Origin: a virus
Lineage: Duplodnaviria > Caudoviricetes
Reading direction: 5' to 3' (one strand)
DNA: 64,000 nucleotides
Virus record (IMG/VR): IMGVR_UViG_3300022661_000051
The notes under the pieces were generated by a model. That model did not search any database. It had not been told where the DNA came from and worked only from the letters and a program-made list of their open reading frames with translations. Shown piece after piece: positions 1-64,000 of the stretch; positions within the stretch are counted from its first letter, which is position 1; every line of letters begins with the position of its first letter. The position numbers and the translations under genes are program-made.

Positions 1-955
1 TATGATTTAAAGAATCGAGAATAGCCATACCCTGAGTTTCGTTATTATAACTGTTTCCAGCTCTTGTTTTATATTCATTAGAGAGCTTGATCTTCCAATA
101 CCAGTTTCCGAACATTTCATTTATCGGTTCTTCCTTGTAATTGGATATAATTGTATATACCAAGCTCTGTGCTACCGGATTAGCATCGTATATCATTTTA
201 GGAATGCTCACATACAATCCGTTTTTACTGTCAAAGCAGTAGAACTTTGGATCTTCGTATGGAGTATCACTTATATAGATATCGTTAACACGCAAGAAAT
301 TCATCGTTCCATATATACCGAATTCAGCAAGGAAATACTTGATTGTACTAAATCTCTTTCCGAACATTTCGGAAATAAAACATTTACAATCAACAGAATC
401 CTTTTCGATTGTCTGGAGTTTGAAGTTCTTCAAGTATGTTGTAATCTTAGCCGACTGCGATTTAAAAGAAACCGCAGCATCGGCCTTCTTATTATTGCTA
501 GACGAATTATTGTATGTGCTTCCGTCTACAATCTGATAATATGCCGAATACATACATCCAGATATATAGAAATAGTATTTATCTACTATTCTAGGTATTG
601 ATATATATATCGTAATATTTCTACCTTCGCCACCAACTTCAAGATAGTAGTTTACTTCAAGAAGTGTGATAGCGGAGTCCTTAAGATCGATATAATCGTA
701 TTTATTTATCTTAATACGTTTATTCTTTCTTTTAGACTCAAGATTATGAAGAATACCATAGATCTCTCTATAGTCATCGATTACTCGATACCCTGTCACC
801 TTAATGGTGAAAAACTTGTCTCTTTGAGCGGAGAGAAGAACTTTGATTACATGATTTATAATATGCTCTTCTTTTCTATCAAAGAGGATTGGATTAAAGC
901 GTTCTCTATGAGTTTTGTTATACTCACTTAAGAACTTTGCCATCATTGACGACAT
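1..955 (-). CDS. Non-virion multisubunit RNA polymerase beta subunit, N-terminal half (partial, runs off window start)
   Basis: Not in the ORF track. ATG at 955 reads MSSMMAKFLSEYNKTHRERFNPILFDRKEE...ISIPRIVDKYYFYISGCMYSAYYQIVD, resembling the beta-N 'P...F.I.G..Y....Q' region. It is near the beta-C gene and downstream of an early-type promoter. Confidence 0.75.
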   Translation of the reverse strand, partial: MSSMMAKFLSEYNKTHRERFNPILFDRKEEHIINHVIKVLLSAQRDKFFTIKVTGYRVIDDYREIYGILHNLESKRKNKRIKINKYDYIDLKDSAITLLEVNYYLEVGGEGRNITIYISIPRIVDKYYFYISGCMYSAYYQIVDGSTYNNSSSNNKKADAAVSFKSQSAKITTYLKNFKLQTIEKDSVDCKCFISEMFGKRFSTIKYFLAEFGIYGTMNFLRVNDIYISDTPYEDPKFYCFDSKNGLYVSIPKMIYDANPVAQSLVYTIISNYKEEPINEMFGNWYWKIKLSNEYKTRAGNSYNNETQGMAILDSLNH

Positions 956-956
956 T

Positions 957-1622
957 TTAATCTCCCCTTCCTGGCACAAGAACTACAGTTACAGGACGTC
1001 CCATAGGATTGGGAACATCCGGAGAAGCATCTTCAAACGTTACTGTCATGCGAAGATCAAAATTCTTTGCAAACTCACATGCCTTATTCTTTGAAATGTC
1101 TGTACCATTAAGCTTTCTGCGATCATTATTAAACTGACCATCAAAACGATCGCTATACTTGTTTATATCGCACTTCTTATATCCAAGTGCTGTTTTAAGG
1201 CCCACAAGCAAAGGATCCTCATCTTCTGCAAATATAGGCCTATAGATATTTGCAGGATCACAGAGAAGCGATCTAGCTTCGCTCTCATAGAGTTTTGTCT
1301 GCGCCAATACCAATTCTTTTAAATTGGTAACATCGCTAAACTCTGCAGTATTTTCTGTAGAGTATTCCGACATCTGATCTTCTGTTGGCATCACAATTCT
1401 ATCAAATGCGGAATAAGGATTGTGATAATATCCGACCATTTCAGGGTCGTATGTTGTTGTTCGTATTGGGAGTACACAATTTTCTATACGAACTGCCTGA
1501 CCATTGTATAATTCTGGGTCTGGGTTTGTTATATAGGTAGAATAATCAACTACATTAACAGGTCTACCCTCAATGAATGTCTTATCGAAAACACTACCAT
1601 ATTTCATATTTCCATTTTCCAT
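957..1622 (-). CDS. Hypothetical protein
   Basis: 221-aa ORF with AGGAGG SD; directly upstream of the beta-N gene. Confidence 0.8.
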   Translation of the reverse strand: MENGNMKYGSVFDKTFIEGRPVNVVDYSTYITNPDPELYNGQAVRIENCVLPIRTTTYDPEMVGYYHNPYSAFDRIVMPTEDQMSEYSTENTAEFSDVTNLKELVLAQTKLYESEARSLLCDPANIYRPIFAEDEDPLLVGLKTALGYKKCDINKYSDRFDGQFNNDRRKLNGTDISKNKACEFAKNFDLRMTVTFEDASPDVPNPMGRPVTVVLVPGRGD

Positions 1623-1640
1623 TGTTCAAACCTCCTAAAA

Positions 1641-1668
1641 ATAAACCCTGCGGTTAAGCAGGGTTTAT
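1641..1668 (-). terminator. Intrinsic terminator hairpin
   Basis: ATAAACCCTGC-ggttaa-GCAGGGTTTAT inverted repeat after ORF 1687-2427. Confidence 0.7.
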
Positions 1669-1686
1669 TATTTTTGGTGTTATTGA

Positions 1687-2427
1687 TTAATCAATTCTGT
1701 CGATGTTGCCTTTGGCAATAGCCTTAAGCTCTTCGCCAAAGACACAAGACATCTTCTTGATGCCTTTTACAATCTCTACGCTCGCGATAGCGTATGTTAT
1801 AATATTATCATCTTCGCTTTCGCTCATTTCTTTCTTGTACGATTTTCTATCGTTGATAACGAGTTCAACGATAGTGCCTTCTTCAGCATTGCTATCGAGC
1901 CAGTTCTTAAGAGTCTCAATAGCGACTACCGCAAGGCTGTTAATAATGTCGATACTGCCGAGCATCTTTGAGTGGAGCTGACAGAGCGCGGCATTAAAAT
2001 GATGAGCAAACGGCTCAATTTTCTCGAGCTTATTTGCGTTGAAGACGTTTTTGGGTTCGATACCCTTAATGTCTTCCGGATCAAACGAAAGTCTGAAATA
2101 CCAGTTTCCTGATCCGTCTTCTTCGGAGTATTCGGAGATGCAAGCCATTACGACTTCTCCGACACTTCTCGGGTTTGTGAAGACGAGAGCAGCCTTACCA
2201 GATGCCTTCGGCTTCATAATGTCGTTTGACATGATAGATGCAATGGCTGTAAACAATGCACTATACATGTCAGTGCAGTCATTGGTCCCATCCTTAGGAT
2301 TAGTAGTGCAGTCAAGGGTGATCGGAGATGTTACTCCGTTTTCTGTGATTGTCACTTCTGACTCGACCGCCAGCTTAAAGTTGTTTGGGATATTTGTTTT
2401 TCTTATTGCGAATGTTTTCTTTTCCAT
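1687..2427 (-). CDS. Hypothetical protein (early)
   Basis: 246-aa ORF with GGAGG SD and an early-type promoter at 2504-2513. Confidence 0.8.
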   Translation of the reverse strand: MEKKTFAIRKTNIPNNFKLAVESEVTITENGVTSPITLDCTTNPKDGTNDCTDMYSALFTAIASIMSNDIMKPKASGKAALVFTNPRSVGEVVMACISEYSEEDGSGNWYFRLSFDPEDIKGIEPKNVFNANKLEKIEPFAHHFNAALCQLHSKMLGSIDIINSLAVVAIETLKNWLDSNAEEGTIVELVINDRKSYKKEMSESEDDNIITYAIASVEIVKGIKKMSCVFGEELKAIAKGNIDRID

Positions 2428-2503
2428 GGTAATGGACCTCCTGTGTTATATTAAAATGTATATGAATCGGATAAAACACTAGGTTCTATCCGATTACATT
2501 TAT

Positions 2504-2513
2504 ATGATATATA
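2504..2513 (-). promoter_or_regulatory. Putative early (virion RNAP) promoter, TATATATCAT variant
   Basis: Near-match to the TRTATATWAT motif recurring upstream of 8 transcription units. Confidence 0.45.
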
Positions 2514-2544
2514 ATTATAAGATTGTTTGAGGGAATGTTATTCT

Positions 2545-4851
2545 TTAACAATCCCCAAGATACGTGCTCTGGTTAAGATAGAACTCCTGGATAGGAATTA
2601 TCTTAGTTCCATATTTCGTAGCCTTTTCAACATTGCCACTATTATACCCAGCAAACGGTATAAGCAATATGTCTGTAGCTTTAGTTACAGATCCTTCACT
2701 ACAATCATGTCCCATGCTAGATAAACGCATCATTAATTCTGCATCTCTAATTCCAGAGAAGCGAATAACTTTGCTAGTAACCAATGGTTCCGACGATTCG
2801 TTACCATTGCTCGAAATGACATTAGTCATATTATTGTGAATAAACAAGAGATCTTTCATGAAGAGATTTCTCTGTTTCACAATAATGCCTGCAGTCTTAT
2901 AACCGATACCCTTAATACCAGATAACAACGGTAATAAAACTGCTTCGTTTAATTTTATGATGTCTCTAAGAGATACACTCTTGAGAATAGCCTTCCATTT
3001 AGTTGCAGCTATACCATCAAATCCTAAAGCTCCTATTACGGTATAATCCATAACGGGAGTTGTTAAGAAATTACGAATAGCTTGCATAAGATTATCTCCA
3101 TTTGCATCTCCAAGAAGGAAAGCTCTGTCGTAATCTATATTCATTAGATCACTGAACGATGTAAGCTTAAGTTTCTTAACAGACTCTTCAGAGAATCCCT
3201 TGAAACCAAGCTTATTGAGCATATTAGTTAATCTTGCAATAACCCTTCCAGGACATTCAAGATTTTCACATGTTACATTCAGACCCGATTCTGATAATGA
3301 TAATGACATACCACATTCAGGACAAGTCTGAATAAACTGGAAGAATGGATTCGGATTATAGTAGTTCTCTTCTACATTCGCTTTATTAATGTAAGCCATA
3401 ACGTCATTGGTATACTCTATATCAATAACATCTCCAGGCTTTAAACAAAGCTCCATAAATCTTCCATACGAATGACCAGATGATTTTGTCTGGACATTTC
3501 CGAAGAACTCAACAGGGTCATACCATAACATAGGTGTGATGTCTCCATTAGCACCAACCGTATAAGTTATGTTTCTGATACGAGTCTGTTTCTTCTTTGT
3601 GTTGAACTTTATAGCTATAGAATATCTATTAACGGAGTTCTTTCTACCCAACGCCTTTCTTATCGCTGGGTCGAGATACGATACTACGACTCCGTCATAC
3701 ATAAATGGAAGAATATCTCTCATAGCTTCAGCTTCCTCTACGAATCTCTTTACCTGAAACAAAACAGATTCATAGTTACCAGTTACAACTGCATAACGCA
3801 AACCTTCTCCAGTAGCATAGTATTTATTCATGAACTCTATCTCCTCTACTCGGTTCATGTTATCGTGAGAAGTGGCTAACGGAACTAAGGTTATATATTT
3901 AGCTAACTGTGCAGCATTGCTAGAACCAAAGATTCCTATAATTGCGTTTCTTGCATTAGCATAATTCTTACCAGTATCAACACATAACTGGTGAAGATTA
4001 TACTTATTGATTATAGCCTCGAACTTCATTCCGAACGGTTCGATTTTATAACCTCTTGCATTTACAAATGGATAACCTGCCAAGATAGGAGTTATATCTG
4101 ATGCTTTGTCAATACCCGTATCTCCTCTAGTACGAGCTGATAATACCTGATCAGTAACTTCTCCTTCTACGCTTACTCCATCATATTTAAGTTCAAGTAC
4201 GAGAGTAATGTTATTCGGATCCACATATCCTTCCTGTACGTGCTTTCTTAAAAAGTCTCTCTCGAATATTTGAACGTTGTCATTTTCATAAACTCCCTTT
4301 TCTCTTGCTTCACAGTCTAATGTAAATTTAGCCTTATCAAGAGTTCCTACGAGCTGAGGGTATTTATGCGCTGTATTTCTGAGACGCTTTGAAACTACAT
4401 TTCTATTCTCTGGCATCTCTATAACAGTATGGTCTGCACGCATGAGATTTTTGTAAAAGAACATTGATTCTCTATCAATGTTATATTTTACAAATGCAGG
4501 TTTCGGTATGCTATAGTTATTATTAACCTCCTGTATATTTACTGAACCAGCTGAATTCTGAATCTGAATCGGTTCTGCACCGACTTGATAATTTGGATTA
4601 TACTTCTTATGCTTTTCGAGCAGAAGATCGTAAATTCCGTCTTCCAATACTAATATAGATCTATCAGTATTGTTGTATATGATGTTCGATATATGGAGAA
4701 TATCTCCAATAACTTCTTTTTCAACACTTGTTAACATATCGACTGGTTTACCAAGAAGACTCAGTACAATCTGATTTGTGTTGAAAATAACATCCTGAGT
4801 AAGACAACTAGCATCGCCATTATACAGATGCTGTAAGATGTCTTTAAACAT
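2545..4851 (-). CDS. ligA: NAD+-dependent DNA ligase
   Basis: ELKYDG adenylation motif, TRGD, YANARNA, DGVVV, IAIKF, CPECG...C...C zinc finger, HhH repeats and C-terminal BRCT. Confidence 0.95.
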   Translation of the reverse strand: MFKDILQHLYNGDASCLTQDVIFNTNQIVLSLLGKPVDMLTSVEKEVIGDILHISNIIYNNTDRSILVLEDGIYDLLLEKHKKYNPNYQVGAEPIQIQNSAGSVNIQEVNNNYSIPKPAFVKYNIDRESMFFYKNLMRADHTVIEMPENRNVVSKRLRNTAHKYPQLVGTLDKAKFTLDCEAREKGVYENDNVQIFERDFLRKHVQEGYVDPNNITLVLELKYDGVSVEGEVTDQVLSARTRGDTGIDKASDITPILAGYPFVNARGYKIEPFGMKFEAIINKYNLHQLCVDTGKNYANARNAIIGIFGSSNAAQLAKYITLVPLATSHDNMNRVEEIEFMNKYYATGEGLRYAVVTGNYESVLFQVKRFVEEAEAMRDILPFMYDGVVVSYLDPAIRKALGRKNSVNRYSIAIKFNTKKKQTRIRNITYTVGANGDITPMLWYDPVEFFGNVQTKSSGHSYGRFMELCLKPGDVIDIEYTNDVMAYINKANVEENYYNPNPFFQFIQTCPECGMSLSLSESGLNVTCENLECPGRVIARLTNMLNKLGFKGFSEESVKKLKLTSFSDLMNIDYDRAFLLGDANGDNLMQAIRNFLTTPVMDYTVIGALGFDGIAATKWKAILKSVSLRDIIKLNEAVLLPLLSGIKGIGYKTAGIIVKQRNLFMKDLLFIHNNMTNVISSNGNESSEPLVTSKVIRFSGIRDAELMMRLSSMGHDCSEGSVTKATDILLIPFAGYNSGNVEKATKYGTKIIPIQEFYLNQSTYLGDC

Positions 4852-4874
4852 CGCAAGACCTCCTTATATTTTTA

Positions 4875-5453
4875 TTATGCTGCCATCTCAGACAACAACT
4901 CAGGAGAATTTATATATGTCTTGATATTAGTAAGCATTTCATAATAGAATCTCTTTCTATTGAAGCAGTACTTAATAAGAAGATTTGTAATTCTCTTGAC
5001 CATTCTTGCAAACTTATGAACGATATATGCAAGGGTTTTCTTGATATTGGTAAAAATACCTTTGTTTTCGTTCATTACGACAGTTCTTCTTGAGAAGAAC
5101 TTACCTTTTTTACAAGATACACTCGGACCCTGATAAACAGCCTCGGCCCTCTTTGTACGATAGCGATGCTTGTTTTCATGAATCACTTTCTGTGACATCT
5201 CATAAAGAGACTCGTTGATGAATTTAAGAATTTTTGTAAGGAAGTAGCGTAATCTGCCATAACTGATATCAAAGTACCAGCAAAGCTGTTCTACGCTCAT
5301 ATGCTCCTTATACTGCTTCATCACGACTGATTTAATATCGAGAACTTCTCCGTACTGGTTAACGAGGCGATAACCGTCACTCTTTGTTGTTCTCTTCTTT
5401 CCATTTTTGGATTTGCCCAACGATCTTCTGATTCTTAACGCTTTCATAATCAT
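4875..5453 (-). CDS. Basic hypothetical protein, possible HTH DNA-binding protein
   Basis: 192-aa K/R-rich ORF; MSVEQLCWYFDISYGRLRYFL resembles an HTH. Confidence 0.55.
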   Translation of the reverse strand: MIMKALRIRRSLGKSKNGKKRTTKSDGYRLVNQYGEVLDIKSVVMKQYKEHMSVEQLCWYFDISYGRLRYFLTKILKFINESLYEMSQKVIHENKHRYRTKRAEAVYQGPSVSCKKGKFFSRRTVVMNENKGIFTNIKKTLAYIVHKFARMVKRITNLLIKYCFNRKRFYYEMLTNIKTYINSPELLSEMAA

Positions 5454-5459
5454 TCTCCT

Positions 5460-5912
5460 TTATCGTTTATTTTTAGGAAGCGTGTATACCACTATCTCTA
5501 TATCAGTATTATCAAATACTGTAAGAATAGCAGTCTTCACATCTTTCCATTTTAACTTATCTAAACCGCAACCTATTCGAGGCATTGCGATCTTCTTAAT
5601 ATTAAGCTCTGTACAGACCTTCTTCATATCCGACAAAGCAAACACCAAAGAACCAAACATTGGTTTGTTATAATAGTAAACTTTGGTAATGAGATTTAAT
5701 ATTGTTCTATTCTCGTGCTGAGTTGGTGCACAAGATCCGATTTTTATTGTACAATAACGATAGGTATTATATAAATCGTTTCTACAATTGAACCTTTTAT
5801 CAAACTCTTTAGCTATTCCAGCTCCAAGAGCAAAATCTGCACTTATACAATGTGCAAGTGCATAAGATTCGGGGACCTCAAAAAGGTCCCCGATTTCTTC
5901 TCGGAATATCAT
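5460..5912 (-). CDS. Macrodomain protein (TARG1/OARD1/Poa1p-like ADP-ribosylhydrolase)
   Basis: GDLF, LAHCISADFALGAGIAKEF, NLITK, AMPRIGCGLDKLKW. Start refined to ATG 5912, with its SD (GAGGAGG) in the end of the upstream gene. Confidence 0.9.
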   Translation of the reverse strand: MIFREEIGDLFEVPESYALAHCISADFALGAGIAKEFDKRFNCRNDLYNTYRYCTIKIGSCAPTQHENRTILNLITKVYYYNKPMFGSLVFALSDMKKVCTELNIKKIAMPRIGCGLDKLKWKDVKTAILTVFDNTDIEIVVYTLPKNKR

Positions 5913-5916
5913 AATA

Positions 5917-8076
5917 TTATTCCTCCTCTTTATTTTCAACCTTAATGAACGCAGGTACTTTAGGTCCAACCCTTTGGACAGGATTTATGCGTTCATGGCT
6001 AACTCTTAAAACAGGATTTACAAATTTAATAAATGCGGGCTTAAATCTCTTAAGTTTCTTAATAAACTTCAAAGCAAGTCCCATTGTTTTAAGACTACAG
6101 TTAAACTTTTCGACGGATCTTGATTTAGCGTCTGGATCAAGATGAACGTCTACGGTATATGGATCTCCTGTAAGAAGCTCAGATACTGATCTTCTTCCGA
6201 CAGGAGATGTGCTATACTTTAACAAATTAATCGCCCAAATTTCAGCTCCAAGCTGTATACCGATGTTTGTTTCCATTTCTCCCATTCTAATTGGTGTACT
6301 GGAATGAACTTCAGTATATTCTTTTGATGCGCGAGATTTTGTATTTTCGCCACGAATATTTGTAGCACTAAGACTCGTAGCAGAATGCTTTTCTTCAGCA
6401 CACTGTTTAAGTCTATATACATACTGAGCCGCACAAACGGATGATTTATTTGTCAGAATGTATCTGTAATTACCATTGGATCCCTTCTGAGGAACAACAA
6501 GTTTCTGAGGTTTAATCCAAGGGAAGTTCTGATACAATCTTCTAATTGTATCGAGATCTGCACATTCCGAAATAGGTTTTGCACTGATATACAATCCCTC
6601 TTCGGTAGCAATTTCTTTGATTAAGACCACCAACTCATCTTCATCCAGGCTGTTAATGAATTCTTTGAACGAATTCGCATACTCTGGTGAAATGACATCA
6701 TAAAATTTGATGATCATATCGACACATTCATCTATATGAAGACAATTAGTATCGATAAAACTTACGATATGCTTTGAGATATAGTTAAGAGATAACTCTA
6801 CCAACTGCATCACATTTAATCTGTTGTGGCATGTGGCGAAATTCCATATCAATTCCATATGGTCGCCGTTTTGAAATGCTGGCATAAGATGATCAGGCCT
6901 TACTTCAGCAACAACACCTTTTCCTCCACATCTATTAGAGATCTTGTCTCCTTGATCAAGAGGATTGGTAGCTAATACATATATTTCAACTTTCATATTT
7001 GAAAAGACCTTACCGTCTATTATATACTGAGCACCGGATAATTTCTTCTCGCAGATATCATACATCTGTGAAAGTTTATAGGACTTATGATAATTCGTAT
7101 TGTCGATATATGGTCTCAGAACTTCAACGAATTCTTGACAGAATCTTCTATCTTCTTCAATATAATATCGAAGCTGACCATCATAACAACTTTCATCTTC
7201 TCCCAGCGGTTTATTTGAATACACATTAATATCCATAACCCTAGCATCTACATCTGGTATCTTATATGTGATATCCGATATCATGGGTTTTGACAGTCTG
7301 TGCATTGCCTGGGAGAAAAACATCTCGTCTTTATTTTCTTTTCTGACACCTCCAAGTATACCGTTTTTAATATACTCTCCGACGTCAGGGAAAATTTTAT
7401 ACGTCTTACTGTCTCCGTATAAGTTAAGAGGAATATCGTTATCGTTGATAATGATTTCGACTTTCTTTATAGCAGGAGCAGCTAATTTCTTTGCAGCAGA
7501 TTCTGATATAACAACAGGATCTTCTGTATTAATAGCGAGAGCCATATATCCGCATCGGAGATTTACTCCATCCATATGATTCTCTTCACTGTCGAACGAT
7601 GTTGATGTTCGTAATGTATAATCATTAGGAATAGTGTCACCAACATTGAGGCAGTCCATTTTTGAGGTATTGTATAAATACCCGTAAGTTTCTGTTTGGT
7701 GATGATATGATACACGTTCAAACATATCAAGATCACCGTTCTGATTCATCACTATCAAATAATAGTGATGACCGGGAAGTTTTGAATACTTTTCAATCTT
7801 TGCAAGTATTGTCCATTCGCATTCAGTTTTAATCAATGATGCTGAATGTCTTGCAAATTCGGCTTCATAACCAGTGCCGAATAACGGAACTTCCGGGTTT
7901 AGAAGTTCAATTCTGTGAGTTGATTGTGTCGAGAACATTATTTTTCTCGACGAACTGTTCAATGGTTCGCAAGGTTGATTAAGACCGACACCAAGTATTT
8001 TTTCCATGTTGCCATTAAACTTAGCTCGGGCTTTATCTAACTGGTCTTCTATTGAAGGATCGTGGTAAATCTTCAT
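5917..8076 (-). CDS. Non-virion RNA polymerase beta subunit, C-terminal half
   Basis: NSSSRKIMF, EDPVVISES, GDKISNRCGGKGVV (catalytic lysines), YVYRLKQ, RMGEME; preceded by an early promoter. Confidence 0.92.
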   Translation of the reverse strand: MKIYHDPSIEDQLDKARAKFNGNMEKILGVGLNQPCEPLNSSSRKIMFSTQSTHRIELLNPEVPLFGTGYEAEFARHSASLIKTECEWTILAKIEKYSKLPGHHYYLIVMNQNGDLDMFERVSYHHQTETYGYLYNTSKMDCLNVGDTIPNDYTLRTSTSFDSEENHMDGVNLRCGYMALAINTEDPVVISESAAKKLAAPAIKKVEIIINDNDIPLNLYGDSKTYKIFPDVGEYIKNGILGGVRKENKDEMFFSQAMHRLSKPMISDITYKIPDVDARVMDINVYSNKPLGEDESCYDGQLRYYIEEDRRFCQEFVEVLRPYIDNTNYHKSYKLSQMYDICEKKLSGAQYIIDGKVFSNMKVEIYVLATNPLDQGDKISNRCGGKGVVAEVRPDHLMPAFQNGDHMELIWNFATCHNRLNVMQLVELSLNYISKHIVSFIDTNCLHIDECVDMIIKFYDVISPEYANSFKEFINSLDEDELVVLIKEIATEEGLYISAKPISECADLDTIRRLYQNFPWIKPQKLVVPQKGSNGNYRYILTNKSSVCAAQYVYRLKQCAEEKHSATSLSATNIRGENTKSRASKEYTEVHSSTPIRMGEMETNIGIQLGAEIWAINLLKYSTSPVGRRSVSELLTGDPYTVDVHLDPDAKSRSVEKFNCSLKTMGLALKFIKKLKRFKPAFIKFVNPVLRVSHERINPVQRVGPKVPAFIKVENKEEE

Positions 8077-8104
8077 TTTTACACTCCTTTTCTATAACGT
8101 GCGC

Positions 8105-8125
8105 GGGTAGAGTAAAACTCTACCC
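8105..8125 (-). terminator. Hairpin/terminator between recA and beta-C
   Basis: GGGTAGAGT-aaa-ACTCTACCC. Confidence 0.5.
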
Positions 8126-8136
8126 ACATCACCTCT

Positions 8137-8146
8137 ATAATATATA
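8137..8146 (-). promoter_or_regulatory. Putative early promoter TATATATTAT
   Basis: Exact motif upstream of non-virion RNAP beta-C, which must be an early gene. Confidence 0.6.
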
Positions 8147-8159
8147 AACTTATTTTTCT

Positions 8160-9431
8160 TTACGTTACTTGAGTTATTCCGTACGACTGGTTGATCATTC
8201 CGATCATCTCGCTCGCAGTATCAATCTTACAAGTCTCGGCAAAAGCTACCTGTTCTTTATGCAGAGATGCCTTTAAGAAGTCAATACACTCTTCATAGTA
8301 GTAACGTCTGAATTCTTCATCTTCAAAAATCTTACTCTTGAAATTCTTCTGAGCAAATTTCTTATCTGAATGAAGACCGATATACAAGAACGCACCGGCA
8401 CCGTTAATTCGACCATTATCTTTCAATGTGATAAGCATTGAAAGTTCTGGATCGAAACCGATATCCTGATTGAATACAAGGCGAGTCATAGCGCCTGCAC
8501 GATTTGTTCTTGATTTTACAAGTGTAACTTCTACAATACTTCCAGCAATGTCAAGATCTTTACCCTCGCTGAGTTTATTACCGTCGTCGAGTCTAAATAC
8601 ATTATTGTATGTATAGAACGGAGTTACACCTCCAGGACAAGTCTCATCTGGCTTGAGATAGATATTCTGAGACTTTGTATGTACGAATGAATTAATTTCA
8701 ATCTTAGTGGTAATATGATTGATAACGAAGACAATAATATTAGCTGCCTTAAGAAGAGGTACAATTCTTCTGAAGATACCAGCAATCATCTTCGCTGCCG
8801 CTGTAGCGCTCATCTGTCCAGAAAGTTCTTCTTCTTCAGTAACTTTCTTAGGCATAAGCATAGCAAGAGAATCGAGAATATATACAGTAGGTTGGAACTT
8901 AAATATTCTGTTTCCTCTTGAGTCGAAAAGACCAGTATCATATCTGAACTTGTCTGGATTTGCAGTCTTAATATCGTAAATCATTTTAATTCTCTTATAG
9001 AACGACTCAGCCGTTACACCAGCATTACGAATAAGAACTTTCTTTTCGAGTTCCTGAGGACTAAATCTTGTAAGGATTTCGTTACGGCGATGAACCATAC
9101 CACCTTCAACAGAGTCTTCGAAAATAAGACCTTCAGGAAACTGTCTTACAATATTAGCAGCCATCTGTTTTACGATTGTAGATTTACCACAACCAGATCT
9201 TCCGATAAATGCATTGATAGAACCGTCTACAATACCGAAAGAGTCATAGTCGAACACGCGACCATTATCAGGGTCATTTACATGAACACGCTGTCCATTG
9301 AGAAAATCGAGATTAAGAAATCCGGTAGGATATAATACATCGAATTCCGCTTCCTGACTCATTTCATAATCTTTGTCTTTTTTAGCAGTAACTCTAAATT
9401 CATCCATTAGAAATGAAGTAGTATTACTCAT
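8160..9431 (-). CDS. RecA/UvsX-like recombinase
   Basis: YPTGFLNLD, Walker A GRSGCGKST, Walker B YILDSLA, IVFVINHI, CPGG. Confidence 0.9.
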   Translation of the reverse strand: MSNTTSFLMDEFRVTAKKDKDYEMSQEAEFDVLYPTGFLNLDFLNGQRVHVNDPDNGRVFDYDSFGIVDGSINAFIGRSGCGKSTIVKQMAANIVRQFPEGLIFEDSVEGGMVHRRNEILTRFSPQELEKKVLIRNAGVTAESFYKRIKMIYDIKTANPDKFRYDTGLFDSRGNRIFKFQPTVYILDSLAMLMPKKVTEEEELSGQMSATAAAKMIAGIFRRIVPLLKAANIIVFVINHITTKIEINSFVHTKSQNIYLKPDETCPGGVTPFYTYNNVFRLDDGNKLSEGKDLDIAGSIVEVTLVKSRTNRAGAMTRLVFNQDIGFDPELSMLITLKDNGRINGAGAFLYIGLHSDKKFAQKNFKSKIFEDEEFRRYYYEECIDFLKASLHKEQVAFAETCKIDTASEMIGMINQSYGITQVT

Positions 9432-9466
9432 AATAAACCTCCTAATTATGCCTGAATAGGCTAGAT

Positions 9467-9478
9467 TATTAATAAGTT
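9467..9478 (-). promoter_or_regulatory. Putative late/nvRNAP promoter AACT-N6-TA
   Basis: AACT TATTAA TA upstream of the recA-like gene; one of 22 matches. Confidence 0.6.
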
Positions 9479-9499
9479 AAGCATAGTGTAATGTTTTAA

Positions 9500-9595
9500 C
9501 AGGGAAAACGGCTGCAGGATTTAACCTGCAGCCGTTCCCAAAACCATATTGTTCGAAAGAGATGATACAATGAAAAATTGAGGTTACTTATCCTC
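9500..9595 (-). ncRNA. Putative ~95-nt small RNA with an anti-SD/anti-AUG segment
   Basis: Promoter AACT-N6-TG (9595-9606), 5' hairpin GAGG...CCUC, single-stranded UUUUUCAUUGUAUCAUCUCUUUC, GC-rich terminator 9502-9539, no ORF. Confidence 0.5.
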
Positions 9596-9613
9596 AATAT
9601 ATAGTTATAACCA

Positions 9614-11047
9614 CTATCCAGAAATATTATCTTCTGAAAAAGGTGTCGGTGTTATATTTTTATTGGTTCCGAATCTTACCTTTGAATCATTATTGTTCTG
9701 GCGTGGAGCAGGATCCGTTACTGAAACCTTTTCAGCTGTTGGTGTAGATGAAACATTTTCAGAAGGTTTGCAATTCTGGGTAGTTCCGAATCTTCTTCTG
9801 TTACGTTTATTACCATCACCGCTGTTATTCAGAGCAGATACTGTACTTGTAGATTCGTTCTTATTAGCAGTAATAACGATGCTGTCGCTAACATTATTAG
9901 TTACAATACTGTGATGGTCTTTGATTGATATATCATCCATATCAAGTGCATTAAGACCGCTGATAATAGAATTATCATTCGACACTACCTGCTGATGCTG
10001 ATCCTTTAATCTTTCATACATTTTAGTGATCTCGTCCAATGGAAAATCAAGACCAGAAGCTATGATACGGATGAACTCGCCCTTAGATCTATCATTCTGT
10101 TTATGAACAAAAAGTTCCTGAGCGACGTTTCCAAGGCAGAGTCTTTCCTTAATAATAGCAAATGATGTATCGATAATATTAAGACGACTATCGTCGATGT
10201 TAATATATATCGCAACCTTTTTAGCAGTTGGTTTGAAAGGAAGATCAAGAGACTGATCGATTGCTGTTCCGATCCAAGTATTAAAGTTTTTTGCCGAGTT
10301 TAATACCTGCTTAAGATTGATTTCGAAACAAACAAGAAGATCTTTATTTGTTATAACCTTAAAATGGTCAGTATCATCAATATTAGTATCTGAATCGATT
10401 ATTCCATCAGCTTTAATCGCAGCAACCGATTTAGCAATACTTTCATTGATGTTGTCTTCCATATTGAAGATAGTTTCTCCGTCGGAACCCAAACCATTAT
10501 CATTATACTTTTTGTTAGATACTGTATGAATCGTATAATTCTTACCAGCAATATCTTTATAGTAGTTAATAGTATTCTGAACACCTCTAAGATCAGATTC
10601 CCATCCAGATATAGCTGTGATTATAATCGGAACTTTTGCCCAATTACCTTCTCCTACTTCATACATAAGAGCCTGATCGAGATATTCTGCGAGGACAACA
10701 GATGCTCCACTACCTGACGCACCCTCTGTTGTTGACATAATATGAATAAAATCGGCATTCTCGAGATTATCAAGAAGCTCTTCAATTTTATCCGGATTAT
10801 TATCGATGTATTCTTTCATAAGAATTTTAGCATTCTCTCTTACCTTGCCACAACCAGCATCTTTATTGTTAGAGATGATTATATTCTGAACTCCAGATTT
10901 GCCGCCTTCTCTATAATCAACAGGGATATCCTTAGTTGTAGAGTTAACGATAATACATTCTTCTGGTTTGAGAATACCTTTTTCGATACATTTGATCATT
11001 GCCTTTGTAGCGCCCTGACCACATGCAATTGTAAAACTTTTAAGCAT
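9614..11047 (-). CDS. Tubulin/FtsZ-family GTPase (PhuZ/TubZ-like)
   Basis: IACGQGA, DAGCGK (T3), TEGASGSG (signature loop), NIDDTD (T7 NxDxxD), long disordered C-terminal tail. Confidence 0.85.
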   Translation of the reverse strand: MLKSFTIACGQGATKAMIKCIEKGILKPEECIIVNSTTKDIPVDYREGGKSGVQNIIISNNKDAGCGKVRENAKILMKEYIDNNPDKIEELLDNLENADFIHIMSTTEGASGSGASVVLAEYLDQALMYEVGEGNWAKVPIIITAISGWESDLRGVQNTINYYKDIAGKNYTIHTVSNKKYNDNGLGSDGETIFNMEDNINESIAKSVAAIKADGIIDSDTNIDDTDHFKVITNKDLLVCFEINLKQVLNSAKNFNTWIGTAIDQSLDLPFKPTAKKVAIYINIDDSRLNIIDTSFAIIKERLCLGNVAQELFVHKQNDRSKGEFIRIIASGLDFPLDEITKMYERLKDQHQQVVSNDNSIISGLNALDMDDISIKDHHSIVTNNVSDSIVITANKNESTSTVSALNNSGDGNKRNRRRFGTTQNCKPSENVSSTPTAEKVSVTDPAPRQNNNDSKVRFGTNKNITPTPFSEDNISG

Positions 11048-11058
11048 TTTGCTCCTCC

Positions 11059-11190
11059 TTATTCGTCGTCATCTTCATCATTTTCAAGTTTAGCCTTTTC
11101 AGCTTCAGTTAAAGGCTTAAATCCAAACTGACCTACAACGTAGCCCTGTTCGTTGATTACACCTTCAGGAATGTTATTCTTATTATCCAT
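11059..11190 (-). CDS. Small acidic protein (43 aa) co-transcribed with tubulin
   Basis: Not in track. MDNKNNIPEGVINEQGYVVGQFGFKPLTEAEKAKLENDEDDDE with GAGGAGG SD; stop abuts the tubulin SD; promoter at 11229-11240. Confidence 0.75.
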   Translation of the reverse strand: MDNKNNIPEGVINEQGYVVGQFGFKPLTEAEKAKLENDEDDDE

Positions 11191-11249
11191 TATATAATAC
11201 CTCCTCTATAATATTTTCCGTATAGGATTATAATTAAGTTAAGCTTATA

Positions 11250-11975
11250 TTACTTTTCGATCCTCTTCTTACGATTTGCGAGAGTATACGGCGTCATATA
11301 ATCCTGTTCAATAAGGTTACTCATAAGACCTGCGCCTATAAGATATACATCGACGGTCGTTCTAGCAACCTGTGCTGATGGAGTAGAATCAAGATCTTTG
11401 AGAGATACCTGACCAGTAGTATTGATCATATTATACATTTTGTTCTTAGCTTCGATATCATCGGCTTTTGCTCTTGTCATTTCTTTAATAGTATCATTCA
11501 TATTCTGAAGAACAAGCGTTTCAAGCTCTCTGTCCGATTCAACGCCTTTAGAATTTCCGACAATATGATATGTTTTAGGATTTCTGGCAGTGATATCAGT
11601 ATTATAACCTGATTTCTTAGTTACAAACTGTTTAAGTTTCTTATAGCTCATATAACCAACAAGAGCTTCATGAGTAGTAGTAACAGGAACACCGTCAGAA
11701 TTTTTATATAACTGAGCGCATGTTACCTTTTCTGTAGCGGGAACATTGATGGCTTTCAAACCATCAAGACATTTCTTTGGAGTTAGTTCTCTTTCGAAAA
11801 TTGTCTGCTGTAGACGAAACGGAAGTCTCCTCTTGCAGAATGCGAGGAATTGATCGTCCGACATTTTAGAGAATAATTGTTTATAGAATTCACTATTAGC
11901 TTTTGAAGGATCTATAGCGTCAAATGCTTTATAGATCAAAGCTTCTGCTTTCTTACGATTAGCGTTCATAAGCAT
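11250..11975 (-). CDS. Virion RNA polymerase beta C-terminal subunit (separately encoded extreme C-terminus)
   Basis: VGYMSYKKLKQ...SDRELETL...KEMTRAKADD...KMYNMI...VYLIGAGL parallels RpoB GYMYMLKL...GEME...EMLTVKSDD; late-type promoter 11996-12007. Confidence 0.7.
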   Translation of the reverse strand: MLMNANRKKAEALIYKAFDAIDPSKANSEFYKQLFSKMSDDQFLAFCKRRLPFRLQQTIFERELTPKKCLDGLKAINVPATEKVTCAQLYKNSDGVPVTTTHEALVGYMSYKKLKQFVTKKSGYNTDITARNPKTYHIVGNSKGVESDRELETLVLQNMNDTIKEMTRAKADDIEAKNKMYNMINTTGQVSLKDLDSTPSAQVARTTVDVYLIGAGLMSNLIEQDYMTPYTLANRKKRIEK

Positions 11976-12034
11976 TCCTCCTTCTAAGGATGTTTTAATG
12001 TATTGTTAATTTTGTAAAACTTCATATTTTCAGA

Positions 12035-12044
12035 CATATATAAT
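12035..12044 (+). promoter_or_regulatory. Putative early promoter (CATATATAAT variant)
   Basis: Variant of the recurring early motif upstream of the anti-CRISPR gene. Confidence 0.5.
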
Positions 12045-12050
12045 TATAGT

Positions 12051-12167
12051 GAATAAGGAATAATAAATCTTTCATACCTTATTCTCATAGACTTTCTGCA
12101 GTGAAGTCTATGAACCTTAAGTCCCGACTAGTCATCGGGCCGCCTTCGGGCGAGGGCTGGGAGGCCC
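12051..12167 (+). promoter_or_regulatory. Highly structured 5' leader of acrIII-1, five hairpins with the SD in the last
   Basis: GAATAAGG/CCTTATTC; TCATAGACTT/AAGTCTATGA; CCCGA/TCGGG; CGCC-TTCG-GGCG; GGGCT-GGGA-GGCCC containing GGGAGG. Confidence 0.55.
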
Positions 12168-12175
12168 AAATTTTT

Positions 12176-12562
12176 ATGATTATATTTGATACTATCACTA
12201 TAGCAAATTCGTTTTCGCTAAACATGCTCCCAAAAGGAGACTACGATCATACATTTAGTATGATCGAAGTAACTCTCGAGAAGGCTCGAGAGTTACTAGT
12301 CTCTGCAGCGGAGATCAAGAGCTGTGTCGGCCATGCTGACACAGCAAATGTATTCAGTACCATGCTGAATACAGAAGTGAAGCAAAATCGAACAAATTAC
12401 ATTATGGACCCGGATAAAAGAGCTTTCGGGTCAACAAAAGAAATTCTGCTCGTGGGGCAGTATTCTGGCCCGAGACTCCCAGAGGGGGCTACACAGCTCC
12501 CAGAGGGAGCAGAGATCAGATGGTTTGTAATAGACTTTTACTGGGAGTATCAGCCGATATAA
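12176..12562 (+). CDS. acrIII-1: AcrIII-1 family (DUF1874/YddF/STIV B116) cyclic tetra-adenylate ring nuclease, anti-CRISPR
   Basis: NSFSLNML, catalytic GH (SCVGHADT), NR, Q...RLPEG motifs of DUF1874; start refined to ATG 12176 after GGGAGG. Confidence 0.85.
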   Translation: MIIFDTITIANSFSLNMLPKGDYDHTFSMIEVTLEKARELLVSAAEIKSCVGHADTANVFSTMLNTEVKQNRTNYIMDPDKRAFGSTKEILLVGQYSGPRLPEGATQLPEGAEIRWFVIDFYWEYQPI

Positions 12563-12584
12563 AGGCTGTCTCCTAGTAAAAGTC

Positions 12585-12616
12585 AAGAAAGGGGTCCTTT
12601 GGACCTCTTTCTTTTT
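12585..12616 (+). terminator. Intrinsic terminator
   Basis: AAGAAAGGGGTCC-ttt-GGACCTCTTTCTT followed by a T-run. Confidence 0.75.
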
Positions 12617-12673
12617 TACGATTTTTCTTTTTTGAACTTTTTAATAATCTATACTAAATTGGAGGTGCTCAAA

Positions 12674-13855
12674 ATGGCCGAAAAAAGTACAATGGTAATA
12701 GATAAAGAGATCTATCCGGTAGTACAATCTACATTGAATAAGTCTCTCAATAAATTTAAAGCAATGATGAGTAAATTTTTTACTACGAGAAATTCTGGAC
12801 TTTATGATACATTCCCAGCAACTCGTATGATGTATGGTCAGCAAGATGCTGACGAACTCTACTCTGTATTTGGTGTTAATGAAAAAGACCTTGCTGAAAA
12901 GATTTCTCGTACATATTATGGCAAGATAGCCAACTTCAATCCAAGAGCAGCAAAAAACCCTGTTACTATTCTTGGTATGTGTATGATAAAGCACTTTGTT
13001 AATAAGAAGGATACAAAGAATCTAGAACTTTCAATGATATATTTATCATTCTCCGGAAATTTCTATCCTTCTATTCATTATGGAACTTATCCATCAGCGG
13101 TTCCAGCAGACTATAGATTCGTTTGCGATTATGTTGTAAATAATGATCTTACAAATAAATTTGATCTTAAAGCCGAAGGCAATGTTATTGGTGCTATAAA
13201 GTCTATCTGTAATACATGGGTTAGTTCTTACGACAAGATGTTTAAAAGCCCGACAGAAGACGAAGATTATGTTTATCTTATTCAACAGCTTCATACAAGA
13301 ATCAAATCTTTTATGAAGAAAACAGCAGAAGCATATTACAGATGCTATAACAACAGAGATTATCTGACATATGACTCTGATGATATGAGTCAAGATAGTT
13401 TCCGTCTTACTGAAAACGATTCTCAGAAAATAACAACTGTATCGCAGAGAGCTATGACTTACATTACATCCCATGATGTAGACTATAGACTCTGTAAAAT
13501 GTGTTCAGATCAGAACGTTAAAACTGATGAAATCAAATCGATTATAGAATCAATAGTAAAGAATACGGAAAACATTGATACAGTAAATGAGCTTTGTTCT
13601 TTAATCGTAGCATCTTACTTTGAAAAGAGTAAGACTAAAGATGTTCGAGATATAGAGTTTATTTCTTATACTATAAAGGCTAAACCTAATACAAAAAATC
13701 AAAACATTCTCCGCCAGCAGGAGATTATTGATAAACTGCTGAGTGAGAATAGTATGGCATATAATAGACGTAAAGGTCGAGAAGCAACAAGATTAAGTTA
13801 TAATCGAGCTATGCTCGCATACTTTGCGCTAATAATCAACCAGTCAAATAAGTAA
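12674..13855 (+). CDS. Hypothetical late protein
   Basis: Start refined to ATG 12674 after GGAGG; late-type promoter 12635-12646. Confidence 0.8.
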   Translation: MAEKSTMVIDKEIYPVVQSTLNKSLNKFKAMMSKFFTTRNSGLYDTFPATRMMYGQQDADELYSVFGVNEKDLAEKISRTYYGKIANFNPRAAKNPVTILGMCMIKHFVNKKDTKNLELSMIYLSFSGNFYPSIHYGTYPSAVPADYRFVCDYVVNNDLTNKFDLKAEGNVIGAIKSICNTWVSSYDKMFKSPTEDEDYVYLIQQLHTRIKSFMKKTAEAYYRCYNNRDYLTYDSDDMSQDSFRLTENDSQKITTVSQRAMTYITSHDVDYRLCKMCSDQNVKTDEIKSIIESIVKNTENIDTVNELCSLIVASYFEKSKTKDVRDIEFISYTIKAKPNTKNQNILRQQEIIDKLLSENSMAYNRRKGREATRLSYNRAMLAYFALIINQSNK

Positions 13856-13868
13856 GGGAGGCATAGAA

Positions 13869-15203
13869 GTGGGTTTATTCACTGACAATATAGATTCTTC
13901 AGAAGTATTAAACGAAGTCTACTTCGGTCAAACTCCTGGAATAACAAAAGTTTTTGAGGCTTTTTCTGCATTTCGTTCGAAATACGTCAATAGCAGAAAA
14001 GTTCTTGTTGGTAATATAGATGCAGATCACGATCCTCTTCTCGGAAAGTTCATATCTGAAGTTGAAAGGGAGTTTGGATTTTATTCCTTCTCGTTTGTAT
14101 GTCAATTTAACGACGAAGTAAATATGTGCACTATTGTACCATTCTTTAGAGGTTCAGACCCAAAGAAATGTGTTCAGATATCTAAAGACGGATTCAAGTT
14201 TAAAAAAGAAGCAGAAGTATCTGGCTTAACAATAGCTCCGGCTGGTATGTTATTATCTGAAGATTATACTGACCGTGAGATGTTTGCTATATTCCTTCAT
14301 GAGATAGGTCACAACTTCCAAGATTTCTTAAACGGAACTATTATGAGTTGTAAAACGGTTAATGATATGCTCCTTATCTACGGTCTTATAGTAGAAGCTT
14401 GTATCAGACCTGTCGCATTTATAAAAGATGTAGCTACACTTTCAATAGTAAATAATTATTCATTGAAAATTCTATCTAAGGCATTCAATAAAATATCTAT
14501 CTCTCAGAATAGAACATTCATATCATATATAAATTTTGTTGGTGGTATATGTAGCATCGCAACCTCCACAGTAAAACAAGTACTAGGTCTCGCCACATTA
14601 CCGATTATGTTAATATATGCAGCGGTTCGTGAATTAATCGGATCTGTTATGAATCCTGTTCAAACCGTACGCGGTTATTTAGGAGAAAAATTTTCTGATG
14701 ATTTTCCATCATATTATGGCTTCGGACCTGATATAACATCGGCTTTACGAAAGTTAGGTATTATTGATGGAACAAAAACTGGCGTATTGTACGCTGTAGA
14801 TAAGATTCCTCTTATATCTCATTTCTACAATTTATTGCTCTTACCTGGAACTATTCTTTTGGAAATTTCAGATTGTCATCCGTCATCTCCAGCGAGAGTT
14901 AAAGGTGTAGTAAATTCAATGAGACATGATCTCCAAAACCCATCATTATCACCAAAGCTTAAAGCTCAATTAAAGAAAGAACTGGATTTGGTAGAGTCAC
15001 AAACTGAGGATTATTATAATAATCTGAAGAAAACAGATCCTGCTTTCTTAAAGAAGGTTTTCGATAAGTATATCTTCTATGCTTGTGATGGAGGAGCTAA
15101 ACATAAATTCTTTACGAAGGTATTTGACTTTGAAAATGATAATACAAAATCGGCTAATAACCTTCGTGAACAGTCCTTTATTGCAAACATAGAAGTTAAA
15201 TAA
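13869..15203 (+). CDS. Zn metalloprotease-like (HExxH) protein, probably virion-packaged
   Basis: AIFLHEIGH, downstream E..SD and HP...R (M48-like); hydrophobic central helices; VLNE and NLRE putative head-protease sites near the termini. Confidence 0.65.
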   Translation: MGLFTDNIDSSEVLNEVYFGQTPGITKVFEAFSAFRSKYVNSRKVLVGNIDADHDPLLGKFISEVEREFGFYSFSFVCQFNDEVNMCTIVPFFRGSDPKKCVQISKDGFKFKKEAEVSGLTIAPAGMLLSEDYTDREMFAIFLHEIGHNFQDFLNGTIMSCKTVNDMLLIYGLIVEACIRPVAFIKDVATLSIVNNYSLKILSKAFNKISISQNRTFISYINFVGGICSIATSTVKQVLGLATLPIMLIYAAVRELIGSVMNPVQTVRGYLGEKFSDDFPSYYGFGPDITSALRKLGIIDGTKTGVLYAVDKIPLISHFYNLLLLPGTILLEISDCHPSSPARVKGVVNSMRHDLQNPSLSPKLKAQLKKELDLVESQTEDYYNNLKKTDPAFLKKVFDKYIFYACDGGAKHKFFTKVFDFENDNTKSANNLREQSFIANIEVK

Positions 15204-15245
15204 TGGAACTTTTAAATAAAAATAATTATTAAAGGAGGTATTCAT

Positions 15246-16040
15246 ATGCCATTCAATTTCAGAGCATTCCTCGAAGGCGACGATGAGGAAGAAAAGAAAA
15301 AGAAGTCTGATGAGGACGAAGACGAAGATGACGACCTCGATGACGATGATGATAAAGACGACGATGACGATGATTCTACAGATAATGATTATTTAGGCGG
15401 AGCTGACGATGATGATGAATCTGGGAGTAATGATGACGATGATTCAGACTCTGGTTCTACTGATAATGATTATCTTGGTGGCGACGATAGTGTCGGAGGT
15501 ATTGAAGGTGATAATGACGATATTTCCGCAGGCGATTCTGATACTGGCGATACTGGCGCTTTTGATAAGCTCGCTAAGGTAGTATACGCAACAATCGTTG
15601 GAATCAATAACTTCCGTCATATTCATTTCCATTGTTCAGGTCCTCATTTTAAGGACATTCATTCTCTTACCGACGGCATTTATTCACAGTTCGTTTGGTA
15701 TATCGATGGACTCGCAGAACTCACTCTTCAGGGTAAGGGTATGAAGCTCGACAACTTCTGTAATTCTCATCAGTACGTTGCTGAAATCGATATCGAGACT
15801 GAAAGTGATTACAATTTTGAGGCGGCATGTACAGCATGTGCTAATACACTCAAGCATCTCTTGAATATCTATAAAGATGCAAGAGATGCGTTTACTGATA
15901 GACCTGATATTCAGAGTAGTCTTGATGAGAAGATAAGTCTTATTAATAAGAATCTTAACTACAGCATTGAAAGAAGACTGGCCGGATCTGGCGGATCAGT
16001 AGAAGAATCATGTAACTTTTTCAACTTTGACGTAAAATAA
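15246..16040 (+). CDS. Dps/ferritin-like protein with long acidic N-terminal region
   Basis: HIHFHCSGPHFKDIH...IDGLAE matches the Dps H-x11-H...D-x3-E ferroxidase pattern; ~100-aa D/E-rich N-terminus; promoter 15207-15218. Confidence 0.75.
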   Translation: MPFNFRAFLEGDDEEEKKKKSDEDEDEDDDLDDDDDKDDDDDDSTDNDYLGGADDDDESGSNDDDDSDSGSTDNDYLGGDDSVGGIEGDNDDISAGDSDTGDTGAFDKLAKVVYATIVGINNFRHIHFHCSGPHFKDIHSLTDGIYSQFVWYIDGLAELTLQGKGMKLDNFCNSHQYVAEIDIETESDYNFEAACTACANTLKHLLNIYKDARDAFTDRPDIQSSLDEKISLINKNLNYSIERRLAGSGGSVEESCNFFNFDVK

Positions 16041-16041
16041 A

Positions 16042-16453
16042 AGAAAGGACCCCGCAGGAATATCCTGCGGGGTTGGTTACATTCACATTGATGAAAAAAT
16101 AAATACTTTCATTTGATAGCTTTTCCGTGATAGAAATTTAGAATTATGTACAAAGTACCGATAAATAGTAGGTAGCGTAAGATTTATACGCTTTCCCTCA
16201 TTCAGTTGTTTGATTTCTCATTATGGCCGTTAATGAGAAAATCTGAAATGGTGTAAGTTGGATTTTGATTTGAGCAATCTTATTTGTTTGTAGTGTTGTT
16301 ATATAACAATCAGTAATAGATTTATAAAGCTGGAAAGCATGTAATGTCCTCTTATGTATAAAGAACTGAAAGCAAATGGATTGATGAGTTCTTTACTTTA
16401 TTTCGGTCTTAGACCCGTGACTCGTATCTTAACAGTCGATTTATAAACCTATT
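16042..16453 (-). ncRNA. Putative ~410-nt structured non-coding RNA
   Basis: Late promoter AACA-TATAAG-TA (16453-16464). The 5' end pairs with 16315-16328 using a G-U wobble only on the minus strand. Several internal hairpins, terminator at the end, no ORF >60 aa. Confidence 0.55.
16049..16073. terminator. Bidirectional terminator hairpin
   Basis: ACCCCGCAGGA-ata-TCCTGCGGGGT between the dps-like gene and the convergent ncRNA. Confidence 0.75.
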
Positions 16454-16479
16454 ACTTATATGTTACCGTATGTTATTTT

Positions 16480-16992
16480 TTATCTAGCCCAGTCAGGACA
16501 AGGAGCAGATACTGTAAGTCCTTCATGTGCAGGAACCTTTGTTTCTGCCTTAACATAACCGCCGTCAACCTTTTTAGGATATCTCTTAACAGACTCAGGA
16601 ACGTCCTTAAGCTGAATAGAGATGTTTGACTTTTCTGTACCGCCGAGATTAATCTTACGGCCTGTTCTGAGATATGTATTTGTGAAGTCCTTAGAAAGTG
16701 CAATCATTGTTTCTGCATCGCTCTTCTTAGCCTCATAAGACTCAACAAGATTTTCAGCTTCAGCCTTAGAGATTTTTGCCGTTGCAGAAACTACATTGCT
16801 GAGCATGCTTCTGTATTCCTGTGCAGGGCAGTGTTCTGATGTGCCGGAATTTGTGAATGTTGTTACCTTAAAATCCTTATCATTGAGCATTGCTCTCATA
16901 ACAGCAACTTCATCTTTATTTGAAGCTGATGCCTGTGAAAGGTTCTCCTTAATGTTTTTGATAAGATCCGCTGTTTTCATGATTTCTGACAT
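16480..16992 (-). CDS. HU/IHF-like DNA-binding protein
   Basis: Helical N-terminus then GRKINLGG...IQLKDVPE...KVPAH beta-arm pattern of HU. Confidence 0.5.
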   Translation of the reverse strand: MSEIMKTADLIKNIKENLSQASASNKDEVAVMRAMLNDKDFKVTTFTNSGTSEHCPAQEYRSMLSNVVSATAKISKAEAENLVESYEAKKSDAETMIALSKDFTNTYLRTGRKINLGGTEKSNISIQLKDVPESVKRYPKKVDGGYVKAETKVPAHEGLTVSAPCPDWAR

Positions 16993-17005
16993 ATTAGTGT
17001 CCTCC

Positions 17006-17197
17006 TTAAGATATTAATAATAAGTGTTTGTTCCCGTCTGTAATCTTTACAAATGCGGGAATCGGTTTAACTACCGGTTTACCATTCTTCTTGATAAACT
17101 CATTGATCTCTATATCTGTCATTGATAACAGAGTATTTATAAATTCATCCCTAGAATGGGGAATACCGATATCTTTTGATTTGCTTTTAATAGCCAT
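17006..17197 (-). CDS. Small hypothetical protein carrying a PAFVK motif
   Basis: 63 aa, AGGAGG SD, late promoter 17236-17247. Confidence 0.75.
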   Translation of the reverse strand: MAIKSKSKDIGIPHSRDEFINTLLSMTDIEINEFIKKNGKPVVKPIPAFVKITDGNKHLLLIS

Positions 17198-17293
17198 CTT
17201 AAAACCTCCTAAATAGATGTAATTAGGATCGATTTTACTATAATGTTACTCATGTAGTAATTTATAATTACCCAGTTGTACCGTTTAAGATAA

Positions 17294-17305
17294 AACATTA
17301 TATTA
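17294..17305 (+). promoter_or_regulatory. Putative late promoter AACA-TTATAT-TA
   Basis: Exact AR9-like late consensus upstream of the prohead protease. Confidence 0.65.
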
Positions 17306-17333
17306 ATTAATTAAAATATAAGGGGGCTTTTAT

Positions 17334-18209
17334 ATGTCATCAAATACATGTATCGGCTATGTATTACATGAAGCCGTTACCGAAACAGAAGCTACTATTC
17401 TTGATACAAAAAATGGCAAGCCTTACGCTACCGGAATTCTTCAGGATCTTGGAGTCGAAAATAGAAACGGAAGAATATATGAAACTTCGGAAATGAAACC
17501 TGAAGTTGAAGGAGACCGTATTCAGAAAGAGCTTATTCCTTATGGATATATGAGAGGTCATGCCGGACATCCGTCAACCTCAGATCTTTCTATTCAGTCT
17601 ACTATCGATCCTAAACTCTGCTGTGTTCAGTTTGATAAAATATGGATGGATGGTAACCTTATCAGAGCAAACTACCATGGAACTAATAATGAATACGGTA
17701 GAGCATTCTCAGAAGATCTTCTCGAGGGTTGCTTCCCAGCATTTAGTTTAAGAGCACTAGGTTCTGTGGACCGTTCTAGAAACGGAAAGTGCTATGTAAG
17801 AAATCTTCGTATTATTACATGGGATCATGTAATTTATCCTTCACATAAGAGAGCATATACAGAAAAGCTTATCGATGCTAAGGATGCTAGAGGTACAATC
17901 AAAGAATCAGCTATCATCCTTCCAAACGATCCAAGAGCTAAATTCCATAAGGCTTGTATGATTGAAGAAGCAACAGCTTCGGACGGTAATGTAATTCCTA
18001 TAATGAATCAGCAGGTTGTAGATTACGTTAAGAGTGAATCTGCAAATATCAAGTCTATTATAAACACATTTGATACTCTTTACGAATCAGCTATTCTTGT
18101 AAATAACGGCAAGGCTGTATCCCTCAAGATTAAAGGTGGAGATACAATTATAGTAAATCTTGAATCTTATATTCAGGACGAAATTATGAACTGGTGTTAT
18201 AATAACTAA
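17334..18209 (+). CDS. Prohead core protease (T4 gp21/S77-like)
   Basis: ENRNGRIY, GHAGHP, FSLRALGS, ITWDHVIYPS; C-terminal tail with several xxES/A self-cleavage sites. Confidence 0.9.
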   Translation: MSSNTCIGYVLHEAVTETEATILDTKNGKPYATGILQDLGVENRNGRIYETSEMKPEVEGDRIQKELIPYGYMRGHAGHPSTSDLSIQSTIDPKLCCVQFDKIWMDGNLIRANYHGTNNEYGRAFSEDLLEGCFPAFSLRALGSVDRSRNGKCYVRNLRIITWDHVIYPSHKRAYTEKLIDAKDARGTIKESAIILPNDPRAKFHKACMIEEATASDGNVIPIMNQQVVDYVKSESANIKSIINTFDTLYESAILVNNGKAVSLKIKGGDTIIVNLESYIQDEIMNWCYNN

Positions 18210-18217
18210 AAATAAAG

Positions 18218-18241
18218 GTAGGGTGCGTAATCGCACCCTAC
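18218..18241. terminator. Bidirectional terminator between convergent genes
   Basis: GTAGGGTGCG-taat-CGCACCCTAC. Confidence 0.7.
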
Positions 18242-19062
18242 TCTCTTTCCACTTTAACAAATGCTGGTACATAATTCGGTATCTGAGGAATTGTTTGTAC
18301 AGATTCTATATTATCTGGATGCGATACTCCTATAACAGTATTTCCAGATATGTCGTTTTTATATTCAGCCAATCTTTCTTTAAGCATTTTCTGAAGATCA
18401 TGTAACTGATCTATTTGAGAATTATCTCCCATTTCGACACTTATATATTTCTTTTCGAGTACTTGTTTATAATTATCATTCATAGACCCTTCTATTGTAA
18501 GGCGTTCAAGCTCATCCAATTTGTCGAGAAGCTCCGGATCTATGTAATTGTAGTACATAGCAATGAATTGACGATAATAACCGTATACTTTATCAACCGG
18601 TACAAAAATATACTGGTTGTGGACAAGTTCATGTACTGTCTCACATAATGGAATAAGACCGAGCATTAAGCTATAATGTATGTACATTACTTCATAAGCT
18701 ACAGCTTCAATATCAAGACATTCGCCCAAGCTCATTCTTTTATTAAGAATGATTACACATATATCATATAAAGTTATAGGTGAATGATGAATTTCTATCT
18801 TTACCTTAAATGAATTTTCATTGTTGATATTGGGCATGAATGCACATGACCTCATATTCATATACTCTCTTAGATATGCGATCATATTTCGATACTCGAA
18901 AGAACACCTTACAAACCTTTCAAGATCTTTTATATATTTAGCTCTATCCTTTTCATCGAAAAGATCATAGTCCTGAATTTCGTACGCAGGAATGTCGTTA
19001 GGAATTCTGATAATATCTATCTCGTTCGGTTGAAGAGGTATCATACTATTTTCACCGATCAT
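18238..19062 (-). CDS. HNH-like nuclease-fold protein (paralog of 54475-55197)
   Basis: CAF...IEIHH...GLIPLCETVHELVH; C-terminal PAFVK; late promoter 19092-19103. Confidence 0.55.
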   Translation of the reverse strand: MIGENSMIPLQPNEIDIIRIPNDIPAYEIQDYDLFDEKDRAKYIKDLERFVRCSFEYRNMIAYLREYMNMRSCAFMPNINNENSFKVKIEIHHSPITLYDICVIILNKRMSLGECLDIEAVAYEVMYIHYSLMLGLIPLCETVHELVHNQYIFVPVDKVYGYYRQFIAMYYNYIDPELLDKLDELERLTIEGSMNDNYKQVLEKKYISVEMGDNSQIDQLHDLQKMLKERLAEYKNDISGNTVIGVSHPDNIESVQTIPQIPNYVPAFVKVERE

Positions 19063-19109
19063 AATCTATGTTCCTCCTTATAATAATAAATTATTATAAA
19101 GTTCTTGAC

Positions 19110-19410
19110 AAAAAATAAACGCGGCAGTATCGAGGTGGTGCCCGAAAGCACCACCTAAATACTCATTCATTTAAAAACTGCAGGAGTGTATTTAAAACGA
19201 GATTTCAATAGAATAAATGATTGATGTAGATGGAACCAGCACTATTGGACGGTTTGTGGGTGCGGCTCAAAAATTAAGGCAGACGAGATATTATTTCGCC
19301 GGCAGATAAAACGGCAAAACGGCCAGTCCTGATATCATCTCATCAGCGGCATCGCCGATACTGTAAAGAAAAGAGCGGCTCTCGGCGCCAATTCCATCAT
19401 GTCAATCATT
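19110..19410 (-). ncRNA. Putative ~300-nt structured ncRNA with eight GCCG motifs
   Basis: Late promoter AACA-TTATAG-TA with +1 at 19410; nt 1-26 pair with 19216-19242 via multiple G-U pairs; UUCG-capped 3' hairpin 19126-19163; GC-rich and no ORF. Confidence 0.65.
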
Positions 19411-19475
19411 ACTATAATGTTATATATGTGTTAAAAAATAAATGGGAAGATATCCCATTTATTTTATTATATCGA

Positions 19476-20345
19476 TCATTTACGAATGATCTGCTTAGCT
19501 GCTTCATAAGCTGATTCCATAGTAGTACAATTACAAAGGAATCCAGAGTTATGACAGAAAGTCATAGATCCAGGAAGTTCAGATTGGGGTTTACCACACC
19601 ATTCCTTTGGGAATTGATAATCTGATTCCATTGTGTTAATTGCTTTCGGAAGAACCTGAGCAGCAAAGCCGCCTCTGAGGTGAGGATATATTACAACCTT
19701 CACTGTAGGAAGTTTTGTAAGACAATATCTAATGAAATCGGCATACTTATCGAGAAACAGAACAGTACCATTTTCATTAACTCTTCCATTCGCATCGATA
19801 TAGCTCCAGGCTGCATTTCTATTATCCAGCTCCGCAAACTTTCTTTTAATGATCTTTTCTGCAATATCTACAGCTTCACTGAAACGTCTGTTCTCAAGAA
19901 TATCTCGAGCCGAGCTGTCCGGTATAATATAATTTGCGCTGTAATGTTCGACTTCTTCGATCGTTGGGTTGAATAATCGTATCATGTCATTGATAGCACA
20001 CTTCTCTCCACCGTTATCATGGTTATCAATTGGCTGAACGAATTCTTCATCAAAAGTAGGATATTTCTCCCAATCTCCAAACTCTCTCCAGAGAAGTCCA
20101 AATGCGGCATACTTTATACCGTTAGGACGAACTTCTGCATCTTTCTGATGATGATCGAACTTACCAAGTCCAATATCATAAATGATAGTGTCAGGACTAT
20201 TAAGAATTTCCTCATCAACTTCGTTGAGCTTTATTGTTCTTATGATAGAGATATCGTGTTCCTTAAAAAGTATTTTAAGAAGCGCAGTTGAGAAAACCTC
20301 ATCTGCATGGAACTGAGTGCTATGTGTTATTAAAATTTTGGACAT
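19476..20345 (-). CDS. MYG1 (UPF0160) family exonuclease
   Basis: THSTQFHADE, DIG..FDHHQ, YAAFGLLW, IDNHDNG, FCHNSGF. Confidence 0.9.
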   Translation of the reverse strand: MSKILITHSTQFHADEVFSTALLKILFKEHDISIIRTIKLNEVDEEILNSPDTIIYDIGLGKFDHHQKDAEVRPNGIKYAAFGLLWREFGDWEKYPTFDEEFVQPIDNHDNGGEKCAINDMIRLFNPTIEEVEHYSANYIIPDSSARDILENRRFSEAVDIAEKIIKRKFAELDNRNAAWSYIDANGRVNENGTVLFLDKYADFIRYCLTKLPTVKVVIYPHLRGGFAAQVLPKAINTMESDYQFPKEWCGKPQSELPGSMTFCHNSGFLCNCTTMESAYEAAKQIIRK

Positions 20346-20349
20346 GATA

Positions 20350-20676
20350 TTAACCCTCCTGAATGTCGATCTTTGTTATTACGCAGTTCTTCGCTGCAGT
20401 AAGAATTTCATTAGAGATTTTGTTTTTGTCCTTATCGCTGATACTATCGATAACTTTAACGATTGTAGCGTTATGAATATTAACGAGTTCGTTTATTACG
20501 GTAATATTAGTATCATTGATATTTTTGTATACGACTTTCGGTAAACCGTCCGGCATTGAGAAAGACTGCAATCCTCGATGCATTATGTATTTTTCCTCAT
20601 TCGTTTTATTGTCTTTGACTTTGTAAAGTATACCTGCATCGAATGCATAAATACTTATAAGAGTTATACCTTCCAT
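20350..20676 (-). CDS. Hypothetical protein
   Basis: Start refined to ATG 20676 after GAGGAGG. Confidence 0.7.
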   Translation of the reverse strand: MEGITLISIYAFDAGILYKVKDNKTNEEKYIMHRGLQSFSMPDGLPKVVYKNINDTNITVINELVNIHNATIVKVIDSISDKDKNKISNEILTAAKNCVITKIDIQEG

Positions 20677-20677
20677 T

Positions 20678-20956
20678 TTAATCCTCCTCGTCATTTATAT
20701 ATTTATAATAATACTTGTCACCATCAGAGTCTTTTTTATATATCATACCATGCTCATCATATTTATATTCCCAATGATATTCATTACCATCAGAGTCTTT
20801 TTTATATATCATGTTGCCATGGTCATCATATTTGTATTCCCAATAATATTCTTTACCATCAGAATCTTTTTCATATATGACATTGCCATGCTCATCATAT
20901 TTATGTATGCAACCATCATTACGAATGTACATAGTTAATATACGTTTCTTACTCAT
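20678..20956 (-). CDS. Small YD-repeat protein
   Basis: Three ~23-aa repeats KYD[ED]HG(N)xIYxKDSDGxxYxxxY. Confidence 0.75.
   Translation of the reverse strand: MSKKRILTMYIRNDGCIHKYDEHGNVIYEKDSDGKEYYWEYKYDDHGNMIYKKDSDGNEYHWEYKYDEHGMIYKKDSDGDKYYYKYINDEED
20700..20902 (-). repeat. Coding tandem repeat, ~69 bp x3
   Basis: ACCATCAGAGTCTTTTTTATATATCAT-type units repeated three times. Confidence 0.8.
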
Positions 20957-20972
20957 AATTAGCCTTCCTATC

Positions 20973-21389
20973 CTATAATAAATATAAATTTTCGATCACC
21001 CTTGGTCCAAAGGTGATCTTTGTTACTTTAATCATGATATTACATTTCGGATCATCTGGATCTTCATACATTAATCCAGAGATTCGAACTACAGGATCTG
21101 ATATCTTAGAAGCATTTAAAGTGTCGTTCACTTCAATAACAAGTCTGAGTTCTTCTCCTACTGTTTCGATTGAAAAGACCTTACCTATAACAATATCCTT
21201 CATTGGATTAGGGAGGATATCAGACTCTACATCCCGTATAGGATCAAGGAGATATACAACATCTCCTTTTTTGATGAAGTCGCCTATACGGTGAACTTCA
21301 TCGTAGTTTTTCACAGTCTTCCCTTTATAGTACATTTCCTGAGCATTTTTCTGTACCATAAAGGGAACTTTAATGAATGTATTATTCAT
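20973..21389 (-). CDS. Hypothetical protein
   Basis: 138-aa ORF, GGAGGG SD. Confidence 0.75.
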   Translation of the reverse strand: MNNTFIKVPFMVQKNAQEMYYKGKTVKNYDEVHRIGDFIKKGDVVYLLDPIRDVESDILPNPMKDIVIGKVFSIETVGEELRLVIEVNDTLNASKISDPVVRISGLMYEDPDDPKCNIMIKVTKITFGPRVIENLYLL

Positions 21390-21391
21390 AT

Positions 21392-21778
21392 TTATCCCTC
21401 CTGTGTATTGAATTCTTCTCCCTTTACCAGAATACGATGAATATACATGAACTCACGACGACGCGGATGTTTTGCGAAGTTCTTATATGTTATAAGATTA
21501 TAGTTATTATCATCCAATACCGGACATGTAGTTGTTACTATTCTGAAATAAAGATTAAGATGTCTTTTAAGAATAGTAACAACAACCTGTGCCCAGAGTT
21601 TATTATCAAAGAATAATGTTTTTGATAAGTCGGTTGTGAATTCTGTTCTGTGATATTTATCCAGTAGCGTACCATTCCATACAGGGTCTTCTGGAATTTC
21701 AGCAACCCTCATGTTTTCGTTACTTGTTTCGGTAAAAGATGCGGTTATATAAAAATATTTTCTCTTCTTATTGTTCAT
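21392..21778 (-). CDS. Hypothetical protein
   Basis: 128-aa ORF, AGGAG SD; shares YF(Y)ITA...LxF pattern with neighbouring ORF. Confidence 0.7.
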   Translation of the reverse strand: MNNKKRKYFYITASFTETSNENMRVAEIPEDPVWNGTLLDKYHRTEFTTDLSKTLFFDNKLWAQVVVTILKRHLNLYFRIVTTTCPVLDDNNYNLITYKNFAKHPRRREFMYIHRILVKGEEFNTQEG

Positions 21779-21792
21779 TTTAATTAATCTCC

Positions 21793-22179
21793 TTAGTTTT
21801 TTGGTTTAAAATAAATTAATCCGTCTTTGCCGGTATATGTGCCATTGAAAGTATACAGTTTATCAGGATCGATATCTTCCTCATTTATATACCTTCCCTG
21901 AATACTTGTGGTAAATCCATCGCTTATTAAGCCATACTCTTTCAAGATTTCTGCCATTCTTTTAGCATAACATTCGCAATCAAATAACAGAACATCCGTA
22001 GGTTCTGATTTAATAAACTGCGCCGATATGATAGAATTAGAATCTCGATTCCAATCGATATCTGTCAGATGATATACTGACCATGATCGATTACCATCAT
22101 GAGCCGTGATGAAATAACACTTTATTTTCATAGGCACTCCTTTCTTTAATTTTGAATCGTTCTCGTATAATGTATCCAT
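21793..22179 (-). CDS. Hypothetical protein
   Basis: 128-aa ORF, AAGGAGG SD. Confidence 0.7.
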   Translation of the reverse strand: MDTLYENDSKLKKGVPMKIKCYFITAHDGNRSWSVYHLTDIDWNRDSNSIISAQFIKSEPTDVLLFDCECYAKRMAEILKEYGLISDGFTTSIQGRYINEEDIDPDKLYTFNGTYTGKDGLIYFKPKN

Positions 22180-22217
22180 ACTTATACCTCCTTTATTCCA
22201 TAGTTTCGGGATATGTT

Positions 22218-22976
22218 TTATATGATTTCCATTACATGGTTATACACATCAGAATAGGTTGAATTGATATAGTGTAAACCATCAGATGTATAGAATCCGT
22301 TTTCGATCATATAAGTATATGAGTCGATAAATGAAATATCTGATCTGAGACCATTTTTCATTGTTTCATTGAAGTACTCAATATCGTCATTGAGATATTC
22401 ATAGTCGCAGTTGCAAGGATTAACCGATAATACGAATATGTTATTATTTGCTAAGAATTCTTCAGGCAAGTTGTTATAAATCTCGAGATATGAATTCACA
22501 TTATGAAGATCGTTAACTCCAAGATTGAAGATTATATTGTTTCCTCTTAAAGAAGTTATATTATAGATATTACTTCTAAGAAGTTCAATACCGGCACCAA
22601 CCTTGGCAGTGCAATCGATATTAGTGATAGAAGATAATCCTACCGTTCTCGAATCTCCTACCCAATAATATTCGTCATATGATTTGACAACAGTAGAGTT
22701 GTTGTTTGTTACGATTTCATGTGACGAAGTTGTTGATGAAGTCGTAATAACAGTTGTATCTGTTGTTGTAAAAGTGATACGATTAGATGTAGTAGTTGTT
22801 TCTATAGTAGTTGTAGTAGTTTCTGATGTTGTAGTTGTTGCAACAACATCGTTTTTACTATTATCCGCTTTAGGCTTAGCTGTTCTTGACATGTATACTA
22901 TCATGATTGTAAGTAAGATCATGAATGATATTGTGTAGAATAATACAGTTATACCCTTATTTGAAACTTTTCTCAT
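22218..22976 (-). CDS. Membrane-anchored SGNH/GDSL-family esterase
   Basis: N-terminal TM helix, Thr/Ser-rich linker, GDSRT, G.ND, DGLHY catalytic blocks. Confidence 0.85.
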   Translation of the reverse strand: MRKVSNKGITVLFYTISFMILLTIMIVYMSRTAKPKADNSKNDVVATTTTSETTTTTIETTTTSNRITFTTTDTTVITTSSTTSSHEIVTNNNSTVVKSYDEYYWVGDSRTVGLSSITNIDCTAKVGAGIELLRSNIYNITSLRGNNIIFNLGVNDLHNVNSYLEIYNNLPEEFLANNNIFVLSVNPCNCDYEYLNDDIEYFNETMKNGLRSDISFIDSYTYMIENGFYTSDGLHYINSTYSDVYNHVMEII

Positions 22977-23000
22977 TTTAATTTCCTCCTTGAAATAAGA

Positions 23001-23026
23001 GATAGAGGGCGATGAAGCCCTCTATC
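23001..23026 (-). terminator. Intrinsic terminator after gyrA
   Basis: GATAGAGGGC-gatgaa-GCCCTCTATC. Confidence 0.7.
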
Positions 23027-23030
23027 ATTA

Positions 23031-25403
23031 TTATACTAATATCACCTTTGTTATTTCAGTTCCTTTAACAAGTCTAACTCCGGTTGATACCGTACTCGAT
23101 AACGGAATATTCTCTGGCTTAACATCAACAAAGTCAGAACCTCCGTTTAACATACAGCGTATGACGCTTTGAGGTGTGACGCTTATAACACTTGCAATAG
23201 AATCACCTTTTGCGAGCTTAATGACTCCACCCCCAGCTTTAGATCTACCTGATTTGATAGCTTCAGAACTGATTCTATTAAAGTAACCCTTAGTTGTTAC
23301 AATAATAATATCTGCTGTCGGCTGCTTCAGAACTACAGAGAATCCTTCTACTTCCGTAGTTGTTCCTCCCATTGAAATATTTCCTCTAGTATTTCTCTTA
23401 ATAAGAGGAATCTCTCCAATGGACATTTTCAGGGCTTTATTTTTACTGTATACGACAATATCCGAAGAGTTGCCGCTGAATAACATTACATTCACAACAT
23501 TATCGTTCGGATCGTTCTTAACGTATACAAGACCGGAATTTGGTACAGACAAGAAATCCGTAACTTCCATTCTTTTAATATATCCATTCTTTGTAAGCGT
23601 TACCAAATAACCATTCTTGAATTTCTCTATTACAGGTTCATAGATAACACAAGTTAACGGAGCATTGATATACTTATTAATTAAACGGATATCAGTACCT
23701 GAGCTGTTTCTATCAGCAAAAGGTATCTTATGGATAGGTATATTGTACACCTTACCAACATTGTCAAATAATAAAAGACTCTTACTATTATCGCCAACAA
23801 TGACAAATTTAATAGCATCTTTACTATTTGGAATTGTATCGTTAATACCGATCTTCTTAATGAAGTTATTCTCAGTAATAACGACTTTAAATTCGCCAGC
23901 AGGAATTCCAGTAGCTTCTTCTTTCTTCATGATCTTACAAGTTCTTGGAGTTCCATATTTAGCTTTTATTTCGAGAAGTTCTTTGATAATAATCTCCTCG
24001 ATTTTTCCATCAATGAGTATAGCGTCTCTACACTCATTTGCTACTGCATCGATCTCTGCTTTCTTAGACTTATACTCATTAAGATATGCTATAGAAAGTT
24101 TCTTGATCTCGCAGTTAATAAAGAACTTAGCCTGAATATCGGTAACATTAAGCTTCTTGATAAGTTTCTCAATAAGCTCAGCGTCATTGATAGTCTTCTG
24201 TTTCTTTATGATAGAAATAGCTTCGTCTGCTTTACCGCTTTCAATAGCCCAAATATACATTTCGTACATATGACTATTAGTAGCACACTTCTGAAGTCTA
24301 TTGTGATAGTATCTGAGTTTAGTCATCTTTCTAAACTCAATCCACGCCTTAATATAGTCACTATAGTTAAGACGTTTTGTCGGAGAATTCTGGTCCAGAC
24401 AATCGATAACCTTAAAGTTAACGCTACATGTCTGCTCCATTCTCGTGTTCTTATATATCGCGTCACGGATAAAATGAGGATCCGTTCCAGGACGAAGGAT
24501 AAGAACATAATTCATGTCGTTAACGGTAGAACACTCTTCAGTATTGATAATACCGATGATTTTATTCGACTCTACCATCGACTCGATACCTTTTATGATT
24601 GTACCGAGATATGTTATATTCGGACATGATCTTAAATGAAGAGTAGGATATCCTTTATATTTCTTATTATCTCCATTGTAAGTTCCTACTTCAATTCTGC
24701 CTCGAACCTTATATTTTCCTTTACCTTTATCAGAAATCTCTTTCCAATCTGTATCGATTATAGTACAACTCTGACAATGATCTGGAATTAGTACGATACT
24801 ACCATTCGGATTCTTAATTAGATGTATGGTAGCATCTATAACCTCAGAGAGGTTGTGAGTAGGAATATCGATTTTATCTCCTACTGCCATATTCGATGCA
24901 CCGTTTACAAGAAGAAGCGGAAGCTTCGCTGGTAAGTACATCGGTTCTTTTAGTTCTGGTAAAACATCAGACTGTTGCCAGTCTACAATCTCTTTACATT
25001 TAATGAGATCGTCCAGTAAGACATCATACGTGAAGTTTGATATCTTTGTTTCAGTGTATCGTCCGGCAGCTCCTACGTCACCATTGGTATTACCGAACTG
25101 ACCTCTTCCATCAAAGAGAGGCATCTTGGTATTAAACCAATTGATGAGAGTATAAAGAGCTCCCTGAATAGCTGAGTCGCCATGTGGATGAAAATGACCC
25201 ATTGTATCTCCAACAACGTTAGCAGATTTTCTGAGTCTACTTGCCTTTGACACTTCATGTGCGGCATATACGATACGTCGCTGTACCGGTTTTAAACCGT
25301 CTCTTAATTCTGGAACCATACGATGGTACTGTACATACATCGCGTATTCCTGATAATCTTTGACGTATTGCTCTACGGCATTTACGTTTATTATTTCGCC
25401 CAT
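23031..25403 (-). CDS. gyrA: Type IIA topoisomerase subunit A (GyrA/ParC-like)
   Basis: RDGLKPVQRRI, HPHGDS, active-site AAGRYTE, IPTHNL, C-terminal beta-pinwheel repeats. Confidence 0.93.
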   Translation of the reverse strand: MGEIINVNAVEQYVKDYQEYAMYVQYHRMVPELRDGLKPVQRRIVYAAHEVSKASRLRKSANVVGDTMGHFHPHGDSAIQGALYTLINWFNTKMPLFDGRGQFGNTNGDVGAAGRYTETKISNFTYDVLLDDLIKCKEIVDWQQSDVLPELKEPMYLPAKLPLLLVNGASNMAVGDKIDIPTHNLSEVIDATIHLIKNPNGSIVLIPDHCQSCTIIDTDWKEISDKGKGKYKVRGRIEVGTYNGDNKKYKGYPTLHLRSCPNITYLGTIIKGIESMVESNKIIGIINTEECSTVNDMNYVLILRPGTDPHFIRDAIYKNTRMEQTCSVNFKVIDCLDQNSPTKRLNYSDYIKAWIEFRKMTKLRYYHNRLQKCATNSHMYEMYIWAIESGKADEAISIIKKQKTINDAELIEKLIKKLNVTDIQAKFFINCEIKKLSIAYLNEYKSKKAEIDAVANECRDAILIDGKIEEIIIKELLEIKAKYGTPRTCKIMKKEEATGIPAGEFKVVITENNFIKKIGINDTIPNSKDAIKFVIVGDNSKSLLLFDNVGKVYNIPIHKIPFADRNSSGTDIRLINKYINAPLTCVIYEPVIEKFKNGYLVTLTKNGYIKRMEVTDFLSVPNSGLVYVKNDPNDNVVNVMLFSGNSSDIVVYSKNKALKMSIGEIPLIKRNTRGNISMGGTTTEVEGFSVVLKQPTADIIIVTTKGYFNRISSEAIKSGRSKAGGGVIKLAKGDSIASVISVTPQSVIRCMLNGGSDFVDVKPENIPLSSTVSTGVRLVKGTEITKVILV

Positions 25404-25453
25404 CGACGAACCTCCTTTATTTTTGTTTATTAGAGTGTTAACTCTTCGCCTAT

Positions 25454-25463
25454 ATAATATATA
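25454..25463 (-). promoter_or_regulatory. Early-type promoter TATATATTAT (a late-type promoter also lies at 25428-25439)
   Basis: Both promoter classes occur in tandem upstream of gyrA. Confidence 0.55.
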
Positions 25464-25471
25464 AATGAGCA

Positions 25472-25510
25472 GACAATTACCGGACTGGGTATTCCAGTCC
25501 AGTAATTGAC
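25472..25510 (-). terminator. Intrinsic terminator
   Basis: CAATTACCGGACTGG-gtatt-CCAGTCCAGTAATTG long hairpin. Confidence 0.65.
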
Positions 25511-25560
25511 AACAAGGAGATCATATACGAATAATCGAATTTATGTTGTTATACAGTGCC

Positions 25561-26010
25561 TCATTCATTGCTTGAATCTGCTGCCTTTGTAGCGTTAAAT
25601 TCTTCGCACTTCTCAAGGGAGAATCCGAGAATGTATGTAGGATTACCATCCTTATCGCACTTGAATCTTGGCATTACTGCAAAGCCGGTATTAATCTGAT
25701 CTACAAAGTTTTCAGAAACGGCAACCTTGAATGTGTCGTTCTCGAAACCGTTGATGTAGCCGACCTTCATAAAACCTGGACCGTCAATTCTTTTGATTGT
25801 AGTTGAAATTGAAATTATATCAAACGGAATCTTAGAAACAAGATTTGAAACTGCTGGAGCGAGTTCAGTATTGTCCTTAGATACTCCGAGAGGAATCTGA
25901 AGTGTAATGAACTTCTTTTTTGTATCAGACTGCTTGCGGTAGCCTTTTCCGTTGTTGCGATCAAACTTTGAATTTCTCTTCTCGCCGTTAAATTTTCTGT
26001 TTTCACTCAT
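25561..26010 (-). CDS. Hypothetical protein
   Basis: 149-aa ORF with AAGGAG SD; basic N-terminus. Confidence 0.8.
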   Translation of the reverse strand: MSENRKFNGEKRNSKFDRNNGKGYRKQSDTKKKFITLQIPLGVSKDNTELAPAVSNLVSKIPFDIISISTTIKRIDGPGFMKVGYINGFENDTFKVAVSENFVDQINTGFAVMPRFKCDKDGNPTYILGFSLEKCEEFNATKAADSSNE

Positions 26011-26123
26011 GATAGTTTACTCCTTCTGGTTATTAATAATTATTTAGTAGAACGTGCGTTCTATTACTTATATGTACGTGTTTGTGTAAAAAAATAATGC
26101 GGTAGTTTCCTACCGCAATACTT

Positions 26124-28457
26124 TTACATATCTTCCTCGAAGTCAATATCCTTAAGGAGTAAATCCTTATTAGAGTTAATATAACGCATCTGTTCTATTT
26201 CTCTAGATATATCATCGAATTGATATCTTATGAGTGTTCTGTTCTCGGGATTCAATGTACTGATACCGAGCATCTCAGGATCCATCTCACCAAGTCCCTT
26301 AAAACGGGATAATGTTGTAGGAACGAATCCATTAAATTGTTTCATTACCTGATATAATGTAGCATCAACTCCGTTTAATTTGTACATTAACTGCGAATTG
26401 TCTGTATACTGCAGAATGTCTGCACATTCTGATAAGAGGTAATCATTAAAGAACACTTCATGTTCTTTATCATCAGCAAGACCTTTAAAGATTATCGTGT
26501 TCGATTTTGTGATAACCGTTCCATCCATAAATCTATAATGCTTCTTGATTAATGATATGAGCTTCTTAGAGTCTAAATGCCTATAATAGCATAAAAGCTC
26601 GAGAAGCTTTGGTGATATTGCATAATTTGTACTTACGTGTTCTAATGCATTGACATATCCTTCATTTCTGTACAAAAGGGATAATACTTCCTTGTTCGAA
26701 AGTTTTACGCCTTTAGAATCTGTCAGTTCAAATTTTGCTGCGAACTGGTTCTGAACATACTTGATGAATTCAAGTTTATTTGCGAAAAATGTCCATTTAC
26801 CATTTCTGCCAGGTATACCATAAAGAGGAGGAAGTGCTGCAAATACACGGCCTGCCTCGACAAGAGGTCGACAATACATTGCTAAGAATCTCACTGCTAA
26901 TGTTCTAATATGAGCTCCATCAGGATCGGCGTCGGCCATTATAATAACTCGGTCTACCTTACACTTAGAGAGGTCGAAGTTCTCTCCCCATCCAGCATCC
27001 AGTATATTTAATATACCTGTACACTCAGCATTTTTCATGATCTCAGCCTTGGATTTCACAAATACATTAGGCATTTTACCACGAATAGGATATATACCCT
27101 GTGTTTCGTGGTTACGACTATTTCTTGCGGAACCATAAGCTGAATCACCCTCAACTATAATCAACTCTGTATTCTTAGTTCCATTCGGCTTAATATACTT
27201 TGCCGGAAGACCATTTGAGAATGCAGAAGTCTGAAAATTTTTCGACAGCTTAACTTTCTTATTATCTGTCGAGAGTCTGAGGTCGATCATCTCCTTAATC
27301 CATTTACAGATTTTCTGGAGATCATTCGGATTGACTTTAGCCCATTCGTTTAACCCTTCCTGTACAGTTGTAGAAACAAATGGAATCATATCCTCATTAT
27401 CGAGAATTTCTTTAGCCTGTCCATTATAGATGGCATAAAGATGGAATGTAGATACTGCAAGTTTAAGACCAACACGAATATCCTGTGCAGTAGCAACAAG
27501 TTTGTTCTTACTCTTAACATTAGCAAGATAAATCTTGTTCATGTAATTTCGGAACCATTTTACAATTCCGTCGAGCGCGCCTTCAACATGAGTGCCACCA
27601 TCGGTGGGACATGTATTGTTAAGACTTATAATATGCTCAACAGAATCAGGTGAAGTATCATAGGTAAATGCAACATTAACCTTCATCTGTCCATTATCTG
27701 CTGATACGCAAATAGGATTGATATAAGGATTCTGAGTCATGTTAATCAGATAAGTGAGTATACCGTCCTGATTTACAATAGACTCTACATGCTTCTTACC
27801 AGCAATATCAATACCGATAAACTCCGCAGTTGTTCCTATCGGAGCTGATGGTACGATAGTTGATATTAAATGATAAACTTCTGTCCATGAAGCTGTAACT
27901 TGTCCGATAACATCTTCATTTGGTATGAAAGATACGATAGATCCTTGTCTTCCATCACAAGGAACATCTATCTCTCCCTTATTCCATAAATGACCCTCAT
28001 GAAACTCTGCGTATTTACCCTTACCGACAACGTAAGAAGTAACGGTGAATTTATGAGACAGTGCATTTGTAGTGGAACCTCCACAGCCGTTTTTACCTGC
28101 AGAGTATTCGTACGGTTTCTTGGTATAATTCGAAGAAGTATGGTCGGAACCGAAAATCTTTCCAATCATTCCGTGTGGGATACCTCTTCCGTTATCTTCA
28201 ACCGTAATACTATGATCTCTTTCATCGTATGTTATTATAACATTCGGACTGAAAGCAACACCCTTGAGTATTTCATCAATAGCATTCTGAAATATCTCAC
28301 GTGTCATAGTAAGAAAAGCTACGTTACCTGCAACCTTTCCTATATAAACGTCAGGAGTTTGACGAACTTTTTGTACAAAGTCCTCAATACTCGTGACCTC
28401 TTTCGCGTAGTTTTTAGCTCTTTCTTCAAGAGCTGTTGTTGTATTTGTCTTTGCCAT
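26124..28457 (-). CDS. gyrB: Type IIA topoisomerase subunit B (GyrB/ParE-like)
   Basis: EIFQNAIDE, EDNGRGIP, GGTH, VEGDSA, PIRGK, IMADADPDGAHI, RFKGLGEM. Confidence 0.95.
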   Translation of the reverse strand: MAKTNTTTALEERAKNYAKEVTSIEDFVQKVRQTPDVYIGKVAGNVAFLTMTREIFQNAIDEILKGVAFSPNVIITYDERDHSITVEDNGRGIPHGMIGKIFGSDHTSSNYTKKPYEYSAGKNGCGGSTTNALSHKFTVTSYVVGKGKYAEFHEGHLWNKGEIDVPCDGRQGSIVSFIPNEDVIGQVTASWTEVYHLISTIVPSAPIGTTAEFIGIDIAGKKHVESIVNQDGILTYLINMTQNPYINPICVSADNGQMKVNVAFTYDTSPDSVEHIISLNNTCPTDGGTHVEGALDGIVKWFRNYMNKIYLANVKSKNKLVATAQDIRVGLKLAVSTFHLYAIYNGQAKEILDNEDMIPFVSTTVQEGLNEWAKVNPNDLQKICKWIKEMIDLRLSTDNKKVKLSKNFQTSAFSNGLPAKYIKPNGTKNTELIIVEGDSAYGSARNSRNHETQGIYPIRGKMPNVFVKSKAEIMKNAECTGILNILDAGWGENFDLSKCKVDRVIIMADADPDGAHIRTLAVRFLAMYCRPLVEAGRVFAALPPLYGIPGRNGKWTFFANKLEFIKYVQNQFAAKFELTDSKGVKLSNKEVLSLLYRNEGYVNALEHVSTNYAISPKLLELLCYYRHLDSKKLISLIKKHYRFMDGTVITKSNTIIFKGLADDKEHEVFFNDYLLSECADILQYTDNSQLMYKLNGVDATLYQVMKQFNGFVPTTLSRFKGLGEMDPEMLGISTLNPENRTLIRYQFDDISREIEQMRYINSNKDLLLKDIDFEEDM

Positions 28458-28516
28458 TTTTTAACCTCCTACAAAGTTGTCTTTAATACTTTGTTAAGAC
28501 AACTTTAAACAAAAAA

Positions 28517-28541
28517 TAGAGGGCGCTATTCACGCCCTCTA
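28517..28541 (-). terminator. Intrinsic terminator
   Basis: TAGAGGGCG-ctattca-CGCCCTCTA with minus-strand T-run. Confidence 0.75.
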
Positions 28542-28568
28542 ATTAATTGTTACTTTACAACAATCAGA

Positions 28569-29594
28569 TTATACTGTTGCTGTTGTTGTAGTAGTTGTTG
28601 TAGGTGCCGGAACCGGTGTAGGTGCCGGAACCGGTGTAGGTGCAGGGATACCAGGTGTAGGGATATTTCCCATTACCGGTGCCTGCGGTGTTGCCTGAGG
28701 CTGCTGAGGAGCAAAGTTCGGGAATGCCTGAGCTGCGCTCATTCCATTCTGAACCTGTCCAGGTGCAGGAACTACGCCACCTCTTACGAAGTCGCTAGTC
28801 ATGATACCACCTGAAGGCATAGGCTGCTGTCCGTATGTCGGCTGACCCATCATAGGCTGACCGTATGTCGGCTGTCCGTATGTCGGCTGACCCATCATAG
28901 GCTGACCGTATGCAGGCTGTCCATATGTCGGCTGACCCATCATAGGCTGACCGTATGCCGGCTGACCCATCATAGGCTGCTGACCGATTACGCTAAGACC
29001 GAGACCGGTGCCAAGAGCAATCGGATTGTTGAAACCACCGTTCTGATAGTATGGAGTAGACACAGGCTGTACCCACTTATCAATAGCATGCATCGCATTG
29101 CTCCAGTCTTTCGAAGCTGCCTGATACATATCAGGTATCTTCTTAAGGATTACCTGCATTGCGTATACAGTTTCGGCAAATTCTGCCGGAGGATTGATCC
29201 AGTAGAGCTTAATTGACTGGAAGACGTCAAGCATAGCTTCACTGAGCACCTTTACATCATCCACTGTAGGTTTAACTACGTGGAACTCTTCGCCACAATG
29301 GTTACACTTCACCTGATTTGTGGCAGAGTCGACAAGGACGATATCGATGTCGCCGCTGTCCTTTCTGTGGTTACATCTTGCCTTCGCAAGATCCACATTG
29401 CTGATAGAGAAAGGACGAACGCCTGCATTTTTAAGGATAGCATCATCCTCTGCAGTTGTTGTCTTTCTGGTCTTCATGTTCGGAGGTGTAACTGTTATAC
29501 CTCCATTGATTCCGTACTGCGGAATCTGTCCGTATGGAGTTACACCTCCATAATTGTACATGTTGTTTGGATAAAAAATGCCGTCGTTCATCAT
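28569..29594 (-). CDS. Zinc-ribbon protein with prion-like Q/P/G/Y/M low-complexity tail
   Basis: CNH...CNHCGEEF; about ten GQP(MM/TY/AY) pentapeptides; PAPTPV repeats; early promoter 29661-29670. Confidence 0.75.
   Translation of the reverse strand: MMNDGIFYPNNMYNYGGVTPYGQIPQYGINGGITVTPPNMKTRKTTTAEDDAILKNAGVRPFSISNVDLAKARCNHRKDSGDIDIVLVDSATNQVKCNHCGEEFHVVKPTVDDVKVLSEAMLDVFQSIKLYWINPPAEFAETVYAMQVILKKIPDMYQAASKDWSNAMHAIDKWVQPVSTPYYQNGGFNNPIALGTGLGLSVIGQQPMMGQPAYGQPMMGQPTYGQPAYGQPMMGQPTYGQPTYGQPMMGQPTYGQQPMPSGGIMTSDFVRGGVVPAPGQVQNGMSAAQAFPNFAPQQPQATPQAPVMGNIPTPGIPAPTPVPAPTPVPAPTTTTTTTATV
28820..28985 (-). repeat. Coding 15-bp tandem repeat (GQPxx)
   Basis: GGCTGACCCATCATA / GGCTGACCGTATGTC units. 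Confidence 0.85.
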
Positions 29595-29710
29595 TTTTGA
29601 ACTCCTCCTATTATTAAATATTTTTATTTTTTAAAGACAGTAATGTCTTTATACGCTTTTATTATATACAAATGAAACCTTTTTTATCAAGCAATTTACT
29701 TTGCTCGGTA

Positions 29711-30211
29711 TTATATTGTTTCATATGAATTCGGATTGATCATCTTATCATCCGGTTTGAGACTTCTCTTTTCAGTAGTCTCTGACTGATCGCCCATTGA
29801 ATACCATCTTGCATTATTGATATCTTCAAGATATTCGGTATATTTTTCAATGACCGATTTCGATGTAAGCCCCTCTGCAAGTTTGCTATTGAGGAACTGT
29901 AATGTCGTGTTTTTATCAAGACGACATCCAATGAAGTTAATTTCCGAATATGGATATGCTTTAACCTGCATTGGACATATTTTCGATAATGGGGAAGTAG
30001 TGGAGTTGTTGTATTCCATTGAATATAACAACTCATTATCATCATCCCATATTACACAGCTCTCCATTTCATCAACATGGAAAGACGTGTTTACCTGAAT
30101 TATAAGGGGAATGTTAATTGTCAAATTCCCCTCTTTATCAGTTTTGTCTCGAGACGCCTGAGCTAAATGATGAAGCTCGGCTCTCAGTTTCTTGACCTGT
30201 TCAAGTGTCAT
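29711..30211 (-). CDS. Hypothetical protein
   Basis: 166-aa ORF, AAGGAGG SD, late promoter 30241-30252. Confidence 0.8.
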   Translation of the reverse strand: MTLEQVKKLRAELHHLAQASRDKTDKEGNLTINIPLIIQVNTSFHVDEMESCVIWDDDNELLYSMEYNNSTTSPLSKICPMQVKAYPYSEINFIGCRLDKNTTLQFLNSKLAEGLTSKSVIEKYTEYLEDINNARWYSMGDQSETTEKRSLKPDDKMINPNSYETI

Positions 30212-30266
30212 TATTATATGACCTCCTTTACTTATTTCATTATTTATAAGTTAGGAGGTCATCAAT

Positions 30267-30785
30267 TTATACTTTACTACGGTCAGATTGAGTAAACGCG
30301 TTATTTAAATTAATATAGTTTCTGTACTCTGTACATAACTGTCTTAAATTGACAATATACGACTCATGATGAGTTTCTCTATACCCCGCAATCAGAGCTC
30401 TTGCATTTGTGTACAGTTTATATATATTATCCGATATTCCTGCCACTGTTGCTGCGCATACTGGATCTGGAACACTTAATGGTGAAACTAATCCATTCTG
30501 TATTGCGATTCTCGTTACTTCATTTGCATTTTTCATATACTCGAAAAATACTGATAAACCTGCACAATAATCCTCTAACGGTTTCGCTACCTGATTGAGG
30601 CCGATATAGTACATATCTGCTGAATCTTTACTGATATCGAAACTACCATTTGCGAGGTCCTGTAACACTCTCATTGTCGATTTTCTAATCTCGGCATAAT
30701 TTGCTCTGAATGCCCAGTCATCGCCTCTTTTATTTCTCTGCTCGGAGAAATATGATTTTCTATTATTATTAAACTGTGGTTTCAT
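30267..30785 (-). CDS. Hypothetical protein
   Basis: Start refined to ATG 30785 (MKPQF) after AAGGAAG; avoids overlap with the upstream ORF. Confidence 0.75.
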   Translation of the reverse strand: MKPQFNNNRKSYFSEQRNKRGDDWAFRANYAEIRKSTMRVLQDLANGSFDISKDSADMYYIGLNQVAKPLEDYCAGLSVFFEYMKNANEVTRIAIQNGLVSPLSVPDPVCAATVAGISDNIYKLYTNARALIAGYRETHHESYIVNLRQLCTEYRNYINLNNAFTQSDRSKV

Positions 30786-30804
30786 TTTCAATACTTCCTT
30801 TCTT

Positions 30805-31389
30805 TTATTCATTTGTGAAAGATGTATTATATCCATTTCCTGTGGCCGGAGGAGTATCATAGGATTCTTCATCATCTTCCTCGGACCAGATATAGCTACG
30901 GATATTAAAATCATCTTTCGAAATATTATACAGCTTACAACAATGTTCCATAAACTGTACAATGCTAATAGCCTGTGAGCAGGGTACTCCATCGGCTATT
31001 ACCTTTGATCTTTCGACGTCAATATTAAACAAGTCTGGACTGTGTTCATCATTGTCGTCGAGAAGTTCAATTATCTTTTTGAACGTTGCTAAACGTCCAT
31101 TTGTGATTATAAACTCACCATGAACGTTAACTTCTGCCATCGGATATAATGAACAAGGATATGACATATCTTCGCTATTATACCTTTCATCAGTTTCAAA
31201 TGGACAAATTAAGACGATATACATCTTTTCGTCGTCCGTGATCTTTTTCGACTCAATCGAGTCTGTTTTGGTTTGGTTTGATCTGAACTGAACCTTTCTC
31301 TTGTCAGTTTCAAGAATAGATCCAGCCTTTTCGAATATTTCTGACGGAGTCATACCGTCAGGCATCTTCTGAAAAATACTACTACTCAT
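30805..31389 (-). CDS. Hypothetical protein (early)
   Basis: 194-aa ORF, AAGGAGG SD, early promoter 31441-31450. Confidence 0.8.
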   Translation of the reverse strand: MSSSIFQKMPDGMTPSEIFEKAGSILETDKRKVQFRSNQTKTDSIESKKITDDEKMYIVLICPFETDERYNSEDMSYPCSLYPMAEVNVHGEFIITNGRLATFKKIIELLDDNDEHSPDLFNIDVERSKVIADGVPCSQAISIVQFMEHCCKLYNISKDDFNIRSYIWSEEDDEESYDTPPATGNGYNTSFTNE

Positions 31390-31451
31390 TTTTGACCTCC
31401 TTTAAGTTTTTAAATCTGAATGGGGTTATCATTCAATACTATAATATACAA

Positions 31452-32660
31452 CTACCAGAATTTTTTCGGTTTACGTTTTACATAAATGCAGAAATTTCGA
31501 AATCTGGTTAGTCCTACATAGTTCAATTTGTTATTGATATCTTTGTTAAGAAACTCTTCAAAATAAATACCATTACCAAATTCTGAACCCTGTGACATAT
31601 GAGTTGTTATAGCATATCCGAATTCAAATTTATTACCGAAACTATATGCGCTATTCTTAATAAGATTTCGATTAGCTGAGTTAGCGGTTAAGTATCTATA
31701 GTCGCATTCAATATCTAGAAACGGTAAATTTATAAGATCGGGTTTAAAATCTATCCTGAAAGTATTGACCTTTCTATCTACGCCAGTAGCATCTGGAAAG
31801 TTGACTACATTTCCAAGAAGCCCATTTGTTAGATTTATACCTCCAACATCAATATTCCAGTTATTCTTTCTACACACTAATCGTTCACCGTATTGAGGTA
31901 AACTTTCATGATAACCGAGAAGATTATGTCGTACATGATTATTAAATTCATCTCGTGTAGCATTCTTACCACATATAACGATCTGAGATTTTTTAATCAT
32001 ATCGTCTGTCAATTCATCATCATAGATGACGTAAACGTTCCCATACCATCCATTATGAATGGGCTGATTGTTTTTAGCTCTTTGGGAAAGCGTTATTATT
32101 GCATTATTCATGTTCTGTCGCATAATTTCATCAAGAATATGCACTGAACTTGGATCGTTTAGATATCCAGGGTGACCTGTAACCGGAGGTAACTGATCAA
32201 GATCTCCTGCTGCTATTACAGGAATTCCTTTTTCGTCTATTACCTTTCTCATTTCAGGTGTAACCATTGGAGCTTCATCGACAATTATAAGATCTATATT
32301 ATCAAGATGAGGCTTCGGAATAAACTTCAATTGAAGCTTTGGTTTATTAAATATAGGATCGATAATTTCTCTCCCATCAGCATCAAGAACAGGAACTTTG
32401 ATACAGTCATATAACCACGAGTAACAAGTTTTAGCGTTAAGCATTCCCTTGGTTCTCATATTAATAGCTGCAGCTCCTGTATATGCCATAGGAGCGATAC
32501 GAGATCTATCAACTCCTAAAGCATCGATAATTTTATTGATTAAGAATGTTTTACCAGAACCTGGAGGTCCGGATAATTCGAATGTTTGGGTATAGCCTCT
32601 TCTATACCAATCGATAGCGGCGTCATAAATTCGCTGCTGACCACGATTGAGACTAAACAT
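31452..32660 (-). CDS. SF1B helicase (Dda/RecD-like)
   Basis: GPPGSGKT, IIVDEA, GDLDQLPPV, EIMRQ, YAITTHMSQGSEF, YVGLTR. Confidence 0.92.
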   Translation of the reverse strand: MFSLNRGQQRIYDAAIDWYRRGYTQTFELSGPPGSGKTFLINKIIDALGVDRSRIAPMAYTGAAAINMRTKGMLNAKTCYSWLYDCIKVPVLDADGREIIDPIFNKPKLQLKFIPKPHLDNIDLIIVDEAPMVTPEMRKVIDEKGIPVIAAGDLDQLPPVTGHPGYLNDPSSVHILDEIMRQNMNNAIITLSQRAKNNQPIHNGWYGNVYVIYDDELTDDMIKKSQIVICGKNATRDEFNNHVRHNLLGYHESLPQYGERLVCRKNNWNIDVGGINLTNGLLGNVVNFPDATGVDRKVNTFRIDFKPDLINLPFLDIECDYRYLTANSANRNLIKNSAYSFGNKFEFGYAITTHMSQGSEFGNGIYFEEFLNKDINNKLNYVGLTRFRNFCIYVKRKPKKFW

Positions 32661-32661
32661 A

Positions 32662-33195
32662 TTAACCCTTCTTTCTTTCTAACATTCTTTCCTCTTTAAG
32701 AAATACAAGATATTCGTCGATTTCAGGTAAGCGTGATGCTGTCATCCATTCATCCTGTTTAGCTATAAAACTAATAAATCTTAAAGACTCAGACTTGAAA
32801 GGATCTGACACTATATCATATCCAGGTCTAATTCTTGCTGCAACACAAGACTTTCCGAATTCATCAATTGGTGTGAAGAAGAATGACTGTATGTTTATAT
32901 CATTCTCCATCTGATACTTACGGAGATATATATTGAACAAGAACTGCATAAGTTTTGGGTTGTTGATTGGATCGAACGGAACAATTCCTGTACTGTTACT
33001 TACCATATTTTTTGGATAGAATATATACTTTTCGTTATTGTAGAGCAATACATTCTGTCCATCATAGAGAACGCCGTTAACGACATACAACTGCAATGAT
33101 GTAATCAATTCATATTCGATGTCGGCAATCACCTTTAAATAATCGAACTCGTTTGCTTTCATGATTTCTCTTCTCTTCTTCGCTGACATTGCCAT
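32662..33195 (-). CDS. Hypothetical protein
   Basis: Start refined to ATG 33195 after AAGGAG. Confidence 0.75.
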   Translation of the reverse strand: MAMSAKKRREIMKANEFDYLKVIADIEYELITSLQLYVVNGVLYDGQNVLLYNNEKYIFYPKNMVSNSTGIVPFDPINNPKLMQFLFNIYLRKYQMENDINIQSFFFTPIDEFGKSCVAARIRPGYDIVSDPFKSESLRFISFIAKQDEWMTASRLPEIDEYLVFLKEERMLERKKG

Positions 33196-33263
33196 AATTA
33201 AACACTCCTTAATATTATAAACTTTCTCCGCCGAACCATCTATTAAAGACTTACGGGGAGGAA

Positions 33264-33620
33264 TTGACATTGAAGAATTATTCTAAGTATAATTTCATAC
33301 ACGAAGCAATCTTATATGAAGATTGTAATAGAGATGAAATACCTAGTATAAAACATCCATTTTACATAAAGGTACTAGTTCCTCTGGAGTCAGAGGTTGG
33401 TAGTACGATATCTGCAAAACGTAATAACATCATGAACAAAGATGTCACGATGCTTTCTACACAAAACATGCTTAGTGAAGTCACAATAGATTTGTACATT
33501 CCCAGATATCTCTCATTAGACTATCCTGAGGATGTCATTCCTAAAGGAACTAAGTTTTTAGTTTGTTTTGTAGGCGGAAATATTAATAATATCCAAATCA
33601 TAGGGAGGTGTTATCAATGA
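33264..33620 (+). CDS. Putative baseplate hub/spike OB-fold-like protein
   Basis: FYIKVLVP...IPKGTKFLVCFVGGNINNIQIIG resembles the gp5/gpV OB-fold; start uncertain. Confidence 0.45.
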   Translation: MTLKNYSKYNFIHEAILYEDCNRDEIPSIKHPFYIKVLVPLESEVGSTISAKRNNIMNKDVTMLSTQNMLSEVTIDLYIPRYLSLDYPEDVIPKGTKFLVCFVGGNINNIQIIGRCYQ

Positions 33621-34060
33621 TATCATTAGGATCTGTAAAGCCATCTCAAACAAGAACGCTTACTGCGTTTGTTAATTCGAAGCCATCATCTCAATTATCA
33701 TATCATTATCTTTCTCTTCTTGAAAAGGATAGTAAGAATAATATAGAATATCCGGTATATAATGTAATATCTGATTACATTCAGGATCTCAAAAAGAGAT
33801 GTACTGTAGTAACGTTATCGGATAAAGAATATTATACGTATAGATTTAGACCGAAGTTATTGGCCGATTATCTATATGGAAATGGAGAGTTATATTTTAT
33901 CATTCTCCACTTAAACGATATGTGGTCCGTTAAAGACTTTGATAAGAGAACTCTCCTCTTATTACCAAAAACAGACTTATCAGAAATTTTAAGTAGTATC
34001 AATGCTTCCGAAAAGGAATTCATAAATACTTACAACCAATATGCTTCTAACAACAGCTAA
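33608..34060 (+). CDS. Baseplate wedge protein, T4 gp53/LysM-like
   Basis: YRFRPKLLADYLYGNGELYFIILHLN; probable start ATG 33617. Confidence 0.65.
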   Translation: MLSMISLGSVKPSQTRTLTAFVNSKPSSQLSYHYLSLLEKDSKNNIEYPVYNVISDYIQDLKKRCTVVTLSDKEYYTYRFRPKLLADYLYGNGELYFIILHLNDMWSVKDFDKRTLLLLPKTDLSEILSSINASEKEFINTYNQYASNNS

Positions 34061-34065
34061 ACATA

Positions 34066-34091
34066 TCAGGCATACTTCGGTATGCCTGATC
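34066..34091. terminator. Bidirectional terminator
   Basis: ATCAGGCATAC-ttcg-GTATGCCTGAT. Confidence 0.8.
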
Positions 34092-34099
34092 TTGTTCGT

Positions 34100-36550
34100 T
34101 TAATGGAACATTCTATTCATAATACCTACATACTCTGGCGAGTGTAGTATAGCTTCTGCTTCATGATGATTTTCCATCTTTATAAACGCATTCTTTTTGG
34201 TTGCAGGAACGAAGGCATTATACATATCAAGTTTTTCGTTCATCTTAATCTCTCCACGTTTAAAAGCTTGACGGTGCTGATTAATCCACCAATAATCATT
34301 AATGGTGTTATTTTCAGCATGTATCATATTATAACATCTAACAAGTCTTTCTTCTTTAGAGCCATAAGGATCATAGTTTTTAGTATATGCATCACTAAAG
34401 TAGTAATCATCCATATACTTTTTATACGATACTGGTGTGTAATTCATAAAGTCTATATCGGTTTCATGAAGAGCCGCATATTCTTTATAATCCCAATATC
34501 TTCTTTGCATTTCCGGAGAGAATGAGTCGTAATTGATCTCGCCGTTTACAACTCGAGGTTCGTTTCTCCAGTTTGGATTGAAGTCATATACATTACCCTG
34601 AGCATCTTTAAATTTATGAAGCTCATTAACTTTCTTAGTTACGAAATTCTGAAGATGCTGAGCATAGTCGTTTATATTGAAATTTACTTTACGAACAACT
34701 TGAGTGACATCTGTCTTATAAGTTGTTTCAAAGTCAACTCGTTCGTCATATTCTGTTGTAAAGAATACAGCACCGAAACAATTTCCGACATTGACCATTT
34801 CGTGTCCCTTTGGAAGTTTTGGAGGTGCTGATTTTAAATTAGGTTTAATTGCTGTACATACTGTAGGTGAAACGATTGTCTGAGGTCCCCGTTTACTATT
34901 ATCTGGAACTTCAACATTTTCGTCTATTACAGTTTTAGGTTTGGATAACTGATTTAAAGTAGGTTCGAAAGATGTAAGGAAATGAGATGTTCTCTTATTC
35001 ACATCTTCCAATAGCTTAATACTCAGTAAGTTATTTCCATTAACATCATCCTTAGAACCAACCGATGCATATGGCTGATAGAATGATGACTTACCATTTG
35101 TAATCTTCGGAGAAAGTGTAGTATAACGCGATTTAATCATGTTCATACCAAGATACTTTCTTCCATCAAATATTACTGGACAGATTATGATACCCATGTC
35201 CATCTTATTAGCGATACCCATAGACTCGGCTATGTGTGAAAGATTTAATAAAGATACAGGATCTGGATTATTCATCGCTTGAGCCTGTTCAATAATCATA
35301 TTAGCATTTCTATTGAGCTGACCTGCAGTAACTATCGGAATATCAAGTTTAGTTGCAGCTACTTTAAGCTGTACCATTGAAGATTCCAATCTAAATCTTT
35401 CTTCAGATATAGCATATGCTCTTTGTGACGGTGGAAGTTCAGGTTCTATAAGAGCTAAGTAGTCAACAAAAAGTGCTATTAACTCGTAACCTGCTTTATC
35501 AAGAGCATTATAAAGAGAATATATCCATGAAGTTGTAATACTATTTGCTTCTTCATACTTAATACAAAGAGAAATATTATTAGAGTCTTCATTAGTCGGA
35601 AAGTTTTTATTCATCATACGCATAACTTCATTTGGGTCGTACTCTTTCATTGCATGCGTAGTTCTGTTTACCATTGTAAATTTACGCTCTTCTGTTTCAT
35701 CATAAGTGTTTTCAAGAGATAAATAAACAATCATAGGTTTCTTCGAAGGATCTTTACAGACATAATACTCGTTATATCTTTTTGCTTGAATAGCAAGGTC
35801 TAAAAGAGTAATGGATTTACCTCGACCTTGAATACCAAATAAAGAATATACCTTTGTAGGGTATAATCCTCCTCGCATAAATTCATTAAGAGCTTCAATT
35901 CCTGTCTTCAAACATGCTGTAGGTCTGTTTGAACGTTCATGATACTGCTCATAATAATTACGTGAAGCTTCTTGATCCATTGGCATGATCATTCCGCTTA
36001 AAATATCAGCGTCACTGATCGTTTTTGCTTTTCTTTCATTAATCTCTTCGATTGAAGAGTTTAAATCATTGAAAACTTCAGACGGGTCATCCTGACTAGC
36101 ACCAGTGATAACATCTGTAGCTCTCTGAATTTTATATTCAATAGCATTATAGTCAGATCTTTCGTATTCATCTGCTACCTGCTTATTAATTTCATTTATA
36201 TCATTCTCACTCAAAGTATGTACTGATGAGAACAACTGGTCAAATTTATCACCATAGCCCTCAGCCATGGCGCTTTTAATAAGATTAATATCTGTTACGC
36301 CACCGTTAAGTCTAGCGTCTAAGCCTTTCTTAACAGCCTGAATTTGTTTATAAGACTCTGGTTGAGAGTCGTAATATTTCTTCTCTACCAAATCGAGAAG
36401 ATCTTTTACCGATTTATAGTTTGTTTCTGTTAAATCATCAGTTAATGTATAACTGATGAGGGACTCTACAAGATAAGGATTAAGAGGATGATTGATAATT
36501 TTTGTCTTATCCTTTAATTTTCTATAGTTAGATGGGTTATAAACACTCAT
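34100..36550 (-). CDS. DnaB-like replicative helicase with long C-terminal extension
   Basis: LKTGIEALN, Walker A GIQGRGKS, YLSLE, FVDYL, TAGQLNR, KSR; start refined to 36550 (GAAAGGGG SD, downstream of promoter 36581-36592). Confidence 0.85.
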   Translation of the reverse strand: MSVYNPSNYRKLKDKTKIINHPLNPYLVESLISYTLTDDLTETNYKSVKDLLDLVEKKYYDSQPESYKQIQAVKKGLDARLNGGVTDINLIKSAMAEGYGDKFDQLFSSVHTLSENDINEINKQVADEYERSDYNAIEYKIQRATDVITGASQDDPSEVFNDLNSSIEEINERKAKTISDADILSGMIMPMDQEASRNYYEQYHERSNRPTACLKTGIEALNEFMRGGLYPTKVYSLFGIQGRGKSITLLDLAIQAKRYNEYYVCKDPSKKPMIVYLSLENTYDETEERKFTMVNRTTHAMKEYDPNEVMRMMNKNFPTNEDSNNISLCIKYEEANSITTSWIYSLYNALDKAGYELIALFVDYLALIEPELPPSQRAYAISEERFRLESSMVQLKVAATKLDIPIVTAGQLNRNANMIIEQAQAMNNPDPVSLLNLSHIAESMGIANKMDMGIIICPVIFDGRKYLGMNMIKSRYTTLSPKITNGKSSFYQPYASVGSKDDVNGNNLLSIKLLEDVNKRTSHFLTSFEPTLNQLSKPKTVIDENVEVPDNSKRGPQTIVSPTVCTAIKPNLKSAPPKLPKGHEMVNVGNCFGAVFFTTEYDERVDFETTYKTDVTQVVRKVNFNINDYAQHLQNFVTKKVNELHKFKDAQGNVYDFNPNWRNEPRVVNGEINYDSFSPEMQRRYWDYKEYAALHETDIDFMNYTPVSYKKYMDDYYFSDAYTKNYDPYGSKEERLVRCYNMIHAENNTINDYWWINQHRQAFKRGEIKMNEKLDMYNAFVPATKKNAFIKMENHHEAEAILHSPEYVGIMNRMFH

Positions 36551-36678
36551 TTTATAATCCCCTTTCAATTTAATGCTTGTTATCATAATGTTTCCAATAT
36601 ATTAATTTAATAATTTGGAAAGATTCCTAAACGTACCTAATCAGGTAACTTTAGCATGTCAAAATAATAATATACATT

Positions 36679-36688
36679 TATATATTAT
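36679..36688 (+). promoter_or_regulatory. Putative early promoter TATATATTAT
   Basis: Exact motif upstream of a small monocistronic ORF. Confidence 0.55.
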
Positions 36689-36710
36689 TTTGGTAGAAAG
36701 GAGGGATTGT

Positions 36711-36887
36711 ATGAATAATCCCAATAACAATAATAACCTCCCCATTTCAAATGAGGATGTGTTGCGACTAATCTCTAGCTTGGAGGCAAGCATTGCAAAA
36801 TGCATCCAAGCTAGAGATATGGAATCAGCAACAAAATTCCAGCGTATGCTGGATATTGTAAAGGTTCCAGTAGCCTCAGCAAAATAA
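36711..36887 (+). CDS. Small hypothetical early protein (58 aa)
   Basis: AAGGAGGG SD, early promoter, terminator 36889-36917. Confidence 0.7.
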   Translation: MNNPNNNNNLPISNEDVLRLISSLEASIAKCIQARDMESATKFQRMLDIVKVPVASAK

Positions 36888-36888
36888 G

Positions 36889-36917
36889 AGAAAGGGTGGA
36901 GAGATCCACCCTTTCTT
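36889..36917. terminator. Bidirectional terminator
   Basis: AGAAAGGGTGGA-gaga-TCCACCCTTTCT. Confidence 0.8.
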
Positions 36918-36920
36918 TTT

Positions 36921-38042
36921 TTATTCTGTTAAGATTTTAGTTAAGTCTTCTACTGTTATATACTGATGACCAATTTCTTGATTTACATATCTTGTAAAGA
37001 TTTCATATGGAGACATATTAGGATCAAGTATATATTCATATCCCTTATACTGATCATTGGCTTCCTGATTCTTTCTCAATGTTTCTTTAAATTGAGCATC
37101 TTCGGCATCTATGACAACGTTGAAACTATTTTTGTAGTATTCTTTAACTAGACGAACAGATTCGCTTGTTTCGTTAAATCTTACCTTGATATAGTCAATC
37201 CCTTTATTTTTTAATGTAGTAATGTGATCTATAATAGTCTTAGGATCATAGGAAATTAGATCGTCTAAGTTAATAGTATCATATCTAAAAGACTGAATTT
37301 CTTCAAGATGTAAATAATACATTCTTCTGTCAAGATCATGAAGTAATATCAAAAAACCCTTTTCTTCCTCTTCAGCAAATTGCCATCTAAGAGGACTTCC
37401 TGCATAGTATATATGGTTATAATAACATCCAGGTATATGGACATGAGAACAAATCACTGGTCCAAGACAGTTATTAAAGCTATTCATATCAAATACTGGA
37501 GCTTTTACTGAATCGAGGTCTTCTTCGTTACATCCATAGATAGAACCTTTTATAGTTCCATGGAGTACGGCCATGTCATAAAGTCCTGAATATTTGAGTG
37601 CTTGTTCATAGTATTCTTTACCCATACCATATTCTTCTGGGATACATAAAACTCTGCTGTTCTTGATATTTTCAAACTGCATATGTTCTACTATTCTTAC
37701 ATCAACATCGGATGCTATATAATGATAGAATATCTTTAACTGATTAGCGTCATGACTACCAGTACCATGAAGTATAACTAATGTCGCCCCTTTAGCTCGA
37801 CAGTCACATACAATAGCGTCCACAAACATAGAAGCATGCATTACAACATCTGAATTTGTCATAAACTTATGATGAAACAAATCTCCATTGATAAAGAAAG
37901 CATCATATTTTAAAGGCTTAACTTTAGCGATCATTTGTTCCATTAATATATCATATTGAACTTTCGGATCCATAGCTCCGAAATGAATATCCCCAGTATG
38001 AACTTCGATCATCGATCCCCTGTTCTGAATTATCGGTAACAC
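36921..38042 (-). CDS. SbcD/Mre11-like metallophosphoesterase nuclease
   Basis: GDIHFG, NGDLFH, HGT.SHD, VLHG, SHVH, YAGS...EEEEKG. Confidence 0.88.
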   Translation of the reverse strand: MLPIIQNRGSMIEVHTGDIHFGAMDPKVQYDILMEQMIAKVKPLKYDAFFINGDLFHHKFMTNSDVVMHASMFVDAIVCDCRAKGATLVILHGTGSHDANQLKIFYHYIASDVDVRIVEHMQFENIKNSRVLCIPEEYGMGKEYYEQALKYSGLYDMAVLHGTIKGSIYGCNEEDLDSVKAPVFDMNSFNNCLGPVICSHVHIPGCYYNHIYYAGSPLRWQFAEEEEKGFLILLHDLDRRMYYLHLEEIQSFRYDTINLDDLISYDPKTIIDHITTLKNKGIDYIKVRFNETSESVRLVKEYYKNSFNVVIDAEDAQFKETLRKNQEANDQYKGYEYILDPNMSPYEIFTRYVNQEIGHQYITVEDLTKILTE

Positions 38043-38127
38043 GTTGTTTAACCTCCCTATTATAATTTATTTGGTAGTTCTTTATGCGGTAAAAAAGTAT
38101 GGTAGGAAATCCCTACCATACTAATAT

Positions 38128-38826
38128 TTAACAAAACAGTTCTTTGAATGTAGCTTCGCAAGCTTTCGCATTATGCCAAGTATATACGACCCCAGTAAAC
38201 GCCATAAAACTATTTTCGATATAATTATAGTGAATAGGGTCGTCGAAGTTAAGAGTGAATTCGTGAAACTTAGGTCTTGGTCCTTTATTGAGTTTAAGTA
38301 CAACACACCCCTGGATATTGATTCCTTTGAGTTTATATAGGAGATATCTGTAAGCTGCTAACTGCATAAAGTATTTATACCCAACATGATTAGATGTCTT
38401 AAAGTCAATAAGGTACGGTTTATCATTAATAGAGAGAAGAAGATCATAAGTACCCGCAAAATAATCGCATACTAACGGTTCTTCTTGACCGAGTATTTCA
38501 ACTTTGTTGTTTTCGGTTAGTTTATACCACCACAACTTAAAAGCCTCAAATGCGCTTGTTGAAATAAACATATCATCTGTTTTATCATTAAGAAATTTTT
38601 CAATAGCACTATGAGTATTTGTACCATACTGTGCTGCAGTTCGAAGAATACTTTGATTATCCATTCCTTGTCTACCGATAGCATTAGCCCAATTGATTAG
38701 ACCTTCACTATCGATATAGCTAAGTAGTTCTGTAACGCTCGGTATTTTAATACCGTCTTTTTCGTATCTACCTTTACTAGGGTTGTATACTTGTAGACCA
38801 TCGAAAAACACCTTAGGATCAAACAT
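38128..38826 (-). CDS. PD-(D/E)XK exonuclease
   Basis: IPSVTELL, GTNTH, E...FAGTYDLL...IDFKTS, QLAAY. Confidence 0.85.
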   Translation of the reverse strand: MFDPKVFFDGLQVYNPSKGRYEKDGIKIPSVTELLSYIDSEGLINWANAIGRQGMDNQSILRTAAQYGTNTHSAIEKFLNDKTDDMFISTSAFEAFKLWWYKLTENNKVEILGQEEPLVCDYFAGTYDLLLSINDKPYLIDFKTSNHVGYKYFMQLAAYRYLLYKLKGINIQGCVVLKLNKGPRPKFHEFTLNFDDPIHYNYIENSFMAFTGVVYTWHNAKACEATFKELFC

Positions 38827-38899
38827 AACTTTACCTCCTTTTCCTATATGTGCCTATATAGAGTTGATTATTTATTAGTTCTTCAAAATGTCATATGAT

Positions 38900-38909
38900 T
38901 ATATATTAT
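38900..38909 (+). promoter_or_regulatory. Putative early promoter TATATATTAT
   Basis: Exact motif upstream of the 38941-42340 operon. Confidence 0.55.
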
Positions 38910-38940
38910 AAGGGTGAACATATGCGCATGTGTTTAAACT

Positions 38941-40713
38941 ATGAAAGGAGTTGTGCGTATTTTGATAACAAACTTAGATGATATCTTAGGAAAAGATTTC
39001 GATAAAAATCTTCCTGAAGATGTCAAAAGAAAAACTGAAGCTGACGTAGCACATGCTCGACAGCTGCAGGAAAAAATTTTGGAAGATCTCGCTACAAATG
39101 GCGAGATCGATGATTTCACAGGGATGACAGCAGTAGAGCGCGTCCTTAACAACGATCCTAATTTAATTAGGACTTGTTCTTATGTTGGAGGGGAAGGAAC
39201 ATATCACCCCTTGCAACAACAATCATATTCGGGGTATACTAATACTTATACTCCGTACCAAATGCAGACACAGCCACAGAACTATTCTGATTATAGCTAT
39301 CCTGCATATAATCCATATATGAATAAAGAATATATGGAAACAATGAATTACTGTGAGGATCAATACTATAATAAAATGAGAGGAACTTATTATGGTATTA
39401 TGACTCCGCCACAGATCGGGTATACTGTACCGGAAAACGTTGATGCTAATAGTTATTATAACATGATTGCGTATCAGAATGCAATGTTTATTAACGAAGC
39501 ATCAAGACAGTTTTCAGTATGGATGAATCAGATACTTGGAAACGATTCACTAAATCGACCAAGAACTGTAATTAGTAATCCATATAACAATCAGTTCTGG
39601 TTGAACTATTTGCCTTGCGCAAATGAAGTTCAACTTGACCCATATGACTACGATACTGAAGAGGAGTATTTGGAGGCATGGGAAGATCTGAGAAAGTGTA
39701 AGTGTGAAACTCATATGCTTTTGTTCGAATCAATGGCTCATTTTAAAGGAATCATTGGGACTGAAGAATATGAAAATCAGAAACTTCAAATGGAGGACAT
39801 GTACGGATATCGTCCTGCTAATGAAGAAAAGGAATATCGTCAAAAAAGAATTGCGGAGGTTAATGAAGCGATAGCTGCTGAGAATGCGGCAATGAATGGC
39901 GATGACGATAATGATAATTATATCCCACAGAATACACAGGGATATGATATTAATGGTATAAGAAAGGAGAAGATTACCCTTAAAGTCGGATTTAGACGTG
40001 ATGATGGTACATATGTACCAGCAACAAGTAGAAAAGCAGATCCGGAAAAGGGTTATTACGAAATCATTCATACTAGACAGTCAGACGACTTGGCGGAGAG
40101 AAGATATAGATCGTTCTGGACTCCATATCTGATTGATTATAAGTGGTATGAAGGATACTGTCACGTTATGGCAGAGAGAGCCGAGAGAATGGATAAGTAT
40201 AACCATTATACTCTCGAACAGTTATTTGGCCCAGAAGATAAGATGTCGGAATATTGGGACGAATTAACAAAAGATGATCAGAAGGAAGCGTTACATCATA
40301 TAATGAAAGTATTAAGGGGCGATAGATGGCAGGTAAAAGGAGGCTATGCGTCTACATTTGCCCATTCAGGAATTGATGTAAACAAAATAAATCCATCGGA
40401 AGGATTTATTTCTGATTATAATCTCGCAAGAGATATCTATGCGTATGACAAAATCTATGGGGCTAATAGCTCTATGGATAATCAGGGATTATGTAATTCC
40501 ATGAAGTCATATTATGACCTTAGACGAAAGATGTTTATCGATAAGGTTATGCGTAATGGTAAAACTGATATGAGTGTTGGGGCTGATTTAAAACCTCCAG
40601 GAACTTATGAGGTGTTACCAAGCTTATCCGAGATGAACGAATCGGATGCTAAAAAATATATTCTGACGAGTGGTTATATATCAGAACCAACGTCAGAATT
40701 TGTAAATATTTAA
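38941..40713 (+). CDS. Hypothetical protein with Y/Q/N-rich region
   Basis: 590-aa ORF; start may be slightly downstream after AAAGGAG. Confidence 0.8.
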   Translation: MKGVVRILITNLDDILGKDFDKNLPEDVKRKTEADVAHARQLQEKILEDLATNGEIDDFTGMTAVERVLNNDPNLIRTCSYVGGEGTYHPLQQQSYSGYTNTYTPYQMQTQPQNYSDYSYPAYNPYMNKEYMETMNYCEDQYYNKMRGTYYGIMTPPQIGYTVPENVDANSYYNMIAYQNAMFINEASRQFSVWMNQILGNDSLNRPRTVISNPYNNQFWLNYLPCANEVQLDPYDYDTEEEYLEAWEDLRKCKCETHMLLFESMAHFKGIIGTEEYENQKLQMEDMYGYRPANEEKEYRQKRIAEVNEAIAAENAAMNGDDDNDNYIPQNTQGYDINGIRKEKITLKVGFRRDDGTYVPATSRKADPEKGYYEIIHTRQSDDLAERRYRSFWTPYLIDYKWYEGYCHVMAERAERMDKYNHYTLEQLFGPEDKMSEYWDELTKDDQKEALHHIMKVLRGDRWQVKGGYASTFAHSGIDVNKINPSEGFISDYNLARDIYAYDKIYGANSSMDNQGLCNSMKSYYDLRRKMFIDKVMRNGKTDMSVGADLKPPGTYEVLPSLSEMNESDAKKYILTSGYISEPTSEFVNI

Positions 40714-40723
40714 GGGAGGGTTA

Positions 40724-42340
40724 ATGATGAAGATTCATCCTCACTTAAATAAGATCTATCGATCTATTGAGCCTCCAGTTACGGAGAAACAAATGATCGA
40801 TAACAAATATATCGAGATGTTTGACAGTTGGCGAGCAAGACCTATTTGTTCATGCTTCAGTCAGCAGGATATTGAACAACTTGAATATATTGCGATATCT
40901 CCAAGATATTCCTCTAAATTAGAAAAGGATAGAGCTATAGGAGAAATAATGAATTCAAGAGGATTTCAGTTCTTCCATGGAGGAACTAATCGTCGTGTCT
41001 TCTATTGTACTTTTGATCCTACGATCATTGCTATTGTAGCATATGACGAAACTGGTCTTAAGAATAATAAAGATGAATTCTTAATGCAGGATGTGTTTAA
41101 ACCGTACTGCTGTAAAGTCTTCGAAGTAACTCCTAATGGAGCTATAGCATTCGAAGAAAAAGTCGATCCGATTCTTGATGAAAGGGACTTTCAAGATCTT
41201 GTCCTGCCTATTGCGGACATAATCATTGAAAAAATCTACAAAAGAGCAATCGGAATTTCCGATATAGGTTCGAGATCGTTTAAGAACTGGGGAGTTCGCC
41301 CAGGGTTCGGACCTGTATTACTGGATTTCCCCACTGCATCTGTGATGGATAGAAGAAAGCTATTTTGTCATATATGTGGTGGAACAATAGATTATGACAT
41401 AGGATTTGACAAAATCATATGTCTTAATTGTGGTCGAGAATATAATCTCGATCCCATTCTGTTTAAGAAAGACGGTACCGATATCAATAAACTCAGACAA
41501 GCTACCGGTCTTTCAATATATCAACAAAACCAAGGAAAGAGTAAAGGAGTATGTACCATGAAAATAAGTTGCAGATTAAAAGATGGAAGAGTAATCCATA
41601 AGGATCTTTCAGCTGGAAGATCAGACATTATTGCACCTATTCCTCAGACACCGGTGTATGTACACAATATACCAATGTCAGAAAAGGATAAAAATAGAAT
41701 GTTCCGTAAGGTATTCGGATATCCTAGACATGATCTTAAGGTTAGAATCGTAAGACCTGAAGAGCCTGCAGAGGATAAGTTTACACTTAAGGATGCTTCT
41801 TGCGAACCAGAGACTGTAGATCCTATAGTTGTTGATACTGATCGTGGTCCGGTTAATGTACATCAGTGCGATTCAGAAGAGGAGGCTCATGATATCGTAT
41901 CGAATGTAGAGCCTATTGTTGATGCTGTTAATGACTACTATTCAACAGAAGCAGAAGATGACGATGATGTTGAAGAAGAGGAAGCGACAACAGATGACGA
42001 AGAAGATGATGAATCTTATGTTGTTGAAGAGGGTACAACTGAACTCGATGAAGCTGGACTCAGAGCAGTACAGGCTCATTGTGATAGATACAGACAGTAT
42101 TTAAACAATGAGTCATCTAATGATACTTCTGACATAGAAGAACCTGAAAAAGAGGTAGAAATGTCAGAAGATATTGATGAAGATACAACTACAATCGAAG
42201 AAGAACCTATAAATACCGACAGAACTTTCTCGGATAATCCTTCACCTGAAGAAATCAGAGCTGTTATGAATAACAGAAAGAATCAGTTTAAGAATAATGG
42301 AGGAGGAAAGAACAGAAAGAAGAAAGGACGTCGTCGTTAA
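40724..42340 (+). CDS. Protein-kinase-fold protein with Zn ribbon and acidic tail
   Basis: GGTNR Gly-loop, E helix, D...KNWG catalytic loop, VLLDF, CHICGG...CLNCG. Confidence 0.6.
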   Translation: MMKIHPHLNKIYRSIEPPVTEKQMIDNKYIEMFDSWRARPICSCFSQQDIEQLEYIAISPRYSSKLEKDRAIGEIMNSRGFQFFHGGTNRRVFYCTFDPTIIAIVAYDETGLKNNKDEFLMQDVFKPYCCKVFEVTPNGAIAFEEKVDPILDERDFQDLVLPIADIIIEKIYKRAIGISDIGSRSFKNWGVRPGFGPVLLDFPTASVMDRRKLFCHICGGTIDYDIGFDKIICLNCGREYNLDPILFKKDGTDINKLRQATGLSIYQQNQGKSKGVCTMKISCRLKDGRVIHKDLSAGRSDIIAPIPQTPVYVHNIPMSEKDKNRMFRKVFGYPRHDLKVRIVRPEEPAEDKFTLKDASCEPETVDPIVVDTDRGPVNVHQCDSEEEAHDIVSNVEPIVDAVNDYYSTEAEDDDDVEEEEATTDDEEDDESYVVEEGTTELDEAGLRAVQAHCDRYRQYLNNESSNDTSDIEEPEKEVEMSEDIDEDTTTIEEEPINTDRTFSDNPSPEEIRAVMNNRKNQFKNNGGGKNRKKKGRRR

Positions 42341-42444
42341 TAATTATTAAACTTTTACTATATCCGAAACATCTCTATAATAGAGGAGCAGGGGATATAG
42401 GGAAGGTAATAATTAATAATAAAAACTCAGAGGAGGAAACCAAA

Positions 42445-43002
42445 ATGAACAACTTTGGAAAGTTGGTGATCTGTAAAGATTATCAGCAAATCGATTGGTT
42501 TGCGAGAGCACATCCAAACCAGAAAACGCGTGTCGTTGTTCTCGACGACACGCCTATTAATATTGAGGGGTATATCAATGCCAGTATCTTACTGCCATTA
42601 CCTTCAACATTGTTCAGATTAATCGACTATAATGATTACAATGGATTCGATTATCTGTACAGAGATTACCTGTCCTCGAAAGAAGTCAGAAGTTTTATAT
42701 ATTTACTTGTAATGGCTCTCTATCGAGGAATCAATATTGTATTGTTTTGCAATACATCCGATCCGGATATATTCATGAATACACTCGACTCTGTTTTACG
42801 ATACGAAATCGGAGTAATTTCAATAAGATTTGAGTATTTATATCAATTCCCGATGTATTGCTCGTTCAATTTTACCGAGTTTCCTAATATCTTGATGAAG
42901 CTCGTTGAATATGGATATATGACTATGGAAGAATATAACAATACTCTTCCAAACATAAATCCGAACGGGGTAACCAAGATTATCCCCAAGGGGGCATCTT
43001 AA
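42445..43002 (+). CDS. Hypothetical protein (possible DUF488-like fold)
   Basis: LLP...F...Y..YL...L.RG.NIVLFC pattern; late promoter 42368-42379. Confidence 0.7.
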   Translation: MNNFGKLVICKDYQQIDWFARAHPNQKTRVVVLDDTPINIEGYINASILLPLPSTLFRLIDYNDYNGFDYLYRDYLSSKEVRSFIYLLVMALYRGINIVLFCNTSDPDIFMNTLDSVLRYEIGVISIRFEYLYQFPMYCSFNFTEFPNILMKLVEYGYMTMEEYNNTLPNINPNGVTKIIPKGAS

Positions 43003-43485
43003 ATGCTTATATTTACACCCGTACCAATATCACCGGATGACTTATGTCCGGTGATATTAAACTTGTCTTCATTTATTGAGGGATATCCAACTATTTCACA
43101 GTTAAATCCGTTAACATATTACCCTCAGGGAATTTCATATATGGAAGATTTTGACGAGTGGTATATGAGATTCGTATTAACCAATAAGGAGGCTTATAAA
43201 GCCTTTTTAGATATAATGAGACCTCTATACAATGGAGCAGATGTTTGTATTCTTATAAATCCAAACAATGAATTCTCCAATAGATTGGTCGATTCTTTAA
43301 TATCGTTTATCTATAAACGATACGAATACGTCTCAAATTTGTTAATAGGATACGATTTGGACGATATAGATACCTTGAAAGAAGGTACGTTTTCTGCATC
43401 AGGTATACATCTACTTGATGAAGAATTTAAGATTTATGCCAATACTTATGGTATAAAAAATCTTTATACAGATCCAGAAAATTGA
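43003..43485 (+). CDS. Hypothetical protein, distant paralog of the upstream ORF
   Basis: LNP...FD.WY..F...LYNGADVCIL pattern similar to 42445-43002. Confidence 0.7.
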   Translation: MLIFTPVPISPDDLCPVILNLSSFIEGYPTISQLNPLTYYPQGISYMEDFDEWYMRFVLTNKEAYKAFLDIMRPLYNGADVCILINPNNEFSNRLVDSLISFIYKRYEYVSNLLIGYDLDDIDTLKEGTFSASGIHLLDEEFKIYANTYGIKNLYTDPEN

Positions 43486-43496
43486 GGTGATCTGAA

Positions 43497-44294
43497 ATGA
43501 TATCTAATCTCTATCAAAAGAGTTTATATACATTACCAGTTGATTTTGTTATACACGAGATATACGAATACGATATCTCAAAAGCAAATATATCGATCTT
43601 ACTCGAATGTGGTAAGATCGATATCAACCGTTATAATTATCTCGCATCATTACCTAAAATGGAAAGACAAATTCAGATAGGTATGATGCAAAAAGATAAA
43701 GATATTCTTGAAGCGTTGAACAAAGGATTTGAACAAGCTCGTTTAAACCTTATCAATGCTAATCTTATTCAGGATGATGAGATTATATCTATAAAGAAAG
43801 ATGCAATCTTTGTAACTCGTCCACTCGAATATACTAAATTTGGATATGTCAAGTTTAATCTAAAAAACCGTTATCAAATGATGATCAATATGAAACAGTT
43901 TCATATTGAGCTTTATTACGACGGTTATAATAAACTTGATGTTAAAGGCATTAGAGATGATATACTTCCATTACATGCAAAACACTACGTTCCTACATTG
44001 ATTCAGTTATTGAATCTTGTATTAAGTAAGAACTATACGCATGCTATAAATTACATCTCACATTTTATCGACGACTATAACGATGGACTCCTCGAACCAG
44101 GATTCTATCGAGAGTTTAATGCCAATTCAAAATTTAAAATCAATGCTGGTAACAGAAGCTTCTATTTAGATATGATGGTTAATGATAACGATGTTCGGTG
44201 TTTAGATAAATCCTATAATCAAGCATTGAACCGTGAGTTATATAAGACCATCTCAAAAATATACTTTGCCTACAATATACGGCCAAAAATGTAG
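43497..44294 (+). CDS. Divergent family-B DNA polymerase palm-like protein
   Basis: IYEYDISKANISIL (motif A-like), IISIKKDAIFV (motif C-like), LDVKGI. Confidence 0.5.
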   Translation: MISNLYQKSLYTLPVDFVIHEIYEYDISKANISILLECGKIDINRYNYLASLPKMERQIQIGMMQKDKDILEALNKGFEQARLNLINANLIQDDEIISIKKDAIFVTRPLEYTKFGYVKFNLKNRYQMMINMKQFHIELYYDGYNKLDVKGIRDDILPLHAKHYVPTLIQLLNLVLSKNYTHAINYISHFIDDYNDGLLEPGFYREFNANSKFKINAGNRSFYLDMMVNDNDVRCLDKSYNQALNRELYKTISKIYFAYNIRPKM

Positions 44295-44298
44295 CAAT

Positions 44299-44332
44299 AA
44301 GAAACGTGGGGACTCCTCCACGTTTCTTTTTT
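44299..44332 (+). terminator. Intrinsic terminator
   Basis: AAGAAACGTGG-ggactcct-CCACGTTTCTT followed by a T-run. Confidence 0.75.
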
Positions 44333-44375
44333 ATGGAACTTTATAATAAATTTCAAGTAATAAGGAGGACTAATT

Positions 44376-47300
44376 ATGGGATCAGAATTACTTACCAGAC
44401 GTATGGATTTAGTTCATACCAAGCATGTAGACCCAGAAGACAATAGTAAGTCTTTTAACATACTTCGTATGGACACATCATATCCTGTTAAATTAAACGG
44501 ACTTATAATTAAACTTTTTAAAGCTACTAGCAACTTTAGTGCTAAAGATACATCTGGAAATAATCTTCCAGATGATTATATTCTTTTTTCTTTAAGAAAC
44601 GCAGAAGAGTCGGATGAAACTGTAGTTGATATTCCAGCTTCTAATGTATATAGTTTTGACGGTAAGAGATTATCTGATAATGAGTTCAATAACGGTGATT
44701 ACGTTATGACTATTATTGATATTGCTAACCAGTCGATGTTTATTTTTTCTCTCAATAATTCTAATGATGACGGTCTTACAACAAAGCATATGACATACCA
44801 TTGTAATGGTAAAAATGATAACGTTGTTCTTAGAGAAATTGTTAATATACTTGTAGATATGTATGACTATAGTACGGAAGACATTGCTGATACAGACTAC
44901 GACATTGACAACAACTCTCCAGAATTTAATATTAAGATGACAGATACTGAAAGAAGAGAGCATTTATTAAACGAGAAGTTCACTATCAGCATTGTAGGTA
45001 AATGGGGTACCGATTACTCTAATACCACTTTTGTATACGGAGGTTTCAATAGACAGAACAGATCTTCTATCATGTCTATTTCTGGAACTAATAAGGACAG
45101 AGCCTCTGAAATCGAGTACGATGATGATAACTTCGATAATGAAATCGTACTTGATTGGTCAAAGTGTTATGTTCCTAAGATTCGTCGAAATAATAATGAA
45201 ATATATGCAGCACTTTTCAACTGTATTGCATTGAATCCTGAAACTAATGAATGGGAGCAGTACGACTTCTGGACAAAGGAATATGGTAAAGCTCACTTTA
45301 CTGATGAAGAAGGTAATGCTTATGGTAACCTCTTCCCAAGAAGACTTGCTTTCTTATCCATAGATGGAGCTCTTCCATTAAATATCACAATCAAGGGTCT
45401 TACCCTTAGAACTTTCAGCGTAGGTATCTATATCGAATCCGAATCTGATAAGAGAGTTCGCATTGAAGATTGTAAAATTACAATATGCGATGAATCATAT
45501 GTAGATAACGTATCCATTCCTGACGTGGATAGAGGAGATATTAACAGTAATTTCCATTTCTTTTCTAGCGGATACACTCCATTAGGAACAGCTATTGATA
45601 TAAACTCAGCAAGGGCTAAAGTTTGCATTGATAATTGTGATATTAAGAATGGTAAGAAGAATGAGGAAGGTGTAATAAATAGACATTCTAATCTTATCGT
45701 CAATAGTTCTAGTGATACATTGATTACAAGAACTAACGTTAAGGACTTTATAAACATGTCAAATGGCTATAAGAATGCTTATACTACAGTATGCCTCGAT
45801 GCAGAATACTTCCCAGAAATGTATACAATTACATCTGCTTCAGAAACTTTAACAGTATCTTCTAACCCAGAATTTGCTAATTACGATTTTACAAATCCCA
45901 ATGTACAATATTCACTGTTGATGTTTTATTCGTTCCACAACGGATCAAAACTTCCAGATGGTGATCCTGGATATGGTGTTGTTCCTTCAAGAGCGTTCTT
46001 TGGAGAAGATGTTACCCCATATACAAATATTCAGGATTTGACAAGTTATTATAATATCGATCCTATAAATAAGACAATTACGATTAAGAAGATGGGTATT
46101 GTATCTCGACAGCATCCAGATACAGCATCATATACTATTGGAGCTATTAAAAATATTCCAGTATTATATAGATCAAAAATATTCGGATCTTCCGGAAATC
46201 CAGATTCTTATAAATACATAGGAATGAAATATGTTGCAGGAGAATCTCCTACACACGATCAATATATAAACGATGAAATTCATAACAGAACTCTATTTAA
46301 TAGAGAATATGAATTCACTCCTTCATTGAGAATATCCGACTCCACAATTAATTGTGCCGGCATTCTTTATCAAAACTCCGGTCAGGTTATTTTTGATAAT
46401 TGTAAGTTATATTCAAAACTTTATGACCTTTCGTATAATCCAAATCCTATCAATCTTCATTCTGGTACTCTCACTATCTCAAATTGCATAGGACGTTATG
46501 ATACAAGAGATATGAGATATACAACTACAAAATTAGGTTGGCGAGGATATAGTATGAGTCCAGTCGATCCATTATCATTTATTAAGGTTTATCCGACAAT
46601 AAATATATTGAAGGATAATAACTTATTAAATTCATCTGATGGATCACAGGTATATGATTATTTACTTCCAAACGGCGCTTCAATTCCTTTAACGAACGCT
46701 AGACTGAATCTTATAGGAAGTAATATTACATTATTCCCTGATTACCGATTCAATATTCCTAACAACGATTCTGCAAATACCGAAGACGATTCGATATTTG
46801 AAGGTGTAAAGATCTTCTCTAGAGTTCCTTCGGATTCCCCTTCAGGAACTAGAGACTCGAGCCTTGCTCTTAATAATTCTTATATGACATTGAGCTTTAT
46901 CAATGTCCCAAAAAATGTTAAGTATAATAATGAATCGCTTGCTGCTCCGTTCAACACTCGTGATTACTTCAATCCGGTAACAGCTCCTGTTGTTAATATC
47001 GATAGTTGTAATTTCGATGTTGTAAATTCTGGACCTTCCAATGAATTCGCTACATCTCCTGATAATACAGTATGGGCTACAGTAGCAAGAATCGGAAAGA
47101 ATGTATACAACAAATACATCAATAATTCTAATTATTACTCTGGAGTTATTGCTGATTTCGAAACCGAAACTCTCGAGTTTAACGGCAGAGAAGTTCAGGT
47201 TATTAAAAAGTCCGAGTTTAATTATGATAGTTATAAAGACTTTATCAATATCATGAAATACGACATGCCTGAAAATGAAAACAATATTCAGACAATAAGA

Positions 47301-50300
47301 ATTTATAATACTAATGGACATGTAATTTCTCTGTATTCTGAAAAGAAACTTCCAGACTATTATATTGTCAAACTTATAAACTATGAAGAAGCTATATCAG
47401 GATATAGTCCTAGCACAGATCTGACAACGATTATGTATAAAATAGGAATGCCAAATGAATATGGTTTATATCTCAATATTGCAAGACTTAATAATGATTT
47501 ATCATGTGAACTGGACTCATCTACAAATAAGATAATGTATACAAATCCAGAGACAGGCGATCAAATTGTTATGCAGGATGAACATCCATCCGATCATATT
47601 CTCATTTCGAAATTATACGAACACGATATACTCAATAATACACTGTATACTCCTCGAAAGTTTGCACAGCATCTTGAGGGTGCACATGTTGATACTCTTA
47701 ATAGATATAAGAGATTTGGTGTTATAGGATTTGTTCTTAATGATTGCGTTTTTAATATGAGTAATTCATCTGTTGGTGGTCCTCATGGAACTGCTATGAG
47801 AAATGCTTATAATATGGAAACTTTTGTTAGAAGAAGTCCAAGAATAACATTTGAGTTTAGAGGAAACGGTCATTATAATATAAATAATACCAAAGCTCTG
47901 GCTTGGTCTACAGTTTTATGGTCTCAGTTATTCGATGGTCCAACTTCTACTGTAGGTGAAAGTGCAAATTATAAACACATATTCGATTCGACCAATCTTA
48001 TATTGGGAAGAAATGGTGGATGCCATGTTAATAATTGCACATTTATAAATCCTAACAGCGTCAGATTTAAAAATACTCAGGAAGATTGGCTCGATTTCGT
48101 TCCAACAAGAGTAGCAGGTCTGGATGTTAATCAGAATTACAGTATATATGATAAGGGCGAAATTGATTACACTCTTACAGGATCGTCTAAAATAGAACTT
48201 AGACAGAGAAAAACTGTCAATAAACAGAGATTTAGTACCGGCACAAATACTTATAGTTCAACCGGATTTGCAGAATCGGTACAAAACTGTAATGAAATGC
48301 CTATTATTTTTGGTTTCAATTCTAAATTTAATCCTGTTAAGATTAAAGGATCTACTATTATCGGTAACGAAACCGTTATTCTTAATGGAGATATCGAATT
48401 TGATGGTACTACATATATCAACAACAGTAATGGTATGATGGTTTATATAAGTACCAATAAAAGATATACTCGAAACACTATCGAAAATCCGTCGACCCAG
48501 AAAACTCGTCCAGCTGAAGTTGTTATCAGAAACTGCGATATTAGATGTACAAAGGATGTTATGTGGGATAGATATATCGATAGTTATTTCGGTAAAGACT
48601 ATAATACAGAAATGTATTATTATGAAAACTGTGACGACAAAGGTATGAAGAAATATAATAACGCTGTTGCCGTTATTTATATGGAAAATAATATCGATTC
48701 GTTGAAAATGGAGAATAACAGAATCATATTCAAACCTAATTCATTTAGAAGTATGTATGGTATAAATATTGATTCTCCTGTAAATGTGGTTCATGTTCAC
48801 AATTACTATCCAACTAATGTTAGAGATAAAGGAGTCGCTTCGGCTCAGCAGGTTAAGCCATTTATCTTTAAAGATAATGATGTATTTATGGCATTTAACT
48901 GTCCTCATATTCCTAATTCGATTCGTGATAAAGTGCTTCCAAACTCAAATAATATGGCAGTAATTAGTCTTACTGACAATGAAAAGTCGGATTTTGGATC
49001 TCCCGTCAACATTCCAACATCAAAGCCTGTTATTATTAACGGTAACACATTTAATGTATATACATTTATTGATAAAGCTATGTCAGCTTCAAGTGCAACT
49101 TCTCATAGATTAGGAATTATTTACTCTAAACCGTCAAGTGACGGATCTACAGTAAAAGTTCCTAATATGTATTGTCATGTACCATATGAAATACTTTTGG
49201 ATCGTGTAACAAGAACACAAAAGTATACAATAGATACTGGAAATACAAACAGTATTGATATGACATTAGACTATAATTCAATGACCGATGCAGAAATTCT
49301 CGCCGCAGTTGGTGGAGGAACTGTAGTTGGAAATGATGTCGTGAAAGAAACACAGTATCCTCTTATTACTATAGATATGGAGAATATACACTCAGAAATG
49401 TATAGAGCTCCTTATAACGATAATCTTAATCTCCGTGGCGTCACCGATCCTGATCGTGGTGCTAAAATAAGTAAAAAATATCGAGGAAATAGAATAATAT
49501 GTACAATGTCAGGATCTAGTGAATGTACATTTGAGGATTATGAATACAATACAGATAAGAAGAGATATGAAAACATTCAGAGATCATGTGCGGTTGATGT
49601 ATGTAAAGATCTTGACACTGGTATTGTAACTGTTGTAAGAGGAGAAAGAATAAACACATACTTCTTCAATCCTAATTATGACCATCCTCAGATCATTAGA
49701 AACTCTTCTGATCAATCATATAATACTACAGATGAAACTTATGTTGTAGCATCATTCAATATGCCAGTTTTATATACAAACTGTTATACTGCATTGGATA
49801 TGTCCGATAATATCTTTAACTCCAGAACAAATGGTGTTGATGAAACATTTAATATTATACCGGCAGGAGAAAATAAATTAGTATTCGGATCTAATACTAT
49901 ACTTGATATTGAACTGGATTCCAATTCAGACTCTTTCGACATTAATAAAGAATCAATCATTAATATTTGTCGAAATATGTTCTCATCTGCAATTAGTAGA
50001 AATCTTCGAGTTACTATATCACCATCTCCTGTTGAAGTTAACGGTTATGGTATTACTGTAATAACTCCTGATAATATTGCTATGAATGAAATTGATATAC
50101 AGGAAAACAGTATTAAAGTCTTAAATCGAAACAAGTATGATAAGTTGGAATTTGTTAAATACTTGAACAATATGCCACTTAATTCTTACAAATCAACATT
50201 CGGTGAAGAAGTTAATGAAGGACATCTCGTTGATAATCATTTCCACAATATTAAAATATCGACAGATAGCAATAGATGTGTAGGATTAAAGTTTAACGAA

Positions 50301-51827
50301 TATAACGCAACAAATGAAAATCTGGTGGGATTTTCATTATATAGCGAGTCCGATGATGATGATTATCTTAAAAAAGTACGCACGAACGTTAATAAAGATT
50401 TTCCTCTTGTGATAGATTTAAAAAGATATCATATTAATGGAGAAGACATATATTTCAACGTTCTTAATTTGAGTTCAACTGATGACGAATTCTACGTTGC
50501 AGCAAAGACAATAGATTCTAGAAGATCAAGAATCAAGTTAAAGCCTGATATAGAAATCATTAATGGCTCTCCGACAAATAATATCACATATATGGTAAAC
50601 ATTTCTGAATGTTCCCCTTCAACTGCCAAAGGCTTTTATAAGTATTATGTGGATATGGGAACAGGTACGAGAATTGAAGTTGATATCCGCAATAGTACAG
50701 CATTAAATGAAATTGAGACCGATGGAGATGCAATGGTGTATCTCAAAGAAGGTCATGAATTCTTGTTTATAACAAAATCCAATAAGATGTCAACAATGGA
50801 TAACAATTATCTTTTTGGTGATGATATCAGATTGGGAAAAACTAAATTTAAACGAGGAGATGTTTATAAAATAACATCAAAGTTTAATTGTAATACAGAA
50901 GATGCAACTTCAAGCGATGCTTTAGAAGACATTATTGCTCTTCAGGGAATCAATTCTGATGATGACACAATTATCACTCTGGACGGATCTATTCTCGGAA
51001 ATAGAAGCGATAACCACACAATCAATTCTTATACATATGATGTAAGCGCTTTCTCTCCTATCAATTTGCCGATAGATAGAGTAACTTCTCATATTTATAA
51101 AGATTGTGTTGGAGTTGATAAAATAAACGGTAAACCTATGACAGTTGAACAGCTTAAAGAATACATTGAAGAAAACTGTTCTTCCGGTGTATTTCATGCT
51201 GGTTATTTTAGTTGCGCTCTTCCGCTGTATGAGTTATCTTCTGATGCTACTCACGAACAGACATATGGAAGAAAATTTAATATCGTTAAAAAATTTGATA
51301 CTAATTCGAATGAAGATCTTGACGATTCCACATATACCGGAGAGATATATATAAAAGGTACAGAGATGGTTTCCGATAAAGATGGATACTATGTGAAAAT
51401 TGGTATACCGTCCGAACAAATAAAAATCCCTGCTAGTAGTGGTACTAATATTATCACCACTTATTATATTCGTCTTGATCACTTGTGTCAGCAAATGAAT
51501 GCAATGAAGCCATTCTTAAAATATGTAAATGAAAAGACATATTTTTATGAAGCAATAAACTATGCACTTCCTGATGAAGGGTATAATTTACTTCATGACA
51601 CAAATAATCTTAATGTATTTACAATAAGTCATGAACCAAATGTGAATTATCTTAACAATAATGAAGCATATAAAGACATCAAGGCTGAAGGAATTAATAT
51701 TAATTCTAGAGATAATACTTTTATGCTCTCACCTTTCTATGAGAGTGTACCACGCGGAGTTTACAATTTCGACGATATATCACAACTTCTCAGATCCAAC
51801 CTTTCAGACATATATGAATCTATCTAA
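44376..51827 (+). CDS. Very large virion structural protein (tail fibre/baseplate, beta-helix-rich)
   Basis: 2483 aa, N/D/I-rich with many 'I.NC.I' parallel beta-helix-like turns; late promoter 44337-44348. Confidence 0.6.
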   Translation: MGSELLTRRMDLVHTKHVDPEDNSKSFNILRMDTSYPVKLNGLIIKLFKATSNFSAKDTSGNNLPDDYILFSLRNAEESDETVVDIPASNVYSFDGKRLSDNEFNNGDYVMTIIDIANQSMFIFSLNNSNDDGLTTKHMTYHCNGKNDNVVLREIVNILVDMYDYSTEDIADTDYDIDNNSPEFNIKMTDTERREHLLNEKFTISIVGKWGTDYSNTTFVYGGFNRQNRSSIMSISGTNKDRASEIEYDDDNFDNEIVLDWSKCYVPKIRRNNNEIYAALFNCIALNPETNEWEQYDFWTKEYGKAHFTDEEGNAYGNLFPRRLAFLSIDGALPLNITIKGLTLRTFSVGIYIESESDKRVRIEDCKITICDESYVDNVSIPDVDRGDINSNFHFFSSGYTPLGTAIDINSARAKVCIDNCDIKNGKKNEEGVINRHSNLIVNSSSDTLITRTNVKDFINMSNGYKNAYTTVCLDAEYFPEMYTITSASETLTVSSNPEFANYDFTNPNVQYSLLMFYSFHNGSKLPDGDPGYGVVPSRAFFGEDVTPYTNIQDLTSYYNIDPINKTITIKKMGIVSRQHPDTASYTIGAIKNIPVLYRSKIFGSSGNPDSYKYIGMKYVAGESPTHDQYINDEIHNRTLFNREYEFTPSLRISDSTINCAGILYQNSGQVIFDNCKLYSKLYDLSYNPNPINLHSGTLTISNCIGRYDTRDMRYTTTKLGWRGYSMSPVDPLSFIKVYPTINILKDNNLLNSSDGSQVYDYLLPNGASIPLTNARLNLIGSNITLFPDYRFNIPNNDSANTEDDSIFEGVKIFSRVPSDSPSGTRDSSLALNNSYMTLSFINVPKNVKYNNESLAAPFNTRDYFNPVTAPVVNIDSCNFDVVNSGPSNEFATSPDNTVWATVARIGKNVYNKYINNSNYYSGVIADFETETLEFNGREVQVIKKSEFNYDSYKDFINIMKYDMPENENNIQTIRIYNTNGHVISLYSEKKLPDYYIVKLINYEEAISGYSPSTDLTTIMYKIGMPNEYGLYLNIARLNNDLSCELDSSTNKIMYTNPETGDQIVMQDEHPSDHILISKLYEHDILNNTLYTPRKFAQHLEGAHVDTLNRYKRFGVIGFVLNDCVFNMSNSSVGGPHGTAMRNAYNMETFVRRSPRITFEFRGNGHYNINNTKALAWSTVLWSQLFDGPTSTVGESANYKHIFDSTNLILGRNGGCHVNNCTFINPNSVRFKNTQEDWLDFVPTRVAGLDVNQNYSIYDKGEIDYTLTGSSKIELRQRKTVNKQRFSTGTNTYSSTGFAESVQNCNEMPIIFGFNSKFNPVKIKGSTIIGNETVILNGDIEFDGTTYINNSNGMMVYISTNKRYTRNTIENPSTQKTRPAEVVIRNCDIRCTKDVMWDRYIDSYFGKDYNTEMYYYENCDDKGMKKYNNAVAVIYMENNIDSLKMENNRIIFKPNSFRSMYGINIDSPVNVVHVHNYYPTNVRDKGVASAQQVKPFIFKDNDVFMAFNCPHIPNSIRDKVLPNSNNMAVISLTDNEKSDFGSPVNIPTSKPVIINGNTFNVYTFIDKAMSASSATSHRLGIIYSKPSSDGSTVKVPNMYCHVPYEILLDRVTRTQKYTIDTGNTNSIDMTLDYNSMTDAEILAAVGGGTVVGNDVVKETQYPLITIDMENIHSEMYRAPYNDNLNLRGVTDPDRGAKISKKYRGNRIICTMSGSSECTFEDYEYNTDKKRYENIQRSCAVDVCKDLDTGIVTVVRGERINTYFFNPNYDHPQIIRNSSDQSYNTTDETYVVASFNMPVLYTNCYTALDMSDNIFNSRTNGVDETFNIIPAGENKLVFGSNTILDIELDSNSDSFDINKESIINICRNMFSSAISRNLRVTISPSPVEVNGYGITVITPDNIAMNEIDIQENSIKVLNRNKYDKLEFVKYLNNMPLNSYKSTFGEEVNEGHLVDNHFHNIKISTDSNRCVGLKFNEYNATNENLVGFSLYSESDDDDYLKKVRTNVNKDFPLVIDLKRYHINGEDIYFNVLNLSSTDDEFYVAAKTIDSRRSRIKLKPDIEIINGSPTNNITYMVNISECSPSTAKGFYKYYVDMGTGTRIEVDIRNSTALNEIETDGDAMVYLKEGHEFLFITKSNKMSTMDNNYLFGDDIRLGKTKFKRGDVYKITSKFNCNTEDATSSDALEDIIALQGINSDDDTIITLDGSILGNRSDNHTINSYTYDVSAFSPINLPIDRVTSHIYKDCVGVDKINGKPMTVEQLKEYIEENCSSGVFHAGYFSCALPLYELSSDATHEQTYGRKFNIVKKFDTNSNEDLDDSTYTGEIYIKGTEMVSDKDGYYVKIGIPSEQIKIPASSGTNIITTYYIRLDHLCQQMNAMKPFLKYVNEKTYFYEAINYALPDEGYNLLHDTNNLNVFTISHEPNVNYLNNNEAYKDIKAEGININSRDNTFMLSPFYESVPRGVYNFDDISQLLRSNLSDIYESI

Positions 51828-51836
51828 TCAAATAAG

Positions 51837-51863
51837 GATACACTGGGTTAATCCCAGTGTATC
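51837..51863 (+). terminator. Intrinsic terminator
   Basis: GATACACTGGG-ttaat-CCCAGTGTATC + TTTT. Confidence 0.75.
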
Positions 51864-51915
51864 TTTTAACCCTATCAGAACATTTATATAAAATATTTTA
51901 AAGGAGGTAAATGTT

Positions 51916-52824
51916 ATGGCTGTTATTAAATCTTACGCCTATAACGACAAAACCCAGTTAACACCACATTTCAAAATACAGGAATTTCGTTGCAAATGTG
52001 GAGGAACACATACAATTAAGATTAACGACGAACTTGCACCATCACTTGAAATACTTATGAAAGCTATTGGCGCAACCAAAGCTATTCCATCATCTGGACA
52101 TCGCTGTTCTACTCACGACAGAAGAGTTGGCGGATACGGGTCTGGTCCTCATCCGGAAGGAAACGGTGTTGATATTTGTTTCTATAATGGCAACAAGCCA
52201 ATTGACACAAGATATGTAGCATGTATTGCTCAGGATCTTGGTCTCTTTAACGGAATCGCAAATATCAATACGACTCGTACACATATACATCTCGATAAAA
52301 AAGGGACTCGTATATACAAGGGCGATGAAACTGTTTCTTACAACACAGTTACGACAGACTTCTACAAGTATTATGGATTAACAAAGAACGAAGTTTATAA
52401 AGCTCTTGGTATTACAGCAAGCGATATAAATAAGCTCAAAAATGAAATAAATCCTAACATTGTTGCTCCAAATCCAGCAACAGCACCGACCAAGATTACA
52501 TACAAGTTCTCTAACAAGTATAATTCTCAGGTTAAGGCTGTACAGCAGGTACTCGTAAATAAAGGATTTAAGATTGCTGTTGATGGTATCTTCGGCCCTA
52601 AGACTCTTGGAGCTCTTAAGAACTTCAGTATCGAAAAGAACGACAGAGGACCTCTCACACAGCAGGTTCAGAACAGACTTAAGACTCTCGGATTTAAGTC
52701 CGTTGGCCTTGCAGATGGTATTGCAGGTGTAAATACTATGAATGCAATAAAAGAGTTCCAGAAGAAGAATAACCTCGGTCAGGGTTACCTCGGCGGAGAT
52801 GACTGGTACTATCTTTATAAGTAA
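51916..52824 (+). CDS. Endolysin: peptidase M15A domain plus peptidoglycan-binding domains
   Basis: HFKIQEFRCKCG, SGHRC..H...VGG...H..G.GVD, HIHLD; C-terminal VDGIFGPKT and ADGIAG..T..AIK.FQ; late promoter 51879-51890. Confidence 0.9.
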   Translation: MAVIKSYAYNDKTQLTPHFKIQEFRCKCGGTHTIKINDELAPSLEILMKAIGATKAIPSSGHRCSTHDRRVGGYGSGPHPEGNGVDICFYNGNKPIDTRYVACIAQDLGLFNGIANINTTRTHIHLDKKGTRIYKGDETVSYNTVTTDFYKYYGLTKNEVYKALGITASDINKLKNEINPNIVAPNPATAPTKITYKFSNKYNSQVKAVQQVLVNKGFKIAVDGIFGPKTLGALKNFSIEKNDRGPLTQQVQNRLKTLGFKSVGLADGIAGVNTMNAIKEFQKKNNLGQGYLGGDDWYYLYK

Positions 52825-52831
52825 AAAGAAT

Positions 52832-52857
52832 GGGCTCATGGAATTACCCATGAGCCC
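52832..52857 (+). terminator. Hairpin terminator
   Basis: GGGCTCATGG-aattac-CCATGAGCCC. Confidence 0.65.
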
Positions 52858-52921
52858 TTCTATAAGTGTGTATAATCGATAACGAATACGAGTAAAGAAA
52901 ATTAATAGGAGGACATTCAAA

Positions 52922-53347
52922 ATGTCACATTCAGAAGAAGAATACAACATAGAAATTTGTGCCAGATGGCTCAAAAAGAACTTTCCTGAATTGGAAAGTT
53001 TTAAACTTACAACACCATTAAAAGTACGCAATGGATTTTTGAAAGCTCTGAAAATTTTATCTAGGGAAGAACTAGGAAAGAAAGTTATACTGAACAATAA
53101 ATGTGATGTTGATACTTTCTTAGGCCTTGAAGTTGACTATAATGGAGGTCAGAGAAATACGAAAATATACATACTCCAGGGATTACTTCTAATGTCTGGA
53201 TATGATTGCGATTTTTCCGGTTTGTTTGAACGTAATACTAGGCGAGAATTCACCAAGTATTTAAAGGATAAGAATATCCCTCGTGATATTACTTGTCCGT
53301 ATAAAGTTACATCATTTGTTTGGTGTTCATTTTTTGTAAACGAATAA
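52922..53347 (+). CDS. Hypothetical protein with degenerate peptidoglycan-binding-like motif
   Basis: LQGLLLMSGY...SGLF...T pattern; located in the lysis cluster. Confidence 0.55.
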   Translation: MSHSEEEYNIEICARWLKKNFPELESFKLTTPLKVRNGFLKALKILSREELGKKVILNNKCDVDTFLGLEVDYNGGQRNTKIYILQGLLLMSGYDCDFSGLFERNTRREFTKYLKDKNIPRDITCPYKVTSFVWCSFFVNE

Positions 53348-53378
53348 AATACTAATTTTTCTTAAGGAGGAAATAAAA

Positions 53379-54269
53379 ATGACATTTGCAGACATCATTT
53401 CAATCGGCATTATTGCTATTTTTGCAACGATATTATACTGGGCACTTGATAAGTTCGGAGGAAAATCAAACCCTCGTGACGTATTGGCTATCGTAAAGAA
53501 TCTTATCTTTACTGCTGTAGGTGAAGCTAATCAGATCGTTGTTAATGATTTGAAGAGCGAAGATAAATTCGGAGATTATGAAAAGGACAAAGTCTTTGAG
53601 TATGTATTCGATTTTGTTATATCACATACTCCAAAGAGTGTTCAGAAGGTTGTCCGTAAGTATTATGAATCTTTTGAAGATTATGTTTCGCTTGAAATTG
53701 AAAATGCGGTTCTTGCATATAAAGGTTTACCTACAGGCTTTGCTGAATTAATCGAACCTGACAGTATTGATTACAGTGAGTATAAAGATTCAGATGAAGA
53801 TAATGATATTCCTAGCTTTAAAGAAGCTATCGACAGCAATGCAAGTCTCGAAGAGTGTTTTGAAGCTGTAGATCAGTGGCTTAAAGAAGCGGAACAGTAC
53901 GATGTCAATATCGAAGATTGCGCCCCTGTAATTAAAGATGCAGAAGCGTTCAAGAAATGGATGAACAGGGAAAAAGATCCTGAAGTTGAAAAGATCCTTG
54001 CGGAGCTCGATGCTAAGAATGACAGCGCAACAGAAGAAGAAAATGCAGAACTTTCAGATGAAGAACGCATCCATGAGATTTCAATTTCAATGCAGCTTGA
54101 TAATTCCTTCATTAACAATGATAAGGTTTGTGCTAAGGCACAGAAGATGCTTTCTGCTATACGTAATCCTAATAACACAACAGAAGAAGATGCAGAACTT
54201 TCAGAGGATGAGAGCGACGACGATGATGATGGTATTGTCGAAGAAGCTTCAGAACCTTTGGATAAATAA
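53379..54269 (+). CDS. Holin-like protein (LL-H-like N-terminus) with acidic C-terminal extension
   Basis: N-terminal TM helix, AV..A.Q..V..LK...IE.AV pattern; downstream of the endolysin. Confidence 0.6.
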   Translation: MTFADIISIGIIAIFATILYWALDKFGGKSNPRDVLAIVKNLIFTAVGEANQIVVNDLKSEDKFGDYEKDKVFEYVFDFVISHTPKSVQKVVRKYYESFEDYVSLEIENAVLAYKGLPTGFAELIEPDSIDYSEYKDSDEDNDIPSFKEAIDSNASLEECFEAVDQWLKEAEQYDVNIEDCAPVIKDAEAFKKWMNREKDPEVEKILAELDAKNDSATEEENAELSDEERIHEISISMQLDNSFINNDKVCAKAQKMLSAIRNPNNTTEEDAELSEDESDDDDDGIVEEASEPLDK

Positions 54270-54307
54270 GGGAGATTTAAAAATAATACCCTTATCAACA
54301 TTATAAT

Positions 54308-54427
54308 GAAAGTAAAAACTTTCATGTATGTTTGTATTCTAAAAAAGGGTATTGTTGCTTCCTATTTTCCGTTCGTTATTTTTCGCTTATGAGGTAAAGA
54401 GAGTGCATATACGCACTCTCTTTCTTC
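54308..54427 (+). ncRNA. Putative ~120-nt small RNA
   Basis: Promoter AACA-TTATAA-TG (54297-54308), 5' hairpin GAAAG-uaaaaa-CUUUC, pyrimidine-rich middle, terminator 54396-54423. Confidence 0.45.
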
Positions 54428-54474
54428 CCGCTCAAAACTATTTAATAATTGTATTAAAATAGGAGGGTTATAAT

Positions 54475-55197
54475 ATGGAAGATAATAAGAAGCTTATCAT
54501 TGCTGAAAAAGACGTTCCGGATATTATATCGTATTTAGACAACGGTAATCCTACGTTAAGATCGCCAAATTCATCTTATGAAGTTCAACTTCTTCAGTCT
54601 AAAGACTCCTTTTCTGATATAGATAACTACAGTCAGTTTGTACATAACGCTGTATCCCAGTTCAGAAAGCTTGGAGTATATAAAAATTACAAGAATTATC
54701 TTATGAGTATCGGTCTCAATCATTGTCAATATCTTCATAATATAAACAGTGATATGGCTGATATCGAAATGAATCACTGTATTCTTACAATATTTGACGT
54801 TGCTCTTATGATAACAGAGCATCTTATTAATACTTGCGGATATGCATCCACATTCCATGTGGTACATTTACTTCGTGAGGAACATACGAATAATAGAATA
54901 CCCCTCATTATGATGTCAAAGACCGTACATCAATTATATCATAATGATGATTTATTCTACGTTCATCCAAAACAGGTATTTGGTAAATGGGTCGAACTTC
55001 TTTCCAAATACAGATATGGTATAACACCAGAGATATGTGTTAAAATATTATACTATATTAAACGAGCTTACGAAGATGGAGGTTCTAGTGATAATGAACT
55101 TCTCATGCTCGGAAATACAATACAGGATTGGAGTAGTCGTACATACGCATCTGCTATTCAGACATTTGCTCCAACGCAGAACCTGACTCTATTATAA
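54475..55197 (+). CDS. HNH-like fold protein (paralog of 18238-19062)
   Basis: CQYL...IEMNH...TIFD...IPLIMMSKTVHQLYH; late promoter 54436-54447. Confidence 0.55.
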   Translation: MEDNKKLIIAEKDVPDIISYLDNGNPTLRSPNSSYEVQLLQSKDSFSDIDNYSQFVHNAVSQFRKLGVYKNYKNYLMSIGLNHCQYLHNINSDMADIEMNHCILTIFDVALMITEHLINTCGYASTFHVVHLLREEHTNNRIPLIMMSKTVHQLYHNDDLFYVHPKQVFGKWVELLSKYRYGITPEICVKILYYIKRAYEDGGSSDNELLMLGNTIQDWSSRTYASAIQTFAPTQNLTLL

Positions 55198-55218
55198 TAA
55201 TTCTAGGAGGAAAACTAA

Positions 55219-55647
55219 ATGAATGAATTCTGGACGGAATATGCACAAATTCTATTTGTGTATCTTGTTATCACTACGTTGTCGATCCTTTCAATCGTGA
55301 AAAGATATCTTAAACGTAAAAACGAGATTGAACTGTACAAATTTAATATGACACTCAAGATAGACGAAGATATTGAATCTCGTCTCGATTTTATAATTGA
55401 ATCTTGTTTTCAAGAGTATTCTCTCGCCAAGTTAGTAAATGCATCAGATTGGTACATTTCTGAAAAAGAAGAGATCGATATCAATAAAGAGATCAATAAC
55501 CTTGTCGCTCAGAGACTCAGCCCTATACTAATGGATCAATTATCTATTTACTATATGAAATCTGAAATACCGGATATCATTGCGAAAAGAGTATACTATC
55601 GTGTAACTAATTTCGTAATCGAACACAATAGATCTTATAAATCATAA
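55219..55647 (+). CDS. Membrane protein
   Basis: N-terminal TM helix, AGGAGG SD. Confidence 0.7.
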   Translation: MNEFWTEYAQILFVYLVITTLSILSIVKRYLKRKNEIELYKFNMTLKIDEDIESRLDFIIESCFQEYSLAKLVNASDWYISEKEEIDINKEINNLVAQRLSPILMDQLSIYYMKSEIPDIIAKRVYYRVTNFVIEHNRSYKS

Positions 55648-55651
55648 TTAT

Positions 55652-55681
55652 GAAGCCTGGCCTCTTGCCAGGCTTCTTTTT
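55652..55681 (+). terminator. Intrinsic terminator
   Basis: GAAGCCTGGC-ctctt-GCCAGGCTTC + T-run. Confidence 0.8.
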
Positions 55682-55736
55682 ACGCCGCGAACATATCATT
55701 AATAATTAAATATCTAAGAAAGGAGAGTCGATTGAT

Positions 55737-58700
55737 ATGGGATACGATATATCCTATAAGATGAAATATACTGATAATCCTTATGTAGATTTATTGGTCC
55801 ATGAAACCAAGAATATGGCCATAAACAGTATTGTTAAAAACGAGAGAGAAGCTCTCCGATACGAGACATTAGAATCTCGAACAGAATCTGATAAGATGAT
55901 TAGTGCTCGACAAGGAGTACCGATTGATCCAAATTATAATGTCGACAACTATGTAGAATCTAATCGATATTATAGAATTCTATCCGGACAGCCGCCGTTC
56001 CCTACAGACGAAGAGATTAAGGCTTATAAAGAAGAGTACGGCAATAATGCAGATATTTCTAAACTATATTACTCTAAGTATATTAATCTTAGAGATTATG
56101 AAATGTACCTAACGGACGGTACGACTATGGATAGTCTAGTTGGACGAGATAAGTTCTATCTTCATCAATTAGATCAAACAAAATTGGATACTCTTGAGCG
56201 TCTAGGAATAATGAGTATTATACGAGATGAACACCCAGGTAATGATTATTCCTATATTTATCATATGGCAGATAAAGCCATTGATCCTTTTATTGCTAGA
56301 ACCGCAGAAAATTTCTCCCTTTTGTATTGCCCAAAAGGAGAATTTGATGAGATTCATTATAAGTATAAGAGAATGTTTGATAGAAACAGACTTTATACTA
56401 TATCGACAATATATAGTGAAGCGTTTGCTTATGGTAGTGTTCACTATGATGCATTTATTCAGATACTTATTGTCATCCAAACGATGGTTGATATGATATC
56501 TGAAGTTCAGGAATACATCATTAACAAAGATGTATTCGACTCTCGTACTATTCGATACTTGTTTGAGTCTTATGGTATTCCATACTATAAAGAGATCCCA
56601 GTCAAGTATCAGCTTGCTTTAATTAAGAATGTGAACAAACTTCTGAAGTATAAATCTACCAATAGAAACATTGTTGATATATGTGAACTGTTTGGTTTTA
56701 AAGATATCGAAGTATTCACTTATTATATTTTGAAAACGAAAAGAGTTCCAAAGTCGGAACTCAAATTTTACACCGAAGATGATATTACAATATCAAAACC
56801 TGATGGAATATGTTATCTTCAGAGTGATTTGTTTGGTACTGATTCTGGCGGAAAGCTTGATAAACCAATGTATCCGATTATGTTTGAACAAAACCCAGGG
56901 TCTCCACAGATAGATGGATGGATTGAAGTTCAGTATGTGGAAAAGGCTATAAAATCTAATCCTGATTGGGGTGGTCCTCCATATGTAGGATTACCTATAC
57001 CGCTAAATGGAATAGTTCCTATTTATAATGAACAAAACCCATCTAAGATTATTACAGAAGATATGGTCGGACTTGAGGATTTCGAGGCTAATTATGATAT
57101 TAAATTTCTTAAAGTTCCCATTACAGAACCCAATGCTTCGAAGTATATTGAAGATGAGGGTAACAAATACTCATATGATTATGTAACAAATCAAGATCCA
57201 TTCTGGGATGGAATATCTAAAGATGATATTCTCACTCCTCAAGAAAAGAGTAACTATCACAACAAAAAGAAGTTAGAAATCCTCTCTCAGGATTTCTCTT
57301 GTGAACGAACAAAATACATTTCTGTTGATGCTAATATTGACGTATATGATATGTCATATCAGTTATGCTATTTTATGAGTATCATCAATAATGCGGAACT
57401 TGCGAACTGTGATCTCTTAATGTTAGATATCGACGCTAAAATATTTGATAGAGATGGAGAGGCACGAGTTCATATAAGTGATCTTTTAACTCTCGCTACT
57501 GCATTAAGTTATCTTTATAATGGTGTCGAACCTGATGTCATTACTAATGATAGAGAGAGTAATATGTATATACATGGATTTAATTTTGATTCTCATTGGA
57601 CAGAGATTTTTAACAATGAAAAAGAAATTATCAATGTTCAAAAACTGTTGAATGAGGTTAAAGCTATAAATCCACACAAGACTATTGGTTATAAAGAACT
57701 TGCTGATAGTATAACCGAAGACACTACCGAAGATCCGACTCCAAAGATCAAAGAAAATGTCGAGTATGGATATCTTGTAGAGTCTGATGCTAAAGTTGAT
57801 GAAGGATACACTGTAGGAGCTTATTTGTCTGGTCGTTATAAGGCTTGTACATGCGAAACAACTCCTCAGAATCCATATGAATCATATATATGGGAAAATT
57901 TAAGCAAACAAAAAATATATGATTATTCTCAAGGATATGACTCTTATACTGAAAATGGTATTAATGGTCATAGTTATCCTACATATCTTGAGAAAGATAT
58001 AATATCTGGAGCATATCCAGAATCTAATTTCGGGGAGGATGCCGGTGGTATATATCATATAATTGATAACACCGATAATACTCCGTATGAAGCTGAAGAT
58101 AATTCTCATGCTGATTTTATAAATATTGATTATATTGCTAATGCTTCTAGCGACTTAGAAGCTTTTGAGAATATGAAGAAGCTATACTTGACAAATATGA
58201 ATCTTCATGATCATTTGGCTTATATGATGCGTACTGCTGATAACAAAAGAATCTATGATATCTATAAGACATTATATGATTCTTTTATGATAACAAAGGT
58301 AAGTACACAAATATACAGTAGTGATATAGGTATTAATAAAACTTACTATGAGTATCTTTCTGAAAGAAATTCTGATCTGTATGGAGTTTTAGACAAAGCT
58401 TCTAAGATTACCAATTCAGATGAACAGAAGACATACATATCTAACGTCTGCGAATATATCGCATATGCGTTAGAGAAGTACTTTGAATCTGAAAATTGGA
58501 GTTATATATACAATATAATTCCAAACCAGAACGTTGAGTTTATTCAGTCTTGTATTCTTAAAATGGTAATATTCTTTAAGTCGTGGAAAACTCAGATGTT
58601 GGATCAAACAGTGTCATTTGCACTTAACAATCCAACAGACAATAGAGTTTATGTTCTTGATGATTTAAGAGTATCATCACATAGACAATTGCACGAGAAA

Positions 58701-59000
58701 GTACGTCCTATCGAGTTCTTACATTTCCAGAATAATATTGCATGTAAAGATTACTGTAGTCCTACAGATTCTATACATATCAGTTTAAGAAAAGAAATGT
58801 ATATTGCAACCGAAAAAGACTTTATCTACTACATCGTTAATAATGAAACGTACCTTGTTCGTTATATTGGAACGCATACAGTATTCAGAGTTGCCGAATT
58901 CTTCGAAGGTTCTCCAGTTGTATATATTGAAGAACCATGCTTCGGTTGGACTGATGTTGAACATGTCGTTCTTCCTGACGGCGTAACATGGATTAAATAA
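55737..59000 (+). CDS. Virion structural protein (baseplate-like) with C-terminal BspA/LRR-like repeat
   Basis: 1087 aa; LFESYGIPY...LLKYKST...I.ELFG baseplate-wedge-like motif; ends VVLPDGVTWI; late promoter 55690-55701. Confidence 0.6.
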   Translation: MGYDISYKMKYTDNPYVDLLVHETKNMAINSIVKNEREALRYETLESRTESDKMISARQGVPIDPNYNVDNYVESNRYYRILSGQPPFPTDEEIKAYKEEYGNNADISKLYYSKYINLRDYEMYLTDGTTMDSLVGRDKFYLHQLDQTKLDTLERLGIMSIIRDEHPGNDYSYIYHMADKAIDPFIARTAENFSLLYCPKGEFDEIHYKYKRMFDRNRLYTISTIYSEAFAYGSVHYDAFIQILIVIQTMVDMISEVQEYIINKDVFDSRTIRYLFESYGIPYYKEIPVKYQLALIKNVNKLLKYKSTNRNIVDICELFGFKDIEVFTYYILKTKRVPKSELKFYTEDDITISKPDGICYLQSDLFGTDSGGKLDKPMYPIMFEQNPGSPQIDGWIEVQYVEKAIKSNPDWGGPPYVGLPIPLNGIVPIYNEQNPSKIITEDMVGLEDFEANYDIKFLKVPITEPNASKYIEDEGNKYSYDYVTNQDPFWDGISKDDILTPQEKSNYHNKKKLEILSQDFSCERTKYISVDANIDVYDMSYQLCYFMSIINNAELANCDLLMLDIDAKIFDRDGEARVHISDLLTLATALSYLYNGVEPDVITNDRESNMYIHGFNFDSHWTEIFNNEKEIINVQKLLNEVKAINPHKTIGYKELADSITEDTTEDPTPKIKENVEYGYLVESDAKVDEGYTVGAYLSGRYKACTCETTPQNPYESYIWENLSKQKIYDYSQGYDSYTENGINGHSYPTYLEKDIISGAYPESNFGEDAGGIYHIIDNTDNTPYEAEDNSHADFINIDYIANASSDLEAFENMKKLYLTNMNLHDHLAYMMRTADNKRIYDIYKTLYDSFMITKVSTQIYSSDIGINKTYYEYLSERNSDLYGVLDKASKITNSDEQKTYISNVCEYIAYALEKYFESENWSYIYNIIPNQNVEFIQSCILKMVIFFKSWKTQMLDQTVSFALNNPTDNRVYVLDDLRVSSHRQLHEKVRPIEFLHFQNNIACKDYCSPTDSIHISLRKEMYIATEKDFIYYIVNNETYLVRYIGTHTVFRVAEFFEGSPVVYIEEPCFGWTDVEHVVLPDGVTWIK

Positions 59001-59014
59001 TAGGAGGGATATAA

Positions 59015-59977
59015 ATGTCAAATAAGAATCTTTCTATCTTTGAAGGTTCTCGTCCTGGAGAAAAGGTCGAACTCAAAGGTACAATGATCGTATTACGCAA
59101 TAAAGCTACGGGTAAAGTTATATTCCGTGGTTCAAATAAAATGCTCGTCTCAGGATCTGAGACGAACGCTCTAAAGTCATTTAACTTCGATCCAACATGG
59201 TCTAGTGTTGAGTCTCATATTGCAAATATTCCTACATATGATTCGGTAATTCCTAACATTACAGAGATCAATGGAGCTAAACCTTTAACGGACGGTATTT
59301 TATCAGGTATCGGAAATTTCAATCCATCTGCAACATCTGGTGCAGATTTCTATAAGAAGTGTTTATATGAATACTTTACCGAAAGAGTATGTTTATTCGC
59401 TGTAGGTATTGACGGTTGCGGTATCGAAAACTCAAGAATATATAAGGTTCAGAATACTAAGTGGATAGCTCCTACGGGTTATGTTACTCCACAAGCCGGA
59501 ATGGATCAGAATATAACAAACTGTCTGATTCCGTTTAAGATGACATCTACAGATCTTACATCATCCGAAAGAGAATTATATTTCGGAAGAGCAGAAGATG
59601 CTACTGGTCAGATTTCTTATTATTTCAAGGGATTCGACTCAGCTCCAACTCTTATTCGTAGATATAGCGATGACTCTTCTGATCTTGCAATGGTTGCAGA
59701 TGTATGGAAAGACTCTAGATTATCTGAAGCTGATATGGTTGTTGAGCTCAAGATGTCTGTTAGTACAACTGACTGTAGACAGTATTTCACTACATTAACT
59801 GGTGAATCCACAGCAAAGATAAATACTATATCTCTTTTAACTGCTATTCCATATCAGGATGCAAATGGTCAGCTTTTCTATAAGAATATTCGTCCATATA
59901 CAAAGTTCAACTTTGCTAACGAATCTCTTATAGATGCTTCTAAGGGTATTGATATCTCATATTATTTATACTATTAA
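59015..59977 (+). CDS. Virion structural protein (baseplate/tail)
   Basis: 320 aa in a late structural operon; C-terminal IDISYYLYY. Confidence 0.55.
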   Translation: MSNKNLSIFEGSRPGEKVELKGTMIVLRNKATGKVIFRGSNKMLVSGSETNALKSFNFDPTWSSVESHIANIPTYDSVIPNITEINGAKPLTDGILSGIGNFNPSATSGADFYKKCLYEYFTERVCLFAVGIDGCGIENSRIYKVQNTKWIAPTGYVTPQAGMDQNITNCLIPFKMTSTDLTSSERELYFGRAEDATGQISYYFKGFDSAPTLIRRYSDDSSDLAMVADVWKDSRLSEADMVVELKMSVSTTDCRQYFTTLTGESTAKINTISLLTAIPYQDANGQLFYKNIRPYTKFNFANESLIDASKGIDISYYLYY

Positions 59978-59986
59978 GATAAGGCG

Positions 59987-60916
59987 GTGGAGTTGATGTC
60001 CTTTTCAATAGATCCAAATATTAATGATGGACTTCCGTTTATATCTGTTCATCATCTTGAATTATCACAGGATACGACTCGTATAATTGAGCCTTATCCT
60101 GAAGGATTTTTTCATCTAAAGTCTGATGTTAATGGAGGGATTCCGTATATCACGGAGTCCGCCATTGAACTCGCGGCAGATAAATCTACTATTGTAGCAC
60201 CATATCCAGATTCTTTCTTTAGAAAGACATCGGATGTTAACGATGGCGTTCCATACATTTCTGAAATTCATGTTGTATTAGGGGAAGACTCTACTATGGT
60301 AGTCGCTCCATATCCACAATCATTCTTCAGAAAATTAATTGATCTAAATGACGGAATACCTTATATTAATGAAGAAGCTATAAAACTTGCCGAAGATCCG
60401 AGATATGTAAACGAACCATATCCGGATTCGTTCTTCCATTTAGATGTGTCAAAGACCGACCCGATAAATAATAGCGTACCATTTATTTCTGAAGAAGCTA
60501 TAAAACTTTCAGAAGATCCGAGATATGTAAACGAACCGTATCCCGATTCATTCTTCCAGAAGTCTGCATATAATAATGGAACTCCTTACATAACCGATAG
60601 GGAGCTTATTAATGGTGCATTTATTCATGCTATTGATGTAGAATATGTGTATATTCCATATCAGGTTACAAAGTTCGGAAAGTATGCATTTATGGATACT
60701 CCGAAACTGTCAGAAGTTGAAATTAATGCCCTTTCTACTTATGAAGAAACTACATTCGATGAAAATACACTCATCAAATACTACAATATTCGAACACGAT
60801 CATTCAGTATGTCATGGGACGATCTAACTGAAGATGATATATTATCAGATATGATGGATAGTGGTTCTCAAGTATATACCGAATTCGTTGAAGATGGAGG
60901 CGATTTAAATGGCTAA
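59987..60916 (+). CDS. Repeat protein (~36-aa repeats) with BspA/LRR_5-like C-terminus
   Basis: Five-plus NxGxP[FY]I...PYPxxFF repeats; IPYQVTKFGKYAF; alternative start ATG 59996. Confidence 0.7.
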   Translation: MELMSFSIDPNINDGLPFISVHHLELSQDTTRIIEPYPEGFFHLKSDVNGGIPYITESAIELAADKSTIVAPYPDSFFRKTSDVNDGVPYISEIHVVLGEDSTMVVAPYPQSFFRKLIDLNDGIPYINEEAIKLAEDPRYVNEPYPDSFFHLDVSKTDPINNSVPFISEEAIKLSEDPRYVNEPYPDSFFQKSAYNNGTPYITDRELINGAFIHAIDVEYVYIPYQVTKFGKYAFMDTPKLSEVEINALSTYEETTFDENTLIKYYNIRTRSFSMSWDDLTEDDILSDMMDSGSQVYTEFVEDGGDLNG

Positions 60917-62138
60917 AGGATCAATGATTGATGCTATAACATACTATACCACTAAAGACCCGACAAAAATAGTAGATTTAGAATTAAAAGGAGATCCTGG
61001 AAGTGATACTAACCCATATTGTGTTGAGGATTATGAAGATTTAATCTCTACTCAATATAAGTATAATTACATGCTCGTTTCCGATATCAACTTCGAAAAG
61101 TATTTTAAAAAGAAATACGGCTTAGGATGGAACAACTATAGTTCTGGTGTGGTAAGGCTTACTGTAATTAAATTCAATACATTATTCGATTTTAATGGAT
61201 ATGCATTCCATAATCTTATTTTTAAGAATTATAATGCTTATAAAAGTAGCGCTCAAATCCATGGTAGTTCTATATTATTTGCTTGTGACACACCTCAAAC
61301 ACGTGAAACTCCTGAAATATATGTAAAAAAATTAAAGATAACAAACTGTGTATTTTCAGAATCGTATTTCACTAATAACTCTCTTTGCTTAATATCTTGC
61401 GGTAGAAGAAAAGCTTCGAGTTATGAACTTAACATAGGATATTTTAATTTTATAGAGCCAGAAATAAATTTATACTTTTCAAATGATTTTGTAGAAGCAA
61501 CCGCTGCGAACTTAGGTATTTTTAGCTGGCTACTTCCTGATCCGAATTGTATTACTGGTGTAGATATTAGTAGTGGTTACTCTAATCCTTCTGAATCAAT
61601 CAAGATATTCGACGCTATTATAAAAATATCAGGAAAATTTTACGATTATACTAGCAGCCTAGATATGATTTCAGGATTGATTTATCGTGGATCTAATGGT
61701 GGTTGGGCAATGTATTATAACACAACAATTATTCTAAACGAGCCGGTTATTAAACTTAGAACGCAGACTTTCGCAGATCTTAGTATGATGAATGTCGGAT
61801 TGATAGATAATCTCCATATAACAGGAAAAGTAACATTAAGACCCGAATCTGAAAGTAGAAACAGTTTTACCTTATTAGGTACTAGAACATCTAGAACAAA
61901 TACTGTATTCTTTGATGCCGAAATAGTAAATGATTCTGATATTCCTATTACGCTTAATTATTATAACACATCTCCAGCTGGAGTTGTTATTAATAAAGAT
62001 AAAATAAAAGCGGAGAACAATGTTACTCTTACATGTAGTAATAGTGATAATGAAAAATACTTATTAACAACCGAACAGCTAAAGGACAGAGATCTCCTGG
62101 AAGAGCTGAACTTTTTGCGTTTCGGTTTGGAAGAATAA
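60909..62138 (+). CDS. Putative receptor-binding/tail-associated protein, paralog 1
   Basis: GSDTNPY...EDL...YMLVSDINF...FDFNGY.F.N; C-terminal NKDKI...TTEQLKD. Confidence 0.6.
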   Translation: MAKGSMIDAITYYTTKDPTKIVDLELKGDPGSDTNPYCVEDYEDLISTQYKYNYMLVSDINFEKYFKKKYGLGWNNYSSGVVRLTVIKFNTLFDFNGYAFHNLIFKNYNAYKSSAQIHGSSILFACDTPQTRETPEIYVKKLKITNCVFSESYFTNNSLCLISCGRRKASSYELNIGYFNFIEPEINLYFSNDFVEATAANLGIFSWLLPDPNCITGVDISSGYSNPSESIKIFDAIIKISGKFYDYTSSLDMISGLIYRGSNGGWAMYYNTTIILNEPVIKLRTQTFADLSMMNVGLIDNLHITGKVTLRPESESRNSFTLLGTRTSRTNTVFFDAEIVNDSDIPITLNYYNTSPAGVVINKDKIKAENNVTLTCSNSDNEKYLLTTEQLKDRDLLEELNFLRFGLEE

Positions 62139-62156
62139 AGAAAGGAGGAATTATAT

Positions 62157-63503
62157 ATGGCAGCTAAAATGAGTGCATATGAATATTACGATTCTCTTGA
62201 TAATATGACAGAGTTAGCAAAATATGACGGTAATGCTAGAAGAGGAACTATAAATAATCCTTGGGTAATAAGAGACTGGGAAGATCTACAGAATACTTAT
62301 AGAGGTTCGGAGAGTAACGTTTACACCTCAAGTTATCAAGCTCATTTTATATTAGTTAACGATATAGATTTTGCTAAATTAAATTTTGGATCTATAAATA
62401 CGCATGCTGGTGACGGGTATATCGGGAGCAATTATCGTGGATATATAGAATACTGTGACAGTTTCGATTTTAATGGATATGAGTTTCGAAATATTATTTA
62501 TCGAAATATAACTTCTATAAATGGATTTTATAAAGATGCTCTTATCGAAATTAGTTACAGACATGAAGATAAAGATATTATAATGAAAAATGTTAAGATG
62601 TCAAATATTATTATAAACGAATGTTATTTAAATGCTGATCTCGACGTGTCAGGAGGAATCTACAGTTACCAAAGCGATTGTCTTTCTATAATTCGATTCT
62701 ACACTTATAGATATAATGTTGTTATTGATGGATTAAATCTTAATATATCAATATCTCAACAGAACCAAATAAATAAAACCCTTGTATACGGTATGCATAC
62801 TACAGACCTTATATATGCTAACAAATTACAATTATTCTCGATTGGTTCAGTATATGGAGGAAATATTAAATTTAAGAATACGTTTATTAAATTTTCCGGC
62901 ATAAACAAACACTGGTTTAGTGTTGGATCTTCTGGCTATAGAGACAATACGGATGTTAATGCTATATGCTGTCTCCCTTCTGGTTGTTTACATGGAATGG
63001 CTACCATGCCTTCAGCTAAATCGGAAGATTCAAACAATAAGTTTAAAAATATGTATGACACCACTCTCTTCTTTAATGATTACATAATTGATGTCGATAC
63101 AGATGGTTATTCGTCAAGTTTTAGCAAATGTAGTACATTATTAACTCCTGCTATACCTACAGATTCTCTATATATTACTGGATCTATTAAGATTAAATTT
63201 TCCAAAAGCGGTGGTCAAGGGAACAGAGGTGCCGATCTTTATATTTGTGGAAATCCGCATTCCAATGTAATATTTAATTGCGAACTTTCTTATATATCAG
63301 ATAATATTGCTAGTAATTTCAAAATAAAAAACGACGCTAGATATGGTAAGGTTATTGTGAACAAAGATAAAATACCTGACGATATGTTCGCCTCTAACTT
63401 CGATAATTCAAACGGTGGCATTATATTCGCAACAACGGAACAATTACAAGACGAAACATGGCTTCGTAATAATGGTTTATTCTTCTTGAAAACATCTTCA
63501 TAA
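62157..63503 (+). CDS. Putative receptor-binding/tail-associated protein, paralog 2
   Basis: GTINNPW.IRDWEDL...FILVNDIDF...FDFNGYEFRN; C-terminal NKDKI...TTEQLQD. Confidence 0.6.
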   Translation: MAAKMSAYEYYDSLDNMTELAKYDGNARRGTINNPWVIRDWEDLQNTYRGSESNVYTSSYQAHFILVNDIDFAKLNFGSINTHAGDGYIGSNYRGYIEYCDSFDFNGYEFRNIIYRNITSINGFYKDALIEISYRHEDKDIIMKNVKMSNIIINECYLNADLDVSGGIYSYQSDCLSIIRFYTYRYNVVIDGLNLNISISQQNQINKTLVYGMHTTDLIYANKLQLFSIGSVYGGNIKFKNTFIKFSGINKHWFSVGSSGYRDNTDVNAICCLPSGCLHGMATMPSAKSEDSNNKFKNMYDTTLFFNDYIIDVDTDGYSSSFSKCSTLLTPAIPTDSLYITGSIKIKFSKSGGQGNRGADLYICGNPHSNVIFNCELSYISDNIASNFKIKNDARYGKVIVNKDKIPDDMFASNFDNSNGGIIFATTEQLQDETWLRNNGLFFLKTSS

Positions 63504-63520
63504 TATAAGGAGGGATTATA

Positions 63521-64000
63521 ATGGCTAGAGAACCTATCAGTGCATATCAATATTATATGTCTATAAACGACACCGCAAAAGCTGCTAATTACGACAGTGC
63601 TGCAGCAGATGGAAGTGAAGAAAATCCGTACGCTATAAGAGACTGGTATGACATTTATAATGTTTATAATTCTCTTACATTAGGAAATAATAAATACTAT
63701 TCGTTTATACTTGTAAATGACATTGATTTTAACAAAGTATCTACTCGTAGATTAAACGCGCTACAAAATATTGAAACTATTCCAGAATTAAAGGTTAACG
63801 GATTTTTTGATTTTAACGGACATTCTTTTAAAAATATTATCTTTAGAAATATGTCTGGCACTTGTGGAAACAAAGTCAATGTTAATAATGGTTCTACTAA
63901 TTTTTTAGGATGTCTAATACAGATATCCGCAGCTTCAGTTACAGACGATTTGGGTAATTTAAAGCCTTTGATTATTAAAAATGCAAAAATCGAAAACTTT
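63521..64000 (+). CDS. Paralog 3 of the same family (partial, runs off window end)
   Basis: Not in track. MAREPISAYQYY...GSEENPYAIRDWYD...FILVNDIDF...FDFNGHSFKN; AAGGAGG SD. Confidence 0.75.
   Translation, partial: MAREPISAYQYYMSINDTAKAANYDSAAADGSEENPYAIRDWYDIYNVYNSLTLGNNKYYSFILVNDIDFNKVSTRRLNALQNIETIPELKVNGFFDFNGHSFKNIIFRNMSGTCGNKVNVNNGSTNFLGCLIQISAASVTDDLGNLKPLIIKNAKIENF

Follow-up and report, generated by a model that had tools for sequence, protein, structure and literature searches.

Why should one pentapeptide, PAF[VI]K, recur in replication and transcription proteins of a phage that are not homologous to each other? In a 64,000-nucleotide stretch of DNA (the window) from the 230,692-bp genome of an uncultured giant phage, a preliminary description had listed six copies, one of them spelled NAFIK, and took them for a shared short linear motif. 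Six-frame translation of the window recovered exactly these copies, all in frame, on the minus strand only and every one inside a long open reading frame.

Carriers and placement of the peptide

The copies, their carriers in the window and one untagged neighbour are as follows, together with further copies elsewhere in the genome.

2545..4851, minus strand: NAD-dependent DNA ligase, 768 aa, tag carrier (Pfam PF01653/PF03120, PHROG 3869; AR9 g095 homologue)
4486..4500, minus strand: KPAFVKYN in the ligase, residues 118-122 of 768, variable linker
5917..8076, minus strand: non-virion RNAP beta subunit, C-terminal half, 719 aa (Pfam PF00562, PHROG 3295)
6025..6039, minus strand: FKPAFIKFVN, tag copy 1 in the tail of the RNAP beta C-terminal half, residues 680-684 of 719
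5941..5955, minus strand: KVPAFIKVENKEEE (to the stop), tag copy 2 at the C-terminus of the same protein, residues 708-712 of 719
16480..16992, minus strand: 170-aa HU/IHF-like DNA-binding protein with an extra N-terminal domain, untagged
17006..17197, minus strand: 63-aa protein, helix-extension-helix (HeH)-like N-terminal module (called by eye, no profile) plus tag
17045..17059, minus strand: PIPAFVKITD in the 63-aa protein
18238..19062, minus strand: 274-aa protein, tag carrier (PHROG 12252, function not assigned; AR9 g242 homologue)
18253..18267, minus strand: YVPAFVKVERE ending the 274-aa protein, 4 residues before the protein end
34100..36586, minus strand: DnaB-like replicative helicase, 828 aa, tag carrier (Pfam PF20307 divDNAB, residues 170-527, and PF03796; PHROG 19)
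34178..34192, minus strand: KKNAFIKMEN in the helicase, residues 799-803 of 828, 25 residues before the end
Genome 155489-157657, outside the window: C-terminal end VPAFVKVEHNDE
Genome 157672-159225, outside the window: C-terminal end NPFIRL
Genome 174923-175363, outside the window: KNAFIKIK
Genome 92279-92509, outside the window: MKAFIKV at the N-terminus

Carrier identities were assigned from AR9 annotation, Pfam and PHROG; the RNAP beta C-terminal half, for example, matched AR9 g089 in tblastn, a protein given there as a subunit of the non-virion RNAP. Besides this half (two copies), the tag is carried in this genome by the beta' C-terminal half, the C-terminal piece of the exonuclease-bearing subunit of a split B-family DNA polymerase, DnaB-like and SF2 helicases, the NAD ligase, the 274-aa protein and small HeH and zinc-finger proteins. 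These carriers all work on phage DNA once infection has taken place. The earlier statement that four of them act on DNA needs correction, since all are nucleic-acid proteins or belong to that gene set, and the label 'HNH-like' given to the 274-aa protein had to be dropped, as it has no Pfam match and hence no detectable HNH domain. Comparison of carriers across genomes revealed no tag on virion RNAP homologues, structural or metabolic proteins. UvsX, both topoisomerase II subunits, the Dda-like helicase, primase and SbcC also lack it, indicating that the tag is not universal among DNA enzymes.

As described earlier, the copies sit in tails and linkers. They fall outside the regions alignable within the AR9 group. 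Placement is restricted to non-conserved tails, linkers or extreme termini, the tag standing 1-41 residues from the C-terminus or else in the ligase linker ahead of the first Pfam domain. The ligase Pfam domains begin at residue 189, with the tag linker preceding the adenylation domain, and the RNAP beta tail lies past the last segment alignable to AR9, S6 and LPJP1 (~residue 672).

Counted in the called proteins of the whole genome, PAF[VI]K is strongly enriched, as the preliminary description had expected, with 6 occurrences versus 0.061 expected from composition (Poisson 7e-11; ~1e-4 once corrected for all 5-mers in a V=I alphabet). All six lie in the coding frame, and six-frame translation of the whole genome yielded none in the other five frames. 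The reported codon differences between copies were confirmed (four Pro codons, four Ala codons, GTT/GTA/ATT/ATA and AAA/AAG), so conservation acts at the protein level. In this phage the consensus reads [VK]-[PN]-A-F-[VI]-K-[VI]-E; NPFIR is a variant of it. PAFLK at window positions 15039-15053 and KAFIK at genome 222184-223251 are weak matches that probably arose by chance.

Respelling of the tag in related phages

This genome (G000) was compared with four relatives, G002, G004, G005 and G006, at ~50% protein identity. The tests named in the preliminary description speak for its reading: orthologues keep the position of the motif, and its spelling differs between phages in a way that every carrier of a phage follows. 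PAF[VI]K is absent from all four relatives (zero occurrences in G002); in G002 six carriers have xLF[VIKQ] at the homologous positions, and equivalent orthogroups bear PLF[EQR][VI] in G004, IINPFIH[IV][DE] in G005 and [CT]PFxI in G006. The tag is present in 5/5 genomes on DnaB, the RNAP beta C-terminal half, the ligase and the 63-aa protein, and in 4/5 on the RNAP beta' C-terminal half and the 274-aa protein. Each ligase orthologue holds its own genome's tag within the equivalent linker. The DnaB orthologues have, within their tails, SNGLFIRV, YAPLFRVIE, IINPFIHVA and MYCPFSIA (the last two running to the stop), the 274-aa orthologues end in CVPLFRSPWD, IINPFIHLE and EYCPFVISK, with the G002 orthologue lacking the tail, and the 63-aa orthologues have NDQLFVFQ (G002), VNPFIRID (G004), KVFIHLDE (G005) and YCPFMII (G006) at the equivalent site. 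Extra carriers in the relatives are the RNAP beta N-terminal half, the fifth RNAP subunit, the other polymerase subunit and an SbcD-like nuclease, and HNH/NUMOD4 homing endonucleases in G005 and G006 bear the resident tag at their N-termini.

A scoring matrix made for each genome gave 11-28 matches at home, counts that are partly circular, versus 0-3 abroad and ~0.5 expected from shuffles. With references taken from RNAP tails only, which are non-circular, 12-13 home matches were obtained in G005 and G006, a modest signal in G000 and G004 and background level in G002. Most of 55 distinct IMG/VR orthologues of the RNAP beta tail show 2-7 lineage-specific motif copies by eye, while an automated count of these repeats is only modestly above shuffles.

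The respelling of all carriers together points to one co-evolving, phage-encoded receptor. PAF[VI]K is probably how this phage spells a docking tag, private to its lineage, for that receptor. What the preliminary description had proposed at its core, a protein-level short linear motif shared by non-homologous replication and transcription proteins, is real: it is enriched, and the orthologue sites are tagged. Judged by its sequences, the 63-aa family is a conserved minimal tag carrier, with little beyond the HeH-like module and the tag.

Candidate receptors and competing explanations

The leading receptor candidate, which we put forward tentatively, is encoded outside the window.

Genome 175369-176013: 214-aa protein, candidate receptor, 6 nt behind the polymerase gene

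Its gene abuts or overlaps the polymerase gene in 5/5 genomes, and the protein evolves fast, with only 18-28% identity between the five. The family is present in G000 and in 0/4 cultured AR9-group phages, and has 495 representative clusters in metagenomes. The 214-aa protein could serve as a clamp-like or processivity-factor 'toolbelt' hub coupling replication and late transcription, comparable to T4 gp45. Against this candidate, its presence/absence pattern is shared by further clade-specific genes, namely the tubulin-like gene and those of the 221-aa, 246-aa and 341-aa proteins and of the extended HU-like protein. Pfam and PDB sequences gave no match to the 214-aa protein, nor did hhalign with T4 gp45, an internal duplication was not detectable, the family profile had no match in phiKZ, and no AAA+ clamp-loader-like gene scored above the Pfam cut-off in the five genomes. 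Also against it, a processivity hub has no obvious need for tags on up to four RNAP subunits, homing endonucleases and 44-72-aa proteins.

A live rival, possible but on balance unlikely, is that the peptide is an address, NLS-like or cargo-loading, that brings each polypeptide into a secluded DNA-holding replication compartment or condensate, with a gate, shell or scaffold as receptor and not a DNA-bound hub. Such an address would suit the tagging of separately translated pieces (both G005 polymerase subunits; 4/5 non-virion RNAP subunits across genomes), the resident N-terminal tag on the selfish homing endonucleases of G005 and G006, and the untagged state of virion RNAP homologues and of structural and metabolic proteins. 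A tubulin/FtsZ-like gene lies beside these genes in the clade and not in AR9, the scaffold could be a conserved 341-aa protein, whose long low-complexity tail is rich in Q/P/M/Y, and chimallivirus import determinants are likewise species-specific (PMC12908238). However, chimallin was not found in the five genomes (PF25677 profile, phiKZ gp54), nor was any shell or importer candidate found, and UvsX, topoisomerase II, the Dda-like helicase, primase, SbcC and the HU-like protein are untagged. Moreover, known phage-nucleus import proceeds without terminal signals (PMC12908238), so an address tag would be without precedent.

It is doubtful that the tag docks instead on phage chromatin, namely on the extended HU/IHF-like protein or on the 246-aa protein beside the ligase gene as a putative coat of phage DNA, which would draw the enzymes to phage and not host DNA. 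The HU/IHF-like protein has 75 homologues, and its AlphaFold2 model (pLDDT 87.6) gave top Foldseek PDB matches that are all HU/IHF-type histone-like proteins, marginal as fold matches (E ~3e-3). The gene of the minimal 63-aa carrier lies immediately upstream of it in 5/5 genomes, an adjacency that by itself is weak evidence. In favour of this reading, the HU/IHF-like protein varies most in the beta-hairpin of its extra N-terminal domain and is conserved elsewhere, yet it is 45-64% identical among genomes with wholly different tags, and no co-variation is visible.

Very improbably, the tag is read in quality control, by the phage GroEL-like chaperonin or, as a degron, by a protease, with no part in localisation or docking to a hub. 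Degrons and chaperonin-binding loops are short hydrophobic strand-like peptides at chain ends, as is the tag, and the genome encodes a GroEL homologue (homologous to AR9 g228). Against this, carriers of 44-76 aa need no chaperonin, only nucleic-acid proteins are tagged while large structural proteins are not, the two AR9 RNAP tails examined have no comparable tag though AR9 has GroEL, and a conserved chaperonin groove is ill-suited to fast private respelling. That the recurrence has no function and stems from chance, composition, a DNA-level repeat or common descent of the tails is scarcely credible and already contradicted by the data: recurring 5-mers were sought post hoc and some weak matches are probably chance, but the Poisson value, also when corrected, the empty non-coding frames, the differing codon usage, the non-homology of the carriers and the tagging of identical orthogroups with different spellings in five genomes all speak against it.

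Comparison with known docking systems

Short linear motifs in disordered ends that compete for one pocket are known from the PIP box of PCNA clients and the bacterial beta-clamp motif QL[SD]LF, and motif-only small regulators such as p21 and TIP exist, to which the 63-aa protein is comparable. PAF[VI]K, however, fits neither consensus, and no clamp was found here; PIP-box and beta-clamp motifs are conserved across whole domains of life. With its C-terminal tip (DDDIPF), bacterial SSB uses one peptide-pocket interaction to organise a dozen genome-maintenance proteins, but with reversed polarity, since the SSB hub bears the peptide and its clients the pocket, whereas here the clients bear the peptide. 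Encapsulin cargo-loading and microcompartment encapsulation peptides are short, terminal and flexibly linked, and let unrelated cargo share one shell-protein pocket; the carriers here are DNA enzymes and not metabolic ones, and no shell protein was found.

In T4, gp45 recognises a single motif that polymerase, ligase and gp33 share (PMC6212786). The gp45 clients in T4/RB69 are the gp43 C-terminus, a loop of ligase gp30, gp33 and gp55. One short hydrophobic peptide docks polymerase, ligase and RNAP-associated proteins onto one phage hub there, and late transcription is coupled to replication (PMC6212786; T4 annotation). The client peptide is terminal or in a loop, as is the tag, and the G002 and G004 spellings have an 'LF' core similar to LDFLF. 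Unlike in T4, neither a gp45-like sequence nor a clamp loader is detectable in the genomes here, the tag is on core RNAP subunits (2-7 copies) as well as on helicases, a nuclease, homing endonucleases and tiny DNA-binding proteins, and its spelling is lineage-private, with complete turnover at ~50% proteome identity.

Chimalliviruses are jumbo phages that share the split B-family polymerase and the multisubunit non-virion RNAP, and were previously thought to be clamp-less; their Rhc (RNase H-clamp) is a clamp-derived subunit serving the split polymerase and late transcription (PMC13648698, preprint, October 2026). A difference is that Rhc is a monomeric RNase H fusion; that report nowhere uses the word 'motif' (PMC13648698). 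Their phage nucleus admits replication and transcription proteins selectively (PicA/Imp1), by determinants that differ between phage species (PMC12908238). PicA/Imp1 import depends, however, on surface patches of folded cargo without a terminal signal (PMC12908238), and requires chimallin, which is not detectable in the genomes here.

In the docking that we favour, the invariant Phe with its flanking aliphatics, as a short strand or turn, would insert into a hydrophobic pocket on a single receptor, encoded by the phage and co-evolving with the tag. Avidity may come from having 2-7 copies on the tail of RNAP beta, and the tagged enzymes would all be collected at one spot on the replicating phage DNA. 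No published description of this tag was found in the literature; it would be a hitherto undescribed plug for one common partner.

Tag copies and their carriers

The window is taken from the reverse strand, bases 26309-90308, of a virus record of 230,692 bp that is complete and has terminal repeats (G000), and megablast found no match to it among cultured phages. Every copy of the peptide listed in the preliminary description was recovered by six-frame translation at its coordinates, on the minus strand and inside a long ORF. With Pfam, PHROG and the annotation of AR9, a distant cultured relative, the carriers were assigned to unrelated protein families.

Tag copies in the window and further carriers encoded outside it
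4486-4500, minus strand: PAFVK in the linker preceding the adenylation domain of the NAD-dependent ligase
5941-5955, minus strand: PAFIK in the tail of the non-virion RNAP beta C-terminal half, past everything alignable to AR9, S6 and LPJP1
6025-6039, minus strand: PAFIK, the other copy in the same tail
17045-17059, minus strand: PAFVK in the 63-aa protein
18253-18267, minus strand: PAFVK at the C-terminus of the 274-aa protein (PHROG 12252)
34178-34192, minus strand: NAFIK in the tail of the DnaB-like helicase
Outside the window: non-virion RNAP beta' C-terminal half, chain ending in VPAFVKVEHNDE and stop
Outside the window: SF2 helicase, chain ending in NPFIRL and stop
Outside the window: C-terminal piece of the exonuclease-bearing subunit of the split B-family DNA polymerase, KNAFIKIK
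Outside the window: 76-aa Zn-finger protein, N-terminus MMIVMKAFIKV

Annotation of AR9 g154 identified the 722-aa carrier as the non-virion beta' C-terminal half, despite a PHROG name suggesting virion RNAP beta. The label 'HNH-like' previously given to the 274-aa carrier is not borne out, no HNH domain being detectable in it with Pfam or PHROG.

Among the 204 proteins (72,403 residues) of a greedily called ORF set, PAF[VI]K occurs six times against 0.061 expected from composition, a genome-wide enrichment with a Poisson probability of 7e-11, or about 1e-4 after correction for all 5-mers in a V/I-merged alphabet. When the genome is translated in six frames, the peptide turns up six times, always in the coding frame and never in the other five, and the codons vary between copies. 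The recurrence is therefore real at the protein level, as had been proposed, and the same two facts dismiss a DNA-level repeat or a gene-end promoter as its source. A conserved C-terminal helix of bacterial-type beta was likewise rejected, since the homologous 'MGL.L.F' segment is located before the tail. In longer form the consensus reads [VK]-[PN]-A-F-[VI]-K-[VI]-E with acidic residues after it (for example GVPAFVKVEHNDE), and in three proteins the chain ends no more than 4-7 residues past it. The proposed placement in tails and linkers also holds: the copies lie past the alignable core of orthologues and outside Pfam domains, in non-conserved and probably disordered segments, with C-terminal copies 1-41 residues from the chain end. 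PAF[VI]K thus has the length (3-10 residues), the few fixed positions and the above-chance occurrence in non-homologous proteins of a short motif. One PAFLK, at window 15039-15053 (plus strand), is internal to a 444-aa PHROG 2767 protein (window 13869-15203), outside any tag context, and is probably a chance look-alike.

Several other features of this genome were recorded. A head-maturation protease gene (PHROG 207/3014; window 17334-18209, plus strand) lies between the genes of the 63-aa and 274-aa carriers, on the opposite strand. The 289-aa protein at window 19476-20345 (minus strand) has a match (E 1e-32) to PF03690, the MYG1 exonuclease family, which is unusual for a phage. Three genes that are single ORFs in relatives, those of the two DNA polymerase subunits and of the large terminase, are each present in G000 as two ORFs with gaps of 400-500 bp (genome 172996-174492 + 174923-175363, 151533-153176 + 153671-154114 and 212307-214058 + 214484-215098, all outside the window), likely split by introns or other insertions.

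Conserved positions and private spellings

Relatives in IMG/VR are at about 50% median protein identity. PAF[VI]K is wholly absent from G002, a complete relative, and G004, G005 and G006 were compared as whole genomes.

Spellings of the tag in related genomes
G002, RNAP beta tail: NQLFVECGKN, DKLFQECGKN, EQLFIECGKN and DKLFKYMGDD (chain end)
G002, beta': SDELFKYMGD (chain end)
G002, 63-aa orthologue: NDQLFVFQ
G002, ligase linker: KESLFVYQ
G002, DnaB tail: SNGLFIRV
G002, polymerase: NRGLFINC
G004: PLF[EQR][VI], with QKMLFE on the RNAP tail, which has six copies in all
G005: IINPFIH[IV][DE], 22 copies in 16 proteins
G006: [YR][CTQ]PF[TSEY]I
G006 and G005, homing endonucleases: L161:12110-12691 (plus strand), L165:13265-13936 (minus strand) and G005 119989-120993, reading MKELYTPFTIKPF... 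and ...NMNPFEHERW...

Conservation among orthologues was accordingly borne out for the position of the tag, the same orthogroups being tagged in four or five of the five genomes, but not for its spelling, which is genome-specific. All five genomes have the tag on DnaB, the RNAP beta C-terminal half, the 63-aa protein and the ligase, and four have it on the beta' C-terminal half and the 274-aa protein. Taken over the five genomes, the carriers include four of the five non-virion RNAP subunits (beta N-half, beta C-half, beta' C-half and the AR9 g226-like fifth subunit), both split DNA polymerase subunits, the DnaB-like and SF2 helicases, the ligase, an SbcD-like phosphoesterase, the 274-aa protein, small Zn-finger proteins and the 63-aa family. 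HNH/NUMOD4 homing endonucleases of G005 and G006 are tagged at their N-termini in the spelling of the resident phage. No tag was found in the five genomes on virion RNAP homologues, structural proteins or metabolic proteins, nor on UvsX, the two topoisomerase II subunits, the Dda-like helicase, primase, SbcC or the HU-like protein. With the tag lacking on virion RNAP homologues and structural proteins, a prohead-protease site or a capsid-targeting peptide was rejected.

Scans across genomes showed orthogonality. Per-genome scoring matrices gave 11-28 matches at home, counts that are partly circular, versus 0-3 in the other genomes and about 0.5 expected from shuffles. Non-circular references built from the RNAP tail only gave 12-13 home matches in G005 and G006 versus 0-3 elsewhere, a modest signal in G000 and G004, and background level in G002. 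An alignment-based scan covered 80 loci with 55 distinct RNAP beta tails, and by eye most of these hold 2-7 copies of a hydrophobic or aromatic motif peculiar to the lineage, for instance SP[FVI]KF, HPIxIxPIxF, PMxF, GMVY, MVxLVMCK or TPFT[VI]. The automated repeat count was modest, with a reduced-alphabet 4-mer repeated in 39 of the 55 tails and a mean maximum of 1.95 versus 1.59 in shuffled tails. In the distant AR9/S6-like contigs L126-L136, the beta C-half tails carry one conserved [EK][EL][IL]F[IAV]GTxEE[YF] rather than repeated private tags; this segment may be an ancestral or an unrelated feature.

The positions are kept while the letters change in all carriers of a genome at once, which argues for one partner changing alongside. 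On this pattern of sequences, the peptide is very probably a co-evolving docking tag for a single phage-encoded partner. The partner is probably of phage origin because a conserved host pocket would be intolerant of PAFVK, NPFIH, GMVY and MVNLVMCK alike. With its fixed Phe, a Pro one or two residues before it and beta-branched residues after it, the tag would form a short turn or strand filling a hydrophobic pocket.

Candidate partners and comparison with known systems

Docking of peptides on a hub is familiar from PCNA, the beta clamp, T4 gp45 and SSB, where the peptide is conserved over huge evolutionary distances. Known clamp-binding consensuses are Qxx[LIM]xx[FY][FY], QL[SD]LF and LDFLF. 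PAF[VI]K and NPFIH match none of these, and resemblance is limited to the xLF core of the G002 and G004 spellings. The closest systems to the tag network are the PIP-box and beta-clamp motifs, the T4/RB69 gp45 toolbelt, in which one motif is found on the polymerase, the ligase and gp33 (PMC6212786), and the newly described clamp-derived Rhc subunit of chimalliviruses, which serves the split polymerase and late transcription (PMC13648698). By analogy, the tag network would work like these, as a putative clamp client network at most: no loader is detectable with PF00004, and no clamp consensus is matched. A full-text literature search retrieved no paper joining jumbo phages and a short linear motif, and the word 'motif' is absent from the Rhc preprint (PMC13648698). 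What is new is a private code that changes rapidly and in concert, the 10-20 carriers including core RNAP subunits with multiple copies, and the capture of the tag by homing endonucleases.

Tentatively, the partner could be a DNA-bound clamp-like or processivity hub such as a 214-aa protein encoded behind the polymerase gene. In all five genomes its gene (genome 175369-176013) adjoins the stop codon of the polymerase gene or overlaps it, and the protein is only 18-28% identical between these genomes. The family comprises 495 representative clusters in metagenomes, and its profile recovers the gene in G000 and finds no match in AR9, S6, phiR1-37, LPJP1 or phiKZ. The protein has no Pfam or PDB-sequence match and no hhalign match to T4 gp45 or AR9 g131, and no duplication of N-half and C-half is detectable. 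It is the best receptor candidate solely on account of its position, its rate of evolution and its distribution.

Neither a clamp family among about 50 proteins scanned with Pfam or PHROG, nor a clamp, SSB or importer family among about 45 further neighbouring or clade-specific proteins (PHROG, Pfam), was matched. PF00004, the only family tried for an AAA+ clamp loader, gave no match above cut-off in the five genomes, just P-loop fragments in helicase and recombinase genes. Herpesvirus UL42 is a processivity factor independent of a loader. The same is true of Rhc (PMC13648698). Two other proteins were rejected as clamps: the 170-aa conserved neighbour of the 63-aa protein, its predicted fold being HU/IHF-like, and the 246-aa protein adjoining the ligase gene. 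Among the homologues of the HU-like protein is one from a Eubacterium MAG, a hint at the host. Beside the 246-aa gene in all five genomes lies that of a 221-aa acidic protein (window 957-1622, minus strand; 30-35% identity) with an invariant-looking [YF][ES][SD]RFGxNxxNDKR segment and no family match. Protein-atlas look-ups with the 221-aa and 246-aa proteins gave nothing usable. The preliminary description had proposed a docking or compartment-targeting motif that binds one phage hub; a phage chromatin protein or something unforeseen takes up what probability the hub and compartment readings leave.

It is possible, if doubtful, that the tag addresses its carriers to a secluded replication body, with the gate or scaffold of a compartment or condensate as its partner. 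Four observations fit such a signal more readily than they fit a processivity hub: the split enzymes have a tag on every piece that is translated separately, the resident tag has been taken up by selfish endonucleases, the virion RNAP has none, and a tubulin-like gene lies among these genes in the clade and not in AR9. This 477-aa tubulin/FtsZ-like protein (window 9614-11047, minus strand) matches the Pfam Tubulin GTPase domain below cut-off (E 9e-6), is encoded between the UvsX-like recombinase and RNAP genes, and is conserved in six clade genomes (G002, G004, G005, G006, G007 and G008); tblastn found no match to it in AR9, and phiKZ PhuZ as query found none in G000. Against an address signal stand the several untagged DNA enzymes and the lack of chimallin, a shell candidate or a precedent: the chimallin profile PF25677 found nothing in the five genomes at E<=10, and phiKZ gp54 as query had no match in G000, though a structural analogue is possible. 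In chimalliviruses, moreover, nuclear cargo is recognised by folded surface patches and not by a terminal signal (PMC12908238), whereas the common feature here is a linear terminal peptide. phiKZ gp69 (PicA/Imp1) has no Pfam family.

In its full form this reading appears unlikely: the tag would be a linear 'NLS' admitting replication and late-transcription polypeptides, together with resident homing endonucleases, to a replication compartment or condensate that does without chimallin and is built by a clade of gut and rumen jumbo phages related to AR9 and encoding a tubulin, fast divergence of spelling keeping each compartment private.

Two low-complexity proteins were also noted. The tubulin-like protein has a long low-complexity tail ending in [YF]SE[DE]xI, conserved across lineages, with two RFGT repeats in the G000 tail. 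A 341-aa protein (window 28569-29594, minus strand) has a zinc-ribbon-like CxH...CxxC core, then about 150 residues of GQP[TA]YGQP-type low complexity rich in Q, P, M, G and Y, and a Thr-rich end; the architecture recurs in G002, G004 and G006, and an SSB-like or condensate-scaffold role is possible.

Implications of a probable private docking code

Taken as a docking tag, the peptide offers a natural experiment in which a clade rewrites it on ten to twenty proteins at once, with positions kept and the network intact. IMG/VR shows no fewer than 55 distinct lineages, potentially a ready-made set of orthogonal peptide-receptor pairs. The tag also offers a purely sequence-based means of listing which proteins a jumbo phage recruits to its DNA, among them the selfish endonucleases that copy the resident spelling. 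The identity of the receptor bears on whether jumbo phages with multisubunit RNAPs outside Chimalliviridae have a hidden processivity hub coupling replication to late transcription or, alternatively, keep their DNA secluded and rely on a linear signal for protein import.

Follow-up and report, generated by a model that had tools for sequence, protein, structure and literature searches.

The element lies on the minus strand of the window, the whole 64,000-nt stretch of viral DNA that was analysed, which in turn corresponds, on the minus strand, to positions 26309-90308 of a complete virus record of 230,692 bp (G000:C1). The record carries direct terminal repeats and has a GC content of 35%. The best named relatives of the proteins encoded in the window are those of AR9/PBS1-type Bacillus phages, the Yersinia phage phiR1-37 and Staphylococcus jumbo phages, and the proteins next to the element have homologs in the same phages. 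Near-identical DNA is present in many animal faecal and gut metagenomes; among the public runs listed, no RNA run carries the phage. The element lies in a 413-nt gap between an upstream gene of the MYG1 family and a downstream gene for a 274-aa protein. Read along the minus strand, the locus comprises the following features:

19476..20345, minus strand: upstream gene, 289-aa MYG1/UPF0160-family protein (Pfam PF03690, E=1e-32)
19435..19465, minus strand: terminator hairpin of the MYG1-family gene, a 13-bp perfect inverted repeat followed by a T-run at 19438-19433
19410..19421, minus strand: late-type promoter AACATTATAGTA that fits the AR9 consensus, predicted +1 at 19410
19385..19410, minus strand: 5' arm of the closing helix, 26 nt, the first 8 nt of which (AAUGAUUG) are the ancestral tRNA leader
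19275..19384, minus strand: variable GC-rich core bearing most of the GCCG motifs (pi 0.059; gaps in 39 of 120 alignment columns)
19243..19274, minus strand: conserved C/A-rich segment (…GAGCCGCACCCACAAACCGUCCAAUA), pi 0.009, mostly unpaired in minimum-free-energy folds
19216..19242, minus strand: 3' arm of the closing helix, the 14-bp segment of which is paired at 140 of 140 cells over 10 variants
19164..19215, minus strand: conserved AU-rich linker (pi 0.005), which holds ACACUCCUG
19189-19181, minus strand: the C-rich motif ACACUCCUG itself, anti-Shine-Dalgarno (anti-SD)-like, within the linker
19126..19163, minus strand: strong 3' hairpin AGUAU-UUA-GGUGGUGC [UUUCGG] GCACCACC-UCG-AUACU, with one loop polymorphism (G/A)
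19110..19119, minus strand: U-tract UUUAUUUUUU, homologous to the T-run of the ancestral terminator in relatives
19092..19103, minus strand: proximal promoter-like motif AACTTTATAATA of the 274-aa gene
18238..19062, minus strand: downstream gene, 274-aa protein (phrog_12252), a homolog of AR9 g242

Sequence searches of the 274-aa protein against Pfam and the PDB gave no significant match. The protein contains the string EIHH…PLCETVHELVH, which by eye recalls a putative HNH/ββα-metal motif.

The promoter motif AACATTATAGTA agrees with the AR9 late-promoter consensus A(-11)ACA-N6-T-A/G(+1) (PMC7598289), the promoter of the non-virion RNA polymerase (nvRNAP) in AR9 and related uracil-DNA jumbo phages (PMC7598289, PMC9209446). 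This fit places the +1 on 19410, the first base of the closing helix, as the preliminary description of this DNA had proposed. The same 12-mer recurs ahead of other genes in the genome, and the late-promoter motif is threefold enriched in intergenic DNA, mostly 15-100 nt ahead of gene starts. The element thus carries, on its transcribed strand, the same promoter motif with the same +1 position as the late units of AR9. The AR9 late promoters have been described upstream of protein genes, whereas a 300-nt product devoid of an ORF is not described there. In the present genome there are several other late-promoter units that lack an ORF, in keeping with the earlier suggestion.

To follow the element within its species we assembled 10-11 distinct variants from genomes that are 97-99% identical, using the 90% cluster of the 274-aa protein. 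The 4-fold degenerate sites of three flanking genes served as the reference for diversity (pi 0.07-0.086, 55 of 293 sites segregating). Against these sites the promoter is invariant across all strain variants (pi 0; p=0.012). The element is non-coding: its indels are not multiples of three, and its small ORFs (a 24-aa leaderless ORF and 30-aa ORFs), like all reading frames, are broken or frameshifted in variants.

No match to Rfam 15 was obtained for the whole window at gathering scores. At E<=10, the region 18900-19700 returned only weak, terminator-like chance matches of at most 20 bits, where the gathering scores are 43-100. The families covered include tRNA, tmRNA, 6S, Y RNA/YrlA, T-box, group I intron, hammerhead and ROOL/GOLLD, and ARAGORN finds neither tRNA nor tmRNA in the window. 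The novelty claimed for the element is therefore upheld at the level of Rfam, tRNA and tmRNA matches. Homologs of the element were also absent from blastn searches of 50,697 phage records and of four related viral records, and conserved 19-28-mers, run as exact patterns against viral, metagenome and GTDB genome collections, revealed none outside the phage species. Scanning with a combined promoter and leader pattern gave 94 loci, all attributable to chance and with nothing similar downstream. With no homolog found beyond this phage species, the comparison of structure below is confined to its strains.

Several specific identities were considered and rejected. A 14-nt match in relatives falls inside a coding region and is a chance match, and the hammerhead-like string CUGAUGAG is merely one arm of a small hairpin. 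A bacterial or phage Y RNA (YrlA) finds no TROVE (Ro) or RtcB gene in the phage and no Rfam match, although the host may have a Ro protein. A retron msr/msd or the template of a diversity-generating retroelement is unsupported, as there is no reverse transcriptase and RVT_1 is unmatched in the genome.

The setting of the element becomes apparent when it is compared with related contigs that encode homologs of the 274-aa protein at 63-74% amino acid identity (L015, L014, L017, L018 and L002/L003). In every relative found, a tRNA-Gln(UUG) gene adjoins the homolog of the 274-aa gene, sometimes with tRNA-Pro or tRNA-Lys as well. Three of them (L015, L014 and L018) have the tRNA after the terminator of the MYG1-family gene or of a neighbouring gene, behind a promoter and leader homologous to window positions 19442-19403. 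The promoter of the element is thus homologous to the tRNA-Gln promoter of these three relatives. The leader runs …TAACAATATAATAATGATTG|GGG-tRNA in the relatives and …TAACATTATAGTAATGATTG|ACATG… in this phage. Upstream of the promoter, the MYG1 terminator hairpin is homologous to the region after the MYG1-family gene of L015. On the other side, the last 59 nt before the ATG of the 274-aa gene (19121-19065) are homologous to the sequence that precedes this gene in L014 and L015, and this stretch includes a terminator T-run whose 5' half is missing here. With homologous blocks on both sides, the ~280 nt between the leader and the T-run are lineage-specific and occupy the tRNA slot at a rearrangement junction.

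A MYG1-family gene lies directly ahead of the tRNA promoter in several relatives (L014, L015 and L017). The gene, whose product is 3'-5' exoribonuclease-like, is retained in this tRNA-less phage in a shorter form, with 289 aa compared with 320-359 aa in the relatives. Neither ARAGORN nor the Rfam tRNA model RF00005 detects a tRNA gene anywhere in the 231-kb genome, whereas the related 214-kb phages G002 and G003 have six and five tRNAs, respectively (RF00005). Descent of the element from the lost tRNA or its trailer was rejected, as its alignment to seven tRNAs of relatives and to their trailers is no better than that of shuffled sequences.

The order of genes across window positions 17334-20345 differs from that of all relatives (L014, L015 and L017). 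The 274-aa gene is inverted relative to the MYG1-family and prohead protease genes: here it is co-directional with the former and convergent with the latter, while in the relatives it is convergent with the MYG1-family gene. A 533-aa gene present in L015 is missing from this genome and tblastn finds no trace of it, so that descent of the element from a relic of that gene was rejected.

These observations can be read as the signature of a scar. On this account tRNA-Gln was lost when the 274-aa gene inverted, the gap was filled with foreign or scrambled GC-rich sequence, and the old promoter would now produce a functionless RNA, with selection acting solely on the promoter, on a terminator or insulator, and on the upstream control region of the 274-aa gene. 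The position of the element exactly between two blocks homologous to relatives (the MYG1 terminator, promoter and leader on one side, the half terminator and gene promoter on the other), the unusual gene order with the 533-aa gene gone, and the lack of homologs elsewhere all favour this account. The persistence of 50% GC in a 35% GC genome is harder to reconcile with it, and the evidence from structure and conservation bears on it further below.

The first 26 nt of the predicted RNA form one arm of the closing helix, which consists of 9 bp, an internal loop and 14 bp (19410-19385 with 19242-19216). A long stem with four G-U pairs had been reported for this region. The stem and the four G-U pairs of the window sequence are real, and five pair positions are G-U on the transcribed strand. 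Pairing of the first 28 nt with downstream sequence has a duplex energy of -29.9 kcal/mol, which is better than for all 1500 random genomic starts (minimum -27.8 kcal/mol), and the whole unit folds with z = -4.0. Diversity in the 5' arm is near neutral (pi 0.073), yet every change preserves its pair. The changes are exchanges of G-U with G-C, G-U with A-U and C-G with U-G, all of them one-sided and wobble-compatible on this strand. RNAalifold detects no two-sided compensatory covariation among the strain variants (covariation term ~0), so the covariation that the preliminary description had named as a check is absent at this level. The helix is maintained, although one-sided changes of this kind do not prove selection at the RNA level. 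For the scar account the lack of covariation is a point in favour, but a statistically exceptional closing helix of 23 bp that is still paired despite neutral-level change in its 5' arm speaks against it.

The four G-U pairs had also been taken as evidence for the transcribed strand, as they would be mismatches on the other. This argument is weak on energetic grounds because both strands fold equally well: the 195-nt domain reaches -62.0 kcal/mol on one and -61.4 kcal/mol on the other, where the same energy is obtained through other pairs. The equal folding is compatible with a DNA-level element, in which an imperfect 27-bp inverted repeat around 142 bp would act as a site of protein binding, recombination or replication independently of transcription. 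Its location at a rearrangement junction and the presence of a GC island with repeated CGGC would fit such a site. We nevertheless consider it very improbable. The arm begins exactly at the promoter +1, the five G-U positions become C·A mismatches in the fold of the other strand, the element is single-copy, and the core has the same orientation in all 11 variants. It also lies away from the GC-skew extreme and from the genome ends, for which reason a replication origin or terminus was rejected.

A contiguous 9-bp clamp occurs at ~10% of random positions. A general rule by which promoters of this phage start clamped RNAs was therefore rejected, and at this chance rate only the present element and a unit at 16.4 kb stand out. 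The latter is an ORF-less unit behind AACATATAAGTA at window positions 16039-16464 (minus strand). Contiguous pairing joins the first 14 nt of this unit, AAUAGGUUUAUAAA, to UUUAUAAAUCUAUU ~125 nt downstream, and this 14-bp clamp is the longest +1-anchored helix among 335 promoter-motif sites. In L003 the two flanking genes lie next to each other, and relative to that contig the unit appears to be inserted. The pre-tRNAs of relatives have no clamp beyond the acceptor stem.

The helix encloses 142 nt (19384-19243) with 50% GC, in line with the GC-rich domain of ~140 nt described earlier. The eight GCCG motifs that had been counted in the element are likewise found, as CGGC on the plus strand at 19122, 19263, 19300, 19312, 19320, 19347, 19376 and 19383. 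Eight copies in 301 nt is the maximum for the window, where 300 nt contain 0.34 copies on average. When the element is shuffled with its dinucleotides preserved, the mean is 1.35 copies and none of 2000 shuffles reaches eight; when the 256 possible 4-mers are allowed for, the excess is only moderately significant. The RNA strand is asymmetric, with eight GCCG and two CGGC.

On the strength of the repeated motif the element had been proposed to be a multivalent sponge or decoy that titrates a protein, a toxin RNase or an sRNA through its approximately eight copies of GCCG. The excess over shuffles, the strand asymmetry and the persistence of several copies in all strains agree with this proposal. 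The core that bears the motifs, however, evolves at a neutral rate, with 14 of 81 sites segregating (p=0.87 against the 4-fold sites). Alignment gaps of 1-16 nt affect about one third of its columns, and some strains carry specific tandem duplications, of TCTTT (5 nt) and of GCCGTTTT (8 nt, confirmed by TRF). One of the GCCG copies of the window strain arises from the 8-nt duplication, so that indels add and remove motifs. In the variants counted, copy number ranges from six to eight: the commonest variant type has six and one strain has eight at partly different positions, and the set of eight seen here is particular to the window strain. Two of the eight copies are strain-specific and five or six persist across strains, which differ by only 2-3%; single copies read GCUG, ACCG or GCCC in some strains.

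The motifs are also mostly paired. In partition-function folds of three variants, the mean unpaired probability lies at 0.00-0.50 for most copies and at 0.61-0.74 for two others, and the 3'-tail copy alone stays unpaired throughout (0.99). The exposed motifs of a CsrB/RsmZ-type sponge are therefore not seen. Regular spacing and a tandem unit are likewise absent, and a ToxI-type antitoxin RNA was rejected, as TRF finds the 8-nt duplication (two copies) and no array of ~36-nt units, and no toxin gene is adjacent. Among the neighbours, the MYG1-family and phrog_12252 proteins, none is toxin-like or RNA-binding, and PADLOC gives no convincing match. With a neutral core, a variable number of mostly paired motifs and no ToxI-like units, a GCCG sponge is the least probable of the readings considered here. 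The motifs are best explained as building blocks of short G+C helices and not as displayed binding sites, and their over-representation as a result of how these helices are built, together with small duplications. We regard the GCCG-rich core as neutral filler that is free to drift, and its neutrality and many indels are equally what the scar account would lead one to expect.

Metagenome contigs of several runs stop at the MYG1 terminator hairpin (window 19453), and in one run contigs stop within the variable core (19286-19340). These ends suggest within-sample heterogeneity or assembly trouble at repeats. A second hotspot of indels between strains lies at window 20404-20563, in and upstream of the small genes beside a YD-repeat-like 92-aa ORF.

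In contrast to the core, the 3' module is strongly conserved. Across 19100-19274 (175 nt), 5 of 172 sites segregate (p=1.2e-7 against the 4-fold sites; pi ~0.005), and these 172 nt are conserved like codon positions 1 and 2. Constraint, and presumably function, resides in the promoter, in the base pairs that close the helix and in this 3' stretch of 175 nt. Within the module, the anti-SD segment and the hairpin of the preliminary description are both in place, although what was given as a UUCG cap is a 6-nt loop that reads UUUCGG here and UUUCGA in some other strains. The U-tract begins 6 nt past the extended stem and 14 nt past the core stem. A strict scan for intrinsic terminators calls none at the element because of this 6-nt distance from the extended hairpin.

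RNAduplex comparisons of the element with 288 translation-initiation regions gave antisense targets no better than those of shuffled RNA, and the number of perfect 9-10-nt complements is about that expected by chance. Other intergenic DNA of the phage is highly conserved as well (pi 0 over 136 nt at 17198-17333), so that the 3' module might owe its conservation to regulation of the 274-aa gene at the DNA level. For a scar, however, 172 conserved nucleotides far exceed what a terminator and a promoter need. Weighing the neutral core and the junction against this module and the closing helix, we judge the scar account unlikely, although it is the strongest of the alternatives.

The 274-aa gene has a promoter-like motif of its own. 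The sequence AACTTTATAWTA has six copies in the genome, each 25-35 nt ahead of a Shine-Dalgarno (SD) sequence and ATG, and one of them lies at 19103-19092; this class resembles the late consensus except for a T at -8. Upstream of the homologs in L014 and L015 the motif is conserved and directly follows the terminator. Given this proximal promoter, the element is either a separate unit that ends at the hairpin and U-tract or a late read-through leader. As a leader, transcription continuing from 19410 would give the gene a second, late mRNA on which the clamp would stabilise the 5' end and CUCCU would modulate the ribosome-binding site. In AR9 some genes carry both early and late promoters (PMC7598289), and g242, the AR9 homolog of this gene, has an AACA-N6-TA motif just upstream. 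The absence of a called canonical terminator and the +1 on the first base of the helix are also compatible with a leader. Against this, the anti-SD segment can form just 5 bp with the SD, the gene is separated from the element by the U-tract and the conserved proximal promoter, and the gene in relatives does well with a leader of ~30 nt. We consider a cis-acting leader distinctly unlikely, ranking it below the scar and above the DNA-level repeat, which is in turn followed by the GCCG sponge.

The explanation that we favour, and hold tentatively, is that the element, a non-coding unit transcribed late, has taken the place of tRNA-Gln in its transcription slot. The AR9-type non-virion RNA polymerase of the phage would start at 19410, and the first 26 nt would pair with 19242-19216, so that the 5' end is clamped in a helix of 9 and 14 bp around the drifting GC-rich filler. 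The constrained 175 nt would follow, with the C/A-rich unpaired segment, the AU-rich linker containing CACUCCUG, and the strong hairpin and U-tract. We infer that the transcript either ends at the U-tract as an RNA of ~300 nt or continues into the 274-aa gene, for which it would form a long leader. Our best guess for the clamp is that it stabilises or processes the RNA, as a protected helical 5' end or as a site of the RNase III type. Again as a best guess, G-rich (SD-like) RNA may be bound through base pairing by the conserved C-rich segments that are single-stranded, acting either in trans or on the mRNA produced by read-through.

This explanation gains from another tRNA slot of relatives that is likewise occupied in this phage, outside the window at G000:C1:92510-92890 and syntenic to the tRNA-Pro of G003 (L128:2461-2537). 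It holds no tRNA and has a late-type promoter, AACAATATATTG, with the +1 at 92531, a hairpin that starts at +1 and then a GC-rich 22-bp hairpin. It is conceivable, but in our view improbable, that tRNA slots of these gut AR9-like jumbo phages are exchangeable cassettes for small RNAs clamped 5' to 3', with at least two slots refilled by new late RNAs after all tRNAs were discarded and with the core evolving by diversification instead of neutrally, for example as a decoy that tracks a variable RNA-targeting defence or RNA-binding factor of the host.

If the favoured unit is transcribed and functional, it represents a datable case of a phage that swapped a tRNA gene for a structured RNA unrelated to it while keeping the late promoter, and the lineage concerned has lost every tRNA. 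It would also support the existence of ORF-less late RNAs in AR9-like jumbo phages, which are undescribed for the group. The analysis points to the clamp and the 3' module, rather than to the GCCG core, as the parts to mutate. As the element is a species-restricted orphan and a candidate RNA, its general impact is modest.

Among known systems, CsrB/RsmZ sponges carry conserved binding motifs in loops, and ToxI is a regular tandem array beside a toxin gene. The element resembles both in that a short motif is repeated several times in one non-coding RNA. It differs from them in that its motifs are mostly paired and irregularly spaced, within a neutral core and without a partner gene nearby. Bacillota have 5'-terminal stem-loops that act as stabilisers and C-rich base-pairing sRNAs such as RoxS/RsaE. 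The likeness lies in the helix at the very 5' end and in conserved, unpaired C-rich segments with a hairpin and U-tail behind them, and there is no sequence relation. The closest described parallel is in phage T4, where a pair of small RNAs of unknown role is made from the tRNA region (PMC3014915). Like these RNAs, RNAC and RNAD, the element is a phage-encoded, structured non-tRNA RNA candidate at a tRNA location; by synteny it sits where relatives have tRNA-Gln, following the same promoter and leader, and the likeness is one of location. The two phages differ in host group and in promoter type, which is AR9-like nvRNAP here. T4 keeps its tRNAs alongside the small RNAs, whereas this phage has lost all of its tRNAs and the element stands in the place of one.
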